Made by a program: the position numbers and the translations under genes | Notes under the pieces: model-generated | Database searches by the model: none | Seen by the model: only the letters and a program-made list of their open reading frames with translations | What the model was told of the DNA's origin: nothing | Assembly (NCBI GenBank): GCA_003696765.1 | Contig: RFFX01000005.1 | Location: 24,169-88,168 of the forward strand | Source of the DNA: Zetaproteobacteria bacterium | Lineage (GTDB): Bacteria > Pseudomonadota > Zetaproteobacteria > Mariprofundales > J009 | DNA length: 64,000 nt | Direction: 5' to 3' | In this document: positions 1 to 64,000 of the stretch, one piece after another | How the letters are laid out: each line of letters starts with the position of its first letter | How positions within the stretch are numbered: position 1 is the first letter of the stretch

Positions 1-1443
1 CGCTACGCCCGCCGTCTCCCCGAAGGGATGGCGGCCGCCATCCGGGAGATCGATCCGAACGCCGTCTCCGCCGCCACCGGCGTCCCGGTCGAGCGGATCC
101 ACCGGCTCCACCAACTGCTCGTCACGCGCAGCCCGAGCCTGGTGCTCTCCGGCGCCAGCGCCGAGGGTGTGGAGCACGGCTCGGAGACCGCCCAGGCCAT
201 CCTGCTGCTCAACGTCATGCTGGGCAATGTCGGCAAGACCATTCTGCCGCGCAGCCCCCAACCCTTCCCCGACCTCGCGCCGGTCATGGGGGGGTGGTCG
301 GAGCTGCGCGCCTTCCTCGACAAGCTCAACCGCGGCGACATCGACACCGCGGTGGTCTACGGCACCAACCCCATCTATCAGGCGCCGGCGGTGCTCGGAG
401 CCGACAAGGCCTTCGCCCGGGCGAAGCACCGCATCGCCTTCTCCATGTTCCCCGACGAGACCACCATGGCCTGCGACCTGGTGCTGCCGGTCCGCTCCTA
501 CCTCGAGGAGTGGAACACCACCATGCCGGCCTACAGTCCGGAGGATGGTCTGCTCGGGCTGCAGCAACCGGTGATGAATCCGGTCTTCGGCGACGACGGT
601 CCGCGCCCCTTCGGGGATCTGCTGCTTGGCGTGCTGCGCATGCTCGATGCGCGCTTCGGCAAGTGGAAGCGCTACGAGGAGTATGTCATGGAGGCGCTCT
701 TCACCATGCGCCCGGCGATGATCGATCCGCCGAAGATCACCACCCCCGGCCAGACCGAGGAGGATGCCTTCCGTCAGGGGATCCTCGCCAGGGGATTCGT
801 CCGCCTCAAACACGGGGAGGCCGGCCGGCTTGCCCCCCGGGTGGAGCCGGTGGAGCTGCCCGAGCCGTCGAAGGCCGAGGGGAGCTACCCGTTCCATCTC
901 GTTCCCACCCCCAGGCTCGGGCTGTGGGACGGACGCCACGCCAACCTCCCCTGGCTGCAGGAGCTGCCCGACCAGCTCACCGCGGTGGTGTGGGATTCCT
1001 GGGTGGAGATCCATCCGGAGACCGCAAAGAAGCTCGGGGTCATCACCGGCGACGTGGTGCGGGTCAGCTCGCCCGCCGGCGCGCTCGAGGCCAAGGTGGT
1101 CCTCTTCCCGGGTATCCAGCGCGACTCGGTGGGGATCCCCCTCGGTCAGGGGCATACCGAGTACGGCCGCTACGCCAAGGGGATCGGGGTCAACCCCTAC
1201 AAGATCCTCGAGGCCCGCTTCGACCGGAAGACGGGGGAGCTGGCCACCCACGCCACCCGGGTGGCGGTGCAAAAGGTGGCCGACCGCGGGCCGCTGGTCA
1301 CCCTGGCCCACGGCGACCTGGTGCTGGAGAGCAACACCGCCCGCCAGGCCGGGCGGAAGATCGTCAAGACGGTACGGGCCAAAGACTTCGACCGCACCGA
1401 GGCCGGGATGTCCGCCACCCATCCCGAAAAGAAGGAGGTATAA
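1..1443 (+). CDS. actB: Molybdopterin-oxidoreductase-like subunit, C-terminal part (5' end lies outside the window); ActB1-type module of an alternative complex III (ACIII)-like cluster
   Basis: Frame 1 is open from base 1, and track ORF 28..1443 is only its first Met. The translation looks like the C-terminal half of a MopB-superfamily oxidoreductase. It is followed 4 nt later by a 4Fe-4S subunit, then NrfD-like, DUF3341-like, monohaem-c and second membrane subunits, which is the ActBCDEF order. Confidence 0.75.
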   Translation, partial: RYARRLPEGMAAAIREIDPNAVSAATGVPVERIHRLHQLLVTRSPSLVLSGASAEGVEHGSETAQAILLLNVMLGNVGKTILPRSPQPFPDLAPVMGGWSELRAFLDKLNRGDIDTAVVYGTNPIYQAPAVLGADKAFARAKHRIAFSMFPDETTMACDLVLPVRSYLEEWNTTMPAYSPEDGLLGLQQPVMNPVFGDDGPRPFGDLLLGVLRMLDARFGKWKRYEEYVMEALFTMRPAMIDPPKITTPGQTEEDAFRQGILARGFVRLKHGEAGRLAPRVEPVELPEPSKAEGSYPFHLVPTPRLGLWDGRHANLPWLQELPDQLTAVVWDSWVEIHPETAKKLGVITGDVVRVSSPAGALEAKVVLFPGIQRDSVGIPLGQGHTEYGRYAKGIGVNPYKILEARFDRKTGELATHATRVAVQKVADRGPLVTLAHGDLVLESNTARQAGRKIVKTVRAKDFDRTEAGMSATHPEKKEV

Positions 1444-1446
1444 GCC

Positions 1447-2300
1447 ATGGCCCTCAAGCGGATGCTGGAGCACTGGTCCGATTTCCGGAAGCGGGACTAC
1501 TACGAGGACGAGCCCTACATGTGGGGCATGTCGATCGATCTGAACAAGTGCATCGGCTGCGGCGCCTGCGTCACCGCCTGTTATGCCGAGAACAACCTGC
1601 CGGTGGTGGGCAAGGAGCGCTACGCCACCGGCCACGCCATGCACTGGATGCGGATCGAGCGCTTCTGGGAGGAGCCGGAGGGCGAGGCGGATATCGACAT
1701 CGAGCAGAGCGAATACCCCGAGCGGGGCGCCCACTACATCCCGATGCTCTGCCAGCAGTGCAACCATGCGCCGTGCGAGCCGGTCTGCCCGGTGGCGGCC
1801 ACCTACCACACCCCCGACGGCCTCAACGCACAGGTCTACAACCGCTGCATCGGCTCGCGCTACTGCGGCAACAACTGCCCCTACAAGGTGCGCTACTTCA
1901 ACTTCTTCGACTTCAACACCGAAATCCCCCACCCGCTGGAGATGCAGCTCAACCCCGACCTTTCGGTCCGCAGCAAGGGGGTGATGGAGAAGTGCACCTT
2001 CTGTGTCCAGCGCATCCGGGCGGCCAAGGATGCGGCCGAGGACGAGGGGCATCGCGACCACATCGAGGACGGCAGCTTCCAGACCGCCTGCCAGCAGAGC
2101 TGCCCGACCGAGGCGATCGTCTTCGGCAACCTGAAGGATGAGAACAGCCGCGTGAAGCGGATGTGGGAGGAGCACGAGGTGGAACTCAACCGCCACGAGC
2201 AGACAAGTCGGAGGATATCCGCGGCTACCGGGTGCTCGAGGGGCTCAATGTCGAGCCCTGCATCATGTACCTCGAGCGCGTGCGCGACACCGAGGCCTGA
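1447..2300 (+). CDS. actB: 4Fe-4S ferredoxin-type subunit (ActB2/PsrB-like) with an apparent frameshift near 2190-2215
   Basis: ATG 1447 lies 4 nt after the upstream TAA. Frame 1 carries the Cys clusters [45 protein letters not shown] and CTFCVQR. The family-like C-terminus ([31 protein letters not shown] 2298-2300) reads only in frame 3. Confidence 0.7.
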
Positions 2301-2430
2301 CCGCACCGCGGCGGGCGCGGATTCCGACCCCTCGCACAACAGGCTTGCAGGCCGGCATCCGCCTCCCCCTCGCATGCGGGCGAGGCGGACGCAGGGCGGC
2401 CGCGATTTCGTCAACAAGGAGAGCAGTTCG

Positions 2431-3828
2431 ATGAACGACTACGCGATGAAGGACATCGAGTGGGCCAAGATCAACAAGGATGTGCTCAAGAGCCTCGAGT
2501 CGCCGCGCGCCGCCTTCTGGGTGGTTCTCGGGATCTGCGCGGTGCTGGTGGCGTTGGGGATCGCCGCCGAGATCTACCAGTACAACCAGGGGCTCGGCGT
2601 GGCCCTGATGAACCGGCCGCACTTCTGGCAGCTGTACATCTCCAACTTCGTCTTCTGGATCGGCATGAGCCACTCCGGCACGCTGCTGTCGGCCATTCTG
2701 CTGCTGACCAAGGCCGACTGGCGCAAGCCGATCTACCGCTTCGCCGAGGCGATGACGCTCTTCTCCATCCTGACCGCGGCCATCTTCCCGGTGATCCACT
2801 TGGGAAGGGTGTGGAACATGTACTGGGTGTTGCCCTATCCGAACGAGCGCACCATCTGGCCCAACTTCCGCTCGCCGCTGCTGTGGGACGCCGCAGCCAT
2901 CACCACCTACGCCACCAGCTCGGCGCTCTTCCTCTACGTCGGCATGATTCCTGACCTGGCCATCTGCCGCGACAACGCCAAAGGATGGCGCAAGAAGCTC
3001 TACACCGCGCTGTCGGTCGGCTGGATGGGACGCGCCACCGAGTGGCTCGCCTTCCGCAAGACCTACGTGCTGATGGCCTGCTTCCTGGTACCGCTGGCCG
3101 TCTCGGTCCACTCGATCGTCGCCTCGGACTTCGCCATGTCGATCATGCCCGACTGGCACATCACCTCCTTCCCACCCTACTTCGTCGCCGGCGCCCTCTA
3201 CTCCGGCTGCGCGGCGATCATCACCCTCTTCGTGCTGCTCCGGTACGTCTTCCGCTTCGAGGAGTACATGACCACCGAGATCATGGACAAGACCGCCAAG
3301 CTCACCTTCGCCATCGCCATGGTATGGAACTACCTCAACCTCTCCGAGTACGCCTCCATCTGGTACTCCAACGACATGTACGAGAAGGAGGTGCTGCTGG
3401 AGAAGTTCTTCGGGCCCTACTGCTGGATCGTCTGGGGCATGCTCTTCTGCGCCACCGTGGCGCCGTTCGCCATGGCCTTCAAGAAGGTGCGGCACAACAT
3501 GTGGGCCATGTTCTGGCTCTCGTTGATCCTGCAACTGGGGATGTGGCTGGAGCGGTTCCAGATCGTCAGCCCGCCGCTGGCCAGCAACCACGAGCCGTGG
3601 ACCTGGGCGGTGGTCTGGCCGGGGCTGGTGCAGCTGACCATCACCCTGGCCAGCTTCGGCTGGTTCACCATGCTGTTCCTCATCTTCTGCAAGGTGTTCC
3701 CCAGCGTCTCCATGTATGAGGTCAAGGAGATGGTCTTCCACCGGCGCAAGGCCAGTTCACGCGCCGAGCTGGAGGATCTGAACAAGATCAAGGACGAGAT
3801 GGTGCAACTCGAGGAGAAGCTGGCATGA
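2431..3828 (+). CDS. actC: NrfD/PsrC-type polytopic membrane quinol-binding subunit (ActC)
   Basis: ATG 2431 is preceded by AAGGAG at 2416-2421. The product is a polytopic hydrophobic protein of about 465 aa, contained in track ORF 1447..3828. Its position after the Fe-S subunit fits ActC. Confidence 0.85.
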
Positions 3829-4361
3829 GGAAAAGAAGAAGACACTTTCTCTTTGCGACCTACGAGGATTTCGACAAGGCGCGCGATGTCGTCGCCGAGC
3901 TCAAGGTGCTCGACCTGAAAGAGATGGTGGTGCAGAACATCGAGATCTACTCGCCGATCGAGCACCCCGAGGTGGAGGAGATCCTGGGCGAGTTCCATCA
4001 GCCGATCCAGCGCTTCACCTTCTTCGGGGCCATCGGCGGGGCCATCGGCGGCTTCCTCCTGGTCGCCGCGGCGGCGCAGTCGATGTTCACCGTCCAACCA
4101 CAGGGAGGCAAACCGGTGATTCCGCTGCCGCCGGACATCGTCATCACCTACGAAGGGACCATCCTCATCGGGGTGTTGAGCACGCTGGCCGCCTTCTTCA
4201 TCTACTCGGGGCTGCCGCGCAGCCTGCGCAAGCACTACAACGAGAAGGTGAGCGAGGATCAGATCGGCATCGAGGTGGAGGTGCTGCCGCGCCACCGCGA
4301 GAAGGTGCGCGAGGTGCTCGAACGGTGCAACGCCTCCGAGATCCGGGAAGTGACGCTATGA
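3825..4361 (+). CDS. actD: ACIII subunit ActD (DUF3341-type, two C-terminal TM helices)
   Basis: Track ORF of 178 aa. It has an ATGA start/stop overlap with actC. The soluble N-terminal domain plus hydrophobic C-terminal half is typical of ActD. Confidence 0.75.
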
Positions 4362-4927
4362 AGAAGACACTGCTCCTCATCACCATCATGGCACTGCCCA
4401 CCGCGGTGCTGGCCTGGCCCTGGTCGCGCGATCTGATGAACCAGCCGTCGATCAAGCCGCAGGAGCCGCCGATCCACACCTACCCCAAGGATTCCGTGCC
4501 GGTGGGCGGGCTGTGGACCAAGGTGGCCGACCGCGACGCCGCCGAGAACATCAAAAACCCCATCCCACCGACGAAGGAGTCGATCGCCAAGGGTCGGGCG
4601 CTGTTCCGCATCTACTGCATGCCCTGCCACGGCTACTCCGGCAAGGGGGACGGCCCGGTGGGCAAGATCTTCGAGACCCAGCCGGCCGACCTCACCTCCG
4701 ACTACGTCAAGGACGACCTGACCGACGGCTGGATCTGGGGGACGATCACCTTTGGCAGCTACATCATGCCGCGCTACGGCTACGACATGTCACCGACCGA
4801 GCGCTGGCACGTGGTCAACTACATCCGACAGGAGCTGGAGAAGCGGATGACCGCAACCAGCAAGGAAGAGCGCGCCCGGCAGGTGCTCTCGACCATCAAC
4901 GGCAACAAGGGAGGGGAGCAGCGATGA
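4358..4927 (+). CDS. actE: Monohaem cytochrome c subunit (ActE)
   Basis: ATG 4358 overlaps the actD stop (ATGA). The signal peptide is [19 protein letters not shown]. There is a single CMPCH haem-binding motif. Confidence 0.8.
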   Translation: MKKTLLLITIMALPTAVLAWPWSRDLMNQPSIKPQEPPIHTYPKDSVPVGGLWTKVADRDAAENIKNPIPPTKESIAKGRALFRIYCMPCHGYSGKGDGPVGKIFETQPADLTSDYVKDDLTDGWIWGTITFGSYIMPRYGYDMSPTERWHVVNYIRQELEKRMTATSKEERARQVLSTINGNKGGEQR

Positions 4928-6024
4928 CACTCTCGCCAGCCAACTGGGCGGTCCTGATGGACAACTACCTTTTCGCCCTCTACATGCCGCTCGCCGCCGC
5001 CTTCTGGGCCTCGGTGCTCCACCTGGTCAACGGCAAGTGGCGCTATGAGGTGCGCTTCCTGATGGCCTCGGCCAGGGCGATGTTCCCGCTCGCCTTCGTG
5101 CTGCTGCTCATCATCCTGGCCAGCGGCGCCAACTGCTTCCCGTGGATGGGGGGCGAGACCTACGGTGAGCCGCTCAACGGCTGGCACGACCGACTCTTCT
5201 TCACCCTGCGCGAGATCGTCCTCTTCCTCGCGGTGTGGGCCTTCTGCAACCACTTCTTCAAGCTGCAGCGCAAGGAATTCCCGCACGCACCGGCCGAGGA
5301 CCGGCGCCGCTTCCGCAACGTCGCGCTGCTGGTGCCGTTCGTCTACTGCATCTACGGCACCATCGTCGGCTGGGACATGGAGATGACCCAGATGCCGCGC
5401 TGGTGGAGCCCGATCTACGGCCCCTACCACTTCGAGAGCATGATGCGCGCCTTCCTCGCCTTCTTCATCGTCTCGCTCTACGTGCTGCGGCAGCGCGACG
5501 TGCTCCGGCGGCGGATCAACGACTACGTCTTCAACTACTGCGCCCAGATCATGCTGGCGTTGACCATCATCTGGACCTACGCCTTCTTCGTCCAGTACCT
5601 GGTGATGTGGTACGGCGACCTGCCGGAGGAGATCGAGCGCTACCACAACATGATGGACGGCCCCAACTGGTTCCTCTTCTGGGCCTTCTTCCTGCTCAAC
5701 TCCTTCGTGCCATTCTTCATGTTGATCTTCAGCGCCATGCGCCACTCGCCCAGCCTGATGCTCTTCCCCTCGATCAGCATCCTGATCGGCACCTTCCTCG
5801 AGCACTACATGTGGATCATCAGCCCGCGCGCCAAGGATATCGACCACACCCCCTTCCTCTCGTCGTGGGTCGACGTCGCCATCACCGGCGTCATCTTCTG
5901 CATCGGCTTCTACCTCTGGCACCATCAGATGCGCAAGGACGGCCTCTACTGGGAAGGAGGCACCGAGGAAGAGGAGGAGGCGCGCATGCTCGAACTGGAG
6001 GAGCGGGCCCGCTTCGAGCACTGA
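4924..6024 (+). CDS. actF: ACIII membrane subunit ActF (second NrfD-like quinone-binding subunit)
   Basis: ATG 4924 overlaps the actE stop (ATGA). The product is a polytopic membrane protein of about 366 aa, in frame within track ORF 4513..6024. It is the last gene of the cluster. Confidence 0.7.
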   Translation: MTLSPANWAVLMDNYLFALYMPLAAAFWASVLHLVNGKWRYEVRFLMASARAMFPLAFVLLLIILASGANCFPWMGGETYGEPLNGWHDRLFFTLREIVLFLAVWAFCNHFFKLQRKEFPHAPAEDRRRFRNVALLVPFVYCIYGTIVGWDMEMTQMPRWWSPIYGPYHFESMMRAFLAFFIVSLYVLRQRDVLRRRINDYVFNYCAQIMLALTIIWTYAFFVQYLVMWYGDLPEEIERYHNMMDGPNWFLFWAFFLLNSFVPFFMLIFSAMRHSPSLMLFPSISILIGTFLEHYMWIISPRAKDIDHTPFLSSWVDVAITGVIFCIGFYLWHHQMRKDGLYWEGGTEEEEEARMLELEERARFEH

Positions 6025-6147
6025 TCCCCGCCGAGGATCCTGCGCCTACCATCTTCCCCGGTTTCCAGGGCACTGCCGGCTGAGGAGGGGAGACCGGTCG
6101 CCGGAGGGGAGGAACAGAGCAACAGCCGTCTTTCCCTTCCGGGCCGG

Positions 6148-6194
6148 GAAGGGGAGAGGATGGGGTGACGCGGCGCCCCCATTCTCCCCCTTGC
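6148..6194. terminator. Imperfect long hairpin in the convergent actF/leuA gap (candidate bidirectional terminator)
   Basis: The arm gaaggggagaggatgggg (6148-6165) pairs imperfectly with cccccattctcccccttgc (6176-6194) around a 10-nt loop. The + strand continues TTGCTTGCGGGTT. There is no clean U-tract. Confidence 0.3.
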
Positions 6195-6202
6195 TTGCGG
6201 GT

Positions 6203-7749
<1,547 letters not shown>

Positions 7750-7750
<1 letters not shown>

Positions 7751-7790
7751 GATCGCATCGCCGGAAATCCGTCCATGGAGTTCCTGCGAC
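7750..7790 (+). repeat. Solo A-type hairpin of the five-hairpin repeat family, abutting the leuA start codon
   Basis: tgatcgcatcgccggaaatccGTCCATggagttcc matches the element terminus TGATCGAATCGCaaaaagtccGTCCGTggac. The stem is ggaaatcc/ggagttcc with loop GTCCAT. Confidence 0.5.
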
Positions 7791-7906
7791 TCGTTGTTCG
7801 GTCGGAAACCGGAAGGGGAAGGCCTCCCCGACCACCCCGTGGCCGGAGGTGCCGCACCACCGTACGGGGGGAGGCGCGGGAAAGGCTGATCCCCATGCCC
7901 GCCGGG

Positions 7907-8725
7907 TCAACAACCGACGGAGAAGAGGCGAATCCGGCGGCTGTCGAGGCGGGCCAGTGTCAGACGGTTGCCCCAGACGCAACCGCTGTCCAGGCCGAGC
8001 ACGTGGGGCTGATCGTCCACCAACCCCATCGCCGCCCAGTGGCCGAAGAGGATGCGGTAGCGCCGGCCGTGCGACTTGCCGCGCCAGCGCGCCTTGCGGT
8101 GCATGAACCAGGGCGCCTCGTCGTAACGGCTGCGGGTACGGCTGCTGTTGCGCCAGTTGAACACCCCCTCCCGGGTGCAGAAGCGGCCGCGGGTGAGCAC
8201 CGCAAGCCGGAACGCCCGCCGCTGCCGCTTCCCCTCCGGCGGCTGAACCAGCGGGGTCTGCAGCAGCCGGATCAGCCGCCTGCCCCACTCCTCGCCGCGC
8301 AGCCGCCGCTCCAGTGTTCCGGCGTAGCGTTCGGCCCGCTCCACACTCCAGCGCGGATGGAGCGCGGCATGGATCATCACCCAGCCGAGATCGTCATCGC
8401 GATGGAGCAGCGGGCGACGCCGAAGCCACTCGATCAGTTGCGGTGCATCCGCCGCGTCGAGTACGGAACGGAGCGCGGGCGGCGGCGCGATCCCCCCGGC
8501 CGCGGCATGGAGCAGGTGGAGGTCGTGGTTGCCCAGCACCACCGTACAGCGATCCCCCAGATCCTGCAGAAAGCGGAGCGTCTCCAGGGAATCCGGCCCG
8601 CGGTTGACCAGATCGCCGACACACCAGAGCCGATCGCGGCCGACCCGGAAGCCGGCATGGCGCAGCAGCCGGCGCAGGCAGCCATAACACCCCTGAATGT
8701 CCCCCACCGCATAGACCGCCGCCAT
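7907..8725 (-). CDS. apaH: Bis(5'-nucleosyl)-tetraphosphatase, symmetrical
   Basis: 272 aa. Metallophosphatase motifs YAVGDIQGC, GDLVNRGPDS and GNHD are present, and the overall match is to ApaH. Confidence 0.9.
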   Translation of the reverse strand: MAAVYAVGDIQGCYGCLRRLLRHAGFRVGRDRLWCVGDLVNRGPDSLETLRFLQDLGDRCTVVLGNHDLHLLHAAAGGIAPPPALRSVLDAADAPQLIEWLRRRPLLHRDDDLGWVMIHAALHPRWSVERAERYAGTLERRLRGEEWGRRLIRLLQTPLVQPPEGKRQRRAFRLAVLTRGRFCTREGVFNWRNSSRTRSRYDEAPWFMHRKARWRGKSHGRRYRILFGHWAAMGLVDDQPHVLGLDSGCVWGNRLTLARLDSRRIRLFSVGC

Positions 8726-8734
8726 GGGGCGGGG

Positions 8735-10093
8735 CTACAGCAGGATGCGGCTGGCCAGGCCGAGGAAGGCGAAGAAGCCGACCACGTCGGTCACCGTGGT
8801 CAACACCGTGCCCGAAGCCAGCGCCGGATCGATGTGCAGCCGCTGCAGGGTGAGCGGGATCAGCGCCCCGGCCAGCCCGGCGGCCAGCAGGTTGATCAGC
8901 ATCGCCGCGGCGATCACCACCCCCAGCTTCATCCCCAACGCAGGGAACCAGAAGAGGGCCACCACCCCCATCAGCAGGGCGAAGAAGGTTCCGGTCACGA
9001 CACTGACCAGCACCTCCTTGACCAGCGCGCGGCCGGCATTGGCCAGCGTCACCCGCCCCAGCGCGATGCCACGCACGATCACGGTCAGCGTCTGTGTACC
9101 GGCGATCCCCCCCATGCTGGCGACGATCGGCATCAGCACGGCCAACGCCACCACCCGGGAGATCGTCTGCTGGAATTGCGCGATCACCGTCGAGGCGAGG
9201 ATCGCCGTGACCAGATTGACCAGCAGCCAGACGCCGCGGCGCCAGGCGGTACGCGACACCGGCTCGCTCAGGTCGTCCTGGTCGGAGAGGGCGGCCAGGC
9301 GGAACATGTCCTCGGTCGCCTCTTCGTTGACCACATCGATGATGTCGTCGGCGGTGATCCGCCCGACCAGCACCCCGCGCTCGTCGACCACCGGCACCGC
9401 CAACAGATCGTATTTGTCAAACAGCTGCGCCACCGTCTCCTGGTCCTGCTGCGGCGTCACGGTGACGAAGTTCCGCTCGGCGGCGTCGAGCACCGGCTGA
9501 TCCGGCTCGAGGAAGAGCAGATCGTGCAGCGACAACAGGCCGACCAGCCGGTCGTCGTCATCGACGACATAGATGTAGTGCAGGTTGCCGATCTCCCGCC
9601 CCCAGCGACGCAGCACCTTGAGCACCCGCCCGGCGCTCCAGTCGGCGCGCACCTTGAAGAGCTCGGCCTGCATCAGGCCGCCGGCGCTCTCCTCGTCGTA
9701 GCCGAGCAGCGGCTTGATCTCGCGCTGCTCCTCCGGCTCAAGCTGTCCGATCACCTCGTCGGCGACCGAGCGGTCCACCGCCTGCAGCAGATCGGTGGCG
9801 TCGTCGGAATCGAGATGTTCGACCACATCACCGATCGCCTCGGGATGGAGGCTGGCCAGCAGCGTCTCCTGCATCCCCTCGGGCAGATCGAGCAGCACGT
9901 CGCCCTGCTTCTCGTCGGGGATGTAGCGCAGCAGCAGCAACCGCTCATCGTTGGTGGCGCAGTCGAGCAGCAGCTCGGCGATGTCCGCGGTGTGCATCCC
10001 GGCGAAGCGCCTGCGCAGCCCCACCGGATCACGCCGGGCGAGGGCGACCGCCTCCTCGGCGGAAAGGCTCCGCTGCTCCCGATCCTGTCGCAT
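8735..10093 (-). CDS. mgtE: Magnesium transporter MgtE
   Basis: 452 aa. It has an N-terminal MgtE cytosolic domain, a CBS pair and a C-terminal 5-TM domain with conserved acidic residues. Confidence 0.9.
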   Translation of the reverse strand: MRQDREQRSLSAEEAVALARRDPVGLRRRFAGMHTADIAELLLDCATNDERLLLLRYIPDEKQGDVLLDLPEGMQETLLASLHPEAIGDVVEHLDSDDATDLLQAVDRSVADEVIGQLEPEEQREIKPLLGYDEESAGGLMQAELFKVRADWSAGRVLKVLRRWGREIGNLHYIYVVDDDDRLVGLLSLHDLLFLEPDQPVLDAAERNFVTVTPQQDQETVAQLFDKYDLLAVPVVDERGVLVGRITADDIIDVVNEEATEDMFRLAALSDQDDLSEPVSRTAWRRGVWLLVNLVTAILASTVIAQFQQTISRVVALAVLMPIVASMGGIAGTQTLTVIVRGIALGRVTLANAGRALVKEVLVSVVTGTFFALLMGVVALFWFPALGMKLGVVIAAAMLINLLAAGLAGALIPLTLQRLHIDPALASGTVLTTVTDVVGFFAFLGLASRILL

Positions 10094-10181
10094 GCCCCGA
10101 AGGCTACGGCCCGGGCGGCGGAATAGCGAAAGCCGCGGTCGGCCTGCTGTACCTGTACGCGCCAGCCTCTAGAGTTGGCCC

Positions 10182-11897
10182 ATGCGCAGCTCCACCCTCT
10201 TCTCCCCCACCCTGCGGCAGGATCCCGCCGATGCCGACATCGCCTCCCACCGTCTGCTGCTGCGGGCCGGCTACATCCGGCGGGTGACCAGCGGCGTCTA
10301 CGACCTGCTGCCGCTCGGCCTGCGCGTGCTGCGCAACATCGAGACGATCATCCGCGACGAGCTCGACCGCGCCGGCGCGCAGGAGCTGCTCATGCCGATG
10401 ACCCAGCCGGCCGAGCTGTGGCAGCGCTCCGGCCGCTGGGAGAAGTACGGCCGCGAGTTGCTGCGCTTCGTCGACCGCCACGACCACCCCTCCTGCCTCG
10501 GCCCGACCCACGAAGAGGTGATCTGCGACCTGGTGGCACGCGACCTGCGCTCCTGGCGGCAACTGCCGCTCAACTTCTACCAGATCCAGGCCAAGTTCCG
10601 CGACGAGATCCGCCCCCGCTTCGGCCTGCTGCGCGGACGCGAATTCATCATGAAGGACGCCTACTCCTTCCACGCCGACGACGATGACCTGGCCCGTGAA
10701 TACGAGCGGATGTTCGCCTGCTACCAGCGCATCTTCACCCGGCTGGGGCTGCGCTTCCGCGCGGTCGAGGCCGACACCGGCGCCATCGGCGGCAACCGCA
10801 GCCACGAGTTCCACGTGCTGGCCGAGGCCGGCGAGGATCTGCTCGCCTATTGCACGGCGTGCGACTACGCCGCCAATGTGGAGAAGGCGGAGAGCATCCG
10901 GCCCGATCCCGTGGAGGAGCCAGAGGAGCGCGCCGAGGCCGCTCCCGAGCCGGTGGCCACCCCGCAGGTGCGCGCCGCCGACGAGGTGGCCGCCTTCCTC
11001 GGCATCCCGGCCGGCCGACTGATCAAAACCCTGCTCTACAAGGTGCGCGGCGGACCGCACGACGGCGCCACCGTCGCCGCCTGCGTCGCCGGCGACGACC
11101 AGCTGCAGGAGGTCAAGCTGCTGCGCGCGCTCGATGCGCAGGAGCTGACCATGGCCGACGATGCGGCCATCCGGTCCGTCGGCGGGGTGGCCGGCTTCAT
11201 CGGCCCGCTCGGGCTCGACTGCCCGGTGCTGATCGACCGGGCGCTGCGCGAGGCGCGGGGGCTGGTCGCCGGCGCCAACCGGCCCGACACCCATCTGCGC
11301 CACATCGATCCCGCCCGCGACCTGCCTAAGGCCCGCGTCGTCGATCTGCGGCAGGCTGCCGACGGTGACCGCTGCCGCCGCTGCGGCGGCACCATCGCCA
11401 CCGCCCGCGGCATCGAGGTGGGGCAGGTCTTCGCCCTCGGTCGCTGCTACACCGAGCCGATGGGGGTGGCCTTCCAGGATCGCGACGGTGAGCGGCGCAT
11501 CGCCACCATGGGCTGCTACGGCATCGGCGTCTCTCGGCTGATGGCGGCGATCGTCGAGCAGTGCCACGACGATGCCGGCATTTGCTGGCCGATGGCGGTA
11601 GCCCCCTTCCCGCTGGCGCTGATCTCGCTGGGTAACGACGATGCGGTCATGGCGGCGAGCGAGCGTCTCTACCGCGCGCTGCTCGATGCCGGCATCGAAC
11701 CGCTGTGGGACGAGCGGGACGAGCGGCCCGGGGTCAAGTTCAAGGATGCCGAATTGATGGGCCTGCCGCTGCAGCTGGTGGTGGGCAGGCGGGGGCTGGA
11801 CGCCGGCACGGTCGAGTTCGGCCGGCGGGGGGAGGCGCGGCGCGGCCTGGCGATTGAAGCGGCGATCGATGCGGTGCGCGCGGCCATCGTGAAATAG
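10182..11897 (+). CDS. proS: Prolyl-tRNA synthetase (bacterial type with editing insertion)
   Basis: 571 aa. It contains class II aaRS motifs, the typical ProRS N-terminus (TLRQDPADADIASHRLLLRAGYIRRV) and an INS domain. Confidence 0.95.
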   Translation: MRSSTLFSPTLRQDPADADIASHRLLLRAGYIRRVTSGVYDLLPLGLRVLRNIETIIRDELDRAGAQELLMPMTQPAELWQRSGRWEKYGRELLRFVDRHDHPSCLGPTHEEVICDLVARDLRSWRQLPLNFYQIQAKFRDEIRPRFGLLRGREFIMKDAYSFHADDDDLAREYERMFACYQRIFTRLGLRFRAVEADTGAIGGNRSHEFHVLAEAGEDLLAYCTACDYAANVEKAESIRPDPVEEPEERAEAAPEPVATPQVRAADEVAAFLGIPAGRLIKTLLYKVRGGPHDGATVAACVAGDDQLQEVKLLRALDAQELTMADDAAIRSVGGVAGFIGPLGLDCPVLIDRALREARGLVAGANRPDTHLRHIDPARDLPKARVVDLRQAADGDRCRRCGGTIATARGIEVGQVFALGRCYTEPMGVAFQDRDGERRIATMGCYGIGVSRLMAAIVEQCHDDAGICWPMAVAPFPLALISLGNDDAVMAASERLYRALLDAGIEPLWDERDERPGVKFKDAELMGLPLQLVVGRRGLDAGTVEFGRRGEARRGLAIEAAIDAVRAAIVK

Positions 11898-11919
11898 GTA
11901 GGAGCGGACTCCTGTCCGC
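11898..11919 (+). repeat. REP-like hairpin with a 5' GTAG
   Basis: GTAGgagcggac-tcct-gtccgc lies immediately after the proS stop. It has the architecture of classical REP units: GTAG followed by a GC-rich palindrome. Confidence 0.5.
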
Positions 11920-11979
11920 GAATGACGATGGCGCCGAACCCACACCCGTGCAGGTTCGGGGAAAGGATTCCCCTCCTGC

Positions 11980-12117
11980 AACTACTCAGCACACCCTTGG
12001 AACTGCTCAGATCGCCCCTGATTTGTTCGAGAACAAGGAAAAAGCGCGCAGTGTGCTACTGTACATGAGCACTTTCGACGCGGTTATCGGGCAAATCAGG
12101 GGATGAGCTGAGTAGTT
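11980..12117. mobile_element. 138-bp MITE-like element with perfect 11-bp terminal inverted repeats
   Basis: TIRs are AACTACTCAGC (11980-11990) and GCTGAGTAGTT (12107-12117). A second inverted pair is CCCCTGATTTG (12015-12025) and CAAATCAGGGG (12092-12102). The core is AT-richer than its surroundings. It is flanked by CCCCTCCT (11970-11977) and CCCCCTCCT (12119-12127). Confidence 0.5.
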
Positions 12118-12125
12118 ACCCCCTC

Positions 12126-14924
<2,799 letters not shown>

Positions 14925-15077
14925 CGGAATCGGGCGGGAATCGGGGAGATTGAGCGCGGGGAAATCGAGCGCGGGAAGATGGAGCGGGAGCGGCGCACGG
15001 GGCGGAGGCTAGCCCCGGGCCGCGGAGGGTTCATCCCCGCCGGAGGCGACGCCCGGGCGGAGACGGAACGGGGAAAC

Positions 15078-15153
15078 TGGTGGAGCCGGCCGGGATCGAA
15101 CCGGCGACCTTTACATTGCGAACGTAACGCTCTCCCGACTGAGCTACGGCCCC
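15078..15153 (-). tRNA. tRNA-Ala (anticodon CGC)
   Basis: The reverse complement reads GGGGCCGTAGCTCAGTCGGGAGAGCGTTACGTTCGCAATGTAAAGGTCGCCGGTTCGATCCCGGCCGGCTCCACCA. It folds as a 76-nt cloverleaf with a G3:U70 identity pair, anticodon loop TTCGCAA, a GGTTCGATCC T-arm and an encoded CCA. Confidence 0.9.
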
Positions 15154-15252
15154 AACCCCTCCCGTCGGAGGGGGGCGAATGGTACCCTGCGGCGACGGCG
15201 CGCACCACCCCTCCGTGCGCGGCCGACCCACCCCGATCCACCGGGAGGCGCC

Positions 15253-15948
15253 ATGCAGCAGGGCTTTCGGCTCCATCTCCGAGACGACCTCCACCCGTGG
15301 CCGCAGGAGCCCGCCGAGGCGCGCGCCATCCAGCAGGCGCTGCCGCCGCCGGTGGTCTCCCCCCTGCCGCCGGGCCAGGCACCCCGACGTCTGCTCGGGC
15401 TGGATTGCGCCTTCCCCCGCCGACCGGCGCCCCACGCCGTCGCCGCGGCCCTCCTGTGGGACACCGAAGAGGGGCGGGTCCTCTGGCGCCAGAGGATCCG
15501 CCGCCCCATCCCCTTCCCCTACCGCACCGGGCTGCTCGCCTTCCGTGAGCTGCCGCTCCTCCTTCCGCTGCTCGCCGCACTGCCCCTGCCGATCGACGCC
15601 ATCCTGGTGGACGGGCAAGGGATCGCCCATCCGGCGGGGATCGGCTCGGCGGCCCATCTGGCCCTCTGGATCGAGGAGCCCGTCCCGGTGGTCGGCGTGG
15701 CCAAATCGCATCTGACCGGCAGCTTCGGGCCTTTGCCGGCGGAGGCCGGTGCCCGAACCCCGCTCCTCCATCGGGGACGCATCGTCGGCGCGGTGGTGCG
15801 CAGCCGCACGGGATGCCGTCCGCTCTTCGTCTCCCCCGGCGGCCATGTCGATGTCGCAGGGGCGGTGGAGATCGTACTCCGCTCCCTGCGGGGGCGTCGC
15901 CTGCCCGAGCCGCTGCGGCTGGCCGATCGCCACAGCCGCGATGGGTAG
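15253..15948 (+). CDS. nfi: Endonuclease V (deoxyinosine 3' endonuclease)
   Basis: 231 aa. It contains the YRTGLLAFRELP and VDGQGIAHPAGIGSAAHLALW motifs and GVAKS. Confidence 0.85.
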   Translation: MQQGFRLHLRDDLHPWPQEPAEARAIQQALPPPVVSPLPPGQAPRRLLGLDCAFPRRPAPHAVAAALLWDTEEGRVLWRQRIRRPIPFPYRTGLLAFRELPLLLPLLAALPLPIDAILVDGQGIAHPAGIGSAAHLALWIEEPVPVVGVAKSHLTGSFGPLPAEAGARTPLLHRGRIVGAVVRSRTGCRPLFVSPGGHVDVAGAVEIVLRSLRGRRLPEPLRLADRHSRDG

Positions 15949-15970
15949 CCCGCGCGATTGCGCCGCCCCG

Positions 15971-16006
15971 AAACGAACAAGGCCGCGATCCGGAAGGACC
16001 GCGGCC
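15971..16006 (-). terminator. Rho-independent terminator of the 233-aa/99-aa orphan operon
   Basis: The minus-strand RNA is GGCCGCGGUCC-UUCC-GGAUCGCGGCC, an 11-bp stem with a tetraloop, followed by UUGUUCGUUU. It lies 27 nt after the stop at 16033. Confidence 0.7.
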
Positions 16007-16032
16007 TGATCGGGAGGAGTGGCGGGCCAGCC

Positions 16033-16332
16033 TCAGGCGAAGACGTCCAACTGATTGACCCCTTGCTGCTGCTGCACACGGGGGTTGGCGCGCGCCTGTG
16101 CCTCCAACCCGCTGGTCCGGGGGGCCTCCCCCTCGGCACCCTGGGTCGGAGCCGACTCACCCACCTCGCGGGGCTGCGTCTCCACCGCCTCTCCGCCCGC
16201 ATTCCGATTCAGATCGGGCGCAACCTGGACCTGCGTGGAAGAGCTCTTCCGCTCCTGGGCCTGCTGCGCCTGATTCTGCTGGAAATCGGGACGGACCAAC
16301 GGGACGGTGGAGGTTACCGAGCCTATTTGCAT
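16033..16332 (-). CDS. Hypothetical Gln/Glu-rich 99-aa protein, probably disordered
   Basis: Track ORF. A strong AAGGAGG lies 7 nt upstream of ATG 16332. G/C is high at third codon positions. A terminator lies directly downstream. I recognise no family. Confidence 0.6.
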   Translation of the reverse strand: MQIGSVTSTVPLVRPDFQQNQAQQAQERKSSSTQVQVAPDLNRNAGGEAVETQPREVGESAPTQGAEGEAPRTSGLEAQARANPRVQQQQGVNQLDVFA

Positions 16333-16425
16333 GACGAACCTCCTTGCGTTTCGGTGCGCACAAGACGCACCTTGGGACCAATCATCGCCGATTCGGCGGC
16401 GGACTTGAGCGGCCGGCCGGCGGCG

Positions 16426-17127
16426 TCAGCTCCCCTGCTCCACCGGTGCGGCCACACCCGACCGCGGCGCCACCCCGCCGCCGGCCCGCTGCGCACTCCC
16501 CTGCTGCGCCTGGATGCGCTGGTATTGGCGCAAGGCCGCCTGCCGCCCCTGCGACGACGCAGCGCCCTGTGACGGGGCGGCCGCCACCGACTCCGCCCGA
16601 CGCGCCGCCTCGCGCGCCTCGGCCTGCGCATGCGCCGCCTGCGCCTGCGCCCGCTCGACCCGATGGCGCGCGGCGGCCTCCTGCAACCGATCGAGCGCTC
16701 CGGACCGCTGCTCCCGCACCGCGTGGTGCGCCACGGCCGCCGAGGCTAAAGTCTCCTCCCCGCCCGCCGATACTCCCGTTATGGTCACGCGGTCGGTGAC
16801 GGCGGGGCGGGCCGCCGCCACGGAAGCGCGCACCGCACGCAGCTCCGCCCGGGCGGCGGATGCGGCGGCCCGGGCCTGCCGCGCCTCGCTCTGTCGTGCA
16901 GAAGCTTGGCGGCGTGCCTGCGCCCGCTGCGTCGCGCCGTCGCCGTTCGCCCCGGACGGCGACGCCTCCCCCCGGCCCGATCCGCCGGAGGCCCCCGCTC
17001 CGGACGCAGCAGCCCCGTTCGCCTGCGCATCCTTCCTCGCAGGCGGCTTGGGCTTGAGCTGCGGCATCAGCAGATCGGCTTGACGGCGGCCGAGGTAGGC
17101 CGCAGCAAAGGCGGCATCGCTTAGCAT
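16426..17127 (-). CDS. Hypothetical 233-aa Ala/Gln/Arg/Glu-rich protein, probably coiled-coil
   Basis: Track ORF with consistent G/C at third positions. Alternative frames give Cys/Arg-rich nonsense. A strong sigma-70-like promoter lies upstream. I recognise no family. Confidence 0.55.
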   Translation of the reverse strand: MLSDAAFAAAYLGRRQADLLMPQLKPKPPARKDAQANGAAASGAGASGGSGRGEASPSGANGDGATQRAQARRQASARQSEARQARAAASAARAELRAVRASVAAARPAVTDRVTITGVSAGGEETLASAAVAHHAVREQRSGALDRLQEAAARHRVERAQAQAAHAQAEAREAARRAESVAAAPSQGAASSQGRQAALRQYQRIQAQQGSAQRAGGGVAPRSGVAAPVEQGS

Positions 17128-17186
17128 CTTCCCGATTCGTGCCCCGAACGTCGGCGCCCCCTACTCGAGAGGGGCGAAACAGGCGC

Positions 17187-17215
17187 TTTATAGCAGAGAG
17201 ACCATCCGAAGTCAA
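17187..17215 (-). promoter_or_regulatory. Sigma-70-type promoter TTGACT-N17-TATAAA for the orphan operon
   Basis: On the minus strand the -35 TTGACT is at 17215-17210 and the -10 TATAAA is at 17192-17187, with a 17-nt spacer. It sits about 60 nt upstream of ATG 17127. Confidence 0.5.
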
Positions 17216-17253
17216 GCCGTGCGCCTCCATGGGGAGGCCCGCGGCACCGCTCC

Positions 17254-18312
17254 TCAGGGGATCAGTCCCGCCGCGCGCGCCCGACGGGTGAGCGCCACCG
17301 CCGCCACCGTATAGAGGAGCAGGAAGGGAACAAAGGGCCAGAGCCGCTGCAGCCCCGACAGATGGGGGATCCAGAGCGCGGCCGCCCCCTGCAGCAGACC
17401 GAGCGCGCCGTAGAGCAGCGTCACCTGCGCATGCGTCCGCCCCATCCGCACCAGCAGCTGATAGAGGTGGCTGCGGTGGGCCTGGGTCGGGTTCTCGCCG
17501 GCCAGGATGCGCCGCGCCATGGTGAAGCTGGTGTCGAAGATGAAGTGGAGCAGCAGCAGCGGCATGACGAAGAAGGAGGTGTGGGCCTTGTCGTAGCTTG
17601 CCGCCATCAGGGCCAGCGCGGCCAGGACGAAGCCGAGAAAGGCACTGCCCACATCCCCCATGAAGATGCGCGCCGGCGGCCGGTTGAACCAGAGAAAGCC
17701 GGCCGCAGAAGCGGCGATGACGAAGCTGACCAGATAGGCGAAGTTGCTCCCCGCCGACAGGGTGATGGCCGCGAAGAAGAGGGCGGCGATGATCGCGGTG
17801 GTCGCAGCGAGGCCGTCGATGCCGTCCATGAAGTTGTAGGCGTTGGTCATCCCCACCAGCCAGAGGGCGGTGACCGCCCCCGCCAGCACGGGGTGTCCCT
17901 GCAACGCCGGCACCGTCCGCGCATCGAGCGTCAACCCCGCCGCCATGGCGACGGCGACGGCGACCACATGGGTCAACAGCTTGATCTGGAATGACTTCTC
18001 CTTGATGTCGTCGTAGAGGGAGATCGCGGCGATCAGCAGCGCGGAGAGAAGAAACGCCCAGAAGTAGTGGCGGTGGATCTGGCTGCTGTCGCCGAAGAGA
18101 CGGATGGCTGAGAGGCCGGCCAGGAAGGTGACCACGATGGCCACACCGCCACCGCGCGGTGTCGGCACCCGATGGGAGGAGCGGGCGTTGGGCCGGTCCA
18201 TGATCCGCACACGGTGCAGCATCAGCCAGGTCCCCGCCGCCGAGAGCAGGGCGAGCAGCAGCGCGAAGAGCAGGTGTTCGACCAGAGCGGAGGCACGCAC
18301 GGAGGGGATCAT
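17254..18312 (-). CDS. Glycosyltransferase family 4 (WecA/WbpL/MraY-like polyprenyl-phosphate sugar-1-phosphate transferase)
   Basis: ATG 18312 shares one base with the rnfD TGA (TGATG). The product is a 352-aa polytopic protein with DDIKE, NAYNFMDGIDGLA and FMGDVGSAFLGF motifs. The upstream part of track ORF 17254..19386 is out-of-frame rnfD. Confidence 0.85.
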   Translation of the reverse strand: MIPSVRASALVEHLLFALLLALLSAAGTWLMLHRVRIMDRPNARSSHRVPTPRGGGVAIVVTFLAGLSAIRLFGDSSQIHRHYFWAFLLSALLIAAISLYDDIKEKSFQIKLLTHVVAVAVAMAAGLTLDARTVPALQGHPVLAGAVTALWLVGMTNAYNFMDGIDGLAATTAIIAALFFAAITLSAGSNFAYLVSFVIAASAAGFLWFNRPPARIFMGDVGSAFLGFVLAALALMAASYDKAHTSFFVMPLLLLHFIFDTSFTMARRILAGENPTQAHRSHLYQLLVRMGRTHAQVTLLYGALGLLQGAAALWIPHLSGLQRLWPFVPFLLLYTVAAVALTRRARAAGLIP

Positions 18313-19394
18313 CACCGTAGCGAACCGGCACCGCGGCCGTAGACCGGCGGGCGGAGATGGCGGTCGAGCAGCGGTACCAGGCAGTTCATCAGCATCACCG
18401 AGAACATCGCCCCTTCGGGATAGCCGCCGAAGGTGCGGATCACCCAGGTGAGCACCCCGCAGCCGATGCCGAACACGATCTGGGCGCGCGGCGCCACCGG
18501 CGAGGTGACCGGATCGGTGGCCATGAAGAAGGCGCAGAGCATCAGCCCGCCGGCGGCGATGTGAAAGGGCGCCGGGGCAAAGCGATCGGGATCGATCGCA
18601 TGGGCGATCGCGGCCAGCAGCGCCACCGAGGCCAGGTAGCTCGTCGGAATCTGCCAGCTGATCACCCGCACCCGCAGCAGGTAGAGCCCGCCGAGCAGCA
18701 GGGCCAGCGCGCTGGTCTCGCCCATGCTGCCCCCCTCGCGACCGAGCAGCGCATCGACCAGCGAATAGTGGGCGGCGGCCAGCGCCTCCGGCACGGTGGC
18801 GCCGCCGTGGAGCGCGGTCTTGAGCCGACCGAGCGGCGTGGCGGCGGTGATCGCGTCGAACGGCTGCCCGGTGGCGGCCACCCCGCCGGTGAAGATGGTC
18901 CAGGCATTGGAGAAGTGCGCCAGATCGATCCCGCCGGGCAGCGGCAACGGAATCAGCCAGGTGGTCATCTGCAGCGGGAAGGAGACCAGCAGGATCACCC
19001 GCGCGGCCAGCGCCGGGTTGAACGGATTGTAGCCCAGCCCGCCGTAGAGCTGCTTGCCCAGGGTGATGGCGGCAAGCGCGCCGATCAGCGCCACCCACCA
19101 GGGCGCCGCCGCCGGCAACACCAGCGCCAGAAAGAGCCCGGTCAGCGCCGCGGAGCCGTCGAGCGCCGCTGAGCCGTCCCGGCCGGTGAGGCGCAACACC
19201 CCCCACTCGATCACCACACAGGCGGTGATGGCGAAACCAAGCTGCAGCAGGGCCAGCCAGCCGAAGAGCCACACCGCCACCAGCGTCGCCGGTAGCAGTG
19301 CTGCCATCACCTGCAGCATCATCACCCGGCTGGAGCTGCCGCTGTGGTCGTGGGGGGAGCTCAATTCTGTTTGCAGCGCAAAACATCCGTCCAT
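18312..19394 (-). CDS. rnfD: Rnf electron-transport complex subunit D
   Basis: It has the SSPHDHSGSSSRVMM N-terminal signature and a polytopic body ending TDPVTSP...GGYPEGAMFSVMLMN. The start is uncertain: either ATG 19394 inside the repeat, or the TTG just before SSPH. Confidence 0.85.
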   Translation of the reverse strand: MDGCFALQTELSSPHDHSGSSSRVMMLQVMAALLPATLVAVWLFGWLALLQLGFAITACVVIEWGVLRLTGRDGSAALDGSAALTGLFLALVLPAAAPWWVALIGALAAITLGKQLYGGLGYNPFNPALAARVILLVSFPLQMTTWLIPLPLPGGIDLAHFSNAWTIFTGGVAATGQPFDAITAATPLGRLKTALHGGATVPEALAAAHYSLVDALLGREGGSMGETSALALLLGGLYLLRVRVISWQIPTSYLASVALLAAIAHAIDPDRFAPAPFHIAAGGLMLCAFFMATDPVTSPVAPRAQIVFGIGCGVLTWVIRTFGGYPEGAMFSVMLMNCLVPLLDRHLRPPVYGRGAGSLR

Positions 19395-19571
19395 GGATGT
19401 TTTGCTTGACGGAAAGCGAAGAATGCGATCTTCGCTTTCCTTACAAATCCTGCGCTTGCCTTGGCAAGCTTCGGATTTGCGCGGCCGTCCATGGCCGCGT
19501 TGATGGCTTCTCGCGAAACCATCAACTCTGTTTGCAGCGCAAGACATCCGTCCATGGATGTTTTGCTTGAC
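19360..19571 (+). repeat. Five-hairpin repeat, about 1.3 units (A-B-C-D-E-A), in the rnfC-rnfD gap
   Basis: Hairpins are A at 19367-19410, B ggaaagcgaaga/tcttcgctttcc, C caaatcc..gcttgcc/ggcaagc..ggatttg, D gcggcc-GTCCAT-ggccgc, E gttgatgg..ccatcaac, and a second A at 19528-19571. The two A copies are 43/44 identical and offset by 161 bp. Confidence 0.9.
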
Positions 19572-19598
19572 AACAATCCCCACCTCCCGGCGAAGCCC

Positions 19599-21095
19599 TC
19601 ACTGCTTCCGCTCCTCCACCCCCGCACCGGCCGCAGGCCTGCGCGAGCGCCTGCGGGCGGCACGCTCCTCCTGCTCGCGCCGGAGCCGCTCCTCACGCGC
19701 CTCGGAGCGGCGGCGCGACGCATCGGCGAATGCACGGGCGCGGCGAATCGCCGCCACCTGCCCCTTGCCGTAGCGGAAGTAGTGGACCAGCGGAATGTGG
19801 GCCGGGCAGACGTAGCTGCAGGCGCCGCACTCGATGCAGTCGAAGAGATGGAACGCCTCGGCCTGCTCGAAGCGGTCGTTGCGGCAGTGGGCGGCGAGCT
19901 CGTTGGGCATCAGCCCGGCGGGGCAGACCTGCAGGCAGTGGCCGCAGCGGATGCAGGGCGACTCCGGCTCGACCGGACGGCGCGCCATGGCAAGAATGGC
20001 GTTGCTCCCCTTGGTGACCGGCGCCTCCGGGTACAACACCCGCTCGCCCATCATCGGCCCGCCCTGGATGATCTCGATCCCCTCCAGATCGAGCAGCCCC
20101 TGCCGGCGCAGGAGGAAATCGATCGGCGTACCGATGCGCACCCGCAGATTGGCCGGCTGCGGCATGGCCTCCCCGCCCAAGGTCACCACCCGCTCGGTCA
20201 GCGGACGCCCCTGCAGCACCGCGTCGGCCACCGCCGCACTGGTTGCCACGTTGACGCAGAGCACCCCGACATGGAGCGGCAGCCGACCGGCAGGGACCTG
20301 CCGGCCGGTGATCGTCTCGATCAACTGCCGCTCGCTTCCCTGGGGATAGCGGACCGGCAGCAGCCGCACGGCGACGTCGTGCAGCCCCCCCGCGATGGAG
20401 GCCCGCTCCATCGCCTCGGCGGCGTCGGGCTTGTTCTCCTCGATCGCCACCACACAGCGCGCCGCGCCGACGACATGGCGCAGGATCGCCATCCCCGCGA
20501 CGATCCGCTCCGCCTCCTCGACCATCAGCCGGTGGTCGCAGGCGAGCCACGGCTCACACTCCACACCGTTGAGGATCAGGGTCTCGATCGGATGACGTGG
20601 GTCGCGCGCCAGCTTGACGAAGGTGGGGAAGAGCGCGCCGCCCAACCCGACGATCCCGCAGGCGCGGATGCGCTCGCGCAGCTCGGCCGGGTCGCGCTCC
20701 GGCCAGTCCGGCCACCCCTCCCACCCGCCGGTGGAGCGGTCCTCCCCGTCGGCCTCGATGAAGATCGAGCGCATCCCGATGCCCGAGGGGTGGACGATGG
20801 CGTGCTCCTCGATCTTGACCACCGTCCCGGAGGTGGGGGCGTGGAGCGCCGCGGAGACGTAGCCCTGCGGCCGGGCGATCGGCTCATCGCGCAACACCCG
20901 CGCACCGACATCGACCACCGGCTCGGCGCTCTCCCCGATATGTTGACGCACCGGCACGACGAACAGCGGCGGCAGCGGCGCGGACTCGATGGGTGCGGCG
21001 GCGGCATCCTCGTGCATCTCGGGATGGACCCACGGCCGGGCCAACGGCAGCAGCCCCCCCAGCAGCCGCACCCCCATCCGCTGCCAGCTATGCAT
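19599..21095 (-). CDS. rnfC: Rnf electron-transport complex subunit C
   Basis: 498 aa. It has two ferredoxin motifs, CIRCGHCLQVCP and CIECGACSYVCP, a GLGGALFPT-type nucleotide-binding region and a basic C-terminal tail. Confidence 0.9.
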   Translation of the reverse strand: MHSWQRMGVRLLGGLLPLARPWVHPEMHEDAAAAPIESAPLPPLFVVPVRQHIGESAEPVVDVGARVLRDEPIARPQGYVSAALHAPTSGTVVKIEEHAIVHPSGIGMRSIFIEADGEDRSTGGWEGWPDWPERDPAELRERIRACGIVGLGGALFPTFVKLARDPRHPIETLILNGVECEPWLACDHRLMVEEAERIVAGMAILRHVVGAARCVVAIEENKPDAAEAMERASIAGGLHDVAVRLLPVRYPQGSERQLIETITGRQVPAGRLPLHVGVLCVNVATSAAVADAVLQGRPLTERVVTLGGEAMPQPANLRVRIGTPIDFLLRRQGLLDLEGIEIIQGGPMMGERVLYPEAPVTKGSNAILAMARRPVEPESPCIRCGHCLQVCPAGLMPNELAAHCRNDRFEQAEAFHLFDCIECGACSYVCPAHIPLVHYFRYGKGQVAAIRRARAFADASRRRSEAREERLRREQEERAARRRSRRPAAGAGVEERKQ

Positions 21096-21140
21096 CGCGA
21101 TCAGGACGCGGCAGAGCCGGCATGACGGGGACCCCTCCTT

Positions 21141-21209
21141 GCGGCCACGGCGGAGCGCGCGAAACAGCCGAGCAAACAGCCCACGGACGGACTTTTTGCG
21201 ATCTCATCA
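21141..21209 (-). repeat. Truncated copy of the repeat (D-like plus A hairpin) in the rnfB-rnfC gap
   Basis: The sequence is gcggccacggcgg...gagcaaacagcccacggacggactttttgcgatctcatca. The terminal TCA at 21207-21209 is the rnfB stop codon. Confidence 0.6.
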
Positions 21210-21791
21210 TCCATGCTGCATCCTGCGCGCACGGCCCAGATCGGCGCGCGCGGTGCCCGGCAGCGGCCAGGACCAGTGCTCCAGCAACTCCGGCTTCTCC
21301 AGCATGTCGATGCAGTCGACCGGACAGGGCTCGACGCAGAGGGCGCAACCGGTGCAGTCGTCGGCGATCACCACATGGTACTGCCTGGGCGCGCCGACGA
21401 TGGCATCGACCGGACAGGCCTTGATGCAGAGCGTACAGCCGATGCACTCGTCCTCTCGGATGAAGGCGACCATCGGCGCCTTGGGCTCCTCTTCGATCGC
21501 CTTGGGCTCCACCCCCATGATGTCGGCGATCTGGCGCATCACCCGCTCGCCGCCCGGCACACAGTGGTTGACCTCCGCCTCGCCTGTGGCCACCGCGTGG
21601 GCGTAGGGCCTGCAGCCGGGATAGCCGCACTGGCCGCACTGGGTCTGCGGCAGCAACCGGTCGATCGACTCCTCCAGCGGATTGCCCTCCACCTTGAACA
21701 GGCGGGAGAAGAGGGCCAGCGCCGAGCCGAAGAGCACCCCCGCGCCCGCCAGCAACAACACCGGCGTCCACAATGCGGCGCCTCCCGTCAA
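21207..21791 (-). CDS. rnfB: Rnf electron-transport complex subunit B
   Basis: 194 aa. It has an N-terminal TM helix, the CGQCGYPGC cluster, and two ferredoxin motifs [12 protein letters not shown] and [12 protein letters not shown]. Confidence 0.9.
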
Positions 21792-21815
21792 CGGCGGTCG
21801 ATGCCCGGCGGTGGA

Positions 21816-22397
21816 TCAGCCCTTGACCAGACCGCTGAACCCGAGAAAGGCCAGGCTCATCATCCCGGCGGTGATCAGGGTGATCGGGCTGCCGCGAAAC
21901 GGGCGCGGCACCGGCGCACCGTCCAGCCGTTCGCGCAAGCCGGAGAAGGCGACCAGCACGATGGAGAAGCCGATCGCCGCCCCCAGGCCGTAGAGCGCGG
22001 CCTGCGGCAGATCGAGCTCCTTCTGCACGTTGAGCAGCGCCACACCGAGCACGGCGCAGTTGGTGGTGATCAGCGGCAGGAAGACGCCCAGCGCCTGATG
22101 GAGCAGCGGGCTGGTCTTGTGCATGGCCATCTCGACCAGCTGCACCAGCGAGGCGATCACCAGAATGAAGAAGACGGTCTGGAGATACTCCAGCCCCAGC
22201 GGCTGCAGCAGCCAGTGCTGCACCATCCAGGTGGAGATCGAGGCGAGCGTCATGACGAACATCACCGCCAGCGCCATGCCGACGGCGGTTTCGGTTTTGG
22301 CGGAGACACCGAGAAAGGGGCAGATGCCGAGGAACTTGGCCAACACGAAGTTGTTGACCAGCACCACGGAGACCAGGATCAGCAGGTAGTCATGCAT
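21816..22397 (-). CDS. rnfA: Rnf electron-transport complex subunit A
   Basis: The internal start [32 protein letters not shown] matches the canonical RnfA N-terminus. The product is a 193-aa polytopic protein. Confidence 0.9.
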
Positions 22398-22478
22398 GCC
22401 GGCAATGCTACCGCCCACGGCGCAAAATGTATCACCATCACCTCGCCCGGGCCGCAGCGCGACCGGGCAAAGCAGCGA

Positions 22479-22871
22479 TCAGCGCTTGGAGAACTGCGGC
22501 GCGCGCCGCGCCTTCTTCAAGCCGTACTTCTTGCGCTCGACCACGCGGGCGTCCCGGGTGAGAAAGCCGCGCTTCTTCAGCAGCGGGCGCAGCCCGGAGT
22601 CGTAGCTGACCAGCGCGCGGGCCAGCCCCATACGGATCGCACCGGCCTGACCGCTCACCCCGCCGCCACGCACGTTGACCCGCACATCGACCCGTCCCGA
22701 AAGGCTGACGGCGGCCAGCGGCTCCAGCGCCCGCTGACGGGTGATCTCGATCGGAAAATAGCGCTCGATCTCCCGCCCGTTGACCTCGATCCTGCCGGCA
22801 CCCGGCTTCAGGATGACGCGGGCGGTGCTCGCCTTGCGCCGCCCCGTTCCGCGATGGATGTTCTCGTTCAC
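22479..22871 (-). CDS. rpsI: 30S ribosomal protein S9
   Basis: 130 aa. It contains [12 protein letters not shown] and ends [17 protein letters not shown]. Confidence 0.97.
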
Positions 22872-22874
22872 GAC

Positions 22875-23339
22875 CTACCCCTGATTCCCTTCTCCGGCGC
22901 CGCGCCCGCCCGGATCGAGCACGACCGGCCTCTGGGCTGCATGCGGATGGTCGGCACCGGCATAGACCTTGAGCTTGCGCATCATCCGGCGGCCGAGCGG
23001 CCCCTTGGGCATCATCCCCCGCACCGCATGTTCGATGATCCGCTCGGGATGGCTCCGGCGCAACTCGGCCAGCGCGGTCTCCTTCAGCCCGCCGGGATAG
23101 CCGCTGTGGCGGTAGTAGCGCTTCTGCCGCTCCTTCCTGCCGGTGACATGGACCCGGGCCGCATTGATCACCACCACATGGTCGCCGCAATCGGCGTGCG
23201 GCGTATACCAGGGGCGATGCTTGCCCCGAAGGATGGCGGCGACCCGGGTGGCCAGCCGCCCGAGCACCTGATCGGCGGCATCGACCACATACCACTGCCT
23301 TGCTCTCTCCTCGCCCGCACGGGGCACCCAAGTGCGCAT
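22875..23339 (-). CDS. rplM: 50S ribosomal protein L13
   Basis: The start at ATG 23339 gives [21 protein letters not shown], the L13 signature. The product is 154 aa and lies 3 nt upstream of rpsI. Confidence 0.95.
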
Positions 23340-23481
23340 CGTATCCACCTGCCCGAAACAATGAGATTGGAACCGAATCCAGGCCCATCGTGGACCCGTC
23401 GGCGATCGGCGGGGCAGCCACACCCACGGAGGCGGCCGCCGCCGGTTCCATCCCCGGGGCCGCGCCCGCAGGGGGCGGCGC

Positions 23482-23509
23482 ATGGTAGGAGCCCACCCCG
23501 CATTGTCAA
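23482..23509 (-). promoter_or_regulatory. Candidate sigma-70 promoter for rplM-rpsI (TTGACA-N16-TACCAT)
   Basis: The -35 TTGACA is on the minus strand at 23509-23504 and forms the left arm of a 12-bp inverted repeat. The -10 TACCAT is at 23487-23482. Confidence 0.3.
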
Positions 23510-23536
23510 CGCCGGAAGCCGAAAGCAGGCCCGGCG

Positions 23537-23565
23537 TTGACAGCCCCCCGTCCGTCCCGGAAAGT
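23537..23565 (+). promoter_or_regulatory. Candidate sigma-70 promoter for nuoA-N (TTGACA-N17-GAAAGT)
   Basis: A perfect -35 TTGACA at 23537-23542 forms the right arm of the same inverted repeat. The -10 at 23560-23565 is weak. It sits about 200 nt upstream of nuoA. Confidence 0.3.
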
Positions 23566-23761
23566 TCACCGCCCGACCTGGACTTCTCCGCACCCCGAGG
23601 CGTGGGCAGCGTGGAAGGGGGAAGCGGAGGCGGACGCATTGCAACTCCGGGCGGCTCCGTCCGGAGCGGGGGCGACGGGAATACCCGATGAAAGCGGTCG
23701 ATTCAACCGGAAGAGCGACCCGGCTACGCGACCAAACACACCAGTGCGGAAAGGGGGGCAT

Positions 23762-24127
23762 ATGGAATACCTGGCCAACGAATATGTCCCGGTCTTCATT
23801 TTTTTGGTCGTCGCCCTGGCCATGGGGGTGGTGCCGCTGGTGCTCACGGTGGTGGTCGCCGAGCAGCGTCCCGATCCGGAGAAGCTCTCCGCCTACGAGT
23901 GCGGATTCGAGGCCTTCAACGACTCGCGCATGCGCTTCGACGTCCGCTTCTATCTGGTCTCCATCCTCTTCGTCATCTTCGACATCGAGACGGCCTTCAT
24001 GTTCCCCTGGTCGGTGGTGCTCAAACAGATCGGCATCTTCGGCTTCGTCGAGATGGTGCTCTTCCTGTTGATCCTGGTGGTCGGCTTCGCATACGCCTGG
24101 AAGAAGGGGGCGCTGCAGTGGGAATAG
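23762..24127 (+). CDS. nuoA: NADH-quinone oxidoreductase subunit A
   Basis: 121 aa with 3 TM helices. It contains YECGFEAF and [11 protein letters not shown]. Confidence 0.95.
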
Positions 24128-24597
24128 AGGGGGTTCTGGAGCGGGGGTTCATCACCACCACCGCCGACAAGGTGATCAACTGGGCGCGCAGCGGCTCGCT
24201 CTGGCCGATGACCTTCGGCCTGGCCTGCTGCGCGGTCGAGATGATGCATGCCGGTGCCAGCCGCTACGACCTCGACCGTTTCGGCATCGTCTTCCGCCCC
24301 AGCCCGCGTCAGTCGGACGTGATGGTGGTCGCCGGAACCTTGATCAACAAGATGGCGCCGGCGCTGCGCAAGGTCTACGACCAGATGAGCGAGCCCCGAT
24401 GGGTGATCTCGATGGGCTCCTGCGCCAATGGCGGCGGCTACTACCACTACTCCTACTCGGTGGTGCGCGGCTGCGACCGCATCGTGCCGGTCGACATCTA
24501 TGTCCCCGGCTGCCCGCCGACCGCCGAGGCGCTGCTCTACGGCTTCATCCAGCTGCAAGAGAAGATCAAGCGCACCAACACCATCGCCCGCCGCTAG
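24118..24597 (+). CDS. nuoB: NADH-quinone oxidoreductase subunit B
   Basis: The GTG start overlaps the end of nuoA. Motifs seen are [25 protein letters not shown] and PGCPPT. Confidence 0.95.
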
Positions 24598-24610
24598 CCA
24601 TACCAAAGCC

Positions 24611-25213
24611 ATGAGCGACCGCGAAGCACAGCCGACCACCGCCCTGCCCGACGACCTGCAGGCCCTGCAGCAGCAGTTCGGCGCGCAGGTGGTCGCCTGC
24701 CGGATGGCGATCGACTGCCCGGAGGCGGTGGTGGAGCGGTCGGCGATCGTCGAGATCTGCCATTTCCTGCGCGGCCGGTTGGGGTACGACCAGCTGATCG
24801 ACATCTGCGGCGTCGACATGTCCGAGCACCCGGACCACCAGCCGGATCAGCCCCGATTCGAAGTCGTCTACCACCTGCTGTCGGTCTCCGACCACAAGCG
24901 CATCCGCATCAAAACCCGGCTCGACGAGCGGGAGTTCGTCGACTCGGTCACCGAGGTGTGGCCGGCGGCCGACTGGTTCGAACGGGAGGCGTTCGACATG
25001 TTCGGCATCATCTTCAACCACCACCCCGACCTGCGCCGCATCCTCACCGACTACGGCTTCGAGGGCTATCCGTTGCGCAAGGACTTCCCGGTGACCGGGC
25101 GAGTCGAGCTATTCTACGACGAAGAGGAGCGCCGCTGCGTCTACCGACCGATCGCGCTGGAGAACCGCGTGCTCACCCCCAAGGCCTGGCCGGAAGAGCA
25201 TCTTCGTGGCTGA
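24611..25213 (+). CDS. nuoC: NADH-quinone oxidoreductase subunit C
   Basis: 200 aa. It contains [19 protein letters not shown] and [23 protein letters not shown]. Confidence 0.95.
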
Positions 25214-26381
25214 GATCCAGAATTACACCCTCAACTTCGGGCCGCAACACCCCTCGGCCCACGGCGTGCTCCGGCTGGTGCTGGAGCTCGACGGCGAGGT
25301 GGTCGAACGGGCGGAGCCGCACATCGGCCTGCTCCATCGCGGCACCGAGAAGCTGTTCGAGCAGAAGACCTACCATCAGAACATTCCCTACTTCGACCGC
25401 TTCGACTATGTGTCGATGATGTGCAACGAGCACCCCTACGCGCTGGCCGTGGAGAAGCTGCTCGGCATCGAGGCGCCGATCCGCGCCCAGTACATCCGGG
25501 TGATGTTCGCCGAGCTGACCCGCATCCTCAACCACTGCCTCTGGCTGGGCGCGCACGCGCTCGACATCGGCGCCATGACCGTCTTCCTCTACTGCTTCCG
25601 CGAGCGCGAGGATATCTTCGACTTCTACGAGGCGGTCAGCGGCGCCCGCATGCACGCCGCCTACTTCCGCCCCGGCGGGGTGACCGCCGACCTGCCCGAG
25701 GGGCTGCTGGAGCGGATCTGGGCGTTCACCGAGCGCTTTCCCGGCTATGTCGACGAGTACGAGACGCTGCTGACCGAGAACCGCATCTGGAAACAGCGCA
25801 CCGTCGACATCGGCGTGGTCGACCGCGATGCGGCGCTGGCCTGGGGCTTCACCGGCCCGATGCTGCGCGGCTCGGGCGTTGCATGGGACCTGCGCAAGAC
25901 CCAACCCTACGACGTCTACGACCAGCTCGACTTCGAGATCCCGGTCGGCGCCACCGGCGACTGCTACGACCGCTATCTGGTGCGGGTGGAGGAGATGCGG
26001 CAATCCAACGAGATCGTCCGCCAGTGCATCCACTGGCTGGAGAAGCACGACGGTCCGGTCAAGATCGACGACTACAAACTGACCAATCCCCCGCGCGCCC
26101 TGATCAAGGAGGACATGGAGTCGCTCATCCACCACTTCAAGTTCTTCTCCGAGGGCTATCCGGTCGAGGGCGAGATCTACCAGCCCACCGAACACCCCAA
26201 GGGGGAGCTGGGGGTCTACATCCGTGCCGACGGCTCCAACAAGCCCTACCGCATCAAGGTGCGCGCGCCGGGCTTCGCCCATCTGCAGGCGCTCGACTAT
26301 ATGTGCCGCGGCCATATGATCGCCGACGTGGTCACCATCCTCGGCACCCAGGACATCGTCTTCGGCGAGGTCGATCGATGA
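25206..26381 (+). CDS. nuoD: NADH-quinone oxidoreductase subunit D
   Basis: 391 aa. It contains [15 protein letters not shown] and ends in the conserved IVFGEVDR. The GTG start overlaps nuoC by 8 nt. Confidence 0.97.
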
Positions 26382-26565
26382 TGGTCTCGCAAGAAACCAT
26401 CATCGCGACCATGGAGGGTCGCGCAAACCCGGAGGTTGCAGACGCAACCGACGGATTTGTAAGGGGATCGAAAACCGCGATCTTCGATCCCCGTCAAGCA
26501 AAAAGTCCACGGACGGACTTTTTGCGATTCGATCATCGATGATGGTTTCGCAAGTAACCATCATC
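26373..26565 (-). repeat. Five-hairpin repeat, about 1.2 units (E-D-C-B-A-E as read on +), between nuoD and nuoE
   Basis: Hairpin E cgatgatgg..ccatcatcg occurs at 26376 and again at 26537, an offset of 161 bp. D, C, B and A lie between them. The nuoD stop TGA (26379-26381) lies inside the first E stem. Confidence 0.9.
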
Positions 26566-26584
26566 TGTTGTGGTGTGGTCACCG

Positions 26585-27079
26585 ATGAGTGAATCGCTCT
26601 CCTTCAGCCGCGAACAGCAGGAGGCGATCGCCGCGCTGGTGGCGCGCTACCCCCATCCCCGCTCGGCGCTGCTGCCGGTGCTGCACATGGCCCAGGAGAC
26701 CTTCGGCCACCTCTCCTTGGAGGCGCAGCAGCTCGTCGCCGACACCTTGGGGCTGCGGCTGATGGTGGTGCGCGAGGTGGTCACCTTCTACACCATGTTC
26801 CGCGAGACACCCGCCGGCAAATACCGGCTGGAGTTCTGCACCAACGCCGGCTGCATGCTCAACGGCGCGCGGGAGCTGGTGGCGCATGTCTGCGACAAAC
26901 TGGGGATCCGACCGGGGGAGACCACCGAGGACGGCCTGTTCACCGTCACCGAGGTGGAGTGCGCCGGCGCCTGCGGCGGCGCGCCGGTGGTCCAGATCAA
27001 CAACGTCTACCACGAGAAGGTCGACCCCGAAACGATCGACGCGCTGATCGAGCAGATGCGCAGCGAGGCATCGGCATGA
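26585..27079 (+). CDS. nuoE: NADH-quinone oxidoreductase subunit E
   Basis: The N-terminus MSESLSFSREQQEAIAALVARYPHPRSALLPVLHMAQE is typical of NuoE. The 2Fe-2S Cys residues are present (CTNAGC...CAGACGGAP). Confidence 0.93.
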   Translation: MSESLSFSREQQEAIAALVARYPHPRSALLPVLHMAQETFGHLSLEAQQLVADTLGLRLMVVREVVTFYTMFRETPAGKYRLEFCTNAGCMLNGARELVAHVCDKLGIRPGETTEDGLFTVTEVECAGACGGAPVVQINNVYHEKVDPETIDALIEQMRSEASA

Positions 27080-28353
27080 TTCCGTCGGATCCGACCAGGG
27101 TCACCGCCCACTGTTTCGCGCGCATCGGCATCCCCGACCAGCGGCGGCTGGAGGTGGCGCGCGCCCACGGCGCCTACGACTTCCTGCCGGTGGTGCTCAA
27201 CGACTTCGATCCCGGGAAGATCATCAACGAAGTCAAGGCCTCGGGCATCCGCGGCCGCGGCGGCGCCGGCTTCCCCACCGGGCTGAAGTGGTCGTTCGTA
27301 CCGCGCAACACCGGCAAGCCGACCTATCTACTGTGCAACGCCGACGAAGGCGAGCCCGGCACATTCAAGGATCGCGACATCATCCGCTTCGACCCCCATC
27401 TGCTGATCGAGGGGATGATCATGGCCGGCTTCGCGCTCGGCGTGCATGACGCCTACATCTACATCCGCGGCGAGTTCAAGCGTGAGGCGGAGATCCTCAA
27501 CGAGGCGATCGGCGAGGCCTATGCCGCCAACCTGCTGGGCGAGCGCATCCTCGGCACCGACTTCTCCATGAACATCACTGTCCACCGCGGCGCCGGCGCC
27601 TATGTCTGCGGCGAGGAGACGGCGCTGATCGAATCGCTGGAGGGCCGCCCGGGACGGCCCCGGTTCAAGCCGCCGTTTCCGGCGGTGGAAGGGTTCTACC
27701 AGTGCCCGACGGTGGTCAACAATGTCGAGACACTGGCCAGCATCCCGGCGATCTTGCGCCACGGCGGCAAGTGGCACGCGGCGATCGGCAGGCCCAACAA
27801 CACCGGCATGAAGATCTTCTCCGTCTCCGGCCAGGTCAAGCGGCCGGGCAACTACGAGGTGCCGCTCGGCACTCCGCTGAAAACCCTGATCGAGGAGCAT
27901 TGCGGCGGACTGCGGCACGGCGTGGTGCCCAAGGCGGTGATCCCCGGCGGCTCCTCCTCCAACTGGCTGATGCCCGAGCAGTACGACATCCCGCTCACCT
28001 TCGACGACCTGATGAAGGCCGGCTCCATGCTCGGTTCGGGCGCGATCATCGTCATGGACGAGACCGCCGACGTGGTGGCGGTCGCCGCCCGGCTGGCCCG
28101 CTTCTACGCCCACGAGTCGTGCGGCCAGTGCACCCCCTGCCGCGAAGGGACCGGCTGGCTGGCGCGGGTGATGCGGCGCATCGAGCAGGGCGGCGGCCGC
28201 GAGGAGGACTTCCAGATCCTCGAAGAGGGGGCCACCCACATGGCCGGGCGGACCATCTGCGCGCTGGCCGACGGCGCCGCCGCCCCGGTGTTGTCGCTGA
28301 TCCGCAACTTCCCCGACGAGGTGCGGGCGCGCATGCTGAGGAGGGCGGCGTGA
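27076..28353 (+). CDS. nuoF: NADH-quinone oxidoreductase subunit F
   Basis: ATGA overlap with nuoE. Motifs seen are GRGGAGFPTGLKW, GAGAYVCGEETALIESLEG and ESCGQCTPCREG. Confidence 0.97.
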   Translation: MIPSDPTRVTAHCFARIGIPDQRRLEVARAHGAYDFLPVVLNDFDPGKIINEVKASGIRGRGGAGFPTGLKWSFVPRNTGKPTYLLCNADEGEPGTFKDRDIIRFDPHLLIEGMIMAGFALGVHDAYIYIRGEFKREAEILNEAIGEAYAANLLGERILGTDFSMNITVHRGAGAYVCGEETALIESLEGRPGRPRFKPPFPAVEGFYQCPTVVNNVETLASIPAILRHGGKWHAAIGRPNNTGMKIFSVSGQVKRPGNYEVPLGTPLKTLIEEHCGGLRHGVVPKAVIPGGSSSNWLMPEQYDIPLTFDDLMKAGSMLGSGAIIVMDETADVVAVAARLARFYAHESCGQCTPCREGTGWLARVMRRIEQGGGREEDFQILEEGATHMAGRTICALADGAAAPVLSLIRNFPDEVRARMLRRAA

Positions 28354-30722
28354 CCACACTGTTCATCGACGGGCGCGAGGTCGAGGTCAAGCCCGGCACC
28401 AGCGTGCTCGAGGCCTGCCGCCAGCACGGCATCGACGTCCCCTATTTCTGCTACCACCCCGAGCTGTCGGTCGCCGCCAACTGCCGCATGTGCCTGGTCG
28501 AGATCGAGGGGTGGAACAAGCCGGCGGCAAGCTGCTGCACGCCGGTGCAGGAGGGGATGAAGGTCACCACCCAGTCGCCGAGCTTGGCGGAAGACCGCAG
28601 GATGGTGATGGAGTACCTACTGATCAACCATCCGCTCGACTGCCCGGTGTGCGACCAGGGCGGAGCGTGCAAGCTGCAGGACTACGCCGTCGCCTTCGGC
28701 GCCTCCCGGGGTCGCTACGGCGAGGAGAAGCGGACGGCGGTCAACTACGACCTCGGCCCCTTCGTCGTCACCTGCATGACCCGCTGCATCCACTGCACCC
28801 GCTGTGTCCGCTTCGCCGACGAGATCGCCGGCACGTGCGACATCGGCGTCCTCGGCCGGGGCGACCGCATGCACATCACCGGCATCGTCGAGGAGTGTCT
28901 GGAGTCCGAGCTCTCCGGCAACCTGCCCGACGTCTGCCCGGTCGGCGCGCTGCTCGACAAGCCGTCGCACGACGTCTCGCGGCCGTGGGAGATGACCCGC
29001 CACCGGAGCGCCTGCATCCAGTGCCCGCAGGGATGCGACATCAGCATCGAATCGCGCGACGGTGTGGTGATGCGCATCCGCCCGCAGGAGGGGGGGATCG
29101 AGCCGTGGATCTGCGACCGCGGCCGCTATGTTTATGACGCCTTTGCCTCGGATGCGCGCATCCTGCAGCCGGCGGTGCGCCGTGACGGCCGGCTGGAGCG
29201 GTGCGGCTGGGATGAAGCGGTGGAGGCGGCCGCAGCCCACCTCGATGGGAAGCGGGTCGGGGTGATCTTCTCGCCCGACTGGAGCGTAGAGGGACTCACC
29301 TCCATCCGGCTGCTGATCGAGGCGGCGTTGCCCGGGGCGCGCTGCGGTTTCGATCTGCATCGGCGCGACATGCGTCCCTTCGCCTTCAGCGAGGGGTTCG
29401 CCATGACCAGCGATCAGCTCGAGGCCGCCGACCAGGTGGTGGTGCTGGGCAGCGATCTGCGCCAGCGGCTGCCGCTGGTGATGCAGCGGCTGCGCAAGCG
29501 GCTCCGGCACGGCCGGCCGGTGGTGCGCATCGGCGCCATGCACTACCGCACCGACTGCCGACTGACCACCGACCTGCTGGTCCGCCCACGCGACTGGCAC
29601 GCGGTGATCGCCACCGCCATGGAGCAGGTGCGCAACGTGGGCAAGGAGGCCGCCGGCATGGAGGCGTGGCTGGCCGCGGTCGAGGGGCGGCATGAGGCGG
29701 GGAAGGCGCTGGCCGACGCCCTGATCGCCGACTCCTGCGCATTGCTGGTCGGCGAGGAGATCCGCAGCCACCGCGACGCGGCGGCGCTGATCCACGGGCT
29801 CGACCTGCTGATGCGCGCCTGCGGCCACGCCGAGCCGGAGCGGGACGGACGCAACCTGATTCCACCGGGGATGAACGCCCAACCGCTGGAGCTGCTCTTC
29901 GGCGACCGGCGCGAATCGGTCGGCGCCCTGCTCGAGGCGGCCGGCAAGGGAGAGATCGACACGATCGTCCTGATCGGCAGCGACCCCGCCGGCGACGGGC
30001 TCTTTCCGGCCGAGTTCCGGCAGGCGGCGGAGGGGTCGGCCACCCTGATCCAGATCGCCGCAATCGAGGGGCAATGCAGCGCCGACGTCGACATCCAACT
30101 CCCCTGCCACTGTTACGCCGAAGTGGACGGTACCTTCGTCAACATGGCCGGCCGGCTGCGCACCTCCGACCTGCCGCTCACCCCGCCCAAAGGGGAGGGG
30201 CGCCCGCTGTGGAAGGTGATGATGCGGCTGGTGCAGGCGCTGGGGGGGGAGGTGCCGGTGGTCTCGCTCGACGAGCTGCGCCGGGCATGCATGGAACGGG
30301 TGCCGGGGGTCGAGCGCGCCTGGGACGGCAGCCCGCGTGACCAGTGGCTGATGGCACCGGCCCGCCATCGAGAAGCGGCCCATCTGCCGGCGCAGCAGGC
30401 TCGGCTGATGCCGCTCGATGTGGTCAGCCGCTATTCGATGTACCGTGAAGGGAGCTGGGCACGCGCCTCCGGGCTGCTGGTCACCGCCGGCAAGCTGCAT
30501 GCGCTGGCCGACCTCATCGTCCATCCGAAGACGCTCCAGGAGGCGGGCTTCACCCCCGGTGACAAGGTGACCGTCAAGAGCCATCGCGGCAGCCACAGCT
30601 ACCACATCGGCGTGCGCGGGGATCTCTCCGAGGGGGTGCTCTTCGTCGCCCGCCGCGGTGTGGCGGGGGTCCTCTCCAGCGAGTGTGAGGCGGAGCTGGC
30701 CGCGCCGGAGGCGGATGGATGA
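28350..30722 (+). CDS. nuoG: NADH-quinone oxidoreductase subunit G
   Basis: GTGA overlap with nuoF. Motifs seen are CYHPELSVAANCRMCLVE, HPLDCPVCDQGGACKLQD and CIHCTRCVRF. The product is 790 aa. Confidence 0.95.
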   Translation: MTTLFIDGREVEVKPGTSVLEACRQHGIDVPYFCYHPELSVAANCRMCLVEIEGWNKPAASCCTPVQEGMKVTTQSPSLAEDRRMVMEYLLINHPLDCPVCDQGGACKLQDYAVAFGASRGRYGEEKRTAVNYDLGPFVVTCMTRCIHCTRCVRFADEIAGTCDIGVLGRGDRMHITGIVEECLESELSGNLPDVCPVGALLDKPSHDVSRPWEMTRHRSACIQCPQGCDISIESRDGVVMRIRPQEGGIEPWICDRGRYVYDAFASDARILQPAVRRDGRLERCGWDEAVEAAAAHLDGKRVGVIFSPDWSVEGLTSIRLLIEAALPGARCGFDLHRRDMRPFAFSEGFAMTSDQLEAADQVVVLGSDLRQRLPLVMQRLRKRLRHGRPVVRIGAMHYRTDCRLTTDLLVRPRDWHAVIATAMEQVRNVGKEAAGMEAWLAAVEGRHEAGKALADALIADSCALLVGEEIRSHRDAAALIHGLDLLMRACGHAEPERDGRNLIPPGMNAQPLELLFGDRRESVGALLEAAGKGEIDTIVLIGSDPAGDGLFPAEFRQAAEGSATLIQIAAIEGQCSADVDIQLPCHCYAEVDGTFVNMAGRLRTSDLPLTPPKGEGRPLWKVMMRLVQALGGEVPVVSLDELRRACMERVPGVERAWDGSPRDQWLMAPARHREAAHLPAQQARLMPLDVVSRYSMYREGSWARASGLLVTAGKLHALADLIVHPKTLQEAGFTPGDKVTVKSHRGSHSYHIGVRGDLSEGVLFVARRGVAGVLSSECEAELAAPEADG

Positions 30723-31780
30723 AGGGGATGCTCCTGCAAACGCTGATCTGGGTGCTGGAGGTGCTGGCCATCACCGTGCCGGTGGCGCTGTCGGTGGCCT
30801 ACACCACCTACGTCGAGCGGCGGGTGATCGGCTGGGTACAGGCGCGCAAGGGGTGCAACCGCGTCGGTCCCGCCGGCCTGCTGCAGCCGATCGCCGACGT
30901 CATCAAGCTCTTCCTCAAGGAGTCGATCATCCCCGCCGGCGCCAACAAGCTGCTTTTCATCGCCGCACCGGTGGTCTCGCTCACCCCGGCGCTGCTCGCC
31001 TTCGCGGCGGTCCCATTCGGCAAGACCTCCCTCTTCGGCCTGTGGGACCACCCCCACGTCATGGCCATCGCCAACCTGAACATCGGCGTGCTCTATGTCA
31101 TGGCCGTCGGCTCGCTGGCCATCTACGGCATCCTGCTCGCCGGCTGGGCCTCCAACTCCAAGTATGCGCTGATCGGTGCGGTGCGCTCCACCTGTCAGAT
31201 GATCTCCTACGAGGTCTCGATGGGCTTCGCCGTCGTCTGCGTGCTGATGATGGCCGGCACGATGAACCTGACCGGGATCGTCGAGGCACAGGCGGGCGGC
31301 TTCTGGCACTGGTACTTCATCCCGCTCTTCCCGATGTTCCTGGTCTATTTCATCTCCGGCTGCGCCGAGACCAACCGCGCCCCCTTCGACCTGCCCGAGG
31401 GGGAGGCGGAGCTGGTCGCCGGCTTCTTCGTCGAGTACTCCGGCATGTGGTTCGCCACCTTCTCGCTGGCCGAGTACGCGGCGATGATCCTGATCAGCCT
31501 GATGACCTCGATCATGTTCCTCGGCGGCTGGCATGCACCGTTCCCGGCGCTCGACGTCATCCCCGGCACCGTCTGGCTGCTGGGCAAGACTGCCTTCTTC
31601 CTCTTCGTCTTCATCTGGTTCCGCGCCACCTTCCCGCGCTACCGCTACGATCAACTGATGCGGCTGGGGTGGAAGGTGTTCCTGCCGTGGACGCTGATCT
31701 GGATCGCGGTGGTCGGCACCGCCACCTACACCCCGCTGCTCTCCGACATCATCGGATTCTGGCAGCCGTGGAGGTCGTGA
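30719..31780 (+). CDS. nuoH: NADH-quinone oxidoreductase subunit H
   Basis: 353 aa with an ATGA overlap with nuoG. It contains [16 protein letters not shown] and the [20 protein letters not shown] signature. Confidence 0.97.
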
Positions 31781-31781
31781 C

Positions 31782-32273
31782 GTGACCGCCCTGATCAAAC
31801 GCCACATCAACACCTGGCTGCTGCTCGAGCTGGTGCGCGGCCTGATGCTCACCGGCAGCTACCTGTTCAAGAAGAAGATCACCGTCGAGTATCCGGAGGA
31901 GCGCACACCGCTCTCCCCGCGCTTCCGCGGCCTGCACGCCCTGCGGCGCTACGACGACGGCGAGGAGCGCTGCATCGCCTGCAAGCTGTGCGAGGTGGTC
32001 TGCCCGGCGCTGGCCATCACCATCGAGTCGGAGGAGCGATCCGACGGCAGCCGCCGCACCACCCGCTACGACATCGACCTGACCAAGTGCATCTTCTGCG
32101 GCTTCTGTCAGGAGGCCTGCCCGGTCGACGCCATCGTCGAGACCCAGGAGTTCGAGTACGCGGTCGAGGATCGGCGCAACCTCTACTACACCAAGGAGAT
32201 GCTGCTCGACGTCGGCGCCCGCTACAAGGCGCAGATCGACGCCAACATCGCATCGGAAGCGCGCTACCGCTGA
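31782..32273 (+). CDS. nuoI: NADH-quinone oxidoreductase subunit I
   Basis: 163 aa. It has two ferredoxin motifs, [12 protein letters not shown] and [12 protein letters not shown]. Confidence 0.97.
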
Positions 32274-32275
32274 CC

Positions 32276-32863
32276 ATGTCGCTCATCACCCTCTTCTTCG
32301 ACCTCTTCGCCACCCTGGCTGTGCTCGGCGGTGCCATGGTGGTGCTCTCGCGCAACCCGATGCACTCGGTGATGTGGCTGATCTTCTGCTTCTTCAACGC
32401 CGCCGGCCTCTTCTTCCTGCTCGATGCCGAGTTTCTCGGCGTCATCCTCATCCTGGTCTACGTCGGCGCGGTGATGGTGCTCTTCGTCTTCGTCATCATG
32501 ATGATCGAGGTCAACGTCGCCCAGATGCGCGAGGGATTCCTGCGCTATCTGCCGATCGGCGGGCCGATCGCATTGATCCTCTTCGCCGAGATGGTCGCCG
32601 CCGGCTTCAGCGGCATCTTCTCGACCGCCCGCACCGGCGTTGTCGGCCACCTGGGCGGCCAGGTCGACAACACGGTGGAGATCGGCAAGGAGCTCTACAC
32701 CCGCTATCTGCTCGGCTTCGAGCTGGCGGCGATCATCCTGCTGGTGGCACTGGTCGGCGCGGTGGTGCTCACCCTGCGCGCCCGCAAGGATGCACGCTAC
32801 CAGAACATCGCCAGACAGGTGGCCGTGAAGAAGGAAGAGCGGCTGCGCAAGGTGAGGATGTGA
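32276..32863 (+). CDS. nuoJ: NADH-quinone oxidoreductase subunit J
   Basis: ATG 32276 lies 2 nt after nuoI. The product is a hydrophobic 195-aa protein containing VYVGAVMVLFVFVIMM. Confidence 0.93.
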   Translation: MSLITLFFDLFATLAVLGGAMVVLSRNPMHSVMWLIFCFFNAAGLFFLLDAEFLGVILILVYVGAVMVLFVFVIMMIEVNVAQMREGFLRYLPIGGPIALILFAEMVAAGFSGIFSTARTGVVGHLGGQVDNTVEIGKELYTRYLLGFELAAIILLVALVGAVVLTLRARKDARYQNIARQVAVKKEERLRKVRM

Positions 32864-32984
32864 CCATGACGGCTCTGCATAAGGGCGACATCCGCGACCG
32901 GTACGGCCGCGCAAAACGGGAGCTTGCGCATGCAAGCGACGGTTTTGTAAAACGTCCACGGACGGACTTTTTGCGATTCGATCA
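32857..32984 (-). repeat. Deleted copy of the repeat (E-like, D, C, A; hairpin B missing) between nuoJ and nuoK
   Basis: The sequence is gaccggtacggccgcg, caaaacgggagcttgcgcatgcaagcgacggttttg, taaaacgtccacggacggactttttgcgattcgatca. It ends 3 nt before the nuoK ATG. Confidence 0.8.
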
Positions 32985-32987
32985 GTA

Positions 32988-33293
32988 ATGGTACCACTCT
33001 CCAGCTACCTCATCGTCGACGCCGCCCTCTTCTCGATCGGGGTGGTCGGGCTGTTCCTCAACCGCAAGAACGTGATCACCATCCTGATGTGCATCGAGCT
33101 GATCCTGCTGGCGGTGAACATCAACTTCGTCGCCTTCTCCCACTTCCTCGGCGATCTCGCCGGCCAGCTCTTCGTCTTCTTCGTCTTGACCATCGCGGCC
33201 AGCGAGGTGGCGGTCGGCCTGGCCATCCTGGTCGCCTTCCACCGCCTGCGCCGCTCGATCGATGTGGCGGACATCAACACCCTGCAGGGCTGA
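32988..33293 (+). CDS. nuoK: NADH-quinone oxidoreductase subunit K
   Basis: 101 aa with 3 TM helices. It contains [18 protein letters not shown] and [13 protein letters not shown]. Confidence 0.95.
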
Positions 33294-33299
33294 CGCCGG

Positions 33300-35291
33300 A
33301 TGGAGACGACCCTGAACAGCGCCGAGTTGCTCACCATCCCGCTGCTGCCGCTGATCGCGGCGCTGGTGGTCGGGCTTGCCGGCAGACGGCTGGGCGATGC
33401 ACTGTCGCACTGGATCTGCTGCGTCGGCGTGATCCTCTCGGCGCTGCTCTCGCTCCATGTCTTCGCCCAGGTGGCCGATGGCGCCGGCTTCTACGGCAAC
33501 TTCTGGGAGTGGATCCTCTCCGACGGGCTGCGCGTGCCGGTCGGCATGATGATCGACCCGCTGACCGCGGTGATGATGATCACCGTGACCATCGTCTCCG
33601 CCTGTGTCCACGTCTACACCATCGGCTACATGCACGGCGATCCGGGCTACAGCCGCTTCTTCTCCTACATCTCCGGCTTCACCTTCTCCATGCTGGTGCT
33701 GGTGATGGGCAACAACTTCTTCACCCTCTTCTTCGGCTGGGAGGCGGTGGGGCTCTTCTCCTACCTGCTGATCGGCTTCTGGTTCAAGCGGGAGAGCGCC
33801 ACCTTCGCCGCACTCAAGGCCTTCATCGTCAACCGGGTGGGCGACTTCGGCTTCGCCATCGGCATCCTCGCCGTCTGGTACTACTTCGGCACCGTCGAGT
33901 ACCGCGAGGTCTTCGACGCCATGCCCGGATTCCTCGCCCGCCACTACACCCTCGGGCTGATGGGCCACGAGATGAGCGCCATCACCTTCATCTGTCTGGC
34001 GCTGTTCGTCGGCGCGATGGGCAAGAGCGCCCAGATCCCGCTCCATGTCTGGCTGCCCGATTCGATGGAGGGTCCGACACCGATCTCCGCCCTCATCCAC
34101 GCCGCCACCATGGTCACCGCCGGCGTCTTCATGGTCGCCCGGCTCTCGCCGATGTTCGAGTTCTCCGAGACCGCGCTGGCCGTGGTGACCATCACCGGCG
34201 CGCTCACCGCCTGGATCTGCGCCACCATCGGCCTGGTGCAGAACGACATCAAGCGGGTGATCGCCTACTCGACCTGCTCGCAGCTCGGCTACATGTTCGT
34301 CGCCTGCGGGGTGTCGGCCTACTCGGTCGGCATCTTCCACCTGATGACCCACGCCTGGTTCAAGGGGCTGCTCTTCCTCGCCGCCGGCTCGGTGATCCAC
34401 GCGGTGATGGCCGATCAGGACATCCGCCGCATGGGGCAGTTGCGCAAGTACATGCCGATCACCTACGCCACCATGCTGATCGGCGCGCTCGCTCTGGCCG
34501 GGGTGCCGCCCTTCGCCGGCTTCTGGTCCAAGGATCTGATCATCGAATCGGCGGCGGTGCGCCACATGAGCTGGGGAATCAGCGGCTTCGCCTACTGGGC
34601 GCTGCTCACCGGCGTCTTCTTCACCGCCTTCTACACCTTCCGCATGTTCTTCCTCACCTTCCACAACTCCGACCGGGTGCCGGCCGAAACCAAGGCCCAC
34701 CTGCATGAGTCGCCCAAGGTGATCACCGTGCCGCTGATCATCCTCGCCGTTGGCGCGGCACTCACCGGCTGGTGGGGGGCGGAGGTGCTCAACCTGCCCG
34801 GTGAGGGGGGCGAGGGCTTCTTCGGCGATGCCATCTTCGTGCTGGCCGCGCACAACCCGATCGCCCGCCTCGAGGCGCTGGAGGAGGCGCACGCCACCGG
34901 ATTCTGGCTGGAGGGCGGCGCGCTGATCTTCGCCGCGCTGGGCATCGGGCTCGCCTGGCTGATGTACTTCCGCGAGAGCCCGCTGCCGGCGAGGATCGCC
35001 GCGCGATTCCCGGGCGTTCATCGCTTCCTGCTGGAGAAGTGGCGTTTCGACGAGCTCTACTGGGCGATCTTCGTCGTGCCGGCGCGCAACGCCGGCCGCT
35101 TCCTGTGGCAGCAGGCCGATCTGGCACTGATCGACCGCGGCGTCATCCACACGGTGATCATCGACTCGATCGCCCGCGCCGCCGGCTGGCTGCGCCGGCT
35201 GCAGACCGGTTTCGTCTACCACTACGCATTCGCCATGGTGCTCGGCCTCTTCGGCCTGCTCACCTGGCTGGCCGCCGGCGGCGGATCATGA
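33300..35291 (+). CDS. nuoL: NADH-quinone oxidoreductase subunit L
   Basis: 663 aa. It is an Mrp-antiporter-like subunit with the WLPDSMEGPTPISALIHAATMVTAG motif and a long C-terminal amphipathic extension. Confidence 0.95.
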   Translation: METTLNSAELLTIPLLPLIAALVVGLAGRRLGDALSHWICCVGVILSALLSLHVFAQVADGAGFYGNFWEWILSDGLRVPVGMMIDPLTAVMMITVTIVSACVHVYTIGYMHGDPGYSRFFSYISGFTFSMLVLVMGNNFFTLFFGWEAVGLFSYLLIGFWFKRESATFAALKAFIVNRVGDFGFAIGILAVWYYFGTVEYREVFDAMPGFLARHYTLGLMGHEMSAITFICLALFVGAMGKSAQIPLHVWLPDSMEGPTPISALIHAATMVTAGVFMVARLSPMFEFSETALAVVTITGALTAWICATIGLVQNDIKRVIAYSTCSQLGYMFVACGVSAYSVGIFHLMTHAWFKGLLFLAAGSVIHAVMADQDIRRMGQLRKYMPITYATMLIGALALAGVPPFAGFWSKDLIIESAAVRHMSWGISGFAYWALLTGVFFTAFYTFRMFFLTFHNSDRVPAETKAHLHESPKVITVPLIILAVGAALTGWWGAEVLNLPGEGGEGFFGDAIFVLAAHNPIARLEALEEAHATGFWLEGGALIFAALGIGLAWLMYFRESPLPARIAARFPGVHRFLLEKWRFDELYWAIFVVPARNAGRFLWQQADLALIDRGVIHTVIIDSIARAAGWLRRLQTGFVYHYAFAMVLGLFGLLTWLAAGGGS

Positions 35292-36868
35292 ACACCATCC
35301 ATATCCTCGGCATCCCGATCCTCACCCTCTCCATCTTCCTGCCGACGGCGGGGGCGGCGGCCATCTGGCTCTTCGCCCGCAACGACGATCAGGTGCGCTG
35401 GGGGGCGCTGATCACCTCCACGCTCACCTTCCTGGTCACCCTGCCGCTGGCCCTCGCCTTCGACACCACCACCGCGAAGATGCAGTTCGAGGAGCTCCAT
35501 CCCTGGATCGAGAGCTTCCACATCCACTACCACCTGGGCGTCGACGGCATCTCCATGCCCTTCATCCTGCTGACCAGCCTGCTGACCGTGATCTGCGTGG
35601 TCTCGGCCTGGGAGTGCATCCAGGATCGGGTTCGCGGCTACATGATCGCCTTCCTGGTGCTGGAGACGACGCTGATCGGCGTCTTCGCCGCGCTGGACGC
35701 GGTGCTGTTCTACTTCTTCTGGGAGGCGATGCTCATCCCGATGTTCATCATCATCGGCATCTGGGGGGGCAAGAACCGCGTCTACGCCACGCTCAAGTTC
35801 TTCCTCTACACCTTCGCCGGCTCGGTGCTGATGCTGATCGCGCTGCTCGCCATGTACTTCAAGGCCGGCCACACCTTCGAAATCCTCGACTACATGAACT
35901 ACCCGTTCGACTTCGGCTGGCAGTTCTGGATCTGGCTCGGCTTCTTCGTCGCCTTCGCCGTCAAGGTGCCGATGTGGCCGGTCCACACCTGGCTGCCCGA
36001 CGCCCACACCGAGGCGCCGACCGCAGGATCGGTGATTCTGGCCGGCATCCTGCTGAAGATGGGCGCCTACGGCTTTTTGCGCTTCTCGCTGCCCATCTGC
36101 CCCGACGCCTCGCAGTACTTCGTGCCGATGATGGTGGCGCTCTCCCTGATCGCCATCGTCTACATTTCGCTGGTGGCGATGATGCAGAAGGACATGAAGC
36201 GGCTGATCGCCTACTCCTCGATCGCCCACATGGGCTACGTCACGCTGGGCACCTTCATGTTCACCCAGCAGGCGCTGGAGGGGGCGGTGGTCAACATGAT
36301 CAGCCACGGATTCGTCGCCGCCGCCCTGTTCCTTTGCGTCGGGGTGATGTACGACCGACTGCACACGCGTGAGATCGCCGCCTACGGCGGGGTGGCCAAT
36401 GTCATGCCCCGCTTCGCGCTGGTCATGATGGTCTTCGCCATGGCCAACGTGGCGCTGCTCGGCACCTCCGCCTTCATCGGCGAAATCCTGGTGTTGATCG
36501 GCACCTTCAACGCCGACCCGGCATCCCTCTCTCTCTCGGCCAAGTGGGTGGCCATCGCCGCGGCGAGCAGCGTGGTGCTGTCGGCCTGCTACATGTTGTG
36601 GATGGTCAAGCGGGTCATCTTCGGCGACATCGTCAACGAACCGGTCAAGACGATGCCGGAGATGAACCTGCGCGAGACCCTCTACTTCTTGCCGCTGATC
36701 GCGCTGGTCGTCTGGTTGGGGCTCTACCCGGTGCCGGTGCTCGACTGGCTCCACCCCACCGTCGCCCACCTGGTCGAGCAGGCAACCAGCAGCAAGCTGG
36801 CCGCGGCCGATGCGGCGGCCCGGATCGGGACGCTGATGCAGAGCACGGCGACGACGGGGGGGATGTAA
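35288..36868 (+). CDS. nuoM: NADH-quinone oxidoreductase subunit M
   Basis: ATGA overlap with nuoL. The product is 526 aa and contains WLPDAHTEAPTAGSVILAGILLKMG. Confidence 0.95.
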   Translation: MNTIHILGIPILTLSIFLPTAGAAAIWLFARNDDQVRWGALITSTLTFLVTLPLALAFDTTTAKMQFEELHPWIESFHIHYHLGVDGISMPFILLTSLLTVICVVSAWECIQDRVRGYMIAFLVLETTLIGVFAALDAVLFYFFWEAMLIPMFIIIGIWGGKNRVYATLKFFLYTFAGSVLMLIALLAMYFKAGHTFEILDYMNYPFDFGWQFWIWLGFFVAFAVKVPMWPVHTWLPDAHTEAPTAGSVILAGILLKMGAYGFLRFSLPICPDASQYFVPMMVALSLIAIVYISLVAMMQKDMKRLIAYSSIAHMGYVTLGTFMFTQQALEGAVVNMISHGFVAAALFLCVGVMYDRLHTREIAAYGGVANVMPRFALVMMVFAMANVALLGTSAFIGEILVLIGTFNADPASLSLSAKWVAIAAASSVVLSACYMLWMVKRVIFGDIVNEPVKTMPEMNLRETLYFLPLIALVVWLGLYPVPVLDWLHPTVAHLVEQATSSKLAAADAAARIGTLMQSTATTGGM

Positions 36869-36874
36869 GCCGCC

Positions 36875-38335
36875 ATGTCCAGGATCACCTTTCCCTTCCC
36901 CGCCCCCGAACACCTCTCGATCATGGTGCCGGAGATCTTCATCGCGATCCTGGCCATGGCCATCCTGTTGTGGGGGCTCTTCCTGCCCAGAGGCCGCAGC
37001 GACGGCGCCGCCTGGGCGGCCGCCGCCGGGTGCGCCGCCGCCATCCCGATGGTGCTCTCGCAGGCCGGCGCCATCGGGCTGACCACCTTCTACGGCTTCT
37101 TCATCCTCGACCCCTTCGCCGTCTACGCCAAGCTGATCCTGATCCTCTCCACCCTGTTCGCGATCGTCATCTCCATCGACTACATGCGCCGCGAGGAGCA
37201 CGCCTGCGAGTATTATGCGCTGATGCTCTTCGCCCTGCTCGGCATGATGTTCATGATCTCGGCGACCAACTTCGTCATGATGTACCTCGGCGTCGAGCTG
37301 ATGGCGCTGGCCGTCTACGTGCTGGTCGCCTACCAGCGCGAGCTGCTGCGCTCCCCGGAGGCGGCGCTGAAGTACTTCATCCTCGGCTCGCTCTCCTCCG
37401 GGATGATGCTCTACGGCATGTCGTTCCTCTACGGCATCAGCGGCCACCTCGACTTCCAGGCGGTGGGGATCGCCCTGCAGGGGGTGGAGCAGGGTCGCTT
37501 CGCCATGCAGCTGGGCATGCTCTTCGTGCTGATCGGCCTCGGCTTCAAGCTCTCCATCGCACCGTTCCACATGTGGACGCCCGACGCCTACGAGGGGGCG
37601 CCCACACCGGTGACCGCCTTCATGTCGATCGCCCCCAAGGTGGCCGGTTTCGCGCTGTTCATCCGCTTCCTGATCGAGGCGATGCCCCCCTTGAGCACCG
37701 ACTACATCGCCGTGCTCGAGTGGCTGGCCGTGCTGACCATGGCGGTGGGCAACATCGCGGCCATCGCCCAGCGCAACATCAAGCGGATGCTCGCCTACTC
37801 GACCATCGGCCACGTCGGCTTCGTGCTGCTCGGGGTGATCGCCGCCAACGCCGACGGCTATGCCGGCGTACTCACCTACATGACCATCTACCTCTTCATG
37901 AACATGGGCGCCTTCGCCATCATCACCATGATGCGGCGCGACGGCTTCGAGGGTGAGCTGATCGAGGATTACGCCGGCATGGCCCGGGTCCGCCCGGTCT
38001 ATGCGCTGGCCATGGGGCTGTTGATGTTCTCGCTCGCCGGCATCCCCTTCCTCGGCGGCTTCTGGGCCAAGTACGCCGTCTTCCTCGCCGCGGTCGAGGC
38101 CGGCCACCTGCGGCTGGCCCTGATCGCGCTGCTCTTCTCGGTGGTCGGCGCCTTCTACTACCTGCGGGTGGTCAAGCGGATCTACTTCGACCAGCCCAAG
38201 GGCGATTTCGTCCTGCAGGAGTGCAACTCCATGCAGGTGGTGGTCGCCGTCTCCACCCTGATGGTGGTGCTGCTCGGCCTCTTCCCCGGCCCGTTGATGG
38301 CGCTGTGCCACCAGGCGCTCACCGGCCTGATCTGA
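36875..38335 (+). CDS. nuoN: NADH-quinone oxidoreductase subunit N
   Basis: 486 aa. It contains FHMWTPDAYEGAPTPVTAFMS and is the last gene of the operon. Confidence 0.95.
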   Translation: MSRITFPFPAPEHLSIMVPEIFIAILAMAILLWGLFLPRGRSDGAAWAAAAGCAAAIPMVLSQAGAIGLTTFYGFFILDPFAVYAKLILILSTLFAIVISIDYMRREEHACEYYALMLFALLGMMFMISATNFVMMYLGVELMALAVYVLVAYQRELLRSPEAALKYFILGSLSSGMMLYGMSFLYGISGHLDFQAVGIALQGVEQGRFAMQLGMLFVLIGLGFKLSIAPFHMWTPDAYEGAPTPVTAFMSIAPKVAGFALFIRFLIEAMPPLSTDYIAVLEWLAVLTMAVGNIAAIAQRNIKRMLAYSTIGHVGFVLLGVIAANADGYAGVLTYMTIYLFMNMGAFAIITMMRRDGFEGELIEDYAGMARVRPVYALAMGLLMFSLAGIPFLGGFWAKYAVFLAAVEAGHLRLALIALLFSVVGAFYYLRVVKRIYFDQPKGDFVLQECNSMQVVVAVSTLMVVLLGLFPGPLMALCHQALTGLI

Positions 38336-38357
38336 CCGGCGCGCCGCCCCGGAGCGC

Positions 38358-39731
38358 ATGACCGGCCTCCGCACCGCGCCGGCAGGGCCACGCAGCGCCG
38401 CGCGCAACCCCTCCGCCCTCTTCATCAAGACCTACGGCTGCCAGATGAACAGCTACGACTCCGAGCGCATGGCAGCGCTGATGGAGTCGACCTTCGGCCT
38501 GCGGCTGGTCGCCGCGCCGGAGGAGGCCGACGTCATCCTGATGAACACCTGCTCGGTACGGGAGAAGGCCGAGGAGAAGGTCTACTCCGAGCTCGGCCGC
38601 TACCGCAGGCTCAAACAGAAGCGCCCCCACCTGATCATCGGTGTGGGCGGCTGCGTCGCCCAGCAGGAGGGGGCGCGCATCCAGCAGCGGGCGCCGTTCG
38701 TCGATCTGGTCTTCGGGCCGCAGAGCTACCACCGGCTGCCGGAGATGATCCACCGCATCCGGCGCGAACGGGTGCCGATCGCCGATGTGGAGCTGCCGGA
38801 GATCGAGAAGTTCGACCACCTGCCGCGGCCGCGCGGCCGCGGCTGCAGCCGTTTCGTCACCGTCATGGAGGGGTGCGACAAGTTCTGCACCTTCTGTGTC
38901 GTCCCCTACACCCGCGGCGAGGAGCGCTCCCGCCCGGTGGCCGACATCCTCGCCGAGTGCCGGGCACTGCTGGATGAAGGCGCCGTCGAGATCACCCTGC
39001 TCGGCCAGAATGTCAACGGCTACCGCGGCATCGGCCCGGACGGCGAGGTGTGGGACTTCGCCGCCCTACTCTTCGCGGTGGCCGAGCTGCCCGGCCTGCT
39101 GCGGCTGCGCTTCACCACCAGCCACCCGCTGGAGGTGGACGACGGGCTGATCGAGGCCTTCGCCGAGCTGCCGCAGCTGATGCCCTACCTCCATCTGCCG
39201 CTGCAGTCGGGCTCCGATGCCATCCTCAAGGCGATGCACCGCGGCCACACCGCCGACGACTACCTGCGCATCGTCGAACGGCTGCGTGCCGCCAGAGACG
39301 ACCTGGCCCTCTCCTCCGACTTCATCGTCGGCTTCCCCGGCGAGCGCGACGAGGATTTCGCCGCCACCCTGCGCATGGTGCGCACGGTCGGCTTCGACTC
39401 CGCCTTCTGCTTCGCCTACTCGCCCCGCCCCGGCACTCCGGCGGCCGGGCTGGCCGATCCGGTGCCCGACGAGATCAAGCAGGCGCGGCTGGCCGAGTTG
39501 CTGGCGCTGATGAAGGAGCAGACTCAGGCGGCGTTGACCCGGCAGGTGGGCAAAACCCTGCCGGTGCTGTTCGACGGCCGCGGCCGACGCGACGGCGATC
39601 TCGTCGGCCGCACGCCCGATTTCAAGATCGTCCACGCACGGGGCGGCAGCCGTCTGATCGGCCACGAGATCCCCGTCACCATCACCCGCGCCTACGGGCA
39701 GTCGCTCCGGGGCGAAATCCCGCGGGAGTAG
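38358..39731 (+). CDS. miaB: tRNA-2-methylthio-N6-dimethylallyladenosine synthase
   Basis: 457 aa. The UPF0004 domain has FIKTYGCQMNSYDSE. The radical-SAM motif is CDKFCTFCVVPYTRG. A C-terminal TRAM domain is present. Confidence 0.93.
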   Translation: MTGLRTAPAGPRSAARNPSALFIKTYGCQMNSYDSERMAALMESTFGLRLVAAPEEADVILMNTCSVREKAEEKVYSELGRYRRLKQKRPHLIIGVGGCVAQQEGARIQQRAPFVDLVFGPQSYHRLPEMIHRIRRERVPIADVELPEIEKFDHLPRPRGRGCSRFVTVMEGCDKFCTFCVVPYTRGEERSRPVADILAECRALLDEGAVEITLLGQNVNGYRGIGPDGEVWDFAALLFAVAELPGLLRLRFTTSHPLEVDDGLIEAFAELPQLMPYLHLPLQSGSDAILKAMHRGHTADDYLRIVERLRAARDDLALSSDFIVGFPGERDEDFAATLRMVRTVGFDSAFCFAYSPRPGTPAAGLADPVPDEIKQARLAELLALMKEQTQAALTRQVGKTLPVLFDGRGRRDGDLVGRTPDFKIVHARGGSRLIGHEIPVTITRAYGQSLRGEIPRE

Positions 39732-39800
39732 GCCGCCATCACGTCGGAGCGGGAGCAAACCACCATCGCGCTCAGGCTCGAAGGGCTGGGCAACGAGGCG

Positions 39801-40700
39801 TTGGCCGCCCTCTGCGGCCGGGAGCACGACACCCTGCGGCGGATCGAGGCCCGCTTCGACGTGCGGATCACCGGCGCGGTCGGCGACTGGCGCATCTGCG
39901 GCGCACAGGCCGAGGCCGCCGCCGGCGCGCTGCGGGCCATGGCCGGGCGGGTGCGTGACGGGGGCGTACTGCCGCCGGACGAGGTCGAGCAGATCATGCA
40001 CACAGCCGGTGACGCGACGGAGGAGGGGGAGGCCGACGACGACGGGCCGCTGATCGAGGCCGGCCGCCGGCAGGTGCGGGGCAAGTCGCCCAACCAGCGC
40101 CGCTATCTGCAGGCGATGGCCGGGCAGATCCTCACCCTGGCGGTGGGTCCTGCGGGAACCGGCAAGACCTGGCTGGCGGTGGCCTGCGCGGTGCGCGACC
40201 TGCTCACCGAGCGGGTCGACCGCATCATCCTCACCCGCCCGGCGATCGAGGCGGGCGAGCGGCTGGGCTTCCTCCCCGGCGACATGCAGCAGAAGGTCGA
40301 TCCCTACCTCAGGCCGCTGTTCGACGCGCTGGGAGAGATGCTGGGCGGTGAGCGCATGGCCCGGCTGCAGAGCGAGGGGCGCATCGAGATCGCCCCGCTG
40401 GCCTACATGCGCGGCCGCACCCTCAACGACGCCTTCATCATCCTCGACGAGGCACAGAATACCACCCGTACCCAGATGAAGATGTTCCTCACCCGGCTCG
40501 GCTTCGGCGCCCGCATGGTGGTCACCGGCGACATCTCGCAGATCGACCTGCCGCACCCGGAGGAGAGCGGGCTGCTGCATGCCATCCAGCTGCTCGGCGG
40601 CATCGAGGGGGTGGCCGTCTGCCGGATGGAACAGCGCGACGTGGTGCGCCACCGGCTGGTGGCCGAGATCATCGCCGCCTACGAACGAGCGGATGGGTGA
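39801..40700 (+). CDS. phoH: PhoH-like ATPase (YbeZ)
   Basis: It has Walker A GPAGTGKTWLAVA, RPAIEAGERLGFLPGD and DEAQNTT. The track start is TTG 39801, but family-like sequence continues upstream to the miaB stop, so the true start is unresolved. Confidence 0.85.
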   Translation: MAALCGREHDTLRRIEARFDVRITGAVGDWRICGAQAEAAAGALRAMAGRVRDGGVLPPDEVEQIMHTAGDATEEGEADDDGPLIEAGRRQVRGKSPNQRRYLQAMAGQILTLAVGPAGTGKTWLAVACAVRDLLTERVDRIILTRPAIEAGERLGFLPGDMQQKVDPYLRPLFDALGEMLGGERMARLQSEGRIEIAPLAYMRGRTLNDAFIILDEAQNTTRTQMKMFLTRLGFGARMVVTGDISQIDLPHPEESGLLHAIQLLGGIEGVAVCRMEQRDVVRHRLVAEIIAAYERADG

Positions 40701-40770
40701 CGGCCACCGGCGGGGCCCATCGGCGGATGCGGCCGCTTTCGTGGCGGCGGAGAAACCGGACAACCAATCG

Positions 40771-41241
40771 ATGATCGACATCCTGCACGACCAGCCGTGG
40801 CAGGGGCTGCCCGACGACGGGGCGCTCCGGCGCGCGGTGGCCGCCGCCGCCGAGGCGGCCTGCGGGCGGCCGATCGATGGAGACGGCCTCGATCTCTGCC
40901 TGCGGCTGGCCGACGATCAAGCGGTGGCGGCGCTCAACCGGCGCTGGCGCGGGGTCGACCAGGCCACCGACGTGCTCGCCTTCCCGCAGCAGGAGGGGGC
41001 GATCGATCCCGCCGCACCGCTGGGCGACATCATCGTCGCCGTCCCCTTCCTGCGCCGCGAGGCGGCCCGTCTCGGCCTGCCGCCGGCCGATCATCTGATC
41101 CACCTCGTGGTCCACGCAACACTGCACCTCTTCGGCCACGACCACGCCGAAGCGGAGGAGACCAGGCGGATGCGCCTGCTGGAGAACCACATCATGCAAC
41201 GACTCGCCCTACACACCCCCTGGCCGGAGGCCGCCCAGTGA
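40771..41241 (+). CDS. ybeY: Endoribonuclease YbeY (16S rRNA maturation)
   Basis: ATG 40771 gives a 156-aa product with the zinc motif HATLHLFGHDH and TDVLAFP. Confidence 0.9.
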   Translation: MIDILHDQPWQGLPDDGALRRAVAAAAEAACGRPIDGDGLDLCLRLADDQAVAALNRRWRGVDQATDVLAFPQQEGAIDPAAPLGDIIVAVPFLRREAARLGLPPADHLIHLVVHATLHLFGHDHAEAEETRRMRLLENHIMQRLALHTPWPEAAQ

Positions 41242-42074
41242 GCGCCGGCGACGCCCCACCGACCGCCCGGCAACGGCTGCGCCGCTGGCTGCTGGAGCGG
41301 TTGCGCCCCGGCGAAGAGCCCAGTGAGCTGCGCTGGATCATCCGCCGCGCCGGGTCGATCCACTCCGAGACGCAGCGCACCATGCTCGAACAGATCTTGG
41401 AGCTGGACGACACCCGGGTGCGCGAGGTGATGACGCCGCGCTCGGAGATCGTCGCCCTCCAGCGCGACATGCGCCCGGACGAGGCGCGCGCGCTGATGGT
41501 CAAACACGGGGTGCGGCGCGCACCGTTGATCGACGGCGACCTCGACCGGGTGGTGGGGATGATCCACATCTGGGATCTGCTGCGCCAGCAGCTCGACCCG
41601 TCCGGCGAGCTCCCGTTGGACGAACTGGCCACCCCCGCGCTGGAGGTGGCCGAGCTGCAGCGCATCTCCAGCGCGCTGCAGGCGATGAAGAACCGCGTCC
41701 ATCTGGCGGTGGTGCGCGACGAATATGGCGGCGTCGCCGGCCTGGTCTCGCTCTCCGACCTGCTGGAGGAGATCGTCGGCCCGCTGATCGACGAGCGGCG
41801 CAACACCCCCGAACAGGCGATCGTGCGGCGCGCCGACGGCTGGCTGGAGGTGGCCTGCCGCACCCATGTCGAACAGCTGGAGGAGGCGCTGGAGCGTGAT
41901 CTGCCACGCGGCGACTTCGACACCGTCGGCGGGTTGATCCTAAGCCAATTGCAGCGCATCCCCAGGGCGGGCGAGCGGGTGCAGGCGGCGGGGCTCGACT
42001 GCCGCATCCTCGAGGCCGATCCCCGCCGGATCCTCCGCGTCGCCCTGCGTCCGATTTCGCCCCCCAAGGGGTGA
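41238..42074 (+). CDS. corC: CBS-pair / CorC_HlyC domain protein (CorC/YbeX-like)
   Basis: GTGA overlap with ybeY. It has a CBS pair (VREVMTPRSEIVAL) and a C-terminal transporter-associated domain. The position within phoH-ybeY-corC-lnt is conserved. Confidence 0.85.
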   Translation: MSAGDAPPTARQRLRRWLLERLRPGEEPSELRWIIRRAGSIHSETQRTMLEQILELDDTRVREVMTPRSEIVALQRDMRPDEARALMVKHGVRRAPLIDGDLDRVVGMIHIWDLLRQQLDPSGELPLDELATPALEVAELQRISSALQAMKNRVHLAVVRDEYGGVAGLVSLSDLLEEIVGPLIDERRNTPEQAIVRRADGWLEVACRTHVEQLEEALERDLPRGDFDTVGGLILSQLQRIPRAGERVQAAGLDCRILEADPRRILRVALRPISPPKG

Positions 42075-43546
42075 TCCGCGCCGTCCGCCCCCTCGCCGCC
42101 CTGCTCGCCGGAGCGGCGATGCAGTTCGGCTTCTCCCCCTATGCGCTCCGGCCGGTGGCCGTCGCCGCCCTCGCCTTGTGGCTCGCCCTGCTCGCCGACG
42201 GCCGCCGCCCCTTCGCATTGAGCTACGCCTTCGGCTTCGGCTGGTTCGGCATCGGCTCCTGGTGGCTGGCACCCACCTTCCACCACTACGGCCACCTGCC
42301 GTGGCCGCTCGCCATTGCCGCCCAGTCGCTGGCCGGCGGGGTGCTGGCCCTCTTCCCGGCGCTGCTCGGCTGGTCGGCGGTGCGTCTGGCCGGTGGTCGG
42401 CGCAGCGCGCTGCTGCTGCTGATCGCCCCGCTTACCCCGATCGAGGAGTGGTTGCGCGGCCATCTCTTCACCGGCCTGCCGTGGACCGGCCTCGGACTGC
42501 TCACCCTCGATACGCCGTGGATCGGCTGGGGGCAGATCGTCGGCGGGCTGGGGCTCGGCATCGTCCCGGTCATGCTGGCCGCGGCCGCCGCCGGCCTGCT
42601 CCACCACACCACCCGCCGCACGGCGGCCGCCCTGCTCGCCGCGGCGTTGCTGCTTACCGCCACCGCGCCCGCAATCGGCGTGCCGGCCGCGCCCGCGCTG
42701 CGTGTCGCGCTGATCCAGCCGAACATCCCCCAGGATGTGAAATGGGACCGCGACTGGCTGGTCACCACCATGCGGCGGCTACTCGGCCACTCCGCGCAGG
42801 CGGCGGATGCCGACCTGCTGGTCTGGCCGGAGGCGGCAACCCCCTTCTTCCTCTCCGATGCGCCGGGCTGGCGACAGGCGCTGGCCAGTGCGGTCACGCG
42901 CTGGCACACGCCACTGCTCTTCGGCGGCCTCAAGCGCACCGCGCACGACGGCGCGGCCAACGGCGCCTGGCTGATGCGCCCCGGGGATGCGCCGCCCCGC
43001 TTCGTCGGCAAACACCATCTGGTCCCCTTCGGCGAGTATGTGCCGGCATGGCTCCCCTGGCTGCACACGCTGGTGCCGGAGATCGGCGACTTCCGCCCGA
43101 CACACGATCGCGGCGTGCTCGCCGTCGACGACCGGATCAGGATCGGCGTGTTGATCTGCTACGAATCGATCTTCGCCGACGAGATGCGCCGGCGCATCGC
43201 CGGCGGCGCCGACCTGCTGGCAGTGCTGACCAACGACGCCTGGTACGGCCGCTCGCCCGCAGCCTGGCAGCATCTCGAGGCGGCGCGCATGCGCGCGGTG
43301 GAGAGCGAGCGCTTCGTGCTGCGCGCGGCCAACACCGGCGTCTCGGCGATCATCGCCCCCGACGGCGCCATCCGCGCCACGACCGACTGGTGGCGGCAGG
43401 CCACGGTCACGGGCACGGCGGTGCCGATCGGGCGCGTCACCCCCTACTGCCGGCTGGGCGACGCCCCGCTGCTGGCTGCAGCGCTGCTGATGGTCGTCGT
43501 CACCACATGGCGATTTCGCAGCCGCACCGTAGCATCGCCCGCTTGA
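42071..43546 (+). CDS. lnt: Apolipoprotein N-acyltransferase
   Basis: 491 aa. It has an N-terminal polytopic domain and a C-terminal CN-hydrolase domain (WPEAA..., VLICYES). It overlaps the corC stop. Confidence 0.9.
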   Translation: MIRAVRPLAALLAGAAMQFGFSPYALRPVAVAALALWLALLADGRRPFALSYAFGFGWFGIGSWWLAPTFHHYGHLPWPLAIAAQSLAGGVLALFPALLGWSAVRLAGGRRSALLLLIAPLTPIEEWLRGHLFTGLPWTGLGLLTLDTPWIGWGQIVGGLGLGIVPVMLAAAAAGLLHHTTRRTAAALLAAALLLTATAPAIGVPAAPALRVALIQPNIPQDVKWDRDWLVTTMRRLLGHSAQAADADLLVWPEAATPFFLSDAPGWRQALASAVTRWHTPLLFGGLKRTAHDGAANGAWLMRPGDAPPRFVGKHHLVPFGEYVPAWLPWLHTLVPEIGDFRPTHDRGVLAVDDRIRIGVLICYESIFADEMRRRIAGGADLLAVLTNDAWYGRSPAAWQHLEAARMRAVESERFVLRAANTGVSAIIAPDGAIRATTDWWRQATVTGTAVPIGRVTPYCRLGDAPLLAAALLMVVVTTWRFRSRTVASPA

Positions 43547-43584
43547 CCGAACCCACACCGGTTTGCACCGCAAGCCTATGGAGA

Positions 43585-43741
43585 CGATGGTTTCGCAAGA
43601 AACCACCATCGCGGCCACGGACGGTCGTACAAAACGGGAGCCCGCGCATACAAGCTGCTGTTTTGTAAGGGAACAGAAGAGCGCGTTCTTCGATCCCCGT
43701 CGAGCAAAAAGTCCACGGACGAACTTTTTGCGATCTGATCA
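43585..43741 (-). repeat. Five-hairpin repeat, single unit (E-D-C-B-A as read on +), upstream of the FKBP gene
   Basis: The sequence is cgatggtttcgcaagaaaccaccatcg, cggccacggacggtcg, acaaaac..gttttgt, ..gttcttcgatcccc, gcaaaaagtccacggacgaactttttgcgatctgatca. It ends 14 nt before ATG 43756. Confidence 0.85.
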
Positions 43742-43755
43742 ACGGAGCCCATATC

Positions 43756-44517
43756 ATGAACCCGAAAACCCGACTGCTGGCGCTGACCGCGGCGCTGGCC
43801 ATCGCCGGCTGTAACCAGCCGACCGAATCGACCGCCCGCGACAGCGACGGTCACCACAAACCGGCAACCACCGGCACCGCTGCTGCAGCCGCGCCGGTCA
43901 AGCTGGAGGGTGAGGCGAGCAGGTTCAGCTACGCCGTCGGCCTCAACTTCGGCCGCTCGCTGGAGCACTTCCCGGTGCCGCTGGACAAGGCGGCGCTGCT
44001 CGCCGCCATCGAGACGGCGATCGAGCACAAAAAGCCGCTGCTCTCGCCGCAGGAGGCACGGGAGACCATCCGCGCGGTCGTGAACAAGGCTCAGCAGCGG
44101 GCGCAGGCGCAGCGCAGCGCGCTGGCGGAGAAGAACCGGAAGGCGGGGGAGGCGTTCCTCGCCGCCAACCGCAAGAAGGAGGGGGTGCACACCACCCCCA
44201 GCGGCCTGCAATACCAGATCCTGCGCGAAGGCGACGGCCCATCGCCCAAGGCGACCGACACGGTCCGGGTCCACTACAAGGGGACGCTGCTCGACGGCAC
44301 GGTGTTCGACTCCTCCTACGCACGAGGCAAGCCCGCCACCTTCCCGCTCAACGGGGTGATCAAGGGATGGACCGAGGGGCTGCAACTGGCCAAGGTGGGC
44401 GGCAGGATCCGCCTCTTCATCCCGCCGGAGCTGGCCTACGGCGCTCATGGCGCCGGCGACAGGATCGGCCCCAACCAGACGCTGATCTTCGATGTCGAGC
44501 TGCTCGGGATTGAGTAG
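43756..44517 (+). CDS. FKBP-type peptidyl-prolyl cis-trans isomerase, Mip/FkpA-like lipoprotein
   Basis: 253 aa. The signal and lipobox is LTAALAIAGC. It has an N-terminal dimerisation helix region and a C-terminal FKBP domain (GLQYQILREGDG, VHYKGTLLDGTVFDSS, GWTEGLQL, LIFDVELL). Confidence 0.9.
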   Translation: MNPKTRLLALTAALAIAGCNQPTESTARDSDGHHKPATTGTAAAAAPVKLEGEASRFSYAVGLNFGRSLEHFPVPLDKAALLAAIETAIEHKKPLLSPQEARETIRAVVNKAQQRAQAQRSALAEKNRKAGEAFLAANRKKEGVHTTPSGLQYQILREGDGPSPKATDTVRVHYKGTLLDGTVFDSSYARGKPATFPLNGVIKGWTEGLQLAKVGGRIRLFIPPELAYGAHGAGDRIGPNQTLIFDVELLGIE

Positions 44518-44675
44518 TGATCTCCTCGCAAAAAGTCCGTCCGTGGACTTTTTGCTTGACGGGGATCGAAGAGCGCGGTCTTCGATCCCCTTACAAATCC
44601 GTCGGTTGCATACGCAACCTCCGGATTTGCGCTGCCGTCCATGGCCGCGATGATGGTTTCTTGCGAAACCATCAG
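44518..44675 (+). repeat. Five-hairpin repeat, single unit (A-B-C-D-E), starting 1 nt after the FKBP stop
   Basis: The sequence is tgatctcctc-gcaaaaagtccGTCCGTggactttttgc, ggggatcgaaga..tcttcgatcccc, caaatcc..ggttgc-atac-gcaacc..ggatttg, ctgccGTCCATggccg, gatgatggtttc-ttgc-gaaaccatca. Confidence 0.9.
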
Positions 44676-45360
44676 TAGTGACGGATCGGGAGGGCGCCGT
44701 CAGCCCAGGCCGGCGGCGGCGATCTTCGATCTCGACGGCACGCTGGTCGACGCCCTGCCCGACATCCGGGCCAACATCAACCGGGCGCTGGCCGCCCTCG
44801 GCTACGACCGACGGCTGGACATGGAGGAGACCCGGCCGCTGGTCGGCGGCGGCGCGCGCAATCTGGCCGCCTCGATCCTCGGCAAGGGGATCGACGCGCC
44901 GGAGACCGAAGCGCTCTACCAGCGCTTCTGCGCCATCTACGCCCACCATCCGGCGGAACTGAGCCGCCCGTTCGACGGGGTGATCGAGACGCTGACGGCG
45001 CTGAAGGAGCGCGGCGTGCGGCTGGCCTGCGTCACCGCCAAGCCGGCCGTCGCCCGGGTGGCGGTACTCGATGCGCTGGCGCTCTCCCCGCTGTTCGACG
45101 CCGCCCTCTCGCCGGAGGAGGGCTTCCCCACCAAACCGGCCCCCGACATGCTGCTCGCCAGCTGCCGGATCATGGGGGTGGCGCCGGAGCGGGCCATCAT
45201 GGTCGGCGATACCCGCTACGACCTCGAGGCGGGGCTGGCCGCCGGCTGCCACACCACCATCCACATCAGCCACGGCTACCAGCCGCTTCCGGACGACCTG
45301 CGCGGGCGGGTGATGGCCATCGACCACTTCCGCCAGCTGCTGCCGCTCTTTTCGGGGTGA
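44641..45360 (+). CDS. gph: HAD-superfamily phosphoglycolate phosphatase-like hydrolase
   Basis: It has the FDLDGTLVD motif I, a TAKP-type motif II and a GDTRYD motif IV. The only in-frame ATGs (44641, 44650, 44653) lie inside hairpins D and E of the repeat, so the start is uncertain. Confidence 0.7.
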   Translation: MAAMMVSCETISSDGSGGRRQPRPAAAIFDLDGTLVDALPDIRANINRALAALGYDRRLDMEETRPLVGGGARNLAASILGKGIDAPETEALYQRFCAIYAHHPAELSRPFDGVIETLTALKERGVRLACVTAKPAVARVAVLDALALSPLFDAALSPEEGFPTKPAPDMLLASCRIMGVAPERAIMVGDTRYDLEAGLAAGCHTTIHISHGYQPLPDDLRGRVMAIDHFRQLLPLFSG

Positions 45361-46001
45361 GCCGCGCGCGCGCGGAGCGGCCGAGCGGTCTCTACGCCAT
45401 CCTGCCCGCCGATCTGCCGACCGAGCGGATGGAGGCGATGGCGGCGGCGGCGCTGGCCGGCGGGGTGCGCTGGCTGCAGCTGCGCGACAAGAAGCAGGGC
45501 TTCAGGCGGGCCTGCAGGCGGGCGAAGCGGCTTGCCGCCCTCTGTGCCGATCACGACGCGCGGCTGATCGTCAACGACTCCATCGCCGTCGCCGCCGAAG
45601 CCGGTGCCTGCGGTGTCCACCTCGGTCGGGACGAGCTGCCCGGCTGGCAGGAGATCGACCGGGCGCACGAGCAGGGGCTGATCGTCGGCGTCACCTGCCG
45701 CGGCAATGCCCAGTGGGCGCAGGCGGCAGCAGCCGGTGGCGCCGACTACCTCTCCTTCGGTGCCATCTTCCCCACCCACAGCAAGCCGGAGGTGCCGACC
45801 ATCGGCATCGCCCGACTGGCCAAGGCACGCCGGCTCTTTCCCGATGCGGTCATCGTGGCCATCGGCGGCATCGACGCCGACAACATCGTGCAGATCAAGC
45901 AGGCCGGCGCCGATGCCGCCGCACTCATCTCCGGCATCTTCGCCGCCGGGTCGATCACCGAACGGGCCCGGCTGCTCGACACCCTGTGGCGCGCTGCCTG
46001 A
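45357..46001 (+). CDS. thiE: Thiamine-phosphate synthase
   Basis: 214 aa with a GTGA overlap with gph. It contains LYAILPA, LQLRDKK, GVHLGRDE and IGGI. Confidence 0.88.
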   Translation: MSRARAERPSGLYAILPADLPTERMEAMAAAALAGGVRWLQLRDKKQGFRRACRRAKRLAALCADHDARLIVNDSIAVAAEAGACGVHLGRDELPGWQEIDRAHEQGLIVGVTCRGNAQWAQAAAAGGADYLSFGAIFPTHSKPEVPTIGIARLAKARRLFPDAVIVAIGGIDADNIVQIKQAGADAAALISGIFAAGSITERARLLDTLWRAA

Positions 46002-46729
46002 CCATCGGCGGCAGCGACAGCTCGGGCGGCGCCGGCATCGAGGCCGACCTGGCCATCTTCCGCGACGCCGGCGTGGCCGGCTGCACCACCATCACCGCAC
46101 TGACCGCCCAGCACGCCGGTGCCATCCTCCGCATCTCGCCCACCACCCCCGAGCAGATCACGGCCAGCCTGCAGGCGACAGCCGAAGCAGGCCCGGTGGC
46201 GGCGATCAAGACCGGCATGCTGGCCGGAGCAGCCCAGCTGCACGCGCTCTGCGACGGGCTGGCCCGCTGGTTCGCCGACGCCCCGCTGATCGTCGATCCG
46301 GTGCTGGTGGCCAGCTCCGGCCGACGGCTGCTTGATGGCGAGGCGCTGCCGCTGCTCCGCGCCCGGCTCCTGCCGCGTGCCACCGTGATCACCCCCAACC
46401 TGGAGGAGGCCGCCGTGCTCGACGGGGAGCCGGTCACCGATCCGGCGGCCTGCGCGCGGCGGCTGGCCGACCGTTTCGGCTGCACGGTGCTGCTCAAGGG
46501 GGGGCACGGCGACAAGGAGGAGCAAGTGGTCGACCGGCTGGCCCGCCCCGGCGCTCCGGTGCAGGCCTTTGCCTTCCCTCGCCGCCGGCTTACTCCGGTC
46601 GCCGCCCACGGCACCGGCTGCCGCTACGCCGCCGCCGTCACCGCCGCCATCGCCCGGGGCATCGCGCCGGCCGAGGCGGCCCCCATCGCCCACCGCGCCG
46701 CCGTCGACGGCATCTGGCGGCGCGACTAG
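45986..46729 (+). CDS. thiD: Hydroxymethylpyrimidine/phosphomethylpyrimidine kinase
   Basis: GTG 45986 gives VARCLTIGGSDSSGGAGIEADL, the ThiD signature. DPVLVASSG, ITPNLEEA and GTGCRYAAAV are also present. It overlaps thiE by 16 nt. Confidence 0.88.
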   Translation: MARCLTIGGSDSSGGAGIEADLAIFRDAGVAGCTTITALTAQHAGAILRISPTTPEQITASLQATAEAGPVAAIKTGMLAGAAQLHALCDGLARWFADAPLIVDPVLVASSGRRLLDGEALPLLRARLLPRATVITPNLEEAAVLDGEPVTDPAACARRLADRFGCTVLLKGGHGDKEEQVVDRLARPGAPVQAFAFPRRRLTPVAAHGTGCRYAAAVTAAIARGIAPAEAAPIAHRAAVDGIWRRD

Positions 46730-46739
46730 CCTGCGCGCA

Positions 46740-47921
<1,182 letters not shown>

Positions 47922-47929
47922 CAGCACCC

Positions 47930-48835
47930 ATGAACCACTTTCTGCAACTGAGCGACATCGACCGGGATCAGGGTCAGTGGCTGCTGGTGCGTGCCGCAGA
48001 ACTCAAACGGCTGCAGCGGCGGAACGAGCCCCACCGCACCCTCGAAGGCAAGGTGCTGGGCATGATCTTCGACAAGGCGAGCACCCGCACCCGGGTGGCG
48101 TTCGAGACCGGCATGTTCCAGCTCGGCGGCCACGCCATCTTCCTCCACGCCAGCACCAGCCAGCTCGGCCGGGGCGAGCCGGTGGAGGACAGCGCCCGCG
48201 TCCTCTCCTCGATGGTCGATGCCATCTGCATCCGCACCTTCGCCCACGAGACGCTGCGTCGCTTCGCCGACTACTCCTCGGTGCCGGTGATCAACGCACT
48301 GACCGACTACATCCACCCCTGCCAGATCCTCGCCGATGTGATGACCTTCGAGCAGCACCGGGGCAACATCAGCGGCAGGAGGGTGGCCTGGATCGGCGAC
48401 GGCAACAACATGGCCCACGCCTGGATCGACGGCGCGCCGATCTTCGGCTACCGGCTGCGACTGGCCTGCCCGCCGGGCTACCTGCCCGATGCGGCGCTGA
48501 TCGATCGCGCCTGCGCCCGCGGGGCGGAGGTGGAGCTGGTCGAACACCCCGCCGAGGCGGCCGAGGGGGCCGATCTGGTCACCACCGATGTCTGGGCCTC
48601 GATGGGGCAGGAGGAGGAGCGGCAACAGCGGGCGGCAGCCTTCGCCGGCTACCGGGTCGACGGCCCGCTGATGGCCCGGGCCAGGCCGACGGCACTGTTC
48701 ATGCACTGCCTGCCGGCCCACCGCGGCGAGGAGGTGGCCGCCGAGGTGATCGACGGGCCGCAGTCGGTGGTGTGGGACGAGGCGGAGAACCGCCTGCACA
48801 GCCAGAAGGCGCTGCTCGAGATGTTGCTGCTGTAA
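47930..48835 (+). CDS. argF: Ornithine carbamoyltransferase
   Basis: 301 aa. It contains FDKASTRTR, SQLGRGE, HPCQILAD and the HCLPAHRGEEV signature. Confidence 0.93.
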   Translation: MNHFLQLSDIDRDQGQWLLVRAAELKRLQRRNEPHRTLEGKVLGMIFDKASTRTRVAFETGMFQLGGHAIFLHASTSQLGRGEPVEDSARVLSSMVDAICIRTFAHETLRRFADYSSVPVINALTDYIHPCQILADVMTFEQHRGNISGRRVAWIGDGNNMAHAWIDGAPIFGYRLRLACPPGYLPDAALIDRACARGAEVELVEHPAEAAEGADLVTTDVWASMGQEEERQQRAAAFAGYRVDGPLMARARPTALFMHCLPAHRGEEVAAEVIDGPQSVVWDEAENRLHSQKALLEMLLL

Positions 48836-48877
48836 GTCGAGGGCGCCGCGCGCCCCCGCCCCCGCCGGAGGCCCCCC

Positions 48878-49150
48878 TCAGCGCAGCGGCGTCACCCGCA
48901 GCCGCCCCTCGCCGTCGACCGTGATGCGGAAGCGCCGGCCGTTGCTGCAGGTCGCCTCAACCTCCCTGCCGCCGTCGGACCGGCTGCGGCGGGTCAGGTC
49001 ATGGACCACCCGGCCGGGGCAGTCGTAGCCGCGCAGCTTGATGGTGGTGGCGACATCCTCCTCCTCACGCACCGCCTGCGCGGCGACCGGCGCCAGGATG
49101 GGCACGGCGCCGAGCAGCAACCAGACCATCCTCCATCGTCTCATCCACAT
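48878..49150 (-). CDS. Hypothetical small secreted protein (90 aa)
   Basis: The internal start ATG 49150 gives MWMRRWRMVWLLLGAVPILAPVAAQA, a signal peptide, followed by a 2-Cys mature domain. I recognise no family. Confidence 0.5.
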   Translation of the reverse strand: MWMRRWRMVWLLLGAVPILAPVAAQAVREEEDVATTIKLRGYDCPGRVVHDLTRRSRSDGGREVEATCSNGRRFRITVDGEGRLRVTPLR

Positions 49151-49252
49151 GATCACACCGCAACCACTCCCTCCATGGACTGTTTGCTCAACGGCGATCG
49201 CAAGGCTACGCCCTCGATCCCCGAACACCGCGCAGCCCTCCGTGGCCGCGGA
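49149..49252 (+). repeat. Decayed, deleted copy of the repeat (A, B, D; C missing)
   Basis: tgatcacaccgcaaccactccctccatggactgtttgctcaac, ggcgatcgcaagg..ccctcgatcccc and cgcagccctccgtggccgcg align module by module with 44518-44675. Confidence 0.55.
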
Positions 49253-49272
49253 TCCCCCGGCCGGCCGGGGCG

Positions 49273-49749
49273 TCAGCCCCCAGACCGGGCATCGGCGACC
49301 AGGCTGTGCCAGATCGCCTCGCGGGCCCGGTAGATGTCGCGCGCCAGCGCCGGATCCTCGTCGAGCAGGGCGAGGATCTTGAGCACCAGCCCGTCGAACT
49401 CCCGCCGCAGCGTATGCGCGATCCGCCCGCGTTCGCCCGCCGCCCGTGCATGCTCGATCCGCCGGCGCAGATCGAGCACGTCCGACCGGAGCGCGAGCTT
49501 GGTGAAGAAGCCGATCGCCGGCGTCGCCTTGAGCCGGGCGACCAGCCGATCGAGATCGATCGCCGACCCGTAGGGATCGGCGGGGGTCGCATAGGGTGCC
49601 CGCACCGGTGCCCTGCTGCTGTAGGGGTCGGCGGCCTCCGGCCCCGTCCGCGCCGCCGACCCCGGCGGAGGGCAGAGCGCGAGCGCGCAAAACAGGAGGG
49701 CGGCCGCCGGCACCCCCGCCGCCCTCCGACTCCGCCCCACCTCAGCCAC
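49273..49749 (-). CDS. Hypothetical secreted/periplasmic protein (about 158 aa)
   Basis: Track ORF with high G/C at third positions. The hydrophobic N-terminal segment is AAALLFCALALC. It overlaps the nhaA stop by 8 nt. I recognise no family. Confidence 0.5.
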   Translation of the reverse strand: MAEVGRSRRAAGVPAAALLFCALALCPPPGSAARTGPEAADPYSSRAPVRAPYATPADPYGSAIDLDRLVARLKATPAIGFFTKLALRSDVLDLRRRIEHARAAGERGRIAHTLRREFDGLVLKILALLDEDPALARDIYRAREAIWHSLVADARSGG

Positions 49750-50911
49750 CCTGCCCCCTCCGGCCGGCGTACCAGAGCACCCCGCTTCCCGCCAGCCCCG
49801 AGAGGAGCGAGCCGACCATGATCCCCGCCCGCTCGTCGACCACCGCCTCCATCCCCTGCTCGAAGGCGAGCGATCCGATGAAGAGGCTCATGGTGAAGCC
49901 GATGCCGCAGAGCAGCGCGATGCCGTAGAGCTGCAGCCAGTCCGCCCGCTCGGGCAGCCCGGCCAGCCCCAGCCGGACGGCAAGCCAGCTTCCGCCGAAG
50001 ACACCGATCTGGTTGCCGAAGAAGAGCCCGCAGGCGATGCCGAGCGAGACCGGATGCAACAGCATCCCCGGAGCGAGCGCGGCCAGGGGGATGCCGGCGT
50101 TGGCGAAGGCGAAGAAGGGGAGCACCCCGAAGGTGACCCACGGATGGAGCCGCCGCTCCAGCCGCCGGAGCAGCCCCTCCCGCCCATTCCCCCGCAGCGG
50201 GATGAAGAGGGCGACGACCACTCCGGCCAGGGTGGCGTGGACCCCCGATTTGAGCACCGACACCCAGAGGATCAGGCCGATCGCGAGATAGGGGCCGACC
50301 GTAGCCCGCCCGTGCCGGTTGAGCCACCACAACCCGCCCACCGCCGCGGCGCAGACGGCCAGCGCGCCGACCGAGAGGGCGCCGGAGTAGAAGAGGGCGA
50401 TGATGACGATCGCCCCCAGATCGTCGACGATGGCCAGCGCCATCAGGAAGAGCTTCAGCGACCGCGGCACACGCCGACCGAGCAGCGCCAGCACCCCCAG
50501 CGCGAAGGCGATGTCGGTGGCCGAGGGTATCGCCCAGCCGCGCAACGCCGAGGGATCGGCGTGGTTGACCGCGGCATAGATCGCCGCAGGCATCGCCATG
50601 CCGCCGACGGCGGCGACCACCGGCAGCATCAGCCGCGACGGCCGTGAGAGGGAGCCTTCTACCACCTCGCGCTTGAGCTCCAGCCCGATGAGGAAGAAGA
50701 AGAGGGCCATCAGCCCGTCGTTGACCCACAACAGGAGCGGCTTGGCGATCTCCAGCGCGCCGACGCGCAGCGCCACCGGGGTGTCGAGCAGGGCGTCGTA
50801 GAGGAAGGCGACCGGCGAGTTCTTCATCGCCACGGCGGCCAGCGCGGCGAGGAAGAGGAGGATGCCGCCGGAGGACTCCAACGCGAGAAACCGCCGCAAC
50901 CCGCCCGTCAC
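49742..50911 (-). CDS. nhaA: Na+/H+ antiporter NhaA
   Basis: It matches the NhaA fold signature (FLALESSGGILLFLAALAAVAMKNSP, WVNDGLMALFFFLIGLELKRE, ATDIAFALGVLALLG, DDLGAIVIIALFY). The start is assigned to GTG 50911, which overlaps the ptsI TGA (GTGA). Confidence 0.88.
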   Translation of the reverse strand: MTGGLRRFLALESSGGILLFLAALAAVAMKNSPVAFLYDALLDTPVALRVGALEIAKPLLLWVNDGLMALFFFLIGLELKREVVEGSLSRPSRLMLPVVAAVGGMAMPAAIYAAVNHADPSALRGWAIPSATDIAFALGVLALLGRRVPRSLKLFLMALAIVDDLGAIVIIALFYSGALSVGALAVCAAAVGGLWWLNRHGRATVGPYLAIGLILWVSVLKSGVHATLAGVVVALFIPLRGNGREGLLRRLERRLHPWVTFGVLPFFAFANAGIPLAALAPGMLLHPVSLGIACGLFFGNQIGVFGGSWLAVRLGLAGLPERADWLQLYGIALLCGIGFTMSLFIGSLAFEQGMEAVVDERAGIMVGSLLSGLAGSGVLWYAGRRGQGG

Positions 50912-52656
50912 CGCCGCCCCCCCTCCCGCCGAGCGCCGTCGTCCGCCGCCGACCCGCCGAGATCGAGCTGACAGATGTGGCGGCGCAGCGCCAGGATCCG
51001 CCCGGCGCTCATCGACAGCTCGTCGATCCCCATCCGCAGCAAGGTAGCGCTCCACTCCGGCACCGCGGCCAGCTCACCACAGATGGAAATCGGAATCCCC
51101 GCCCCGACCGCCGCCTCGGCGGCCATGGCGATCAACCGCCGCACCGCCGGATGGTCGGCGATGGGAAGACCGTCGGCGAAGACCTCCTCGTCGCTGCGGT
51201 CGACGGCCAGCGTGTACTGGATCAGGTCGTTGGAACCGATGGAGAAGAAATCGGAGACCACGGCCAGCTCGCGCGCGATCAGCACCGCGGCCGGCACCTC
51301 GATCATCGCGCCGACCGGCAGTTCGGGATGGAGCCCCAACGCCGCCATCTCCTCCACCAGCGCGGCGCGCAACGCCTCCATCTGCGCGACGTGGGTCACC
51401 ATCGGGACCAGCAGCCGCACCCGCCGCCCGGCGGCGGCGCAGCGGATGATCGCCCGCAGTTGCGGACGCAGCAGCTGCGGGGCGCGCAACAGCAGCCGGA
51501 TGCCGCGCAGTCCCAGCGCCGGATTCTCGCCATGGCGGCGGTATCCATCCTCCCGCCGGAAGGCGGGCAGCTTGTCGGCGCCGAGATCGAGCAGCCGGAT
51601 GGTCACCGGCTTCTCCCCGATGGCGTCGAGGAAGCGGCGGTAGAAGGCGTACTGCTCCTCCTCGTCCGGGGCGGTGCGGGCGGTGAGGAAGGCGAACTCG
51701 GTACGCAACAGACCGATCCCATCGCACCCCACCCGCAAGGCCGCCTCCATCTCCTGCGGGAACTCCACGTTGCACATCAGCCGCACCCGCCGGCCGTCGC
51801 AGGTGACCGTCTCCTGGCCGGCATAGGTGGCCAGCCGCGCCACCGCCCGGCCCATCGCGCTGCGAAAGCGGCGGTAATGGATCAGGTCGTGGGCGTCGGG
51901 GTGGAGGATCCAGCAGCCGCGCTCACCGTCGAGGATCACCCCGTCGCCGTCGCAAGCCTCACCGAAGGCGTCGCGATCGATGCCGACCAGTGCAGGCAGC
52001 CCGATGCCGCGGGTCATGACGATGACGTGGCTGTTGGCCCCGCCGGAGAGGGAGATGATCCCGGCCACCCCGCGCCGCCACCAGGTGACGACGTCGGGCA
52101 GCGGCAGCTCCTCGGCGACGAGCACCGTCGCCGCGCCCTCCTGCTCCTGCGGCTGCTCCCCGCCGTCCCCCTCCCCGGTGAGATGGGCGATGATCCTGCC
52201 GCCGGCATGGTCGAGCTGGGTGCGCACCTCCTGCAGGGAGGGCTCCCCGCGCCCGGTGTCGAAGACAGGCACCATCCGCTCGATCGCGCAATGGATCCCC
52301 CAATGGGCGTTGCGCCGCTCTCCGACAATCTGGCGGGTGACCGCCTCGATGAACGCCCGATCCTCGAGCAGCAGCAGGTGGGCCCTGAGCAGCAGCGCCG
52401 GATTGCCGTCGGCCACCTGCTCCAGCGCCTGTAGCTCCTGCTCCACCTGGGAGACCGCCGCCCGGCGCGCCGCCTCGAAACGGGCCAGCTCCCGATCGAC
52501 CGCGGCGGGATCGACCCGGTAGCGCGGTGCCCGCCGCTGCAGGGGGCCGATGCGCCGCACCCGCCCGATCACCACCCCGCTGCTGGCGGCGACCGCCCGC
52601 CCCTCCCGCCGCCGCGGCGCGGGATCGCTCACGCGCCCCCCTCCCCGCCGCCACAC
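50908..52656 (-). CDS. ptsI: Phosphoenolpyruvate-protein phosphotransferase (PTS Enzyme I, no GAF domain)
   Basis: About 575-582 aa. The phospho-His region is GGANSHVIVMTRGIGLPALVG, followed by a C-terminal PEP-utilising TIM barrel (IGSNDLIQYTLAVDR). The start is GTG 52656 or GTG 52632. Confidence 0.9.
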   Translation of the reverse strand: MWRRGGGRVSDPAPRRREGRAVAASSGVVIGRVRRIGPLQRRAPRYRVDPAAVDRELARFEAARRAAVSQVEQELQALEQVADGNPALLLRAHLLLLEDRAFIEAVTRQIVGERRNAHWGIHCAIERMVPVFDTGRGEPSLQEVRTQLDHAGGRIIAHLTGEGDGGEQPQEQEGAATVLVAEELPLPDVVTWWRRGVAGIISLSGGANSHVIVMTRGIGLPALVGIDRDAFGEACDGDGVILDGERGCWILHPDAHDLIHYRRFRSAMGRAVARLATYAGQETVTCDGRRVRLMCNVEFPQEMEAALRVGCDGIGLLRTEFAFLTARTAPDEEEQYAFYRRFLDAIGEKPVTIRLLDLGADKLPAFRREDGYRRHGENPALGLRGIRLLLRAPQLLRPQLRAIIRCAAAGRRVRLLVPMVTHVAQMEALRAALVEEMAALGLHPELPVGAMIEVPAAVLIARELAVVSDFFSIGSNDLIQYTLAVDRSDEEVFADGLPIADHPAVRRLIAMAAEAAVGAGIPISICGELAAVPEWSATLLRMGIDELSMSAGRILALRRHICQLDLGGSAADDGARREGGRR

Positions 52657-52690
52657 CCCGCCGCGCGGGCCCCGGAGGAGCAGGCTGCGT

Positions 52691-52978
52691 TCACGCCTCC
52701 TCCCCGAAGCGGTCGGCGATCAGCCCGGCCAGGGCCGTCACCGCCGCCTCGGCATCGTCGCCCCGCGCGGTGAGGGTCAACCGCTCCCCCTTGGCCGCAG
52801 CCAGCATCATCACCCCGAGGATGCTCTTGCCGTTGACGCAGACCCCCCCCTTGGTGATGGAGATCTCGCTGCGGAAGCGGTTGCTCAGGGCCACCAGCTT
52901 CGCCGACGCACGGGCATGCAACCCCAGCCTGTTGCCGATGGTCACCTCCACCCGATGCTCTCCGCCGGCTGAGCCCAC
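52691..52978 (-). CDS. ptsH: Phosphocarrier protein HPr
   Basis: 95 aa. The His15 context is NRLGLHARAS and the Ser46 context is NGKSILGVMML. Confidence 0.9.
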   Translation of the reverse strand: MGSAGGEHRVEVTIGNRLGLHARASAKLVALSNRFRSEISITKGGVCVNGKSILGVMMLAAAKGERLTLTARGDDAEAAVTALAGLIADRFGEEA

Positions 52979-52984
52979 CCGACG

Positions 52985-53395
52985 CTACCCGCCGCTCCGG
53001 GAGAGGAGCGTGGAGGCCGGACAGAGATAGCGCCGGCCGCCGGCCACCCCCTTTCGCGCCACCCGCTCCGGCCCGCCGCGCCCGCCGCGTTCGCTGGCCA
53101 TGGCGATCAACGCCGGCAGGGAGATGCCGGAGACCACCTCCACCCGCCCCGGATCGAGCAGGCCGAGGGCGATGTTGCACGGCGTGCCGCCGAACATGTC
53201 GGCGCAGACGATCACCCCGTCGCCGCCGTCACAGCGATCCACGGCGGCGGTGAGCGCCCGGCCCACCTCCTCCGGATCGTCGTCGGGTGCCACGTTGATG
53301 TACTCCATCGCGGATTGCGGCCCCAGCACATGTTCGACGGCGCAAAAGAGCGCCTCGGGCAACCGCCCGTGGCCGACGATGACGATGCCGACCAC
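52985..53395 (-). CDS. PTS EIIA component, mannose/fructose family
   Basis: 136 aa. The N-terminal MVGIVIVGHGRLPEAL contains the active-site His, and DMFGGTPCN is present. No EIIB, EIIC or EIID gene is nearby. Confidence 0.85.
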   Translation of the reverse strand: MVGIVIVGHGRLPEALFCAVEHVLGPQSAMEYINVAPDDDPEEVGRALTAAVDRCDGGDGVIVCADMFGGTPCNIALGLLDPGRVEVVSGISLPALIAMASERGGRGGPERVARKGVAGGRRYLCPASTLLSRSGG

Positions 53396-53397
53396 CG

Positions 53398-54291
53398 CTA
53401 GCCCGCCGCCTGCAGCGTGCGTTGCCGCCCCAGCTCACGGTGGCGCACCACACAGGGGAGCCACGCATCGGGACGCTCCGCCATCCAGCCGGCGAGCTCC
53501 TCGACGACGAAGACCGAGCGGTGGCGCCCGCCGCTGCAGCCGACCGCCAGCGTGAAGTGGCGCTTGCGCTCGCGCTCCATCTGCGGCCGGATCATGGTCA
53601 GCCACCCCATCATCCGGTCGAGCAGCGCCGCCGTCTGGGGCTGGCCGCGCAGGAAGGCGGCCACCTCCCGATCGGCACCGGTCAGCCGGGCCATCCCCTC
53701 CTCGTAATGGGGGTTGGGCAGGAAGCGGACGTCGACCACCATGTCCGCCTCCTGCGGCAGGCCGCGTTGATAGCTGAAGGAGACCAGCGTGGTGAGCAGC
53801 TGCGGCGTCGCCGAGCCGCCGTCGTGGTTGCGCTGCCAGAACTGCTGCACCAGATCGGCCAGCTCGTAGGGGTTGAGGCCGCTGCTGTCGAGTAGCTGCG
53901 TCGCGCGCCGGCGCAACGGCTCCAGCGCATCCCGCTCCCGGGCGATCGCCTCGTCCACCGGGACGGCGGGGGCGAAGGGGTGGGTGCGGCGCACGGTGGA
54001 GAAGCGGCGCAGCAGCGACTGGGCATCCGCCTCGATGAAGAGCAGCAGCCAGTCGGGGTGGGCATCCATCTGGCGGCCGAGGTCGTCCAGCAGCAGCCGG
54101 GTCGACTCGGCGCTGCGCACATCGACGCAGACGGCGGCGTGCTCGTGGTTGCGCAGCGCGACGCGCGCCCACTCCTCGAGCAGCTCCGGCGGCAGGTTGT
54201 CGGTGCAGAAGAGCCCCTCATCCTCCAGCGTGTGCAGCGCCGTGCTCTTGCCGGCGCCGGAGAGGCCGGAGACGATGATCAGCATGGGCAA
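53398..54291 (-). CDS. rapZ: RNase adapter protein RapZ (YhbJ)
   Basis: It has Walker A SGLSGAGKSTAL, FCTDNLP and a C-terminal CSGGRHRSV motif. The start is TTG 54291 or ATG 54285. Confidence 0.9.
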   Translation of the reverse strand: MPMLIIVSGLSGAGKSTALHTLEDEGLFCTDNLPPELLEEWARVALRNHEHAAVCVDVRSAESTRLLLDDLGRQMDAHPDWLLLFIEADAQSLLRRFSTVRRTHPFAPAVPVDEAIARERDALEPLRRRATQLLDSSGLNPYELADLVQQFWQRNHDGGSATPQLLTTLVSFSYQRGLPQEADMVVDVRFLPNPHYEEGMARLTGADREVAAFLRGQPQTAALLDRMMGWLTMIRPQMERERKRHFTLAVGCSGGRHRSVFVVEELAGWMAERPDAWLPCVVRHRELGRQRTLQAAG

Positions 54292-54452
54292 CGATGGGTG
54301 CGCAAGAATCCGTCATCCGCGACCGGGACGATCACGCAACACGGAAGCCTGCGCATGCATCCTACTGTTTTGTAAGGAGATCGAAAGGCGCGAACCTCGA
54401 TCGCCGCCGAGCCAACCCACCATGGACGAACGTTTTGCGATTCCATCGACGA
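54292..54452 (-). repeat. Decayed full-length copy of the repeat between hprK and rapZ
   Basis: cgatgggtgcgcaagaatccgtcatc, cgcgaccgggacgatcacg, caacacgg..ctgttttg, aggagatcgaaagg..cctcgatcgcc and ccaccatggacgaacgttttgcgattccatcga appear in the order E-D-C-B-A. The stems are partly broken. Confidence 0.6.
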
Positions 54453-55442
54453 TCACCCCGCCGGAGCATCCGACGGCTGCGCTGTGCCCGCTCCGATGCG
54501 CCGCCGAAGCGCCTCGTTGAAGGCGCGGTTGCTGTCCACCCCGCTCAGCTTGAGCAGCCGGTTGCGCGCCGCCACCTCCACCAGGATGGCCATCGACCGG
54601 CCGGGGCGGATCGGCAACCGCGTCCGCGCCACCTCCACGCCGTGCAGCTCGATGGTGTCGTCGGCCGGCGCCAGCCGCTCCTCTTCGGAGAAGTCGTCCC
54701 AGTGGACCAGCTCCACCACCAGCTGCAGCCGCTTGGTCGGCGTCACCGAGCCGGCGCCGAAGAGGCTGCGGATGTCGATCACCCCCATCCCGCGGATCTC
54801 CATGAACCCGCGCAGCGCCTCCGGGCTGCGCCCGACCAGCACGTCGGCCCCCTCGCGCGCCAGTTGCACCACATCGTCGGCGATGAGGCGGTGGCCGCGC
54901 GCCACCAGCTCGAGGCCGATCTCGCTCTTGCCGATGCCGCTCGCACCGATCAGCAGCACGCCGAGGCCGAAGATGTCGAGGTAGACGCCGTGCTGGTGGA
55001 TCACCGGCGCCAGCCGGTGGGAGAGGAGCAGCGTCATGTCGGTCATGAACCGACCGGAGCTCATCGGGGTGACCAGCAGCGGGGTGTCGGTCGCCTCGGC
55101 GGCGCGCCGGATCACCTCGGGCGGCTCCACACCGCGGGTGATCACCACCCCGGCGAGCCGCAGCGCGAAGGTGGCCTCCACCACCTCGCGCCGCCGCTCT
55201 GGGCTCAGCGTCTGGAGGAAGGCGAGCTCGGTGTTGCCGATCACCTGCAACCGGTAATCGTGCAGGTTGCAGAGAAAACCGGCGAAGGCGAGCGACGGCT
55301 TCTGGATGCGTGGATGATCGATGTAGCGCCCCAACCCCTGTGCACCGGCGATGAGGCGCAGCTGCATCGTCCCGCCCCAGCGCTCCAGCAGCTCGCGCAT
55401 GGTGATGCGCTGCGGCGTGGGGGTGGGCGGCGGCGCCTCCAT
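54453..55442 (-). CDS. hprK: HPr kinase/phosphorylase (full length)
   Basis: 329 aa. It has the P-loop GASGIGKSEIGLELV, the signature ADDVV and EIRGMGVIDIRSLFG. Confidence 0.93.
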   Translation of the reverse strand: MEAPPPTPTPQRITMRELLERWGGTMQLRLIAGAQGLGRYIDHPRIQKPSLAFAGFLCNLHDYRLQVIGNTELAFLQTLSPERRREVVEATFALRLAGVVITRGVEPPEVIRRAAEATDTPLLVTPMSSGRFMTDMTLLLSHRLAPVIHQHGVYLDIFGLGVLLIGASGIGKSEIGLELVARGHRLIADDVVQLAREGADVLVGRSPEALRGFMEIRGMGVIDIRSLFGAGSVTPTKRLQLVVELVHWDDFSEEERLAPADDTIELHGVEVARTRLPIRPGRSMAILVEVAARNRLLKLSGVDSNRAFNEALRRRIGAGTAQPSDAPAG

Positions 55443-55443
55443 C

Positions 55444-55875
55444 TCACTCCTCCCGGAAGAGGGCGCTCACCTCCTCCGGATCCTCCAGCTCCATCAGCCG
55501 CCGGCGCAGATCGGCGCTCTGCAGCCGGCGCGCCAGCCGGGCCAGCAGATCGAGGTGGCCGCGGTCGTCGTCGTCGGGGACCAGCAGCAGCACCACCAGG
55601 TGGACCGGCCGACCGTCGATGGCGTCGAAATCGATCCCGCGGCGGTGGCGCAACAGCACCACCACCGGCCGGGTCAACCCCGGCATCCGGCAGTGGGGCA
55701 GCGCCACCCCGTGGCCGATGCCGGTACTGCCGAGCCGCTCCCGCGCCATGACCAGCTCCATCACCTGATCGGGATCCATTGACTTCAGCCGCCCGATCAT
55801 CTCGGAGAGCGCCGCCCGCTTGCTGCCTGCGCGGGAGTCGAGGATCACGTTCTCCGGTGCGATCACCGGCCGCAT
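55444..55875 (-). CDS. ptsN: Nitrogen-regulatory PTS EIIA (EIIA-Ntr)
   Basis: 143 aa. It contains RERLGSTGIGHGVALPHCR with the phosphorylatable His. Its position between hpf and hprK fits ptsN. Confidence 0.88.
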   Translation of the reverse strand: MRPVIAPENVILDSRAGSKRAALSEMIGRLKSMDPDQVMELVMARERLGSTGIGHGVALPHCRMPGLTRPVVVLLRHRRGIDFDAIDGRPVHLVVLLLVPDDDDRGHLDLLARLARRLQSADLRRRLMELEDPEEVSALFREE

Positions 55876-55923
55876 CTCCCCCTGTCGACGCGGAGGCGGT
55901 GCGGCTGGAGCGGGACCATCCCC

Positions 55924-56493
55924 CTACTCCAGCTCCGGCTCCAGACAGCTGATCGTGCCGTCGCCATGGCGGTAGAGGATGTTGAGCTTGTTGGTGGTGA
56001 TGTTGTTGAAGACCAGCAGATGGTTGTGTTCGCCCAGCTCGAGCCGCATCACCGCCTCGTCCACGTCCATCGGCTCGGCATGGATCACCTCGTGCTGCAC
56101 CGTCTCCGGCAGATGATCCTCGGCCAGCTCCTCGTCGGCGGGGGGGCGCAGCACCTTGCGCGACACCGCCACCCGCCGTCCGGCGCGGCGCCCCTCCCCC
56201 CGCTTCTGATGCTTGCGCAGCTTGGCGCGGTAGCGCTTGAGCTGGCGGTTGATCTTGTCGATGGCGCCGTCGATCGAGGCGTACATGTCCTCGGTCTCCT
56301 TGCTGGCGTTGATCACGATGTTGTTGGCCTGGATGGTCACCTCGCAGTAGTGGCGGAAGCGGTCGACCCGCAGCACCACCCGGACATCGACGACGTAGTC
56401 GAAGGAGTGCTTCAGATGGCCCAGCTTCTCATGGACATAGGCCTTGAGCGGCTCGGTCAGCTCCACGTTGCGTCCGGTGATCGATATGTTCAT
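55924..56493 (-). CDS. hpf: Ribosome hibernation-promoting factor, long form
   Basis: 189 aa. It begins MNISITGRNVELTEPLKAYV and has a C-terminal dimerisation domain. AAGGAG lies 7 nt upstream of the ATG. Confidence 0.9.
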   Translation of the reverse strand: MNISITGRNVELTEPLKAYVHEKLGHLKHSFDYVVDVRVVLRVDRFRHYCEVTIQANNIVINASKETEDMYASIDGAIDKINRQLKRYRAKLRKHQKRGEGRRAGRRVAVSRKVLRPPADEELAEDHLPETVQHEVIHAEPMDVDEAVMRLELGEHNHLLVFNNITTNKLNILYRHGDGTISCLEPELE

Positions 56494-56601
56494 TCGGTTC
56501 TCCTTGGTTCTGGTTCGTCGGTCCCAATCCGATCGCGAAAGGCCCCTCCGTGGGCCGGGTCTCCCTGCCCGCCGGACTCGCGGGAAGCCGGCGGACGACG
56601 G

Positions 56602-57987
56602 TTACGCCGGCGAACGCGCCCGCGCCCGCTTGCGCTGGCTGCTGGTCGGCAGCCCCATCTGTTCACGATACTTGGCCACCGTCCGACGGGCGATCTCGAT
56701 CCCCTCGGCCTGCAACCGCTCGGCCATCGCCTGATCGGAGATGGGGCGGTCCGGCGGCTCGGAGGCGATCAACGCCCGGATGCGCTGCATCACCCGATAA
56801 ACCGAGATCGACCCGCCGCCGCGGGTGGGCAGCCCGGGCGAGAAGAAGCGGCGCATGTCGATCAATCCGATCGGGGTCTGGGCGTACTTACCGTTGGTCA
56901 CCCGGGAGACGGTCGATTCGTGCAGCCCCACCTCCTCGGCCACGTCCTGCAGGGTGAGCGGCTTGATCCCGATCATCCCGTACTCGAGGAATGCGCGTTG
57001 ACGGCGCGCCAGGACCAGCCCGACCTTCAACAGGCTCTCCTTGCGCTGCTCGAGCGCGTAGAGAAGCCACTTGGCCTCGTTTCTGGCGGCATCCATGAAG
57101 GCGCGGTCGGCCCCCTGCCACTTCCGCCCCTGCCACCGATCGTTGATGGTGATGCCGCGCCAACCGCTGTCGGGCACCTCCACCTCGATCTCGCGCTGGG
57201 CGTTGATCCGGAAGATCAGCTCCGGCTTGATATAGACCGGAGCATGGCCGCGCATGCCGTGACCGGGGAAGGGGTCGAGCCGCTTGAGCCGGGCGCGGGC
57301 GGCGGCGACCTGCTGCGGCGTCAGCCCGACGCGCCCGGCCAGCGTCTCGTCCGGATCCATCAGGTGGTCGGCGGCGTCGAGCAGCAACCGGCGCGCCCAG
57401 CCGTCGACCGCACGCTCCCCCAACTGCAGCAACAGGCACTCCAGCGGATCGCGGGCGCCGATCCCCGCCGGCTCCAGCTGATGGACCACCTCCTCGAGCA
57501 CCGCATGGACCCGCTCCGGGGTGGTGCCGGCCGCCTCGGCCAACGCGGCGCCGTCGTCACGGTAGTAGCCATCCTCGTCGAGGGAGTCGATCAGCATGTG
57601 GGCGATGGCGCGCGCATCTTCCTGCATCGGCTCGCGGTCGATCTGCTCGTGCAGAGATTCGCTCAACGACTGCTCACGCCGGATCTGCGCCTCGCGCTCC
57701 TCGTCGAATCCGCCGCCGCCATAGCGGTAGAGCGTCTCCCAGCGATCATCGCCCGACCCGCCCACCGGCAGAGGCTCGTCGGCCGCCTCCTCCAGGGAGA
57801 GGAGCTCCTCCCCGCCCCCCCGCTCCTCAGCCTCCAAGAGCGGATTGGTCTCCAGAAGCTGCTCGATGTAGTGGTCGAGCTCGACCGCATTCATGGCCAG
57901 CAGCTTGAGGCTCTGGGTGAGCTGCGGCGTCAGGGCCAGATGCTGGCCCAGCTTCTGGTGGACCGAGGTCCGCACCGCCGCCATCAA
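56602..57987 (-). CDS. rpoN: RNA polymerase sigma-54 factor
   Basis: 461 aa. It has a Gln/Leu-rich region I, a core-binding region, an HTH, and the RpoN box ARRTVAKYR near the C-terminus. Confidence 0.95.
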   Translation of the reverse strand: MMAAVRTSVHQKLGQHLALTPQLTQSLKLLAMNAVELDHYIEQLLETNPLLEAEERGGGEELLSLEEAADEPLPVGGSGDDRWETLYRYGGGGFDEEREAQIRREQSLSESLHEQIDREPMQEDARAIAHMLIDSLDEDGYYRDDGAALAEAAGTTPERVHAVLEEVVHQLEPAGIGARDPLECLLLQLGERAVDGWARRLLLDAADHLMDPDETLAGRVGLTPQQVAAARARLKRLDPFPGHGMRGHAPVYIKPELIFRINAQREIEVEVPDSGWRGITINDRWQGRKWQGADRAFMDAARNEAKWLLYALEQRKESLLKVGLVLARRQRAFLEYGMIGIKPLTLQDVAEEVGLHESTVSRVTNGKYAQTPIGLIDMRRFFSPGLPTRGGGSISVYRVMQRIRALIASEPPDRPISDQAMAERLQAEGIEIARRTVAKYREQMGLPTSSQRKRARARSPA

Positions 57988-58047
57988 CGGCGCTCCACCG
58001 GGGGGAGGGGGGTCACGACGGCCGAACCGGCGGCGCCGCGCGGGCGA

Positions 58048-58377
58048 TCACTCCGAGGCGTCGCCGGAGCCCCGGCCGGCGAGCAGCCGCTGCAGCGCAC
58101 CGCTGTCGAACATCTCGCGCACGATGTCACACCCGCCGATGAAGTTGCCGTCGACATAGAGCTGGGGGATGGTCGGCCAGTCGGCATACTCCTTGACCCC
58201 CTGCCGCACGGCGTCGTCGAGCAGCACGTTGACCGCGACGTAGTCACACCCCAGATGGTCGAGGATCGCCGCCACCTGCTGCGAATAGCCGCACTGGGGG
58301 AACTCCGGTGTCCCCTTCATGAACAGCACGATGCGGTTCTCCTTGACCAGACGGTCGATCTTCTCCTGAATCCCCAT
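58048..58377 (-). CDS. grxD: Monothiol glutaredoxin (Grx4 family)
   Basis: The internal ATG 58377 gives a 109-aa product. It contains VLFMKGTPEFPQCGYS (a CGYS variant of the CGFS site), WPTIPQLYV and GGCDI. Confidence 0.88.
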   Translation of the reverse strand: MGIQEKIDRLVKENRIVLFMKGTPEFPQCGYSQQVAAILDHLGCDYVAVNVLLDDAVRQGVKEYADWPTIPQLYVDGNFIGGCDIVREMFDSGALQRLLAGRGSGDASE

Positions 58378-58535
58378 CGCGAATCCCGTCACAACAAGCC
58401 CGTCCGTGGCCCCATCTCCCGGGCGGGTCCGCTGCGCGCATCCTGCCGGCGCCGGATCTGTACCACCCCCGCCCAAGTCCTACGGCCGAATCATACCATC
58501 GCACGGCCGCAAACGCGACGGCCGAACGCGCCCAC

Positions 58536-61500
58536 TCAACGGCGGCGCAGCTTCGCGCCGAGCACCGCCAGCACCGCCGCGCCGTCCCGGGCGATGCCGA
58601 AGGCGGCCGGAATCGACACCAGCGTGATCACCGTCGAGAAGAGCAACCCCCAGGAGAGGGCCAGCGCCATCGGCGCCACGAAGGGATCGAAGCCCCCCCA
58701 GCCGTAGGCGGTGGGCAGCAGCCCGACGACGGTGGTGATCGCGGTAAGCAGCACCGCCCGCAGTCGCCGCTTGCCCGCCTCCACCACCGCCTCGCGCCAG
58801 GGAACCCCCTGGGCGAGCAGCCGCTGGAAGAAGACCGCCATCACCAGCGAGTTGTTGACCACCACCCCGGTCAGGGCGACGAACCCCATCATGGCCATGA
58901 AGGAGAGCGGCTCGCCGTGGAGGAAGAAGCCGACGACGATGCCGATCAGGCCAAAGGGGATGGCCAGCATGACCAGAATCGGATACCCCAGGCTGTCAAA
59001 CTGCACCGCCAGGATGACGAAGATGCCGAACAGCGCGAAGAAGAAGCTGAAGACCAGCCCGCGCACACTCTCCTCGCTGCGCTCCTGCTCGCCGCCGAAA
59101 TGGGCGTGCACCGCCCGGTCCGCCCCGATCCACGCCGCCTGCTCCGCCCTGATGCGCGCGTTGAGCGCCTTGGAGGTGAGCACCTTGGGATCGACTTCGG
59201 CCGAGACATCGACGATGCGCCGCCCGTCCTTGTGGCGGATGGTGGTCGCCCCCCGCGCCTGCTCCAGCCGCGCGATGCGGGAGAGCGGCACCAGCCCGCC
59301 GCGCCGGTTGGGAATCTCCAGCTCCATCAGCGTCTTCATGTCGTGCTGCAACGCGTCGGGGTAGCGGATGGTGACATCGCGCTCCTCGCGTGTATTGCGG
59401 ATGGTGGAGACGCGCAGGCCGTCGAAGGCGGCCTTGATGTGCAGCGCCACCGTGGCCAGATCGACGCCGGCGTAGGCCGCCTTCGCCCGATCGAGCACCA
59501 CGTGGTACTCGGGATCGCCCCCCTCCAGATCGCTCTCGACGGCCAGCGTGCCGGGGATGGCGCGCAGCCGCGCCATCAGCCGCCGCGCCACCCGCGCCCG
59601 GGCGGCCTCGTCGCCGCCGGAGAGCTCCACCTGCAGCGCCCGCCCCACCGGCGGCCCCGGCTTCATCATGGCGAAGCTGATCCGCGCCTCGGGGAAGAGG
59701 GGCGGCACCTCGCGCTGGATGCGGTCCATCACACTGTAGGCGGAGACGGTACGCTCGGTGAACGGCGTCAGGATCACCCGCACGAAGCCGAAACGGTCGC
59801 CCACCTGCTTCATCGTCTCGCGCTGATCCGCGCTGTTCTCGCCGGCGATCAGGGTGGTGGTCTCCAGGATCTTCGGATCGACCCTCTTGCGCACCTCGGT
59901 CTCGATGCGGGAGAGCAGCCGGTAGTTCTCCTCCAGCGTGGTGCCGACCGGTGCATCGACCCGCAGATAGAACTGGCTCTCCGCCCCCGAGGGGAAGAGC
60001 TGGAACTTCATGTGGGCGGCAAGCGCCAGCGCGGCGGCCAGACCGGCGAACGAGAGCAGGATGGTCAGGTAGCGCCAACGTACGGCCAGCTCCAGCAGAC
60101 GGCCGTAACGCTCCACCAGCCAGAGGAAGAGCGCCCGCTCCTTCGGGTGGCGGTCGGGATTGACCACGTCACGGATGTGGTTGGGCAGGATGAGGATCGC
60201 CTCCAACCAGGAGAAGAGGAGCAACACCACCACCACTACCGGAATCGAGTAGATGAACTTGCCGATGATGCCGTCCATGTGCATCAGCGGCAGAAAGGCG
60301 ACGATGGTGGTCAGGACGGTGGAACTCACCGGGCCGAGCAGCTCGCAGGTTCCGTGCACCGCCGCCCGTTCCGGCTTCACCCCCTGCTCCATGTGCCAGG
60401 TGACATTCTCACCGATGATGATCGCGTCATCGACCATCAGGCCGAGCACCATGATGAAGCCGAACATGGTCAGGAGGTTGAGCGTCACCCCGTGCAGGTA
60501 GAGCGCCAGCAGGCCGGAGAAGAAGATGATCGGCAGCCCCCAGGCGGTGGTCAGCGCCACACCGGGGCGGAGGAAAAGCATCAGCACCAGCAGCACCAGC
60601 ACCAAACCGATGGCGCCGTTGCTGGTCAGCACCCCGAGCCTGAGCCGGGTGATGAGCGAGAAGTCATTATAGGTGCGCACCTGCACGCCGTAGCGCGCCG
60701 GCACCCTCTTCAGATAGGCCTTGACCCGGTCGACCAGGTTGATGATGTCGGCATCCCCCTTCTTGAGGACGATCATGTTGATCGCCGGCCGCCCCATCGC
60801 CGCGATCATCCGCTGCGGCCGCACCAGCGCGGTGGTGACGGCGGCCACATCGCCCAGGCGCAGCACGTCGCCGCGGTCGTTGGCACGCAACACCAGCCCC
60901 GCGGCGTCGGCGGCGTCCTTCAGCTCCCCGGTGATGCGCAGCACCCGCTGCCCCGCATCCAGCTTGATCCGGCCGCCGGGGGCGTTGACGTTCCATCCTT
61001 GGATCAGCCGCTGCACATCGGCGATCGAGACCCGGTTGGCCGCCATCTTCTCCGGGTCGAGCACGATGCGGATCTCCTCCTTGCGCCCCCCCTGTACCAG
61101 CACCTTCGATACCCCGGGGATGTCGCGCAGATCGTCCTCCACCGCATCGGCCACCCGCTTGAGCGCCAGCTCATCCATGTCGGCGAAGAGGGTGAGCGAC
61201 AACACCGGCGCCTGCTCCGACTTGACCTCGGTGATCGTCGGGTCGGCGGGAAGATCGGCCGGCAACTGGGCGCGGTTGATCGCCTGCTGGATGTCGGAGA
61301 CCAGCCGCGAACGGTCTTGATAGTCGGGATCGACCTGGATGGTGATCACCATCGAACCGGGATAGGCGGAGGAGTGGATCTCGTCGATGCCGTCGATCCC
61401 CTTGAGTTCCTGCTCGATCGGATCGACCAGTTGCAACTCGACCTCGCCGGGCGCGGCCCCCGGCCAGGCGGCGCTGATGACGATCACATCGAAGTTGACG

Positions 61501-61622
61501 CTGGGGAAGGCCTCGCGCTGGATGGAGCGTGCTGCGTAGATGCCGCCGGAGAGCAACAGCAGCGAGACCAGGTTGACCAGCAGCCCACGCCGGACGAAGA
61601 AGGCGATGATCGGTTGCATCAT
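58536..61622 (-). CDS. RND-superfamily efflux transporter, inner-membrane permease (AcrB/CzcA-like)
   Basis: 1028 aa with 12-TM / two-large-loop RND architecture. The N-terminus is FFVRRGLLVNLVSLLLLSGGIYA. ATGA overlap with the upstream OMP gene. Confidence 0.88.
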   Translation of the reverse strand: MMQPIIAFFVRRGLLVNLVSLLLLSGGIYAARSIQREAFPSVNFDVIVISAAWPGAAPGEVELQLVDPIEQELKGIDGIDEIHSSAYPGSMVITIQVDPDYQDRSRLVSDIQQAINRAQLPADLPADPTITEVKSEQAPVLSLTLFADMDELALKRVADAVEDDLRDIPGVSKVLVQGGRKEEIRIVLDPEKMAANRVSIADVQRLIQGWNVNAPGGRIKLDAGQRVLRITGELKDAADAAGLVLRANDRGDVLRLGDVAAVTTALVRPQRMIAAMGRPAINMIVLKKGDADIINLVDRVKAYLKRVPARYGVQVRTYNDFSLITRLRLGVLTSNGAIGLVLVLLVLMLFLRPGVALTTAWGLPIIFFSGLLALYLHGVTLNLLTMFGFIMVLGLMVDDAIIIGENVTWHMEQGVKPERAAVHGTCELLGPVSSTVLTTIVAFLPLMHMDGIIGKFIYSIPVVVVVLLLFSWLEAILILPNHIRDVVNPDRHPKERALFLWLVERYGRLLELAVRWRYLTILLSFAGLAAALALAAHMKFQLFPSGAESQFYLRVDAPVGTTLEENYRLLSRIETEVRKRVDPKILETTTLIAGENSADQRETMKQVGDRFGFVRVILTPFTERTVSAYSVMDRIQREVPPLFPEARISFAMMKPGPPVGRALQVELSGGDEAARARVARRLMARLRAIPGTLAVESDLEGGDPEYHVVLDRAKAAYAGVDLATVALHIKAAFDGLRVSTIRNTREERDVTIRYPDALQHDMKTLMELEIPNRRGGLVPLSRIARLEQARGATTIRHKDGRRIVDVSAEVDPKVLTSKALNARIRAEQAAWIGADRAVHAHFGGEQERSEESVRGLVFSFFFALFGIFVILAVQFDSLGYPILVMLAIPFGLIGIVVGFFLHGEPLSFMAMMGFVALTGVVVNNSLVMAVFFQRLLAQGVPWREAVVEAGKRRLRAVLLTAITTVVGLLPTAYGWGGFDPFVAPMALALSWGLLFSTVITLVSIPAAFGIARDGAAVLAVLGAKLRRR

Positions 61623-63091
61623 TCCGCGGCGGCGCGCCCCCCGCTCCGATCCTCGTCGAACCGGGCCACCACCGGCCAGTCGCCGCGGGCCAGCTTGAGC
61701 TGGTATTCGGCCAGCCGCAGCGCCTCGCGCTGCAGCGCCTGCTGCAGTTCGGCGCGGCGTAGATCCCCCTCGAACTGGATGACGGTGGCGGTGTCGCTGC
61801 GGCCGGCGCGGTAGCGCGCCATCTCGGCGGCGAACTTGCGCCGCTCGGCGGCCACCTGCATCGCATGGCCGTGCAGCAGCTTGCGCCCACTGGCGATGCG
61901 CGTGCGGATGGCAGCCAGATCGTCCCCCACCTTGCGCGCGGCCTGGGCGATCTGCGCCTCGACCTGCTCCCGCTGCAGCTCCGCCCGGCGCACCGCCCCC
62001 TCCGCCGCATGGCCGCCGATCTCGTCGGAGAACTCGATCGAGAGCTGTGCGAAGCGGTGGCTGAGCGACAGGCCGGAGCGGAAGGCCCGCTCGAAGCGAC
62101 CCTCCTGCGCCCGTGTCCCCACCTGGGCGACCAGATCGAGCTGCGGCCGATCCTCGGCCCGGGCGAGGGCCAGCGCGGCGTCGGCGGCGGCCAGTTGCGC
62201 CTGCAGCATGCGGAACTCCGGCCGATGGCGGCGGGCGATCCGCTCGAGCTCGGCCAGCGGCGGCGGGGAGGAGGGAGCCCCCCCATCGACCAGGACGAGC
62301 CGCGTCGGCGGCCGATCGCTCCCCAGCAGCCGCTGCAACACCACCCGGCTGGCCGCCAGCGCCGCCTCCGCCTGAGCAAGCTCGGTGGTACGGGTCGCCA
62401 GCAACGCCTCGCTCTGCAACCGGTCGGCCGGCTCGATCAGGCCGAACGCCTCACGATGGCGTTGGTAGCGCAACAGCTTGCGGGCGCGGTCGCGGGCGTC
62501 GCGGGCCAGCCGTACCTGGATGCGGTCGATCCGCTGCTGGAAGAAGGCGGCCACCACCTGACCGGCAAGCTGATGGCGCACCACCGAAATCCGCCAGCGG
62601 TCGGCCTCCTCGGAGGCGCGGTTGCGCGCCAGCTGTTCGTGGTAGTCGGGGTTGCCCCGCCCTTTGAGCAACCGCTTGCGCCAGGAGAAGTCGACCTGGC
62701 TCTGGTAGAGCGGATTGAGCGACGGCTGGAAGGCCTGCGGCAGCGAGGCGGGAAACTTCTGCCGGTCGCGCACCATCGCAAAGCCGACGCCGACCCTATC
62801 GCCGTTCTCCAGCGGCTGGTCGTAGCGGTAGCCGAACTGAATGTCGGTGATCTGCCGGGCGGCGAAGGGGCTGACGGTGCGGATGCGGCTGTCCGATGCG
62901 GCGGCGGTCAGCCCCAGACGACCGTCCAGCATACCCTCCAGCTGCAGCCGCACCGCCTGATCGAGCAGCGGCGCCAATCGGGCCAGGGTGATGTCGGGGT
63001 GGCGGCGCAACGCCTGCTCCACCGCCTCTTCCAGCGACAGCGCGTGCGCGCTGAGGGGAAGCAACACCATGACCAGCAGTCGGAATAACAC
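61619..63091 (-). CDS. TolC-family outer-membrane efflux protein
   Basis: 490 aa. The signal peptide is MLFRLLVMVLLPLSAHA. It has LSLEEAVEQALRRHPD and two repeats of long coiled-coil-rich OEP domains. Confidence 0.8.
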   Translation of the reverse strand: MLFRLLVMVLLPLSAHALSLEEAVEQALRRHPDITLARLAPLLDQAVRLQLEGMLDGRLGLTAAASDSRIRTVSPFAARQITDIQFGYRYDQPLENGDRVGVGFAMVRDRQKFPASLPQAFQPSLNPLYQSQVDFSWRKRLLKGRGNPDYHEQLARNRASEEADRWRISVVRHQLAGQVVAAFFQQRIDRIQVRLARDARDRARKLLRYQRHREAFGLIEPADRLQSEALLATRTTELAQAEAALAASRVVLQRLLGSDRPPTRLVLVDGGAPSSPPPLAELERIARRHRPEFRMLQAQLAAADAALALARAEDRPQLDLVAQVGTRAQEGRFERAFRSGLSLSHRFAQLSIEFSDEIGGHAAEGAVRRAELQREQVEAQIAQAARKVGDDLAAIRTRIASGRKLLHGHAMQVAAERRKFAAEMARYRAGRSDTATVIQFEGDLRRAELQQALQREALRLAEYQLKLARGDWPVVARFDEDRSGGRAAAE

Positions 63092-63147
63092 GCGGCGATG
63101 CTAGTGGCCCCGCACCACCGCCGCCAATGCCGCCCGCTAGGATCACA

Positions 63148-63561
63148 TCACACCAGCCAGCGGGTCAGCGGCATGATCGCCCCATTGGCCGGCGGCAGCT
63201 GCGCGGCCTCGACCGCCGCCGGATCGAACCAGGCCCAGGCCGACTCCCCCCGCACCCGTTCCGCCGGGCCGCACATCCGGGCGGCAAAGAGCGTGAAGGC
63301 AAGCCGTCCGGGCGCAGCGCCCCCCCTCCCCCCGTAGTCGTAGCGCCAGCGGTGGCAGAGCCGCCACCCATCCGCCCGCACCCCGCACTCCTCGAAGAGC
63401 TCGCGCCGGGCGCAGGCCAGCGCCGACTCCCCCGCCCGCTGCTTGCCGCCGGGCAGTGACCAGAGCCCGGCGCAGTGTTTCCGCGGCGGCCGCCTGAGCA
63501 GCAGCACCCGCCCGGCCCCGTCGCAGAGCAGCACCAGTGAGACGCGCCGCTCAGGCGCCAT
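63148..63561 (-). CDS. Nudix hydrolase
   Basis: The Nudix box is GGKQRAGESALACARRELFEECGV. The start is assigned to the internal Met (MAPERRVSLVLL), overlapping the upstream gene by about 11 nt. Confidence 0.75.
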   Translation of the reverse strand: MAPERRVSLVLLCDGAGRVLLLRRPPRKHCAGLWSLPGGKQRAGESALACARRELFEECGVRADGWRLCHRWRYDYGGRGGAAPGRLAFTLFAARMCGPAERVRGESAWAWFDPAAVEAAQLPPANGAIMPLTRWLV

Positions 63562-64000
63562 CCCCTTCCAGCGCCCCGCCGCAGCTCGACCCCTGACCGG
63601 CGGTACAGCCATAGCAGTGGTCGAGCACCCGGATCGGCGCGCCGCACACCGCCTGCGGGTCGACCTGCGACAGGTGGATGTTGCTTCCGCCGCCGAGCCC
63701 GGCCGGCAGCCCGAGCATCTGGTTGAAATCGCAGTCGTAGACCATCCCCTGCCAGTCGATGCTCAACTGGCCGCGACACATCACCGCATCGAGGTTGTCC
63801 GGTCGGAAGGCGGCGTGGAGCAGCGCCATGTAGTCGTCGAATCCCTGCCGGGAGAGCAGCGTGCTGCCGAAACGGCGGATCGGCATGTTGGTGATGACGA
63901 AGAGCCGATCGAACGCGATACCGTAGCGGGCGCCCAGCTCCTCCTTGTAGCGCGCCTCCAACCCCTTCTGCTCCGGCGGCAGCACCGCCCCCTGCGGATT
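63551..64000 (-). CDS. Radical-SAM/Cys-rich protein, ArsS-like (arsenosugar-biosynthesis type), C-terminal part; gene continues beyond the window
   Basis: The C-terminus ends HCYGCTAGQGSSCGGAL, the Cys-rich tail I associate with the ArsS / TIGR04167-type family. The frame is open to base 64000. Confidence 0.55.
   Translation of the reverse strand, partial: NPQGAVLPPEQKGLEARYKEELGARYGIAFDRLFVITNMPIRRFGSTLLSRQGFDDYMALLHAAFRPDNLDAVMCRGQLSIDWQGMVYDCDFNQMLGLPAGLGGGSNIHLSQVDPQAVCGAPIRVLDHCYGCTAGQGSSCGGALEGDGA

What the first reader, a model, noticed from the sequence alone, without database searches (positions are those of the whole stretch)
19360..54452. Family of 161-bp five-hairpin repeats embedded in essential operons, with compensatory stem substitutions
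At least nine copies of one element occur in 64 kb.

Copies:
- Near-complete: 19360-19571 (+), 26373-26565 (-), 43585-43741 (-), 44518-44675 (+), and 54292-54452 (-, decayed).
- Deletion variants: 32857-32984 (no hairpin B), 21141-21209 (D plus A only), and 49149-49252 (no C).
- Solo A hairpin: 7750-7790.

Forward order of modules:
- TGATCGAATC terminus
- A: gcaaaaagtcc-GTCCGT-ggactttttgc
- B: ggggatcgaaga-N6-tcttcgatcccc
- C: caaatcc..ggttgc-N4-gcaacc..ggatttg
- D: gcggcc-GTCCAT-ggccgc
- E: gatgatggtttc-TTGC-gaaaccatcatc

Stems differ between copies by paired changes:
- A: aaaaAGtcc/ggaCTtttt (44518 copy) versus aaaaCAtcc/ggaTGtttt (19360 copy).
- B: ggGGaTcgaaga/tcttcgAtCCcc versus ggAAaGcgaaga/tcttcgCtTTcc.
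- C inner: gGttgc/gcaaCc versus gCttgc/gcaaGc.
- C outer: caaaTcc/ggAtttg versus caaaAc/gTtttg (32857 copy).
- E: gAtgatgg/ccatcaTc versus gTtgatgg/ccatcaAc.

Base pairing, not primary sequence, is therefore what is maintained. Every copy sits in a short gap between co-oriented genes (nuoD/E, nuoJ/K, rnfC/D, rnfB/C, hprK/rapZ, lnt/FKBP/gph). None lies in a convergent or divergent spacer.

I cannot tell without a database search whether this family is already catalogued. Its size, five-module architecture and operon-internal placement resemble BOX, ERIC or Correia-type elements rather than simple REPs.
Basis: seen in the sequence. Interest (0 to 1): 0.72.

Follow-up and report, generated by a model that had tools for sequence, protein, structure and literature searches.

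The report
Mobile five-hairpin repeat (MITE) family
The repeats are real copies of a small non-coding jumping element (a MITE) that lands exactly on the stop/start junctions of tightly packed genes, duplicating about 8 bases so that both neighbouring genes survive; the same element occurs in Zetaproteobacteria and in the unrelated sulfur bacterium Desulfurivibrio.

Summary
The window, from a 69% GC Zetaproteobacteria MAG, carries exactly the nine copies listed: five full and four partial. Each full copy folds into five local hairpins. Over 45 copies from several genomes, 94% of stem cells pair and 23 of 52 pairs show changes on both sides.

Copies have in-register 18-nt terminal inverted repeats (12.8/18 identical versus 4.4 in other registers). 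They are flanked by locus-specific ~8-bp target-site duplications: 25 of 48 copies have an exact word of at least 7 nt, versus 0.45 in controls. Four junctions (lnt|FKBP, FKBP|HAD, nuoD|nuoE, nuoJ|nuoK) are empty in related genomes, and the duplicated target there carries the stop codon, start codon or RBS.

It is therefore a MITE. No transposase partner was found, and nothing matched in Rfam, the plasmid, phage or viral collections, or the searchable literature. The full element also occurs in Mariprofundaceae, Desulfurivibrio isolates (phylum Thermodesulfobacteriota) and a gammaproteobacterial MAG, at 71–78% identity between lineages.

A second variant shares only the termini, so the termini are the mobility signals. 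Private substitutions mostly break stems, so pairing is not clearly maintained in situ. An RNA-level role (GGA loops, GNRA loop on the reverse strand) remains unproven. This is a new member of a known kind, of moderate interest.

The parts
44508..44683 (+). Full copy (hairpins A-B-C-D-E) between the FKBP-type isomerase and HAD hydrolase genes.
   Evidence: nhmmer E 6e-56; cmsearch 182.5 bits; five-hairpin MFE fold; this junction is empty in L052 and L053.
44513..44520 (+). Left target-site duplication AGTAGTGA. It contains the FKBP stop codon TAG (44515-44517) followed by an in-frame TGA formed at the junction.
   Evidence: Sequence; the same 8-mer recurs at 44674-44681.
44674..44681 (+). Right target-site duplication AGTAGTGA.
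43576..43751 (-). Full copy between lnt and the FKBP gene. The duplicated target is A(T/C)GGAG(A/C)C at 43578-43585 and 43742-43749, which is the FKBP ribosome-binding site.
   Evidence: In L052, L053 and L054 lnt and FKBP overlap by ATGA with no element.
26370..26545 (-). Full copy between nuoD and nuoE. The nuoD stop TGA (26379-26381) is formed by the target TG plus the first base (A) of the element.
   Evidence: In L056, L057 and L058 nuoD and nuoE overlap by ATGA with no element.
26536..26565 (-). Extra E hairpin after a second copy of the target word. The target-derived CGATGA occurs three times (26376-26381, 26537-26542, 26583-26588). This looks like the remnant of a head-to-tail dimer.
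   Evidence: (family D3, spacing 161).
19358..19533 (+). Full copy between rnfC and rnfD.
19523..19572 (+). Extra linker plus A hairpin, the start of a second unit 161 nt after the first.
   Evidence: (family D9).
54283..54458 (-). Decayed full copy between hprK and rapZ. The hprK stop TGA (54453-54455) lies at the 5' terminus of the element.
32858..32994 (-). Deletion variant lacking hairpin B, between nuoJ and nuoK. The native target TAGCCATG held the nuoJ stop and the nuoK start. The decayed duplicates are TGACCATG (32861-32868) and CAGTAATG (32983-32990).
   Evidence: In L056 and L058 the native gap is 2 nt.
21114..21219 (-). Partial copy (hairpin A plus a D-like remnant) between rnfB and rnfC. 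The rnfB stop TGA (21207-21209) is formed at the target/element junction.
49140..49261 (+). Decayed partial copy (A, B and D; no C, and E lost) between two small minus-strand ORFs.
7740..7807 (+). Decayed solo A hairpin with its 5' linker, immediately upstream of the leuA-like gene start (7750, minus strand).
   Evidence: nhmmer E 0.0035; cmsearch E 6e-5; sequence; Pfam.

Best explanation
The repeats are copies of a non-autonomous DNA transposon, a MITE. It is about 153 nt long plus an ~8-bp target duplication, which gives the 161-nt period.

Anatomy:
- It has imperfect 18-nt terminal inverted repeats: 5' AT(C/G)nnATCGCAAAAAGTC and, at the other end, GACTTCTTGCGAAGTC(G/A)T 3'.
- It has no coding capacity.
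- Its interior consists of local hairpins.

Inferred mechanism:
- A transposase encoded elsewhere binds the termini and makes staggered cuts about 8 bp apart in targets resembling CAT-NNN-TG. Repair of the gaps duplicates the target. The transposase was not found here.
- In these compact genomes adjacent genes overlap or are 2-22 nt apart. The copies that survive are those whose duplicated 8-mer carries the stop codon, start codon or RBS of the junction, so both genes stay intact. The element's terminal A completes a TGA with the target's TG.
- The hairpins have no U-tract, so operon transcription reads through them.

What each part is for:
- The termini are the mobility signals. They comprise the 5' ~30 nt with GTCCRTGG and the 3' ~45 nt with RTCCRTGG plus hairpin E. 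A second variant with an unrelated interior keeps exactly these segments.
- Stem complementarity is preserved among the sublineages that proliferated. Individual inserted copies then decay.

Shown here: repeat family, structure, inverted termini, target duplications, empty sites, cross-phylum distribution.
Inferred: DDE-type cut-and-paste or copy-paste chemistry, mobilisation in trans, and why the hairpins are kept.
For: Target-site duplication:
- 25 of 48 copies have an exact locus-specific word of at least 7 nt at a fixed position on both sides. Flank-swapped controls give 0.45 on average, maximum 2.
- 24 of 45 copies match at 7 or more of 8 positions in the aligned 8-mer.

Terminal inverted repeats:
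- In-register identity is 12.8/18 against a median of 4.4 over all registers, and 15/18 in Desulfurivibrio.

Empty sites:
- lnt|FKBP and FKBP|HAD are empty in L052, L053 and L054.
- nuoD|nuoE and nuoJ|nuoK are empty in L056, L057 and L058, including a relative with 90% NuoE identity.
- L053 comes from a MAG that carries many copies elsewhere.
- The native sequence at each empty site matches the duplicated word.

Copy number and decay series:
- There are 9 copies in 64 kb, plus solo modules and deletion derivatives.

Lineage pattern:
- Identity is 94% within Desulfurivibrio, 87% within Mariprofundaceae and 76% within the window, against 71-78% between lineages.
- The copy in a gammaproteobacterial MAG is 93% identical to window copies although the flanks share no DNA similarity.

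Other support:
- Variant 2 shares only the termini and has its own target duplications.
- There is no promoter or terminator signal and no Rfam family.
- Shared stem variants are compensated (109 of 141 Watson-Crick), while private ones mostly break pairs.
- The features meet the working definition of prokaryotic MITEs in PMC10969869.
Against: - No autonomous partner or transposase was found in the 428 kb held. Every gene lying between inverted termini is a housekeeping gene. Mobilisation in trans and the enzyme family are therefore inferred.
- The inverted repeats are imperfect and lie inside hairpins A and E, so part of their similarity could come from palindromy.
- TG next to the 5' end and CA next to the 3' end are better conserved than the same bases in the other copy of the duplication. 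The exact element/target boundary is therefore uncertain by 1-2 nt.
- About half of the copies have no clean duplication, through decay, indels or adjacent partial units.
- The element is GC-neutral to GC-rich (about 54% GC), not AT-rich as typical MITEs are.
- Head-to-tail partial dimers are frequent and not fully explained.
Confidence: 0.8

Rival explanations
1. The element is primarily a host-selected structured RNA module, read on the strand complementary to A->E, that acts inside operon mRNAs. It could titrate or recruit a CsrA/RsmA-type protein through the AYGGAC loops of hairpins A and D, or protect mRNA segments. Transposition would only be its means of spread.
For: - Stems covary while loop bases stay fixed. 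TCC (GGA on the other strand) is 45/45 in loop D, which my search pattern did not select for.
- Loops A and D are in direct, not inverted, orientation.
- The E loop TTGC (over 90% conserved) reads GCAA, a GNRA tetraloop, on the reverse strand.
- Wobble-type mismatches favour the reverse strand 89 to 31.
- There is a weak resemblance to RsmW on that strand: 22.3 bits against a gathering score of 52, E 0.057.
- The reverse strand folds slightly better.
Against: - The orientation bias is not significant once flanking genes are called strictly: 10 versus 5, p = 0.30. Upstream ORFs end at the two junctions 9 versus 9 times.
- Private substitutions mostly break pairs, so there is no clear in-situ purifying selection.
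- Close relatives lack the insertions at four junctions, so the copies are dispensable.
- Variant 2 keeps the RTCCRTGG motifs without hairpins A and D, so those motifs do not depend on being displayed in loops.
- Many of the wobble cells are shared by descent.
- The Rfam hit is far below threshold.
- Whether the hosts encode CsrA was not established (one search covered only the held DNA).
Confidence: 0.15
2. The compensatory stem changes are not selected. They arise mutationally, by intrastrand template switching at palindromes (quasipalindrome correction), which copies a change in one arm onto the other.
For: - Changes on both sides far outnumber G-U intermediates: 135 versus about 30 cells.
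- Some copies carry private double changes in both partner columns: 8 of 22 private stem changes in Mariprofundaceae remain Watson-Crick.
- Both strands fold equally well as DNA.
Against: - Most private stem changes are left uncorrected (14 of 22; 33 of 39 in the window group), which argues against efficient correction in situ.
- Decayed copies such as 54283-54458 and 49140-49261 have lost pairing.
- Apparently private double changes may be shared with copies I did not sample.
Confidence: 0.15
3. The element is a REP/BIME-type mosaic of extragenic palindromes moved as single-stranded DNA by a RAYT (HUH Y1) transposase.
For: - The architecture is modular and mosaic, with solo modules, deletion forms and a second interior.
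- The hairpins have conserved loops, as in substrates of HUH enzymes.
- Location is strictly intergenic.
Against: - The flanking duplications are locus-specific and about 8 bp long, and they are derived from the target as the empty sites show. REP/REPIN and IS200/IS605-type elements make no target duplication (established knowledge of these families; see also PMC2817692, listed).
- The termini are inverted repeats.
- The unit is about 153 nt, not 20-40 nt.
- No RAYT gene was seen in the held DNA.
Confidence: 0.04

Closest known systems
Correia elements (NEMIS) of Neisseria
   Same: A small (about 100-200 nt) non-coding element with terminal inverted repeats and a target duplication. It is present in many copies, often co-transcribed with neighbouring genes, and forms stable RNA stem-loops (PMC10969869; my own knowledge for the details).
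   Different: By my own knowledge, Correia elements duplicate TA, fold as one long hairpin through their 26-bp inverted repeats, and are confined to one genus. The present element duplicates about 8 bp, folds into five separate local hairpins and occurs in two phyla. There is no sequence similarity.
ERIC / IRU elements of Enterobacteriaceae and Vibrionaceae
   Same: An imperfect-palindrome repeat of about 127 nt in transcribed intergenic regions, often inside operons, with deletion and insertion variants. Copy number varies widely between taxa (PMC10969869).
   Different: ERIC is one long imperfect palindrome. It does not have five independent covarying hairpins or the ~8-bp duplication at stop/start junctions seen here. 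There is no sequence similarity, and nothing matched in the E. coli-centred or plasmid collections.
BOX elements of Streptococcus pneumoniae and BIMEs of enterobacteria
   Same: Modular, mosaic build from a few hairpin-forming modules, with variable module content and clustering or nesting of elements (PMC10969869 section 3.3; PMC2817692 abstract).
   Different: By my own knowledge, BOX and BIME lack clear inverted termini with a fixed-length target duplication, and BIME/REP are tied to RAYT enzymes. Here the inverted termini and the ~8-bp duplication are demonstrated.
Chunjie MITE of Geobacter uraniireducens
   Same: A MITE of about 178-235 bp with conserved inverted repeats and direct repeats. 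It has tens of full copies, many partial copies lacking the ends, and insertions affecting operons (PMC10969869 section 2.2).
   Different: It is a different sequence in a single host species. Neither a five-hairpin covarying interior nor a cross-phylum spread is reported for it.
MIRUs of Mycobacterium (intercistronic repeat units)
   Same: They are placed in intercistronic gaps of operons, with stop and start codons of the flanking genes overlapping the element. This resembles the nuoJ|nuoK case, where a 40-codon ORF crosses the element and ends on the nuoK start. The MIRU side of this comparison is from my own knowledge.
   Different: MIRUs are 40-100 bp tandem minisatellite units without inverted termini or target duplications. 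The short ORF here is a single instance, not a family feature.

Membership tests
Prokaryotic MITE | Small size (<500 bp) and no coding capacity | tested here: met
   The unit is about 153 nt. The reading frames through it show no consistent open frame. The definition is from PMC10969869.
Prokaryotic MITE | Terminal inverted repeats (about 4-30 bp) | tested here: met
   The terminal 18 nt match in register at 12.8/18 on average, against a median of 4.4 over 150 registers. Desulfurivibrio copies reach 15/18.
Prokaryotic MITE | Flanking direct repeats produced by duplication of the target | tested here: met
   25 of 48 copies have an exact flanking word of at least 7 nt, against 0.45 in controls. 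Four empty orthologous sites contain the single target word.
Prokaryotic MITE | Multiple dispersed copies, mostly intergenic, with truncated derivatives | tested here: met
   There are 9 copies in 64 kb and 50 full copies in 52 sequences, all intergenic. Solo modules and deletion forms occur.
Prokaryotic MITE | A related autonomous IS whose transposase recognises the same termini | tested here: inconclusive
   None was found in the 428 kb held.
Prokaryotic MITE | AT-rich composition (typical, not obligatory) | tested here: not met
   Copies are 51-59% GC. This is lower than the 69% GC host but not AT-rich.
REP / REPIN / BIME (RAYT-mobilised) | Short (20-40 nt) palindromes without a target-site duplication | tested here: not met
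   The unit is about 153 nt and has target-derived duplications of about 8 bp.
REP / REPIN / BIME (RAYT-mobilised) | An associated RAYT (Y1 HUH transposase) gene in the genome | not testable with these tools
   Only 8-kb neighbourhoods of copies were available, and none encodes one.
IS200/IS605-derived elements (PATE type) | Subterminal hairpins, no inverted termini, no duplication, insertion next to a fixed tetra- or pentanucleotide | tested here: not met
   Inverted termini and variable, locus-specific duplications are present.
Catalogued structured RNA (Rfam 15) | A match at or above a family's gathering score | tested here: not met
   Only a tRNA-Ala gene matches in the window. The best permissive hit is RsmW at 22.3 bits against 52.
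CsrB/Rsm-type CsrA-sequestering RNA | Multiple hairpins with GGA in their loops on a transcribed strand, and binding to CsrA/RsmA | tested here: inconclusive
   There are two AYGGAC loops per unit on the reverse strand. Orientation is not significantly biased. Binding, and the presence of csrA in the hosts, were not testable.
Intrinsic terminator | A GC-rich hairpin followed by a U-tract | tested here: not met
   None of the five hairpins is followed by a T-run. In the scan, only a weak site inside one decayed hairpin C appears.

The most novel reading that the evidence does not exclude
The family is a mobile riboregulatory cassette. On this reading a transposable unit has been kept across two phyla because its reverse-strand RNA does something inside operon mRNAs. 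That RNA carries two hairpins displaying A-Y-G-G-A, a GNRA-capped hairpin and two spacer hairpins. It could bind a CsrA-like protein or set segmental mRNA stability. Transposition would then distribute a ready-made post-transcriptional control element to gene junctions. A separate unusual reading is that new copies preferentially re-insert into the duplicated target next to a resident copy, which would generate the head-to-tail mixed dimers.
Probability: 0.12. Interest if true: 0.8.

Novelty: new member of a known kind. Interest (0 to 1): 0.45.

Why it matters
- It adds an undescribed MITE family from poorly studied lineages: iron-oxidising Zetaproteobacteria and sulfur-disproportionating Desulfurivibrio.
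- It shows concretely how a transposon can colonise essential, tightly packed operons (nuo, rnf, the hprK-rapZ cluster). An ~8-bp duplication of a stop/start junction, plus a terminal base that completes a TGA, leaves both genes intact.
- Near-identical architecture in two phyla points to horizontal spread of the still unidentified parent transposon.
- The Desulfurivibrio isolates carry 94%-identical copies, which offers a culturable system to find the transposase and to test whether the conserved GGA-type loops act in RNA.
- For annotation, these repeats create spurious start codons and long false ORFs. One example is the ATG at 44641 inside hairpin E.

Tried and rejected
- Rfam at gathering and permissive thresholds gave nothing usable.
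- The plasmid, phage and viral-contig collections gave no match. The JGI metagenome scan gave one hit.
- Literature searches for MITEs in Zetaproteobacteria and for the literal hairpin sequences returned nothing.
- The search for an autonomous parent failed by every route tried:
  - All-against-all comparison of ORFs near copies found only orthologues and translated repeats.
  - Genes next to solo-A loci and between inverted termini are all housekeeping genes.
  - Uncalled stretches of the window hold no transposase.
  - A 473-aa ORF in L048 proved spurious. The real genes there encode rhodanese, a DUF302 protein and a Crp-family regulator.
- L039 is not an orthologous rnfD locus. Only the element is shared at the DNA level.
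- A model with a 4-bp duplication and TG...CA termini was rejected. Copies with CC or CT at the 3' boundary carry the same dinucleotide in the 5' flank (L025, L026, L005, L037).
- An orientation bias of 19:8 from crude gene calls did not survive a benchmarked flank caller, which gave 10:5, p = 0.30.
- No general open reading frame runs through the element.
- No promoter or terminator was found.
- No CsrA gene was found in the held DNA.
- The look-up of encoding contigs could not retrieve the window's own contig.

Full report

Yes. Direct-repeat detection finds the family immediately. An nhmmer profile built from the five long copies recovers:
- five full copies: 19358-19533+, 26370-26545-, 43576-43751-, 44508-44683+ and 54283-54458-;
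- four partial copies: 32858-32994-, 21164-21219-, 49141-49242+ and marginally 7740-7807+;
- an extra A hairpin at 19523-19572 and an extra E hairpin at 26536-26565.

A covariance model carrying the five-hairpin structure finds the same nine loci and nothing else. The 49.1-kb copy sits between two small minus-strand ORFs. A single intact copy folds into exactly five local hairpins on either strand, with z-scores of -8.7, -10.8 and -9.8 against shuffles.

**2. Where else does it occur?**

They come from four Mariprofundaceae/Mariprofundales MAGs, from Desulfurivibrio dismutans AMeS2, Desulfurivibrio sp. D14AmB and a Desulfurivibrio MAG, from one Desulfobacteraceae MAG and from one Gammaproteobacteria MAG. 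The profile shows that nearly all of these carry the whole five-hairpin element, with E-values from 1e-30 to 1e-51.

The window itself comes from a Zetaproteobacteria MAG. Its FKBP protein is 100% identical to an NCBI protein of that name on a 91-kb contig. Desulfurivibrio belongs to the phylum Thermodesulfobacteriota and Mariprofundaceae to Pseudomonadota. Two of the Desulfurivibrio assemblies are from isolates, so the cross-phylum distribution is not a binning artefact.

Identity within and between lineages:

| Comparison | Mean identity |
|---|---|
| Within Desulfurivibrio | 94% |
| Within Mariprofundaceae | 87% |
| Among the window's own copies | 76% |
| Between lineages | 71-78% |

The copy in the gammaproteobacterial MAG is 93% identical to two window copies, although the surrounding DNA shows no similarity. 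The element is absent from the plasmid, phage and viral-contig collections and nearly absent from the metagenome collection. It matches no Rfam family. It is also not in the searchable literature.

**3. Structure**

I aligned 45 full copies. RNAalifold predicts hairpins A, B, C, D and E. With the complete structure of 52 pairs in six helices:
- 94.3% of cells are standard pairs;
- 23 pairs show a change on both sides, in 135 cells;
- slid controls give 37-49% paired, 4-10 such pairs and 10-20 such cells;
- none of 500 shuffles reaches the observed values.

Sequence is also strongly conserved. 46 columns are invariant. Loops A and D read G-TCC-R-T and R-TCC-R-T. The TCC in loop D is 45/45 and was not imposed by my search pattern. 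Loop E is TTGC in over 90% of copies and loop B keeps GCG. Only loop C varies freely.

**4. What identifies the element**

*Target-site duplications.* In the alignment with flanks, the ~8 nt just before the 5' linker recur just after hairpin E, and the word differs at each locus. Examples are AGTAGTGA, CCTCTCTG, CATAAACG and CATACTTG. 25 of 48 copies share an exact word of at least 7 nt at a constant position. Flank-swapped controls give 0.45 on average and at most 2. The words follow a loose palindromic consensus, CAT-NNN-TG.

*Terminal inverted repeats.* The terminal 18 nt are inverted repeats in register. Identity is 12.8/18 against a median of 4.4 over other registers, and 15/18 in Desulfurivibrio.

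*Empty sites.* Related Zetaproteobacteria have uninserted versions of four junctions:
- lnt and FKBP overlap by ATGA, and FKBP-HAD are 7 or 22 nt apart, in L052, L053 and L054. L053 is from MAG S009_29, which has dozens of copies elsewhere.
- nuoD and nuoE overlap by ATGA, and nuoJ-nuoK are 2 nt apart, in L056, L057 and L058. L057 has 90% NuoE identity to the window.

Base-level comparison shows what each duplicated word is:

| Junction | Duplicated target | What it carries |
|---|---|---|
| nuoD\|nuoE | ATCGATGA | nuoD stop overlapping the nuoE start |
| nuoJ\|nuoK | TAGCCATG | nuoJ stop and nuoK start |
| FKBP\|HAD | AGTAGTGA | FKBP stop |
| lnt\|FKBP | A(T/C)GGAG(A/C)C | FKBP ribosome-binding site |

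These three features, together with small size, no coding capacity, many copies and a series of truncated derivatives, meet the working definition of a prokaryotic MITE (PMC10969869).

**5. How it sits in essential operons**

Both ends of the element, read inward, give TG|A, where TG is the last two bases of the target and A is the first base of the element. In the window this junction TGA is the stop codon of nuoD, rnfB and hprK. It is also a second in-frame stop for FKBP.

Across all copies, 18 of 65 junction TGAs end an open frame of at least 80 codons, against a 12.5% baseline for all TGAs in the same loci. With a coding-potential filter the figures are 6 of 65 against 2.1%, p = 0.002.

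At nuoJ|nuoK the duplicated ATG opens a 40-codon frame through the B-less copy. That frame ends at a TAA overlapping the true nuoK ATG. This would allow translational coupling, but it is a single case. The hairpins lack U-tracts and no promoter is evident.

Outside the window the copies are all intergenic, but they also occur in divergent and convergent gaps.

**6. Which parts matter for mobility?**

Looking at the partial tandems revealed a second variant, with at least 20 copies in the Mariprofundaceae loci I hold. It shares only the 5' ~30 nt (inverted repeat, the A 5' arm and GTCCGTGG) and the 3' ~45 nt (CRTCCGTGG, the D 3' arm and hairpin E). Its interior is an unrelated segment of three small hairpins. 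It has its own target duplications. The termini, including the two direct RTCCRTGG motifs, are therefore the likely cis-acting signals. Hairpins B and C, and the full A and D stems, are dispensable for spread.

Head-to-tail dimers carry the target word three times. Examples are L008 (variant 1 plus variant 2), L007 (variant 2 twice) and nuoD|nuoE in the window, where CGATGA occurs three times. Mixed dimers argue against simple slippage. They suggest re-insertion into the duplicated target next to a resident copy. This point remains unexplained.

**7. Why are the stems kept?**

Substitutions shared by several copies are mostly compensated. In Mariprofundaceae 109 of 141 remain Watson-Crick. Substitutions private to one copy mostly break pairs: 14 of 22 there, and 33 of 39 in the window group. 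The oldest copies have visibly decayed.

Pairing thus seems to be preserved in the sublineages that gave rise to new copies, not at each locus after insertion. This fits selection on propagation or on being tolerated at insertion. It does not fit a host function at each site well. A purely mutational origin by palindrome correction cannot be excluded for some of the double changes.

**8. Hints of an RNA role, and their limits**

On the strand complementary to A->E:
- loops A and D read AYGGAC, an A(N)GGA motif in a loop, as in CsrA/RsmA targets (my own knowledge);
- loop E reads GCAA, a GNRA tetraloop;
- wobble-type mismatches favour that strand 89 to 31;
- the only Rfam resemblance is a sub-threshold RsmW hit on that strand.

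Against this:
- the apparent orientation bias of 19:8 from crude gene calls falls to 10:5 (p = 0.30) with a codon-based flank caller that scored 196 of 196 on called genes;
- upstream ORFs end at the two junctions equally often, 9 and 9;
- many of the wobble cells are inherited together;
- variant 2 keeps the motifs without the hairpins.

I rate this reading as possible but unproven.

**9. What was not found**

I found no transposase or autonomous parent. That covers the window, the genes next to solo modules or between inverted termini and a candidate ORF in L048, which turned out to be spurious. The enzyme family is therefore unknown. From memory, an 8-bp duplication is made by several IS families, among them IS256, ISL3, IS66, IS6, IS1595 and ISAs1. 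That is a lead only.

**10. Verdict**

This is a real, well-structured and apparently undescribed MITE family with two variants, spread across two phyla. It inserts precisely at gene junctions. It is a new member of a known kind. It is of moderate interest because of:
- the clear junction-duplication mechanism;
- the five covarying hairpins with fixed loops;
- the cross-phylum distribution;
- the availability of cultured Desulfurivibrio hosts with young copies.

Noticed in passing
L004, L007, L008, L013, L019, L025, L026, L028, L029, L033, L037, L042, L046, L050, L053 (e.g. L008:1060-1190, L007 minus strand): A second MITE variant of about 122 nt shares only the termini of the five-hairpin element. 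Its interior is different: GCGGTT-GGA-AACCGC, TCCTAC-AGCCT-GTAGGA and GGGGAA-TCC-TTTCCCC. At least 20 copies occur in the Mariprofundaceae loci held, and none in the window. The interior also occurs on its own or in tandem (L023, L058, L010).
   Followed up: partly
window 26374-26588; L008:897-1200; L007 (minus strand): Head-to-tail dimers or partial dimers carry the locus-specific target word three times. They include mixed dimers of the two variants. This suggests re-insertion into the duplicated target beside a resident copy rather than slippage.
   Followed up: partly
window 32866-32988: The duplicated nuoK start codon opens a 40-codon ORF that runs through the B-less copy. It stops at a TAA overlapping the real nuoK ATG (TAATG). 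This would allow translational coupling across the insertion.
   Followed up: partly
window 44641-44684: The mechanical ORF for the HAD hydrolase starts at an ATG inside hairpin E. Orthologues (L052, L053) start about 20 codons later, so the element creates a false N-terminal extension. High-GC flanks also give long spurious ORFs, for example L048:5231-6652 on the minus strand.
   Followed up: yes
window 43544-43546 versus L052:5965-6004: lnt in the window ends about 8 codons earlier than in relatives, where it overlaps the FKBP start. The insertion fell inside the old 3' end of lnt, and the protein now has a different, shorter tail.
   Followed up: partly
L039:5192-5461 (Gammaproteobacteria MAG J113, RFJX01000213.1): A tandem of 1.6 units is 93% identical to window copies 44508 and 26370. 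It is closer to them than the window's own copies are to one another, yet the flanking DNA is unrelated. This means either recent horizontal transfer or a mis-binned contig.
   Followed up: partly
L049:2667-2847, L002:6412-6579, L034:279-446: Some copies carry extra GC-rich insertions inside hairpin D, between D and E, or replacing hairpin C.
   Followed up: no
window 15078-15153 (-): tRNA-Ala (CGC) gene next to an endonuclease V gene (15253-15948). My simple caller found no confident genes in the following stretch, about 16.0-18.3 kb. It presumably holds rnfG, rnfE and neighbouring genes.
   Followed up: no
window 44519-44678 (-): There is a sub-threshold Rfam resemblance to RsmW (22.3 bits against a gathering score of 52). 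It reflects the two AYGGAC hairpin loops on the reverse strand.
   Followed up: partly
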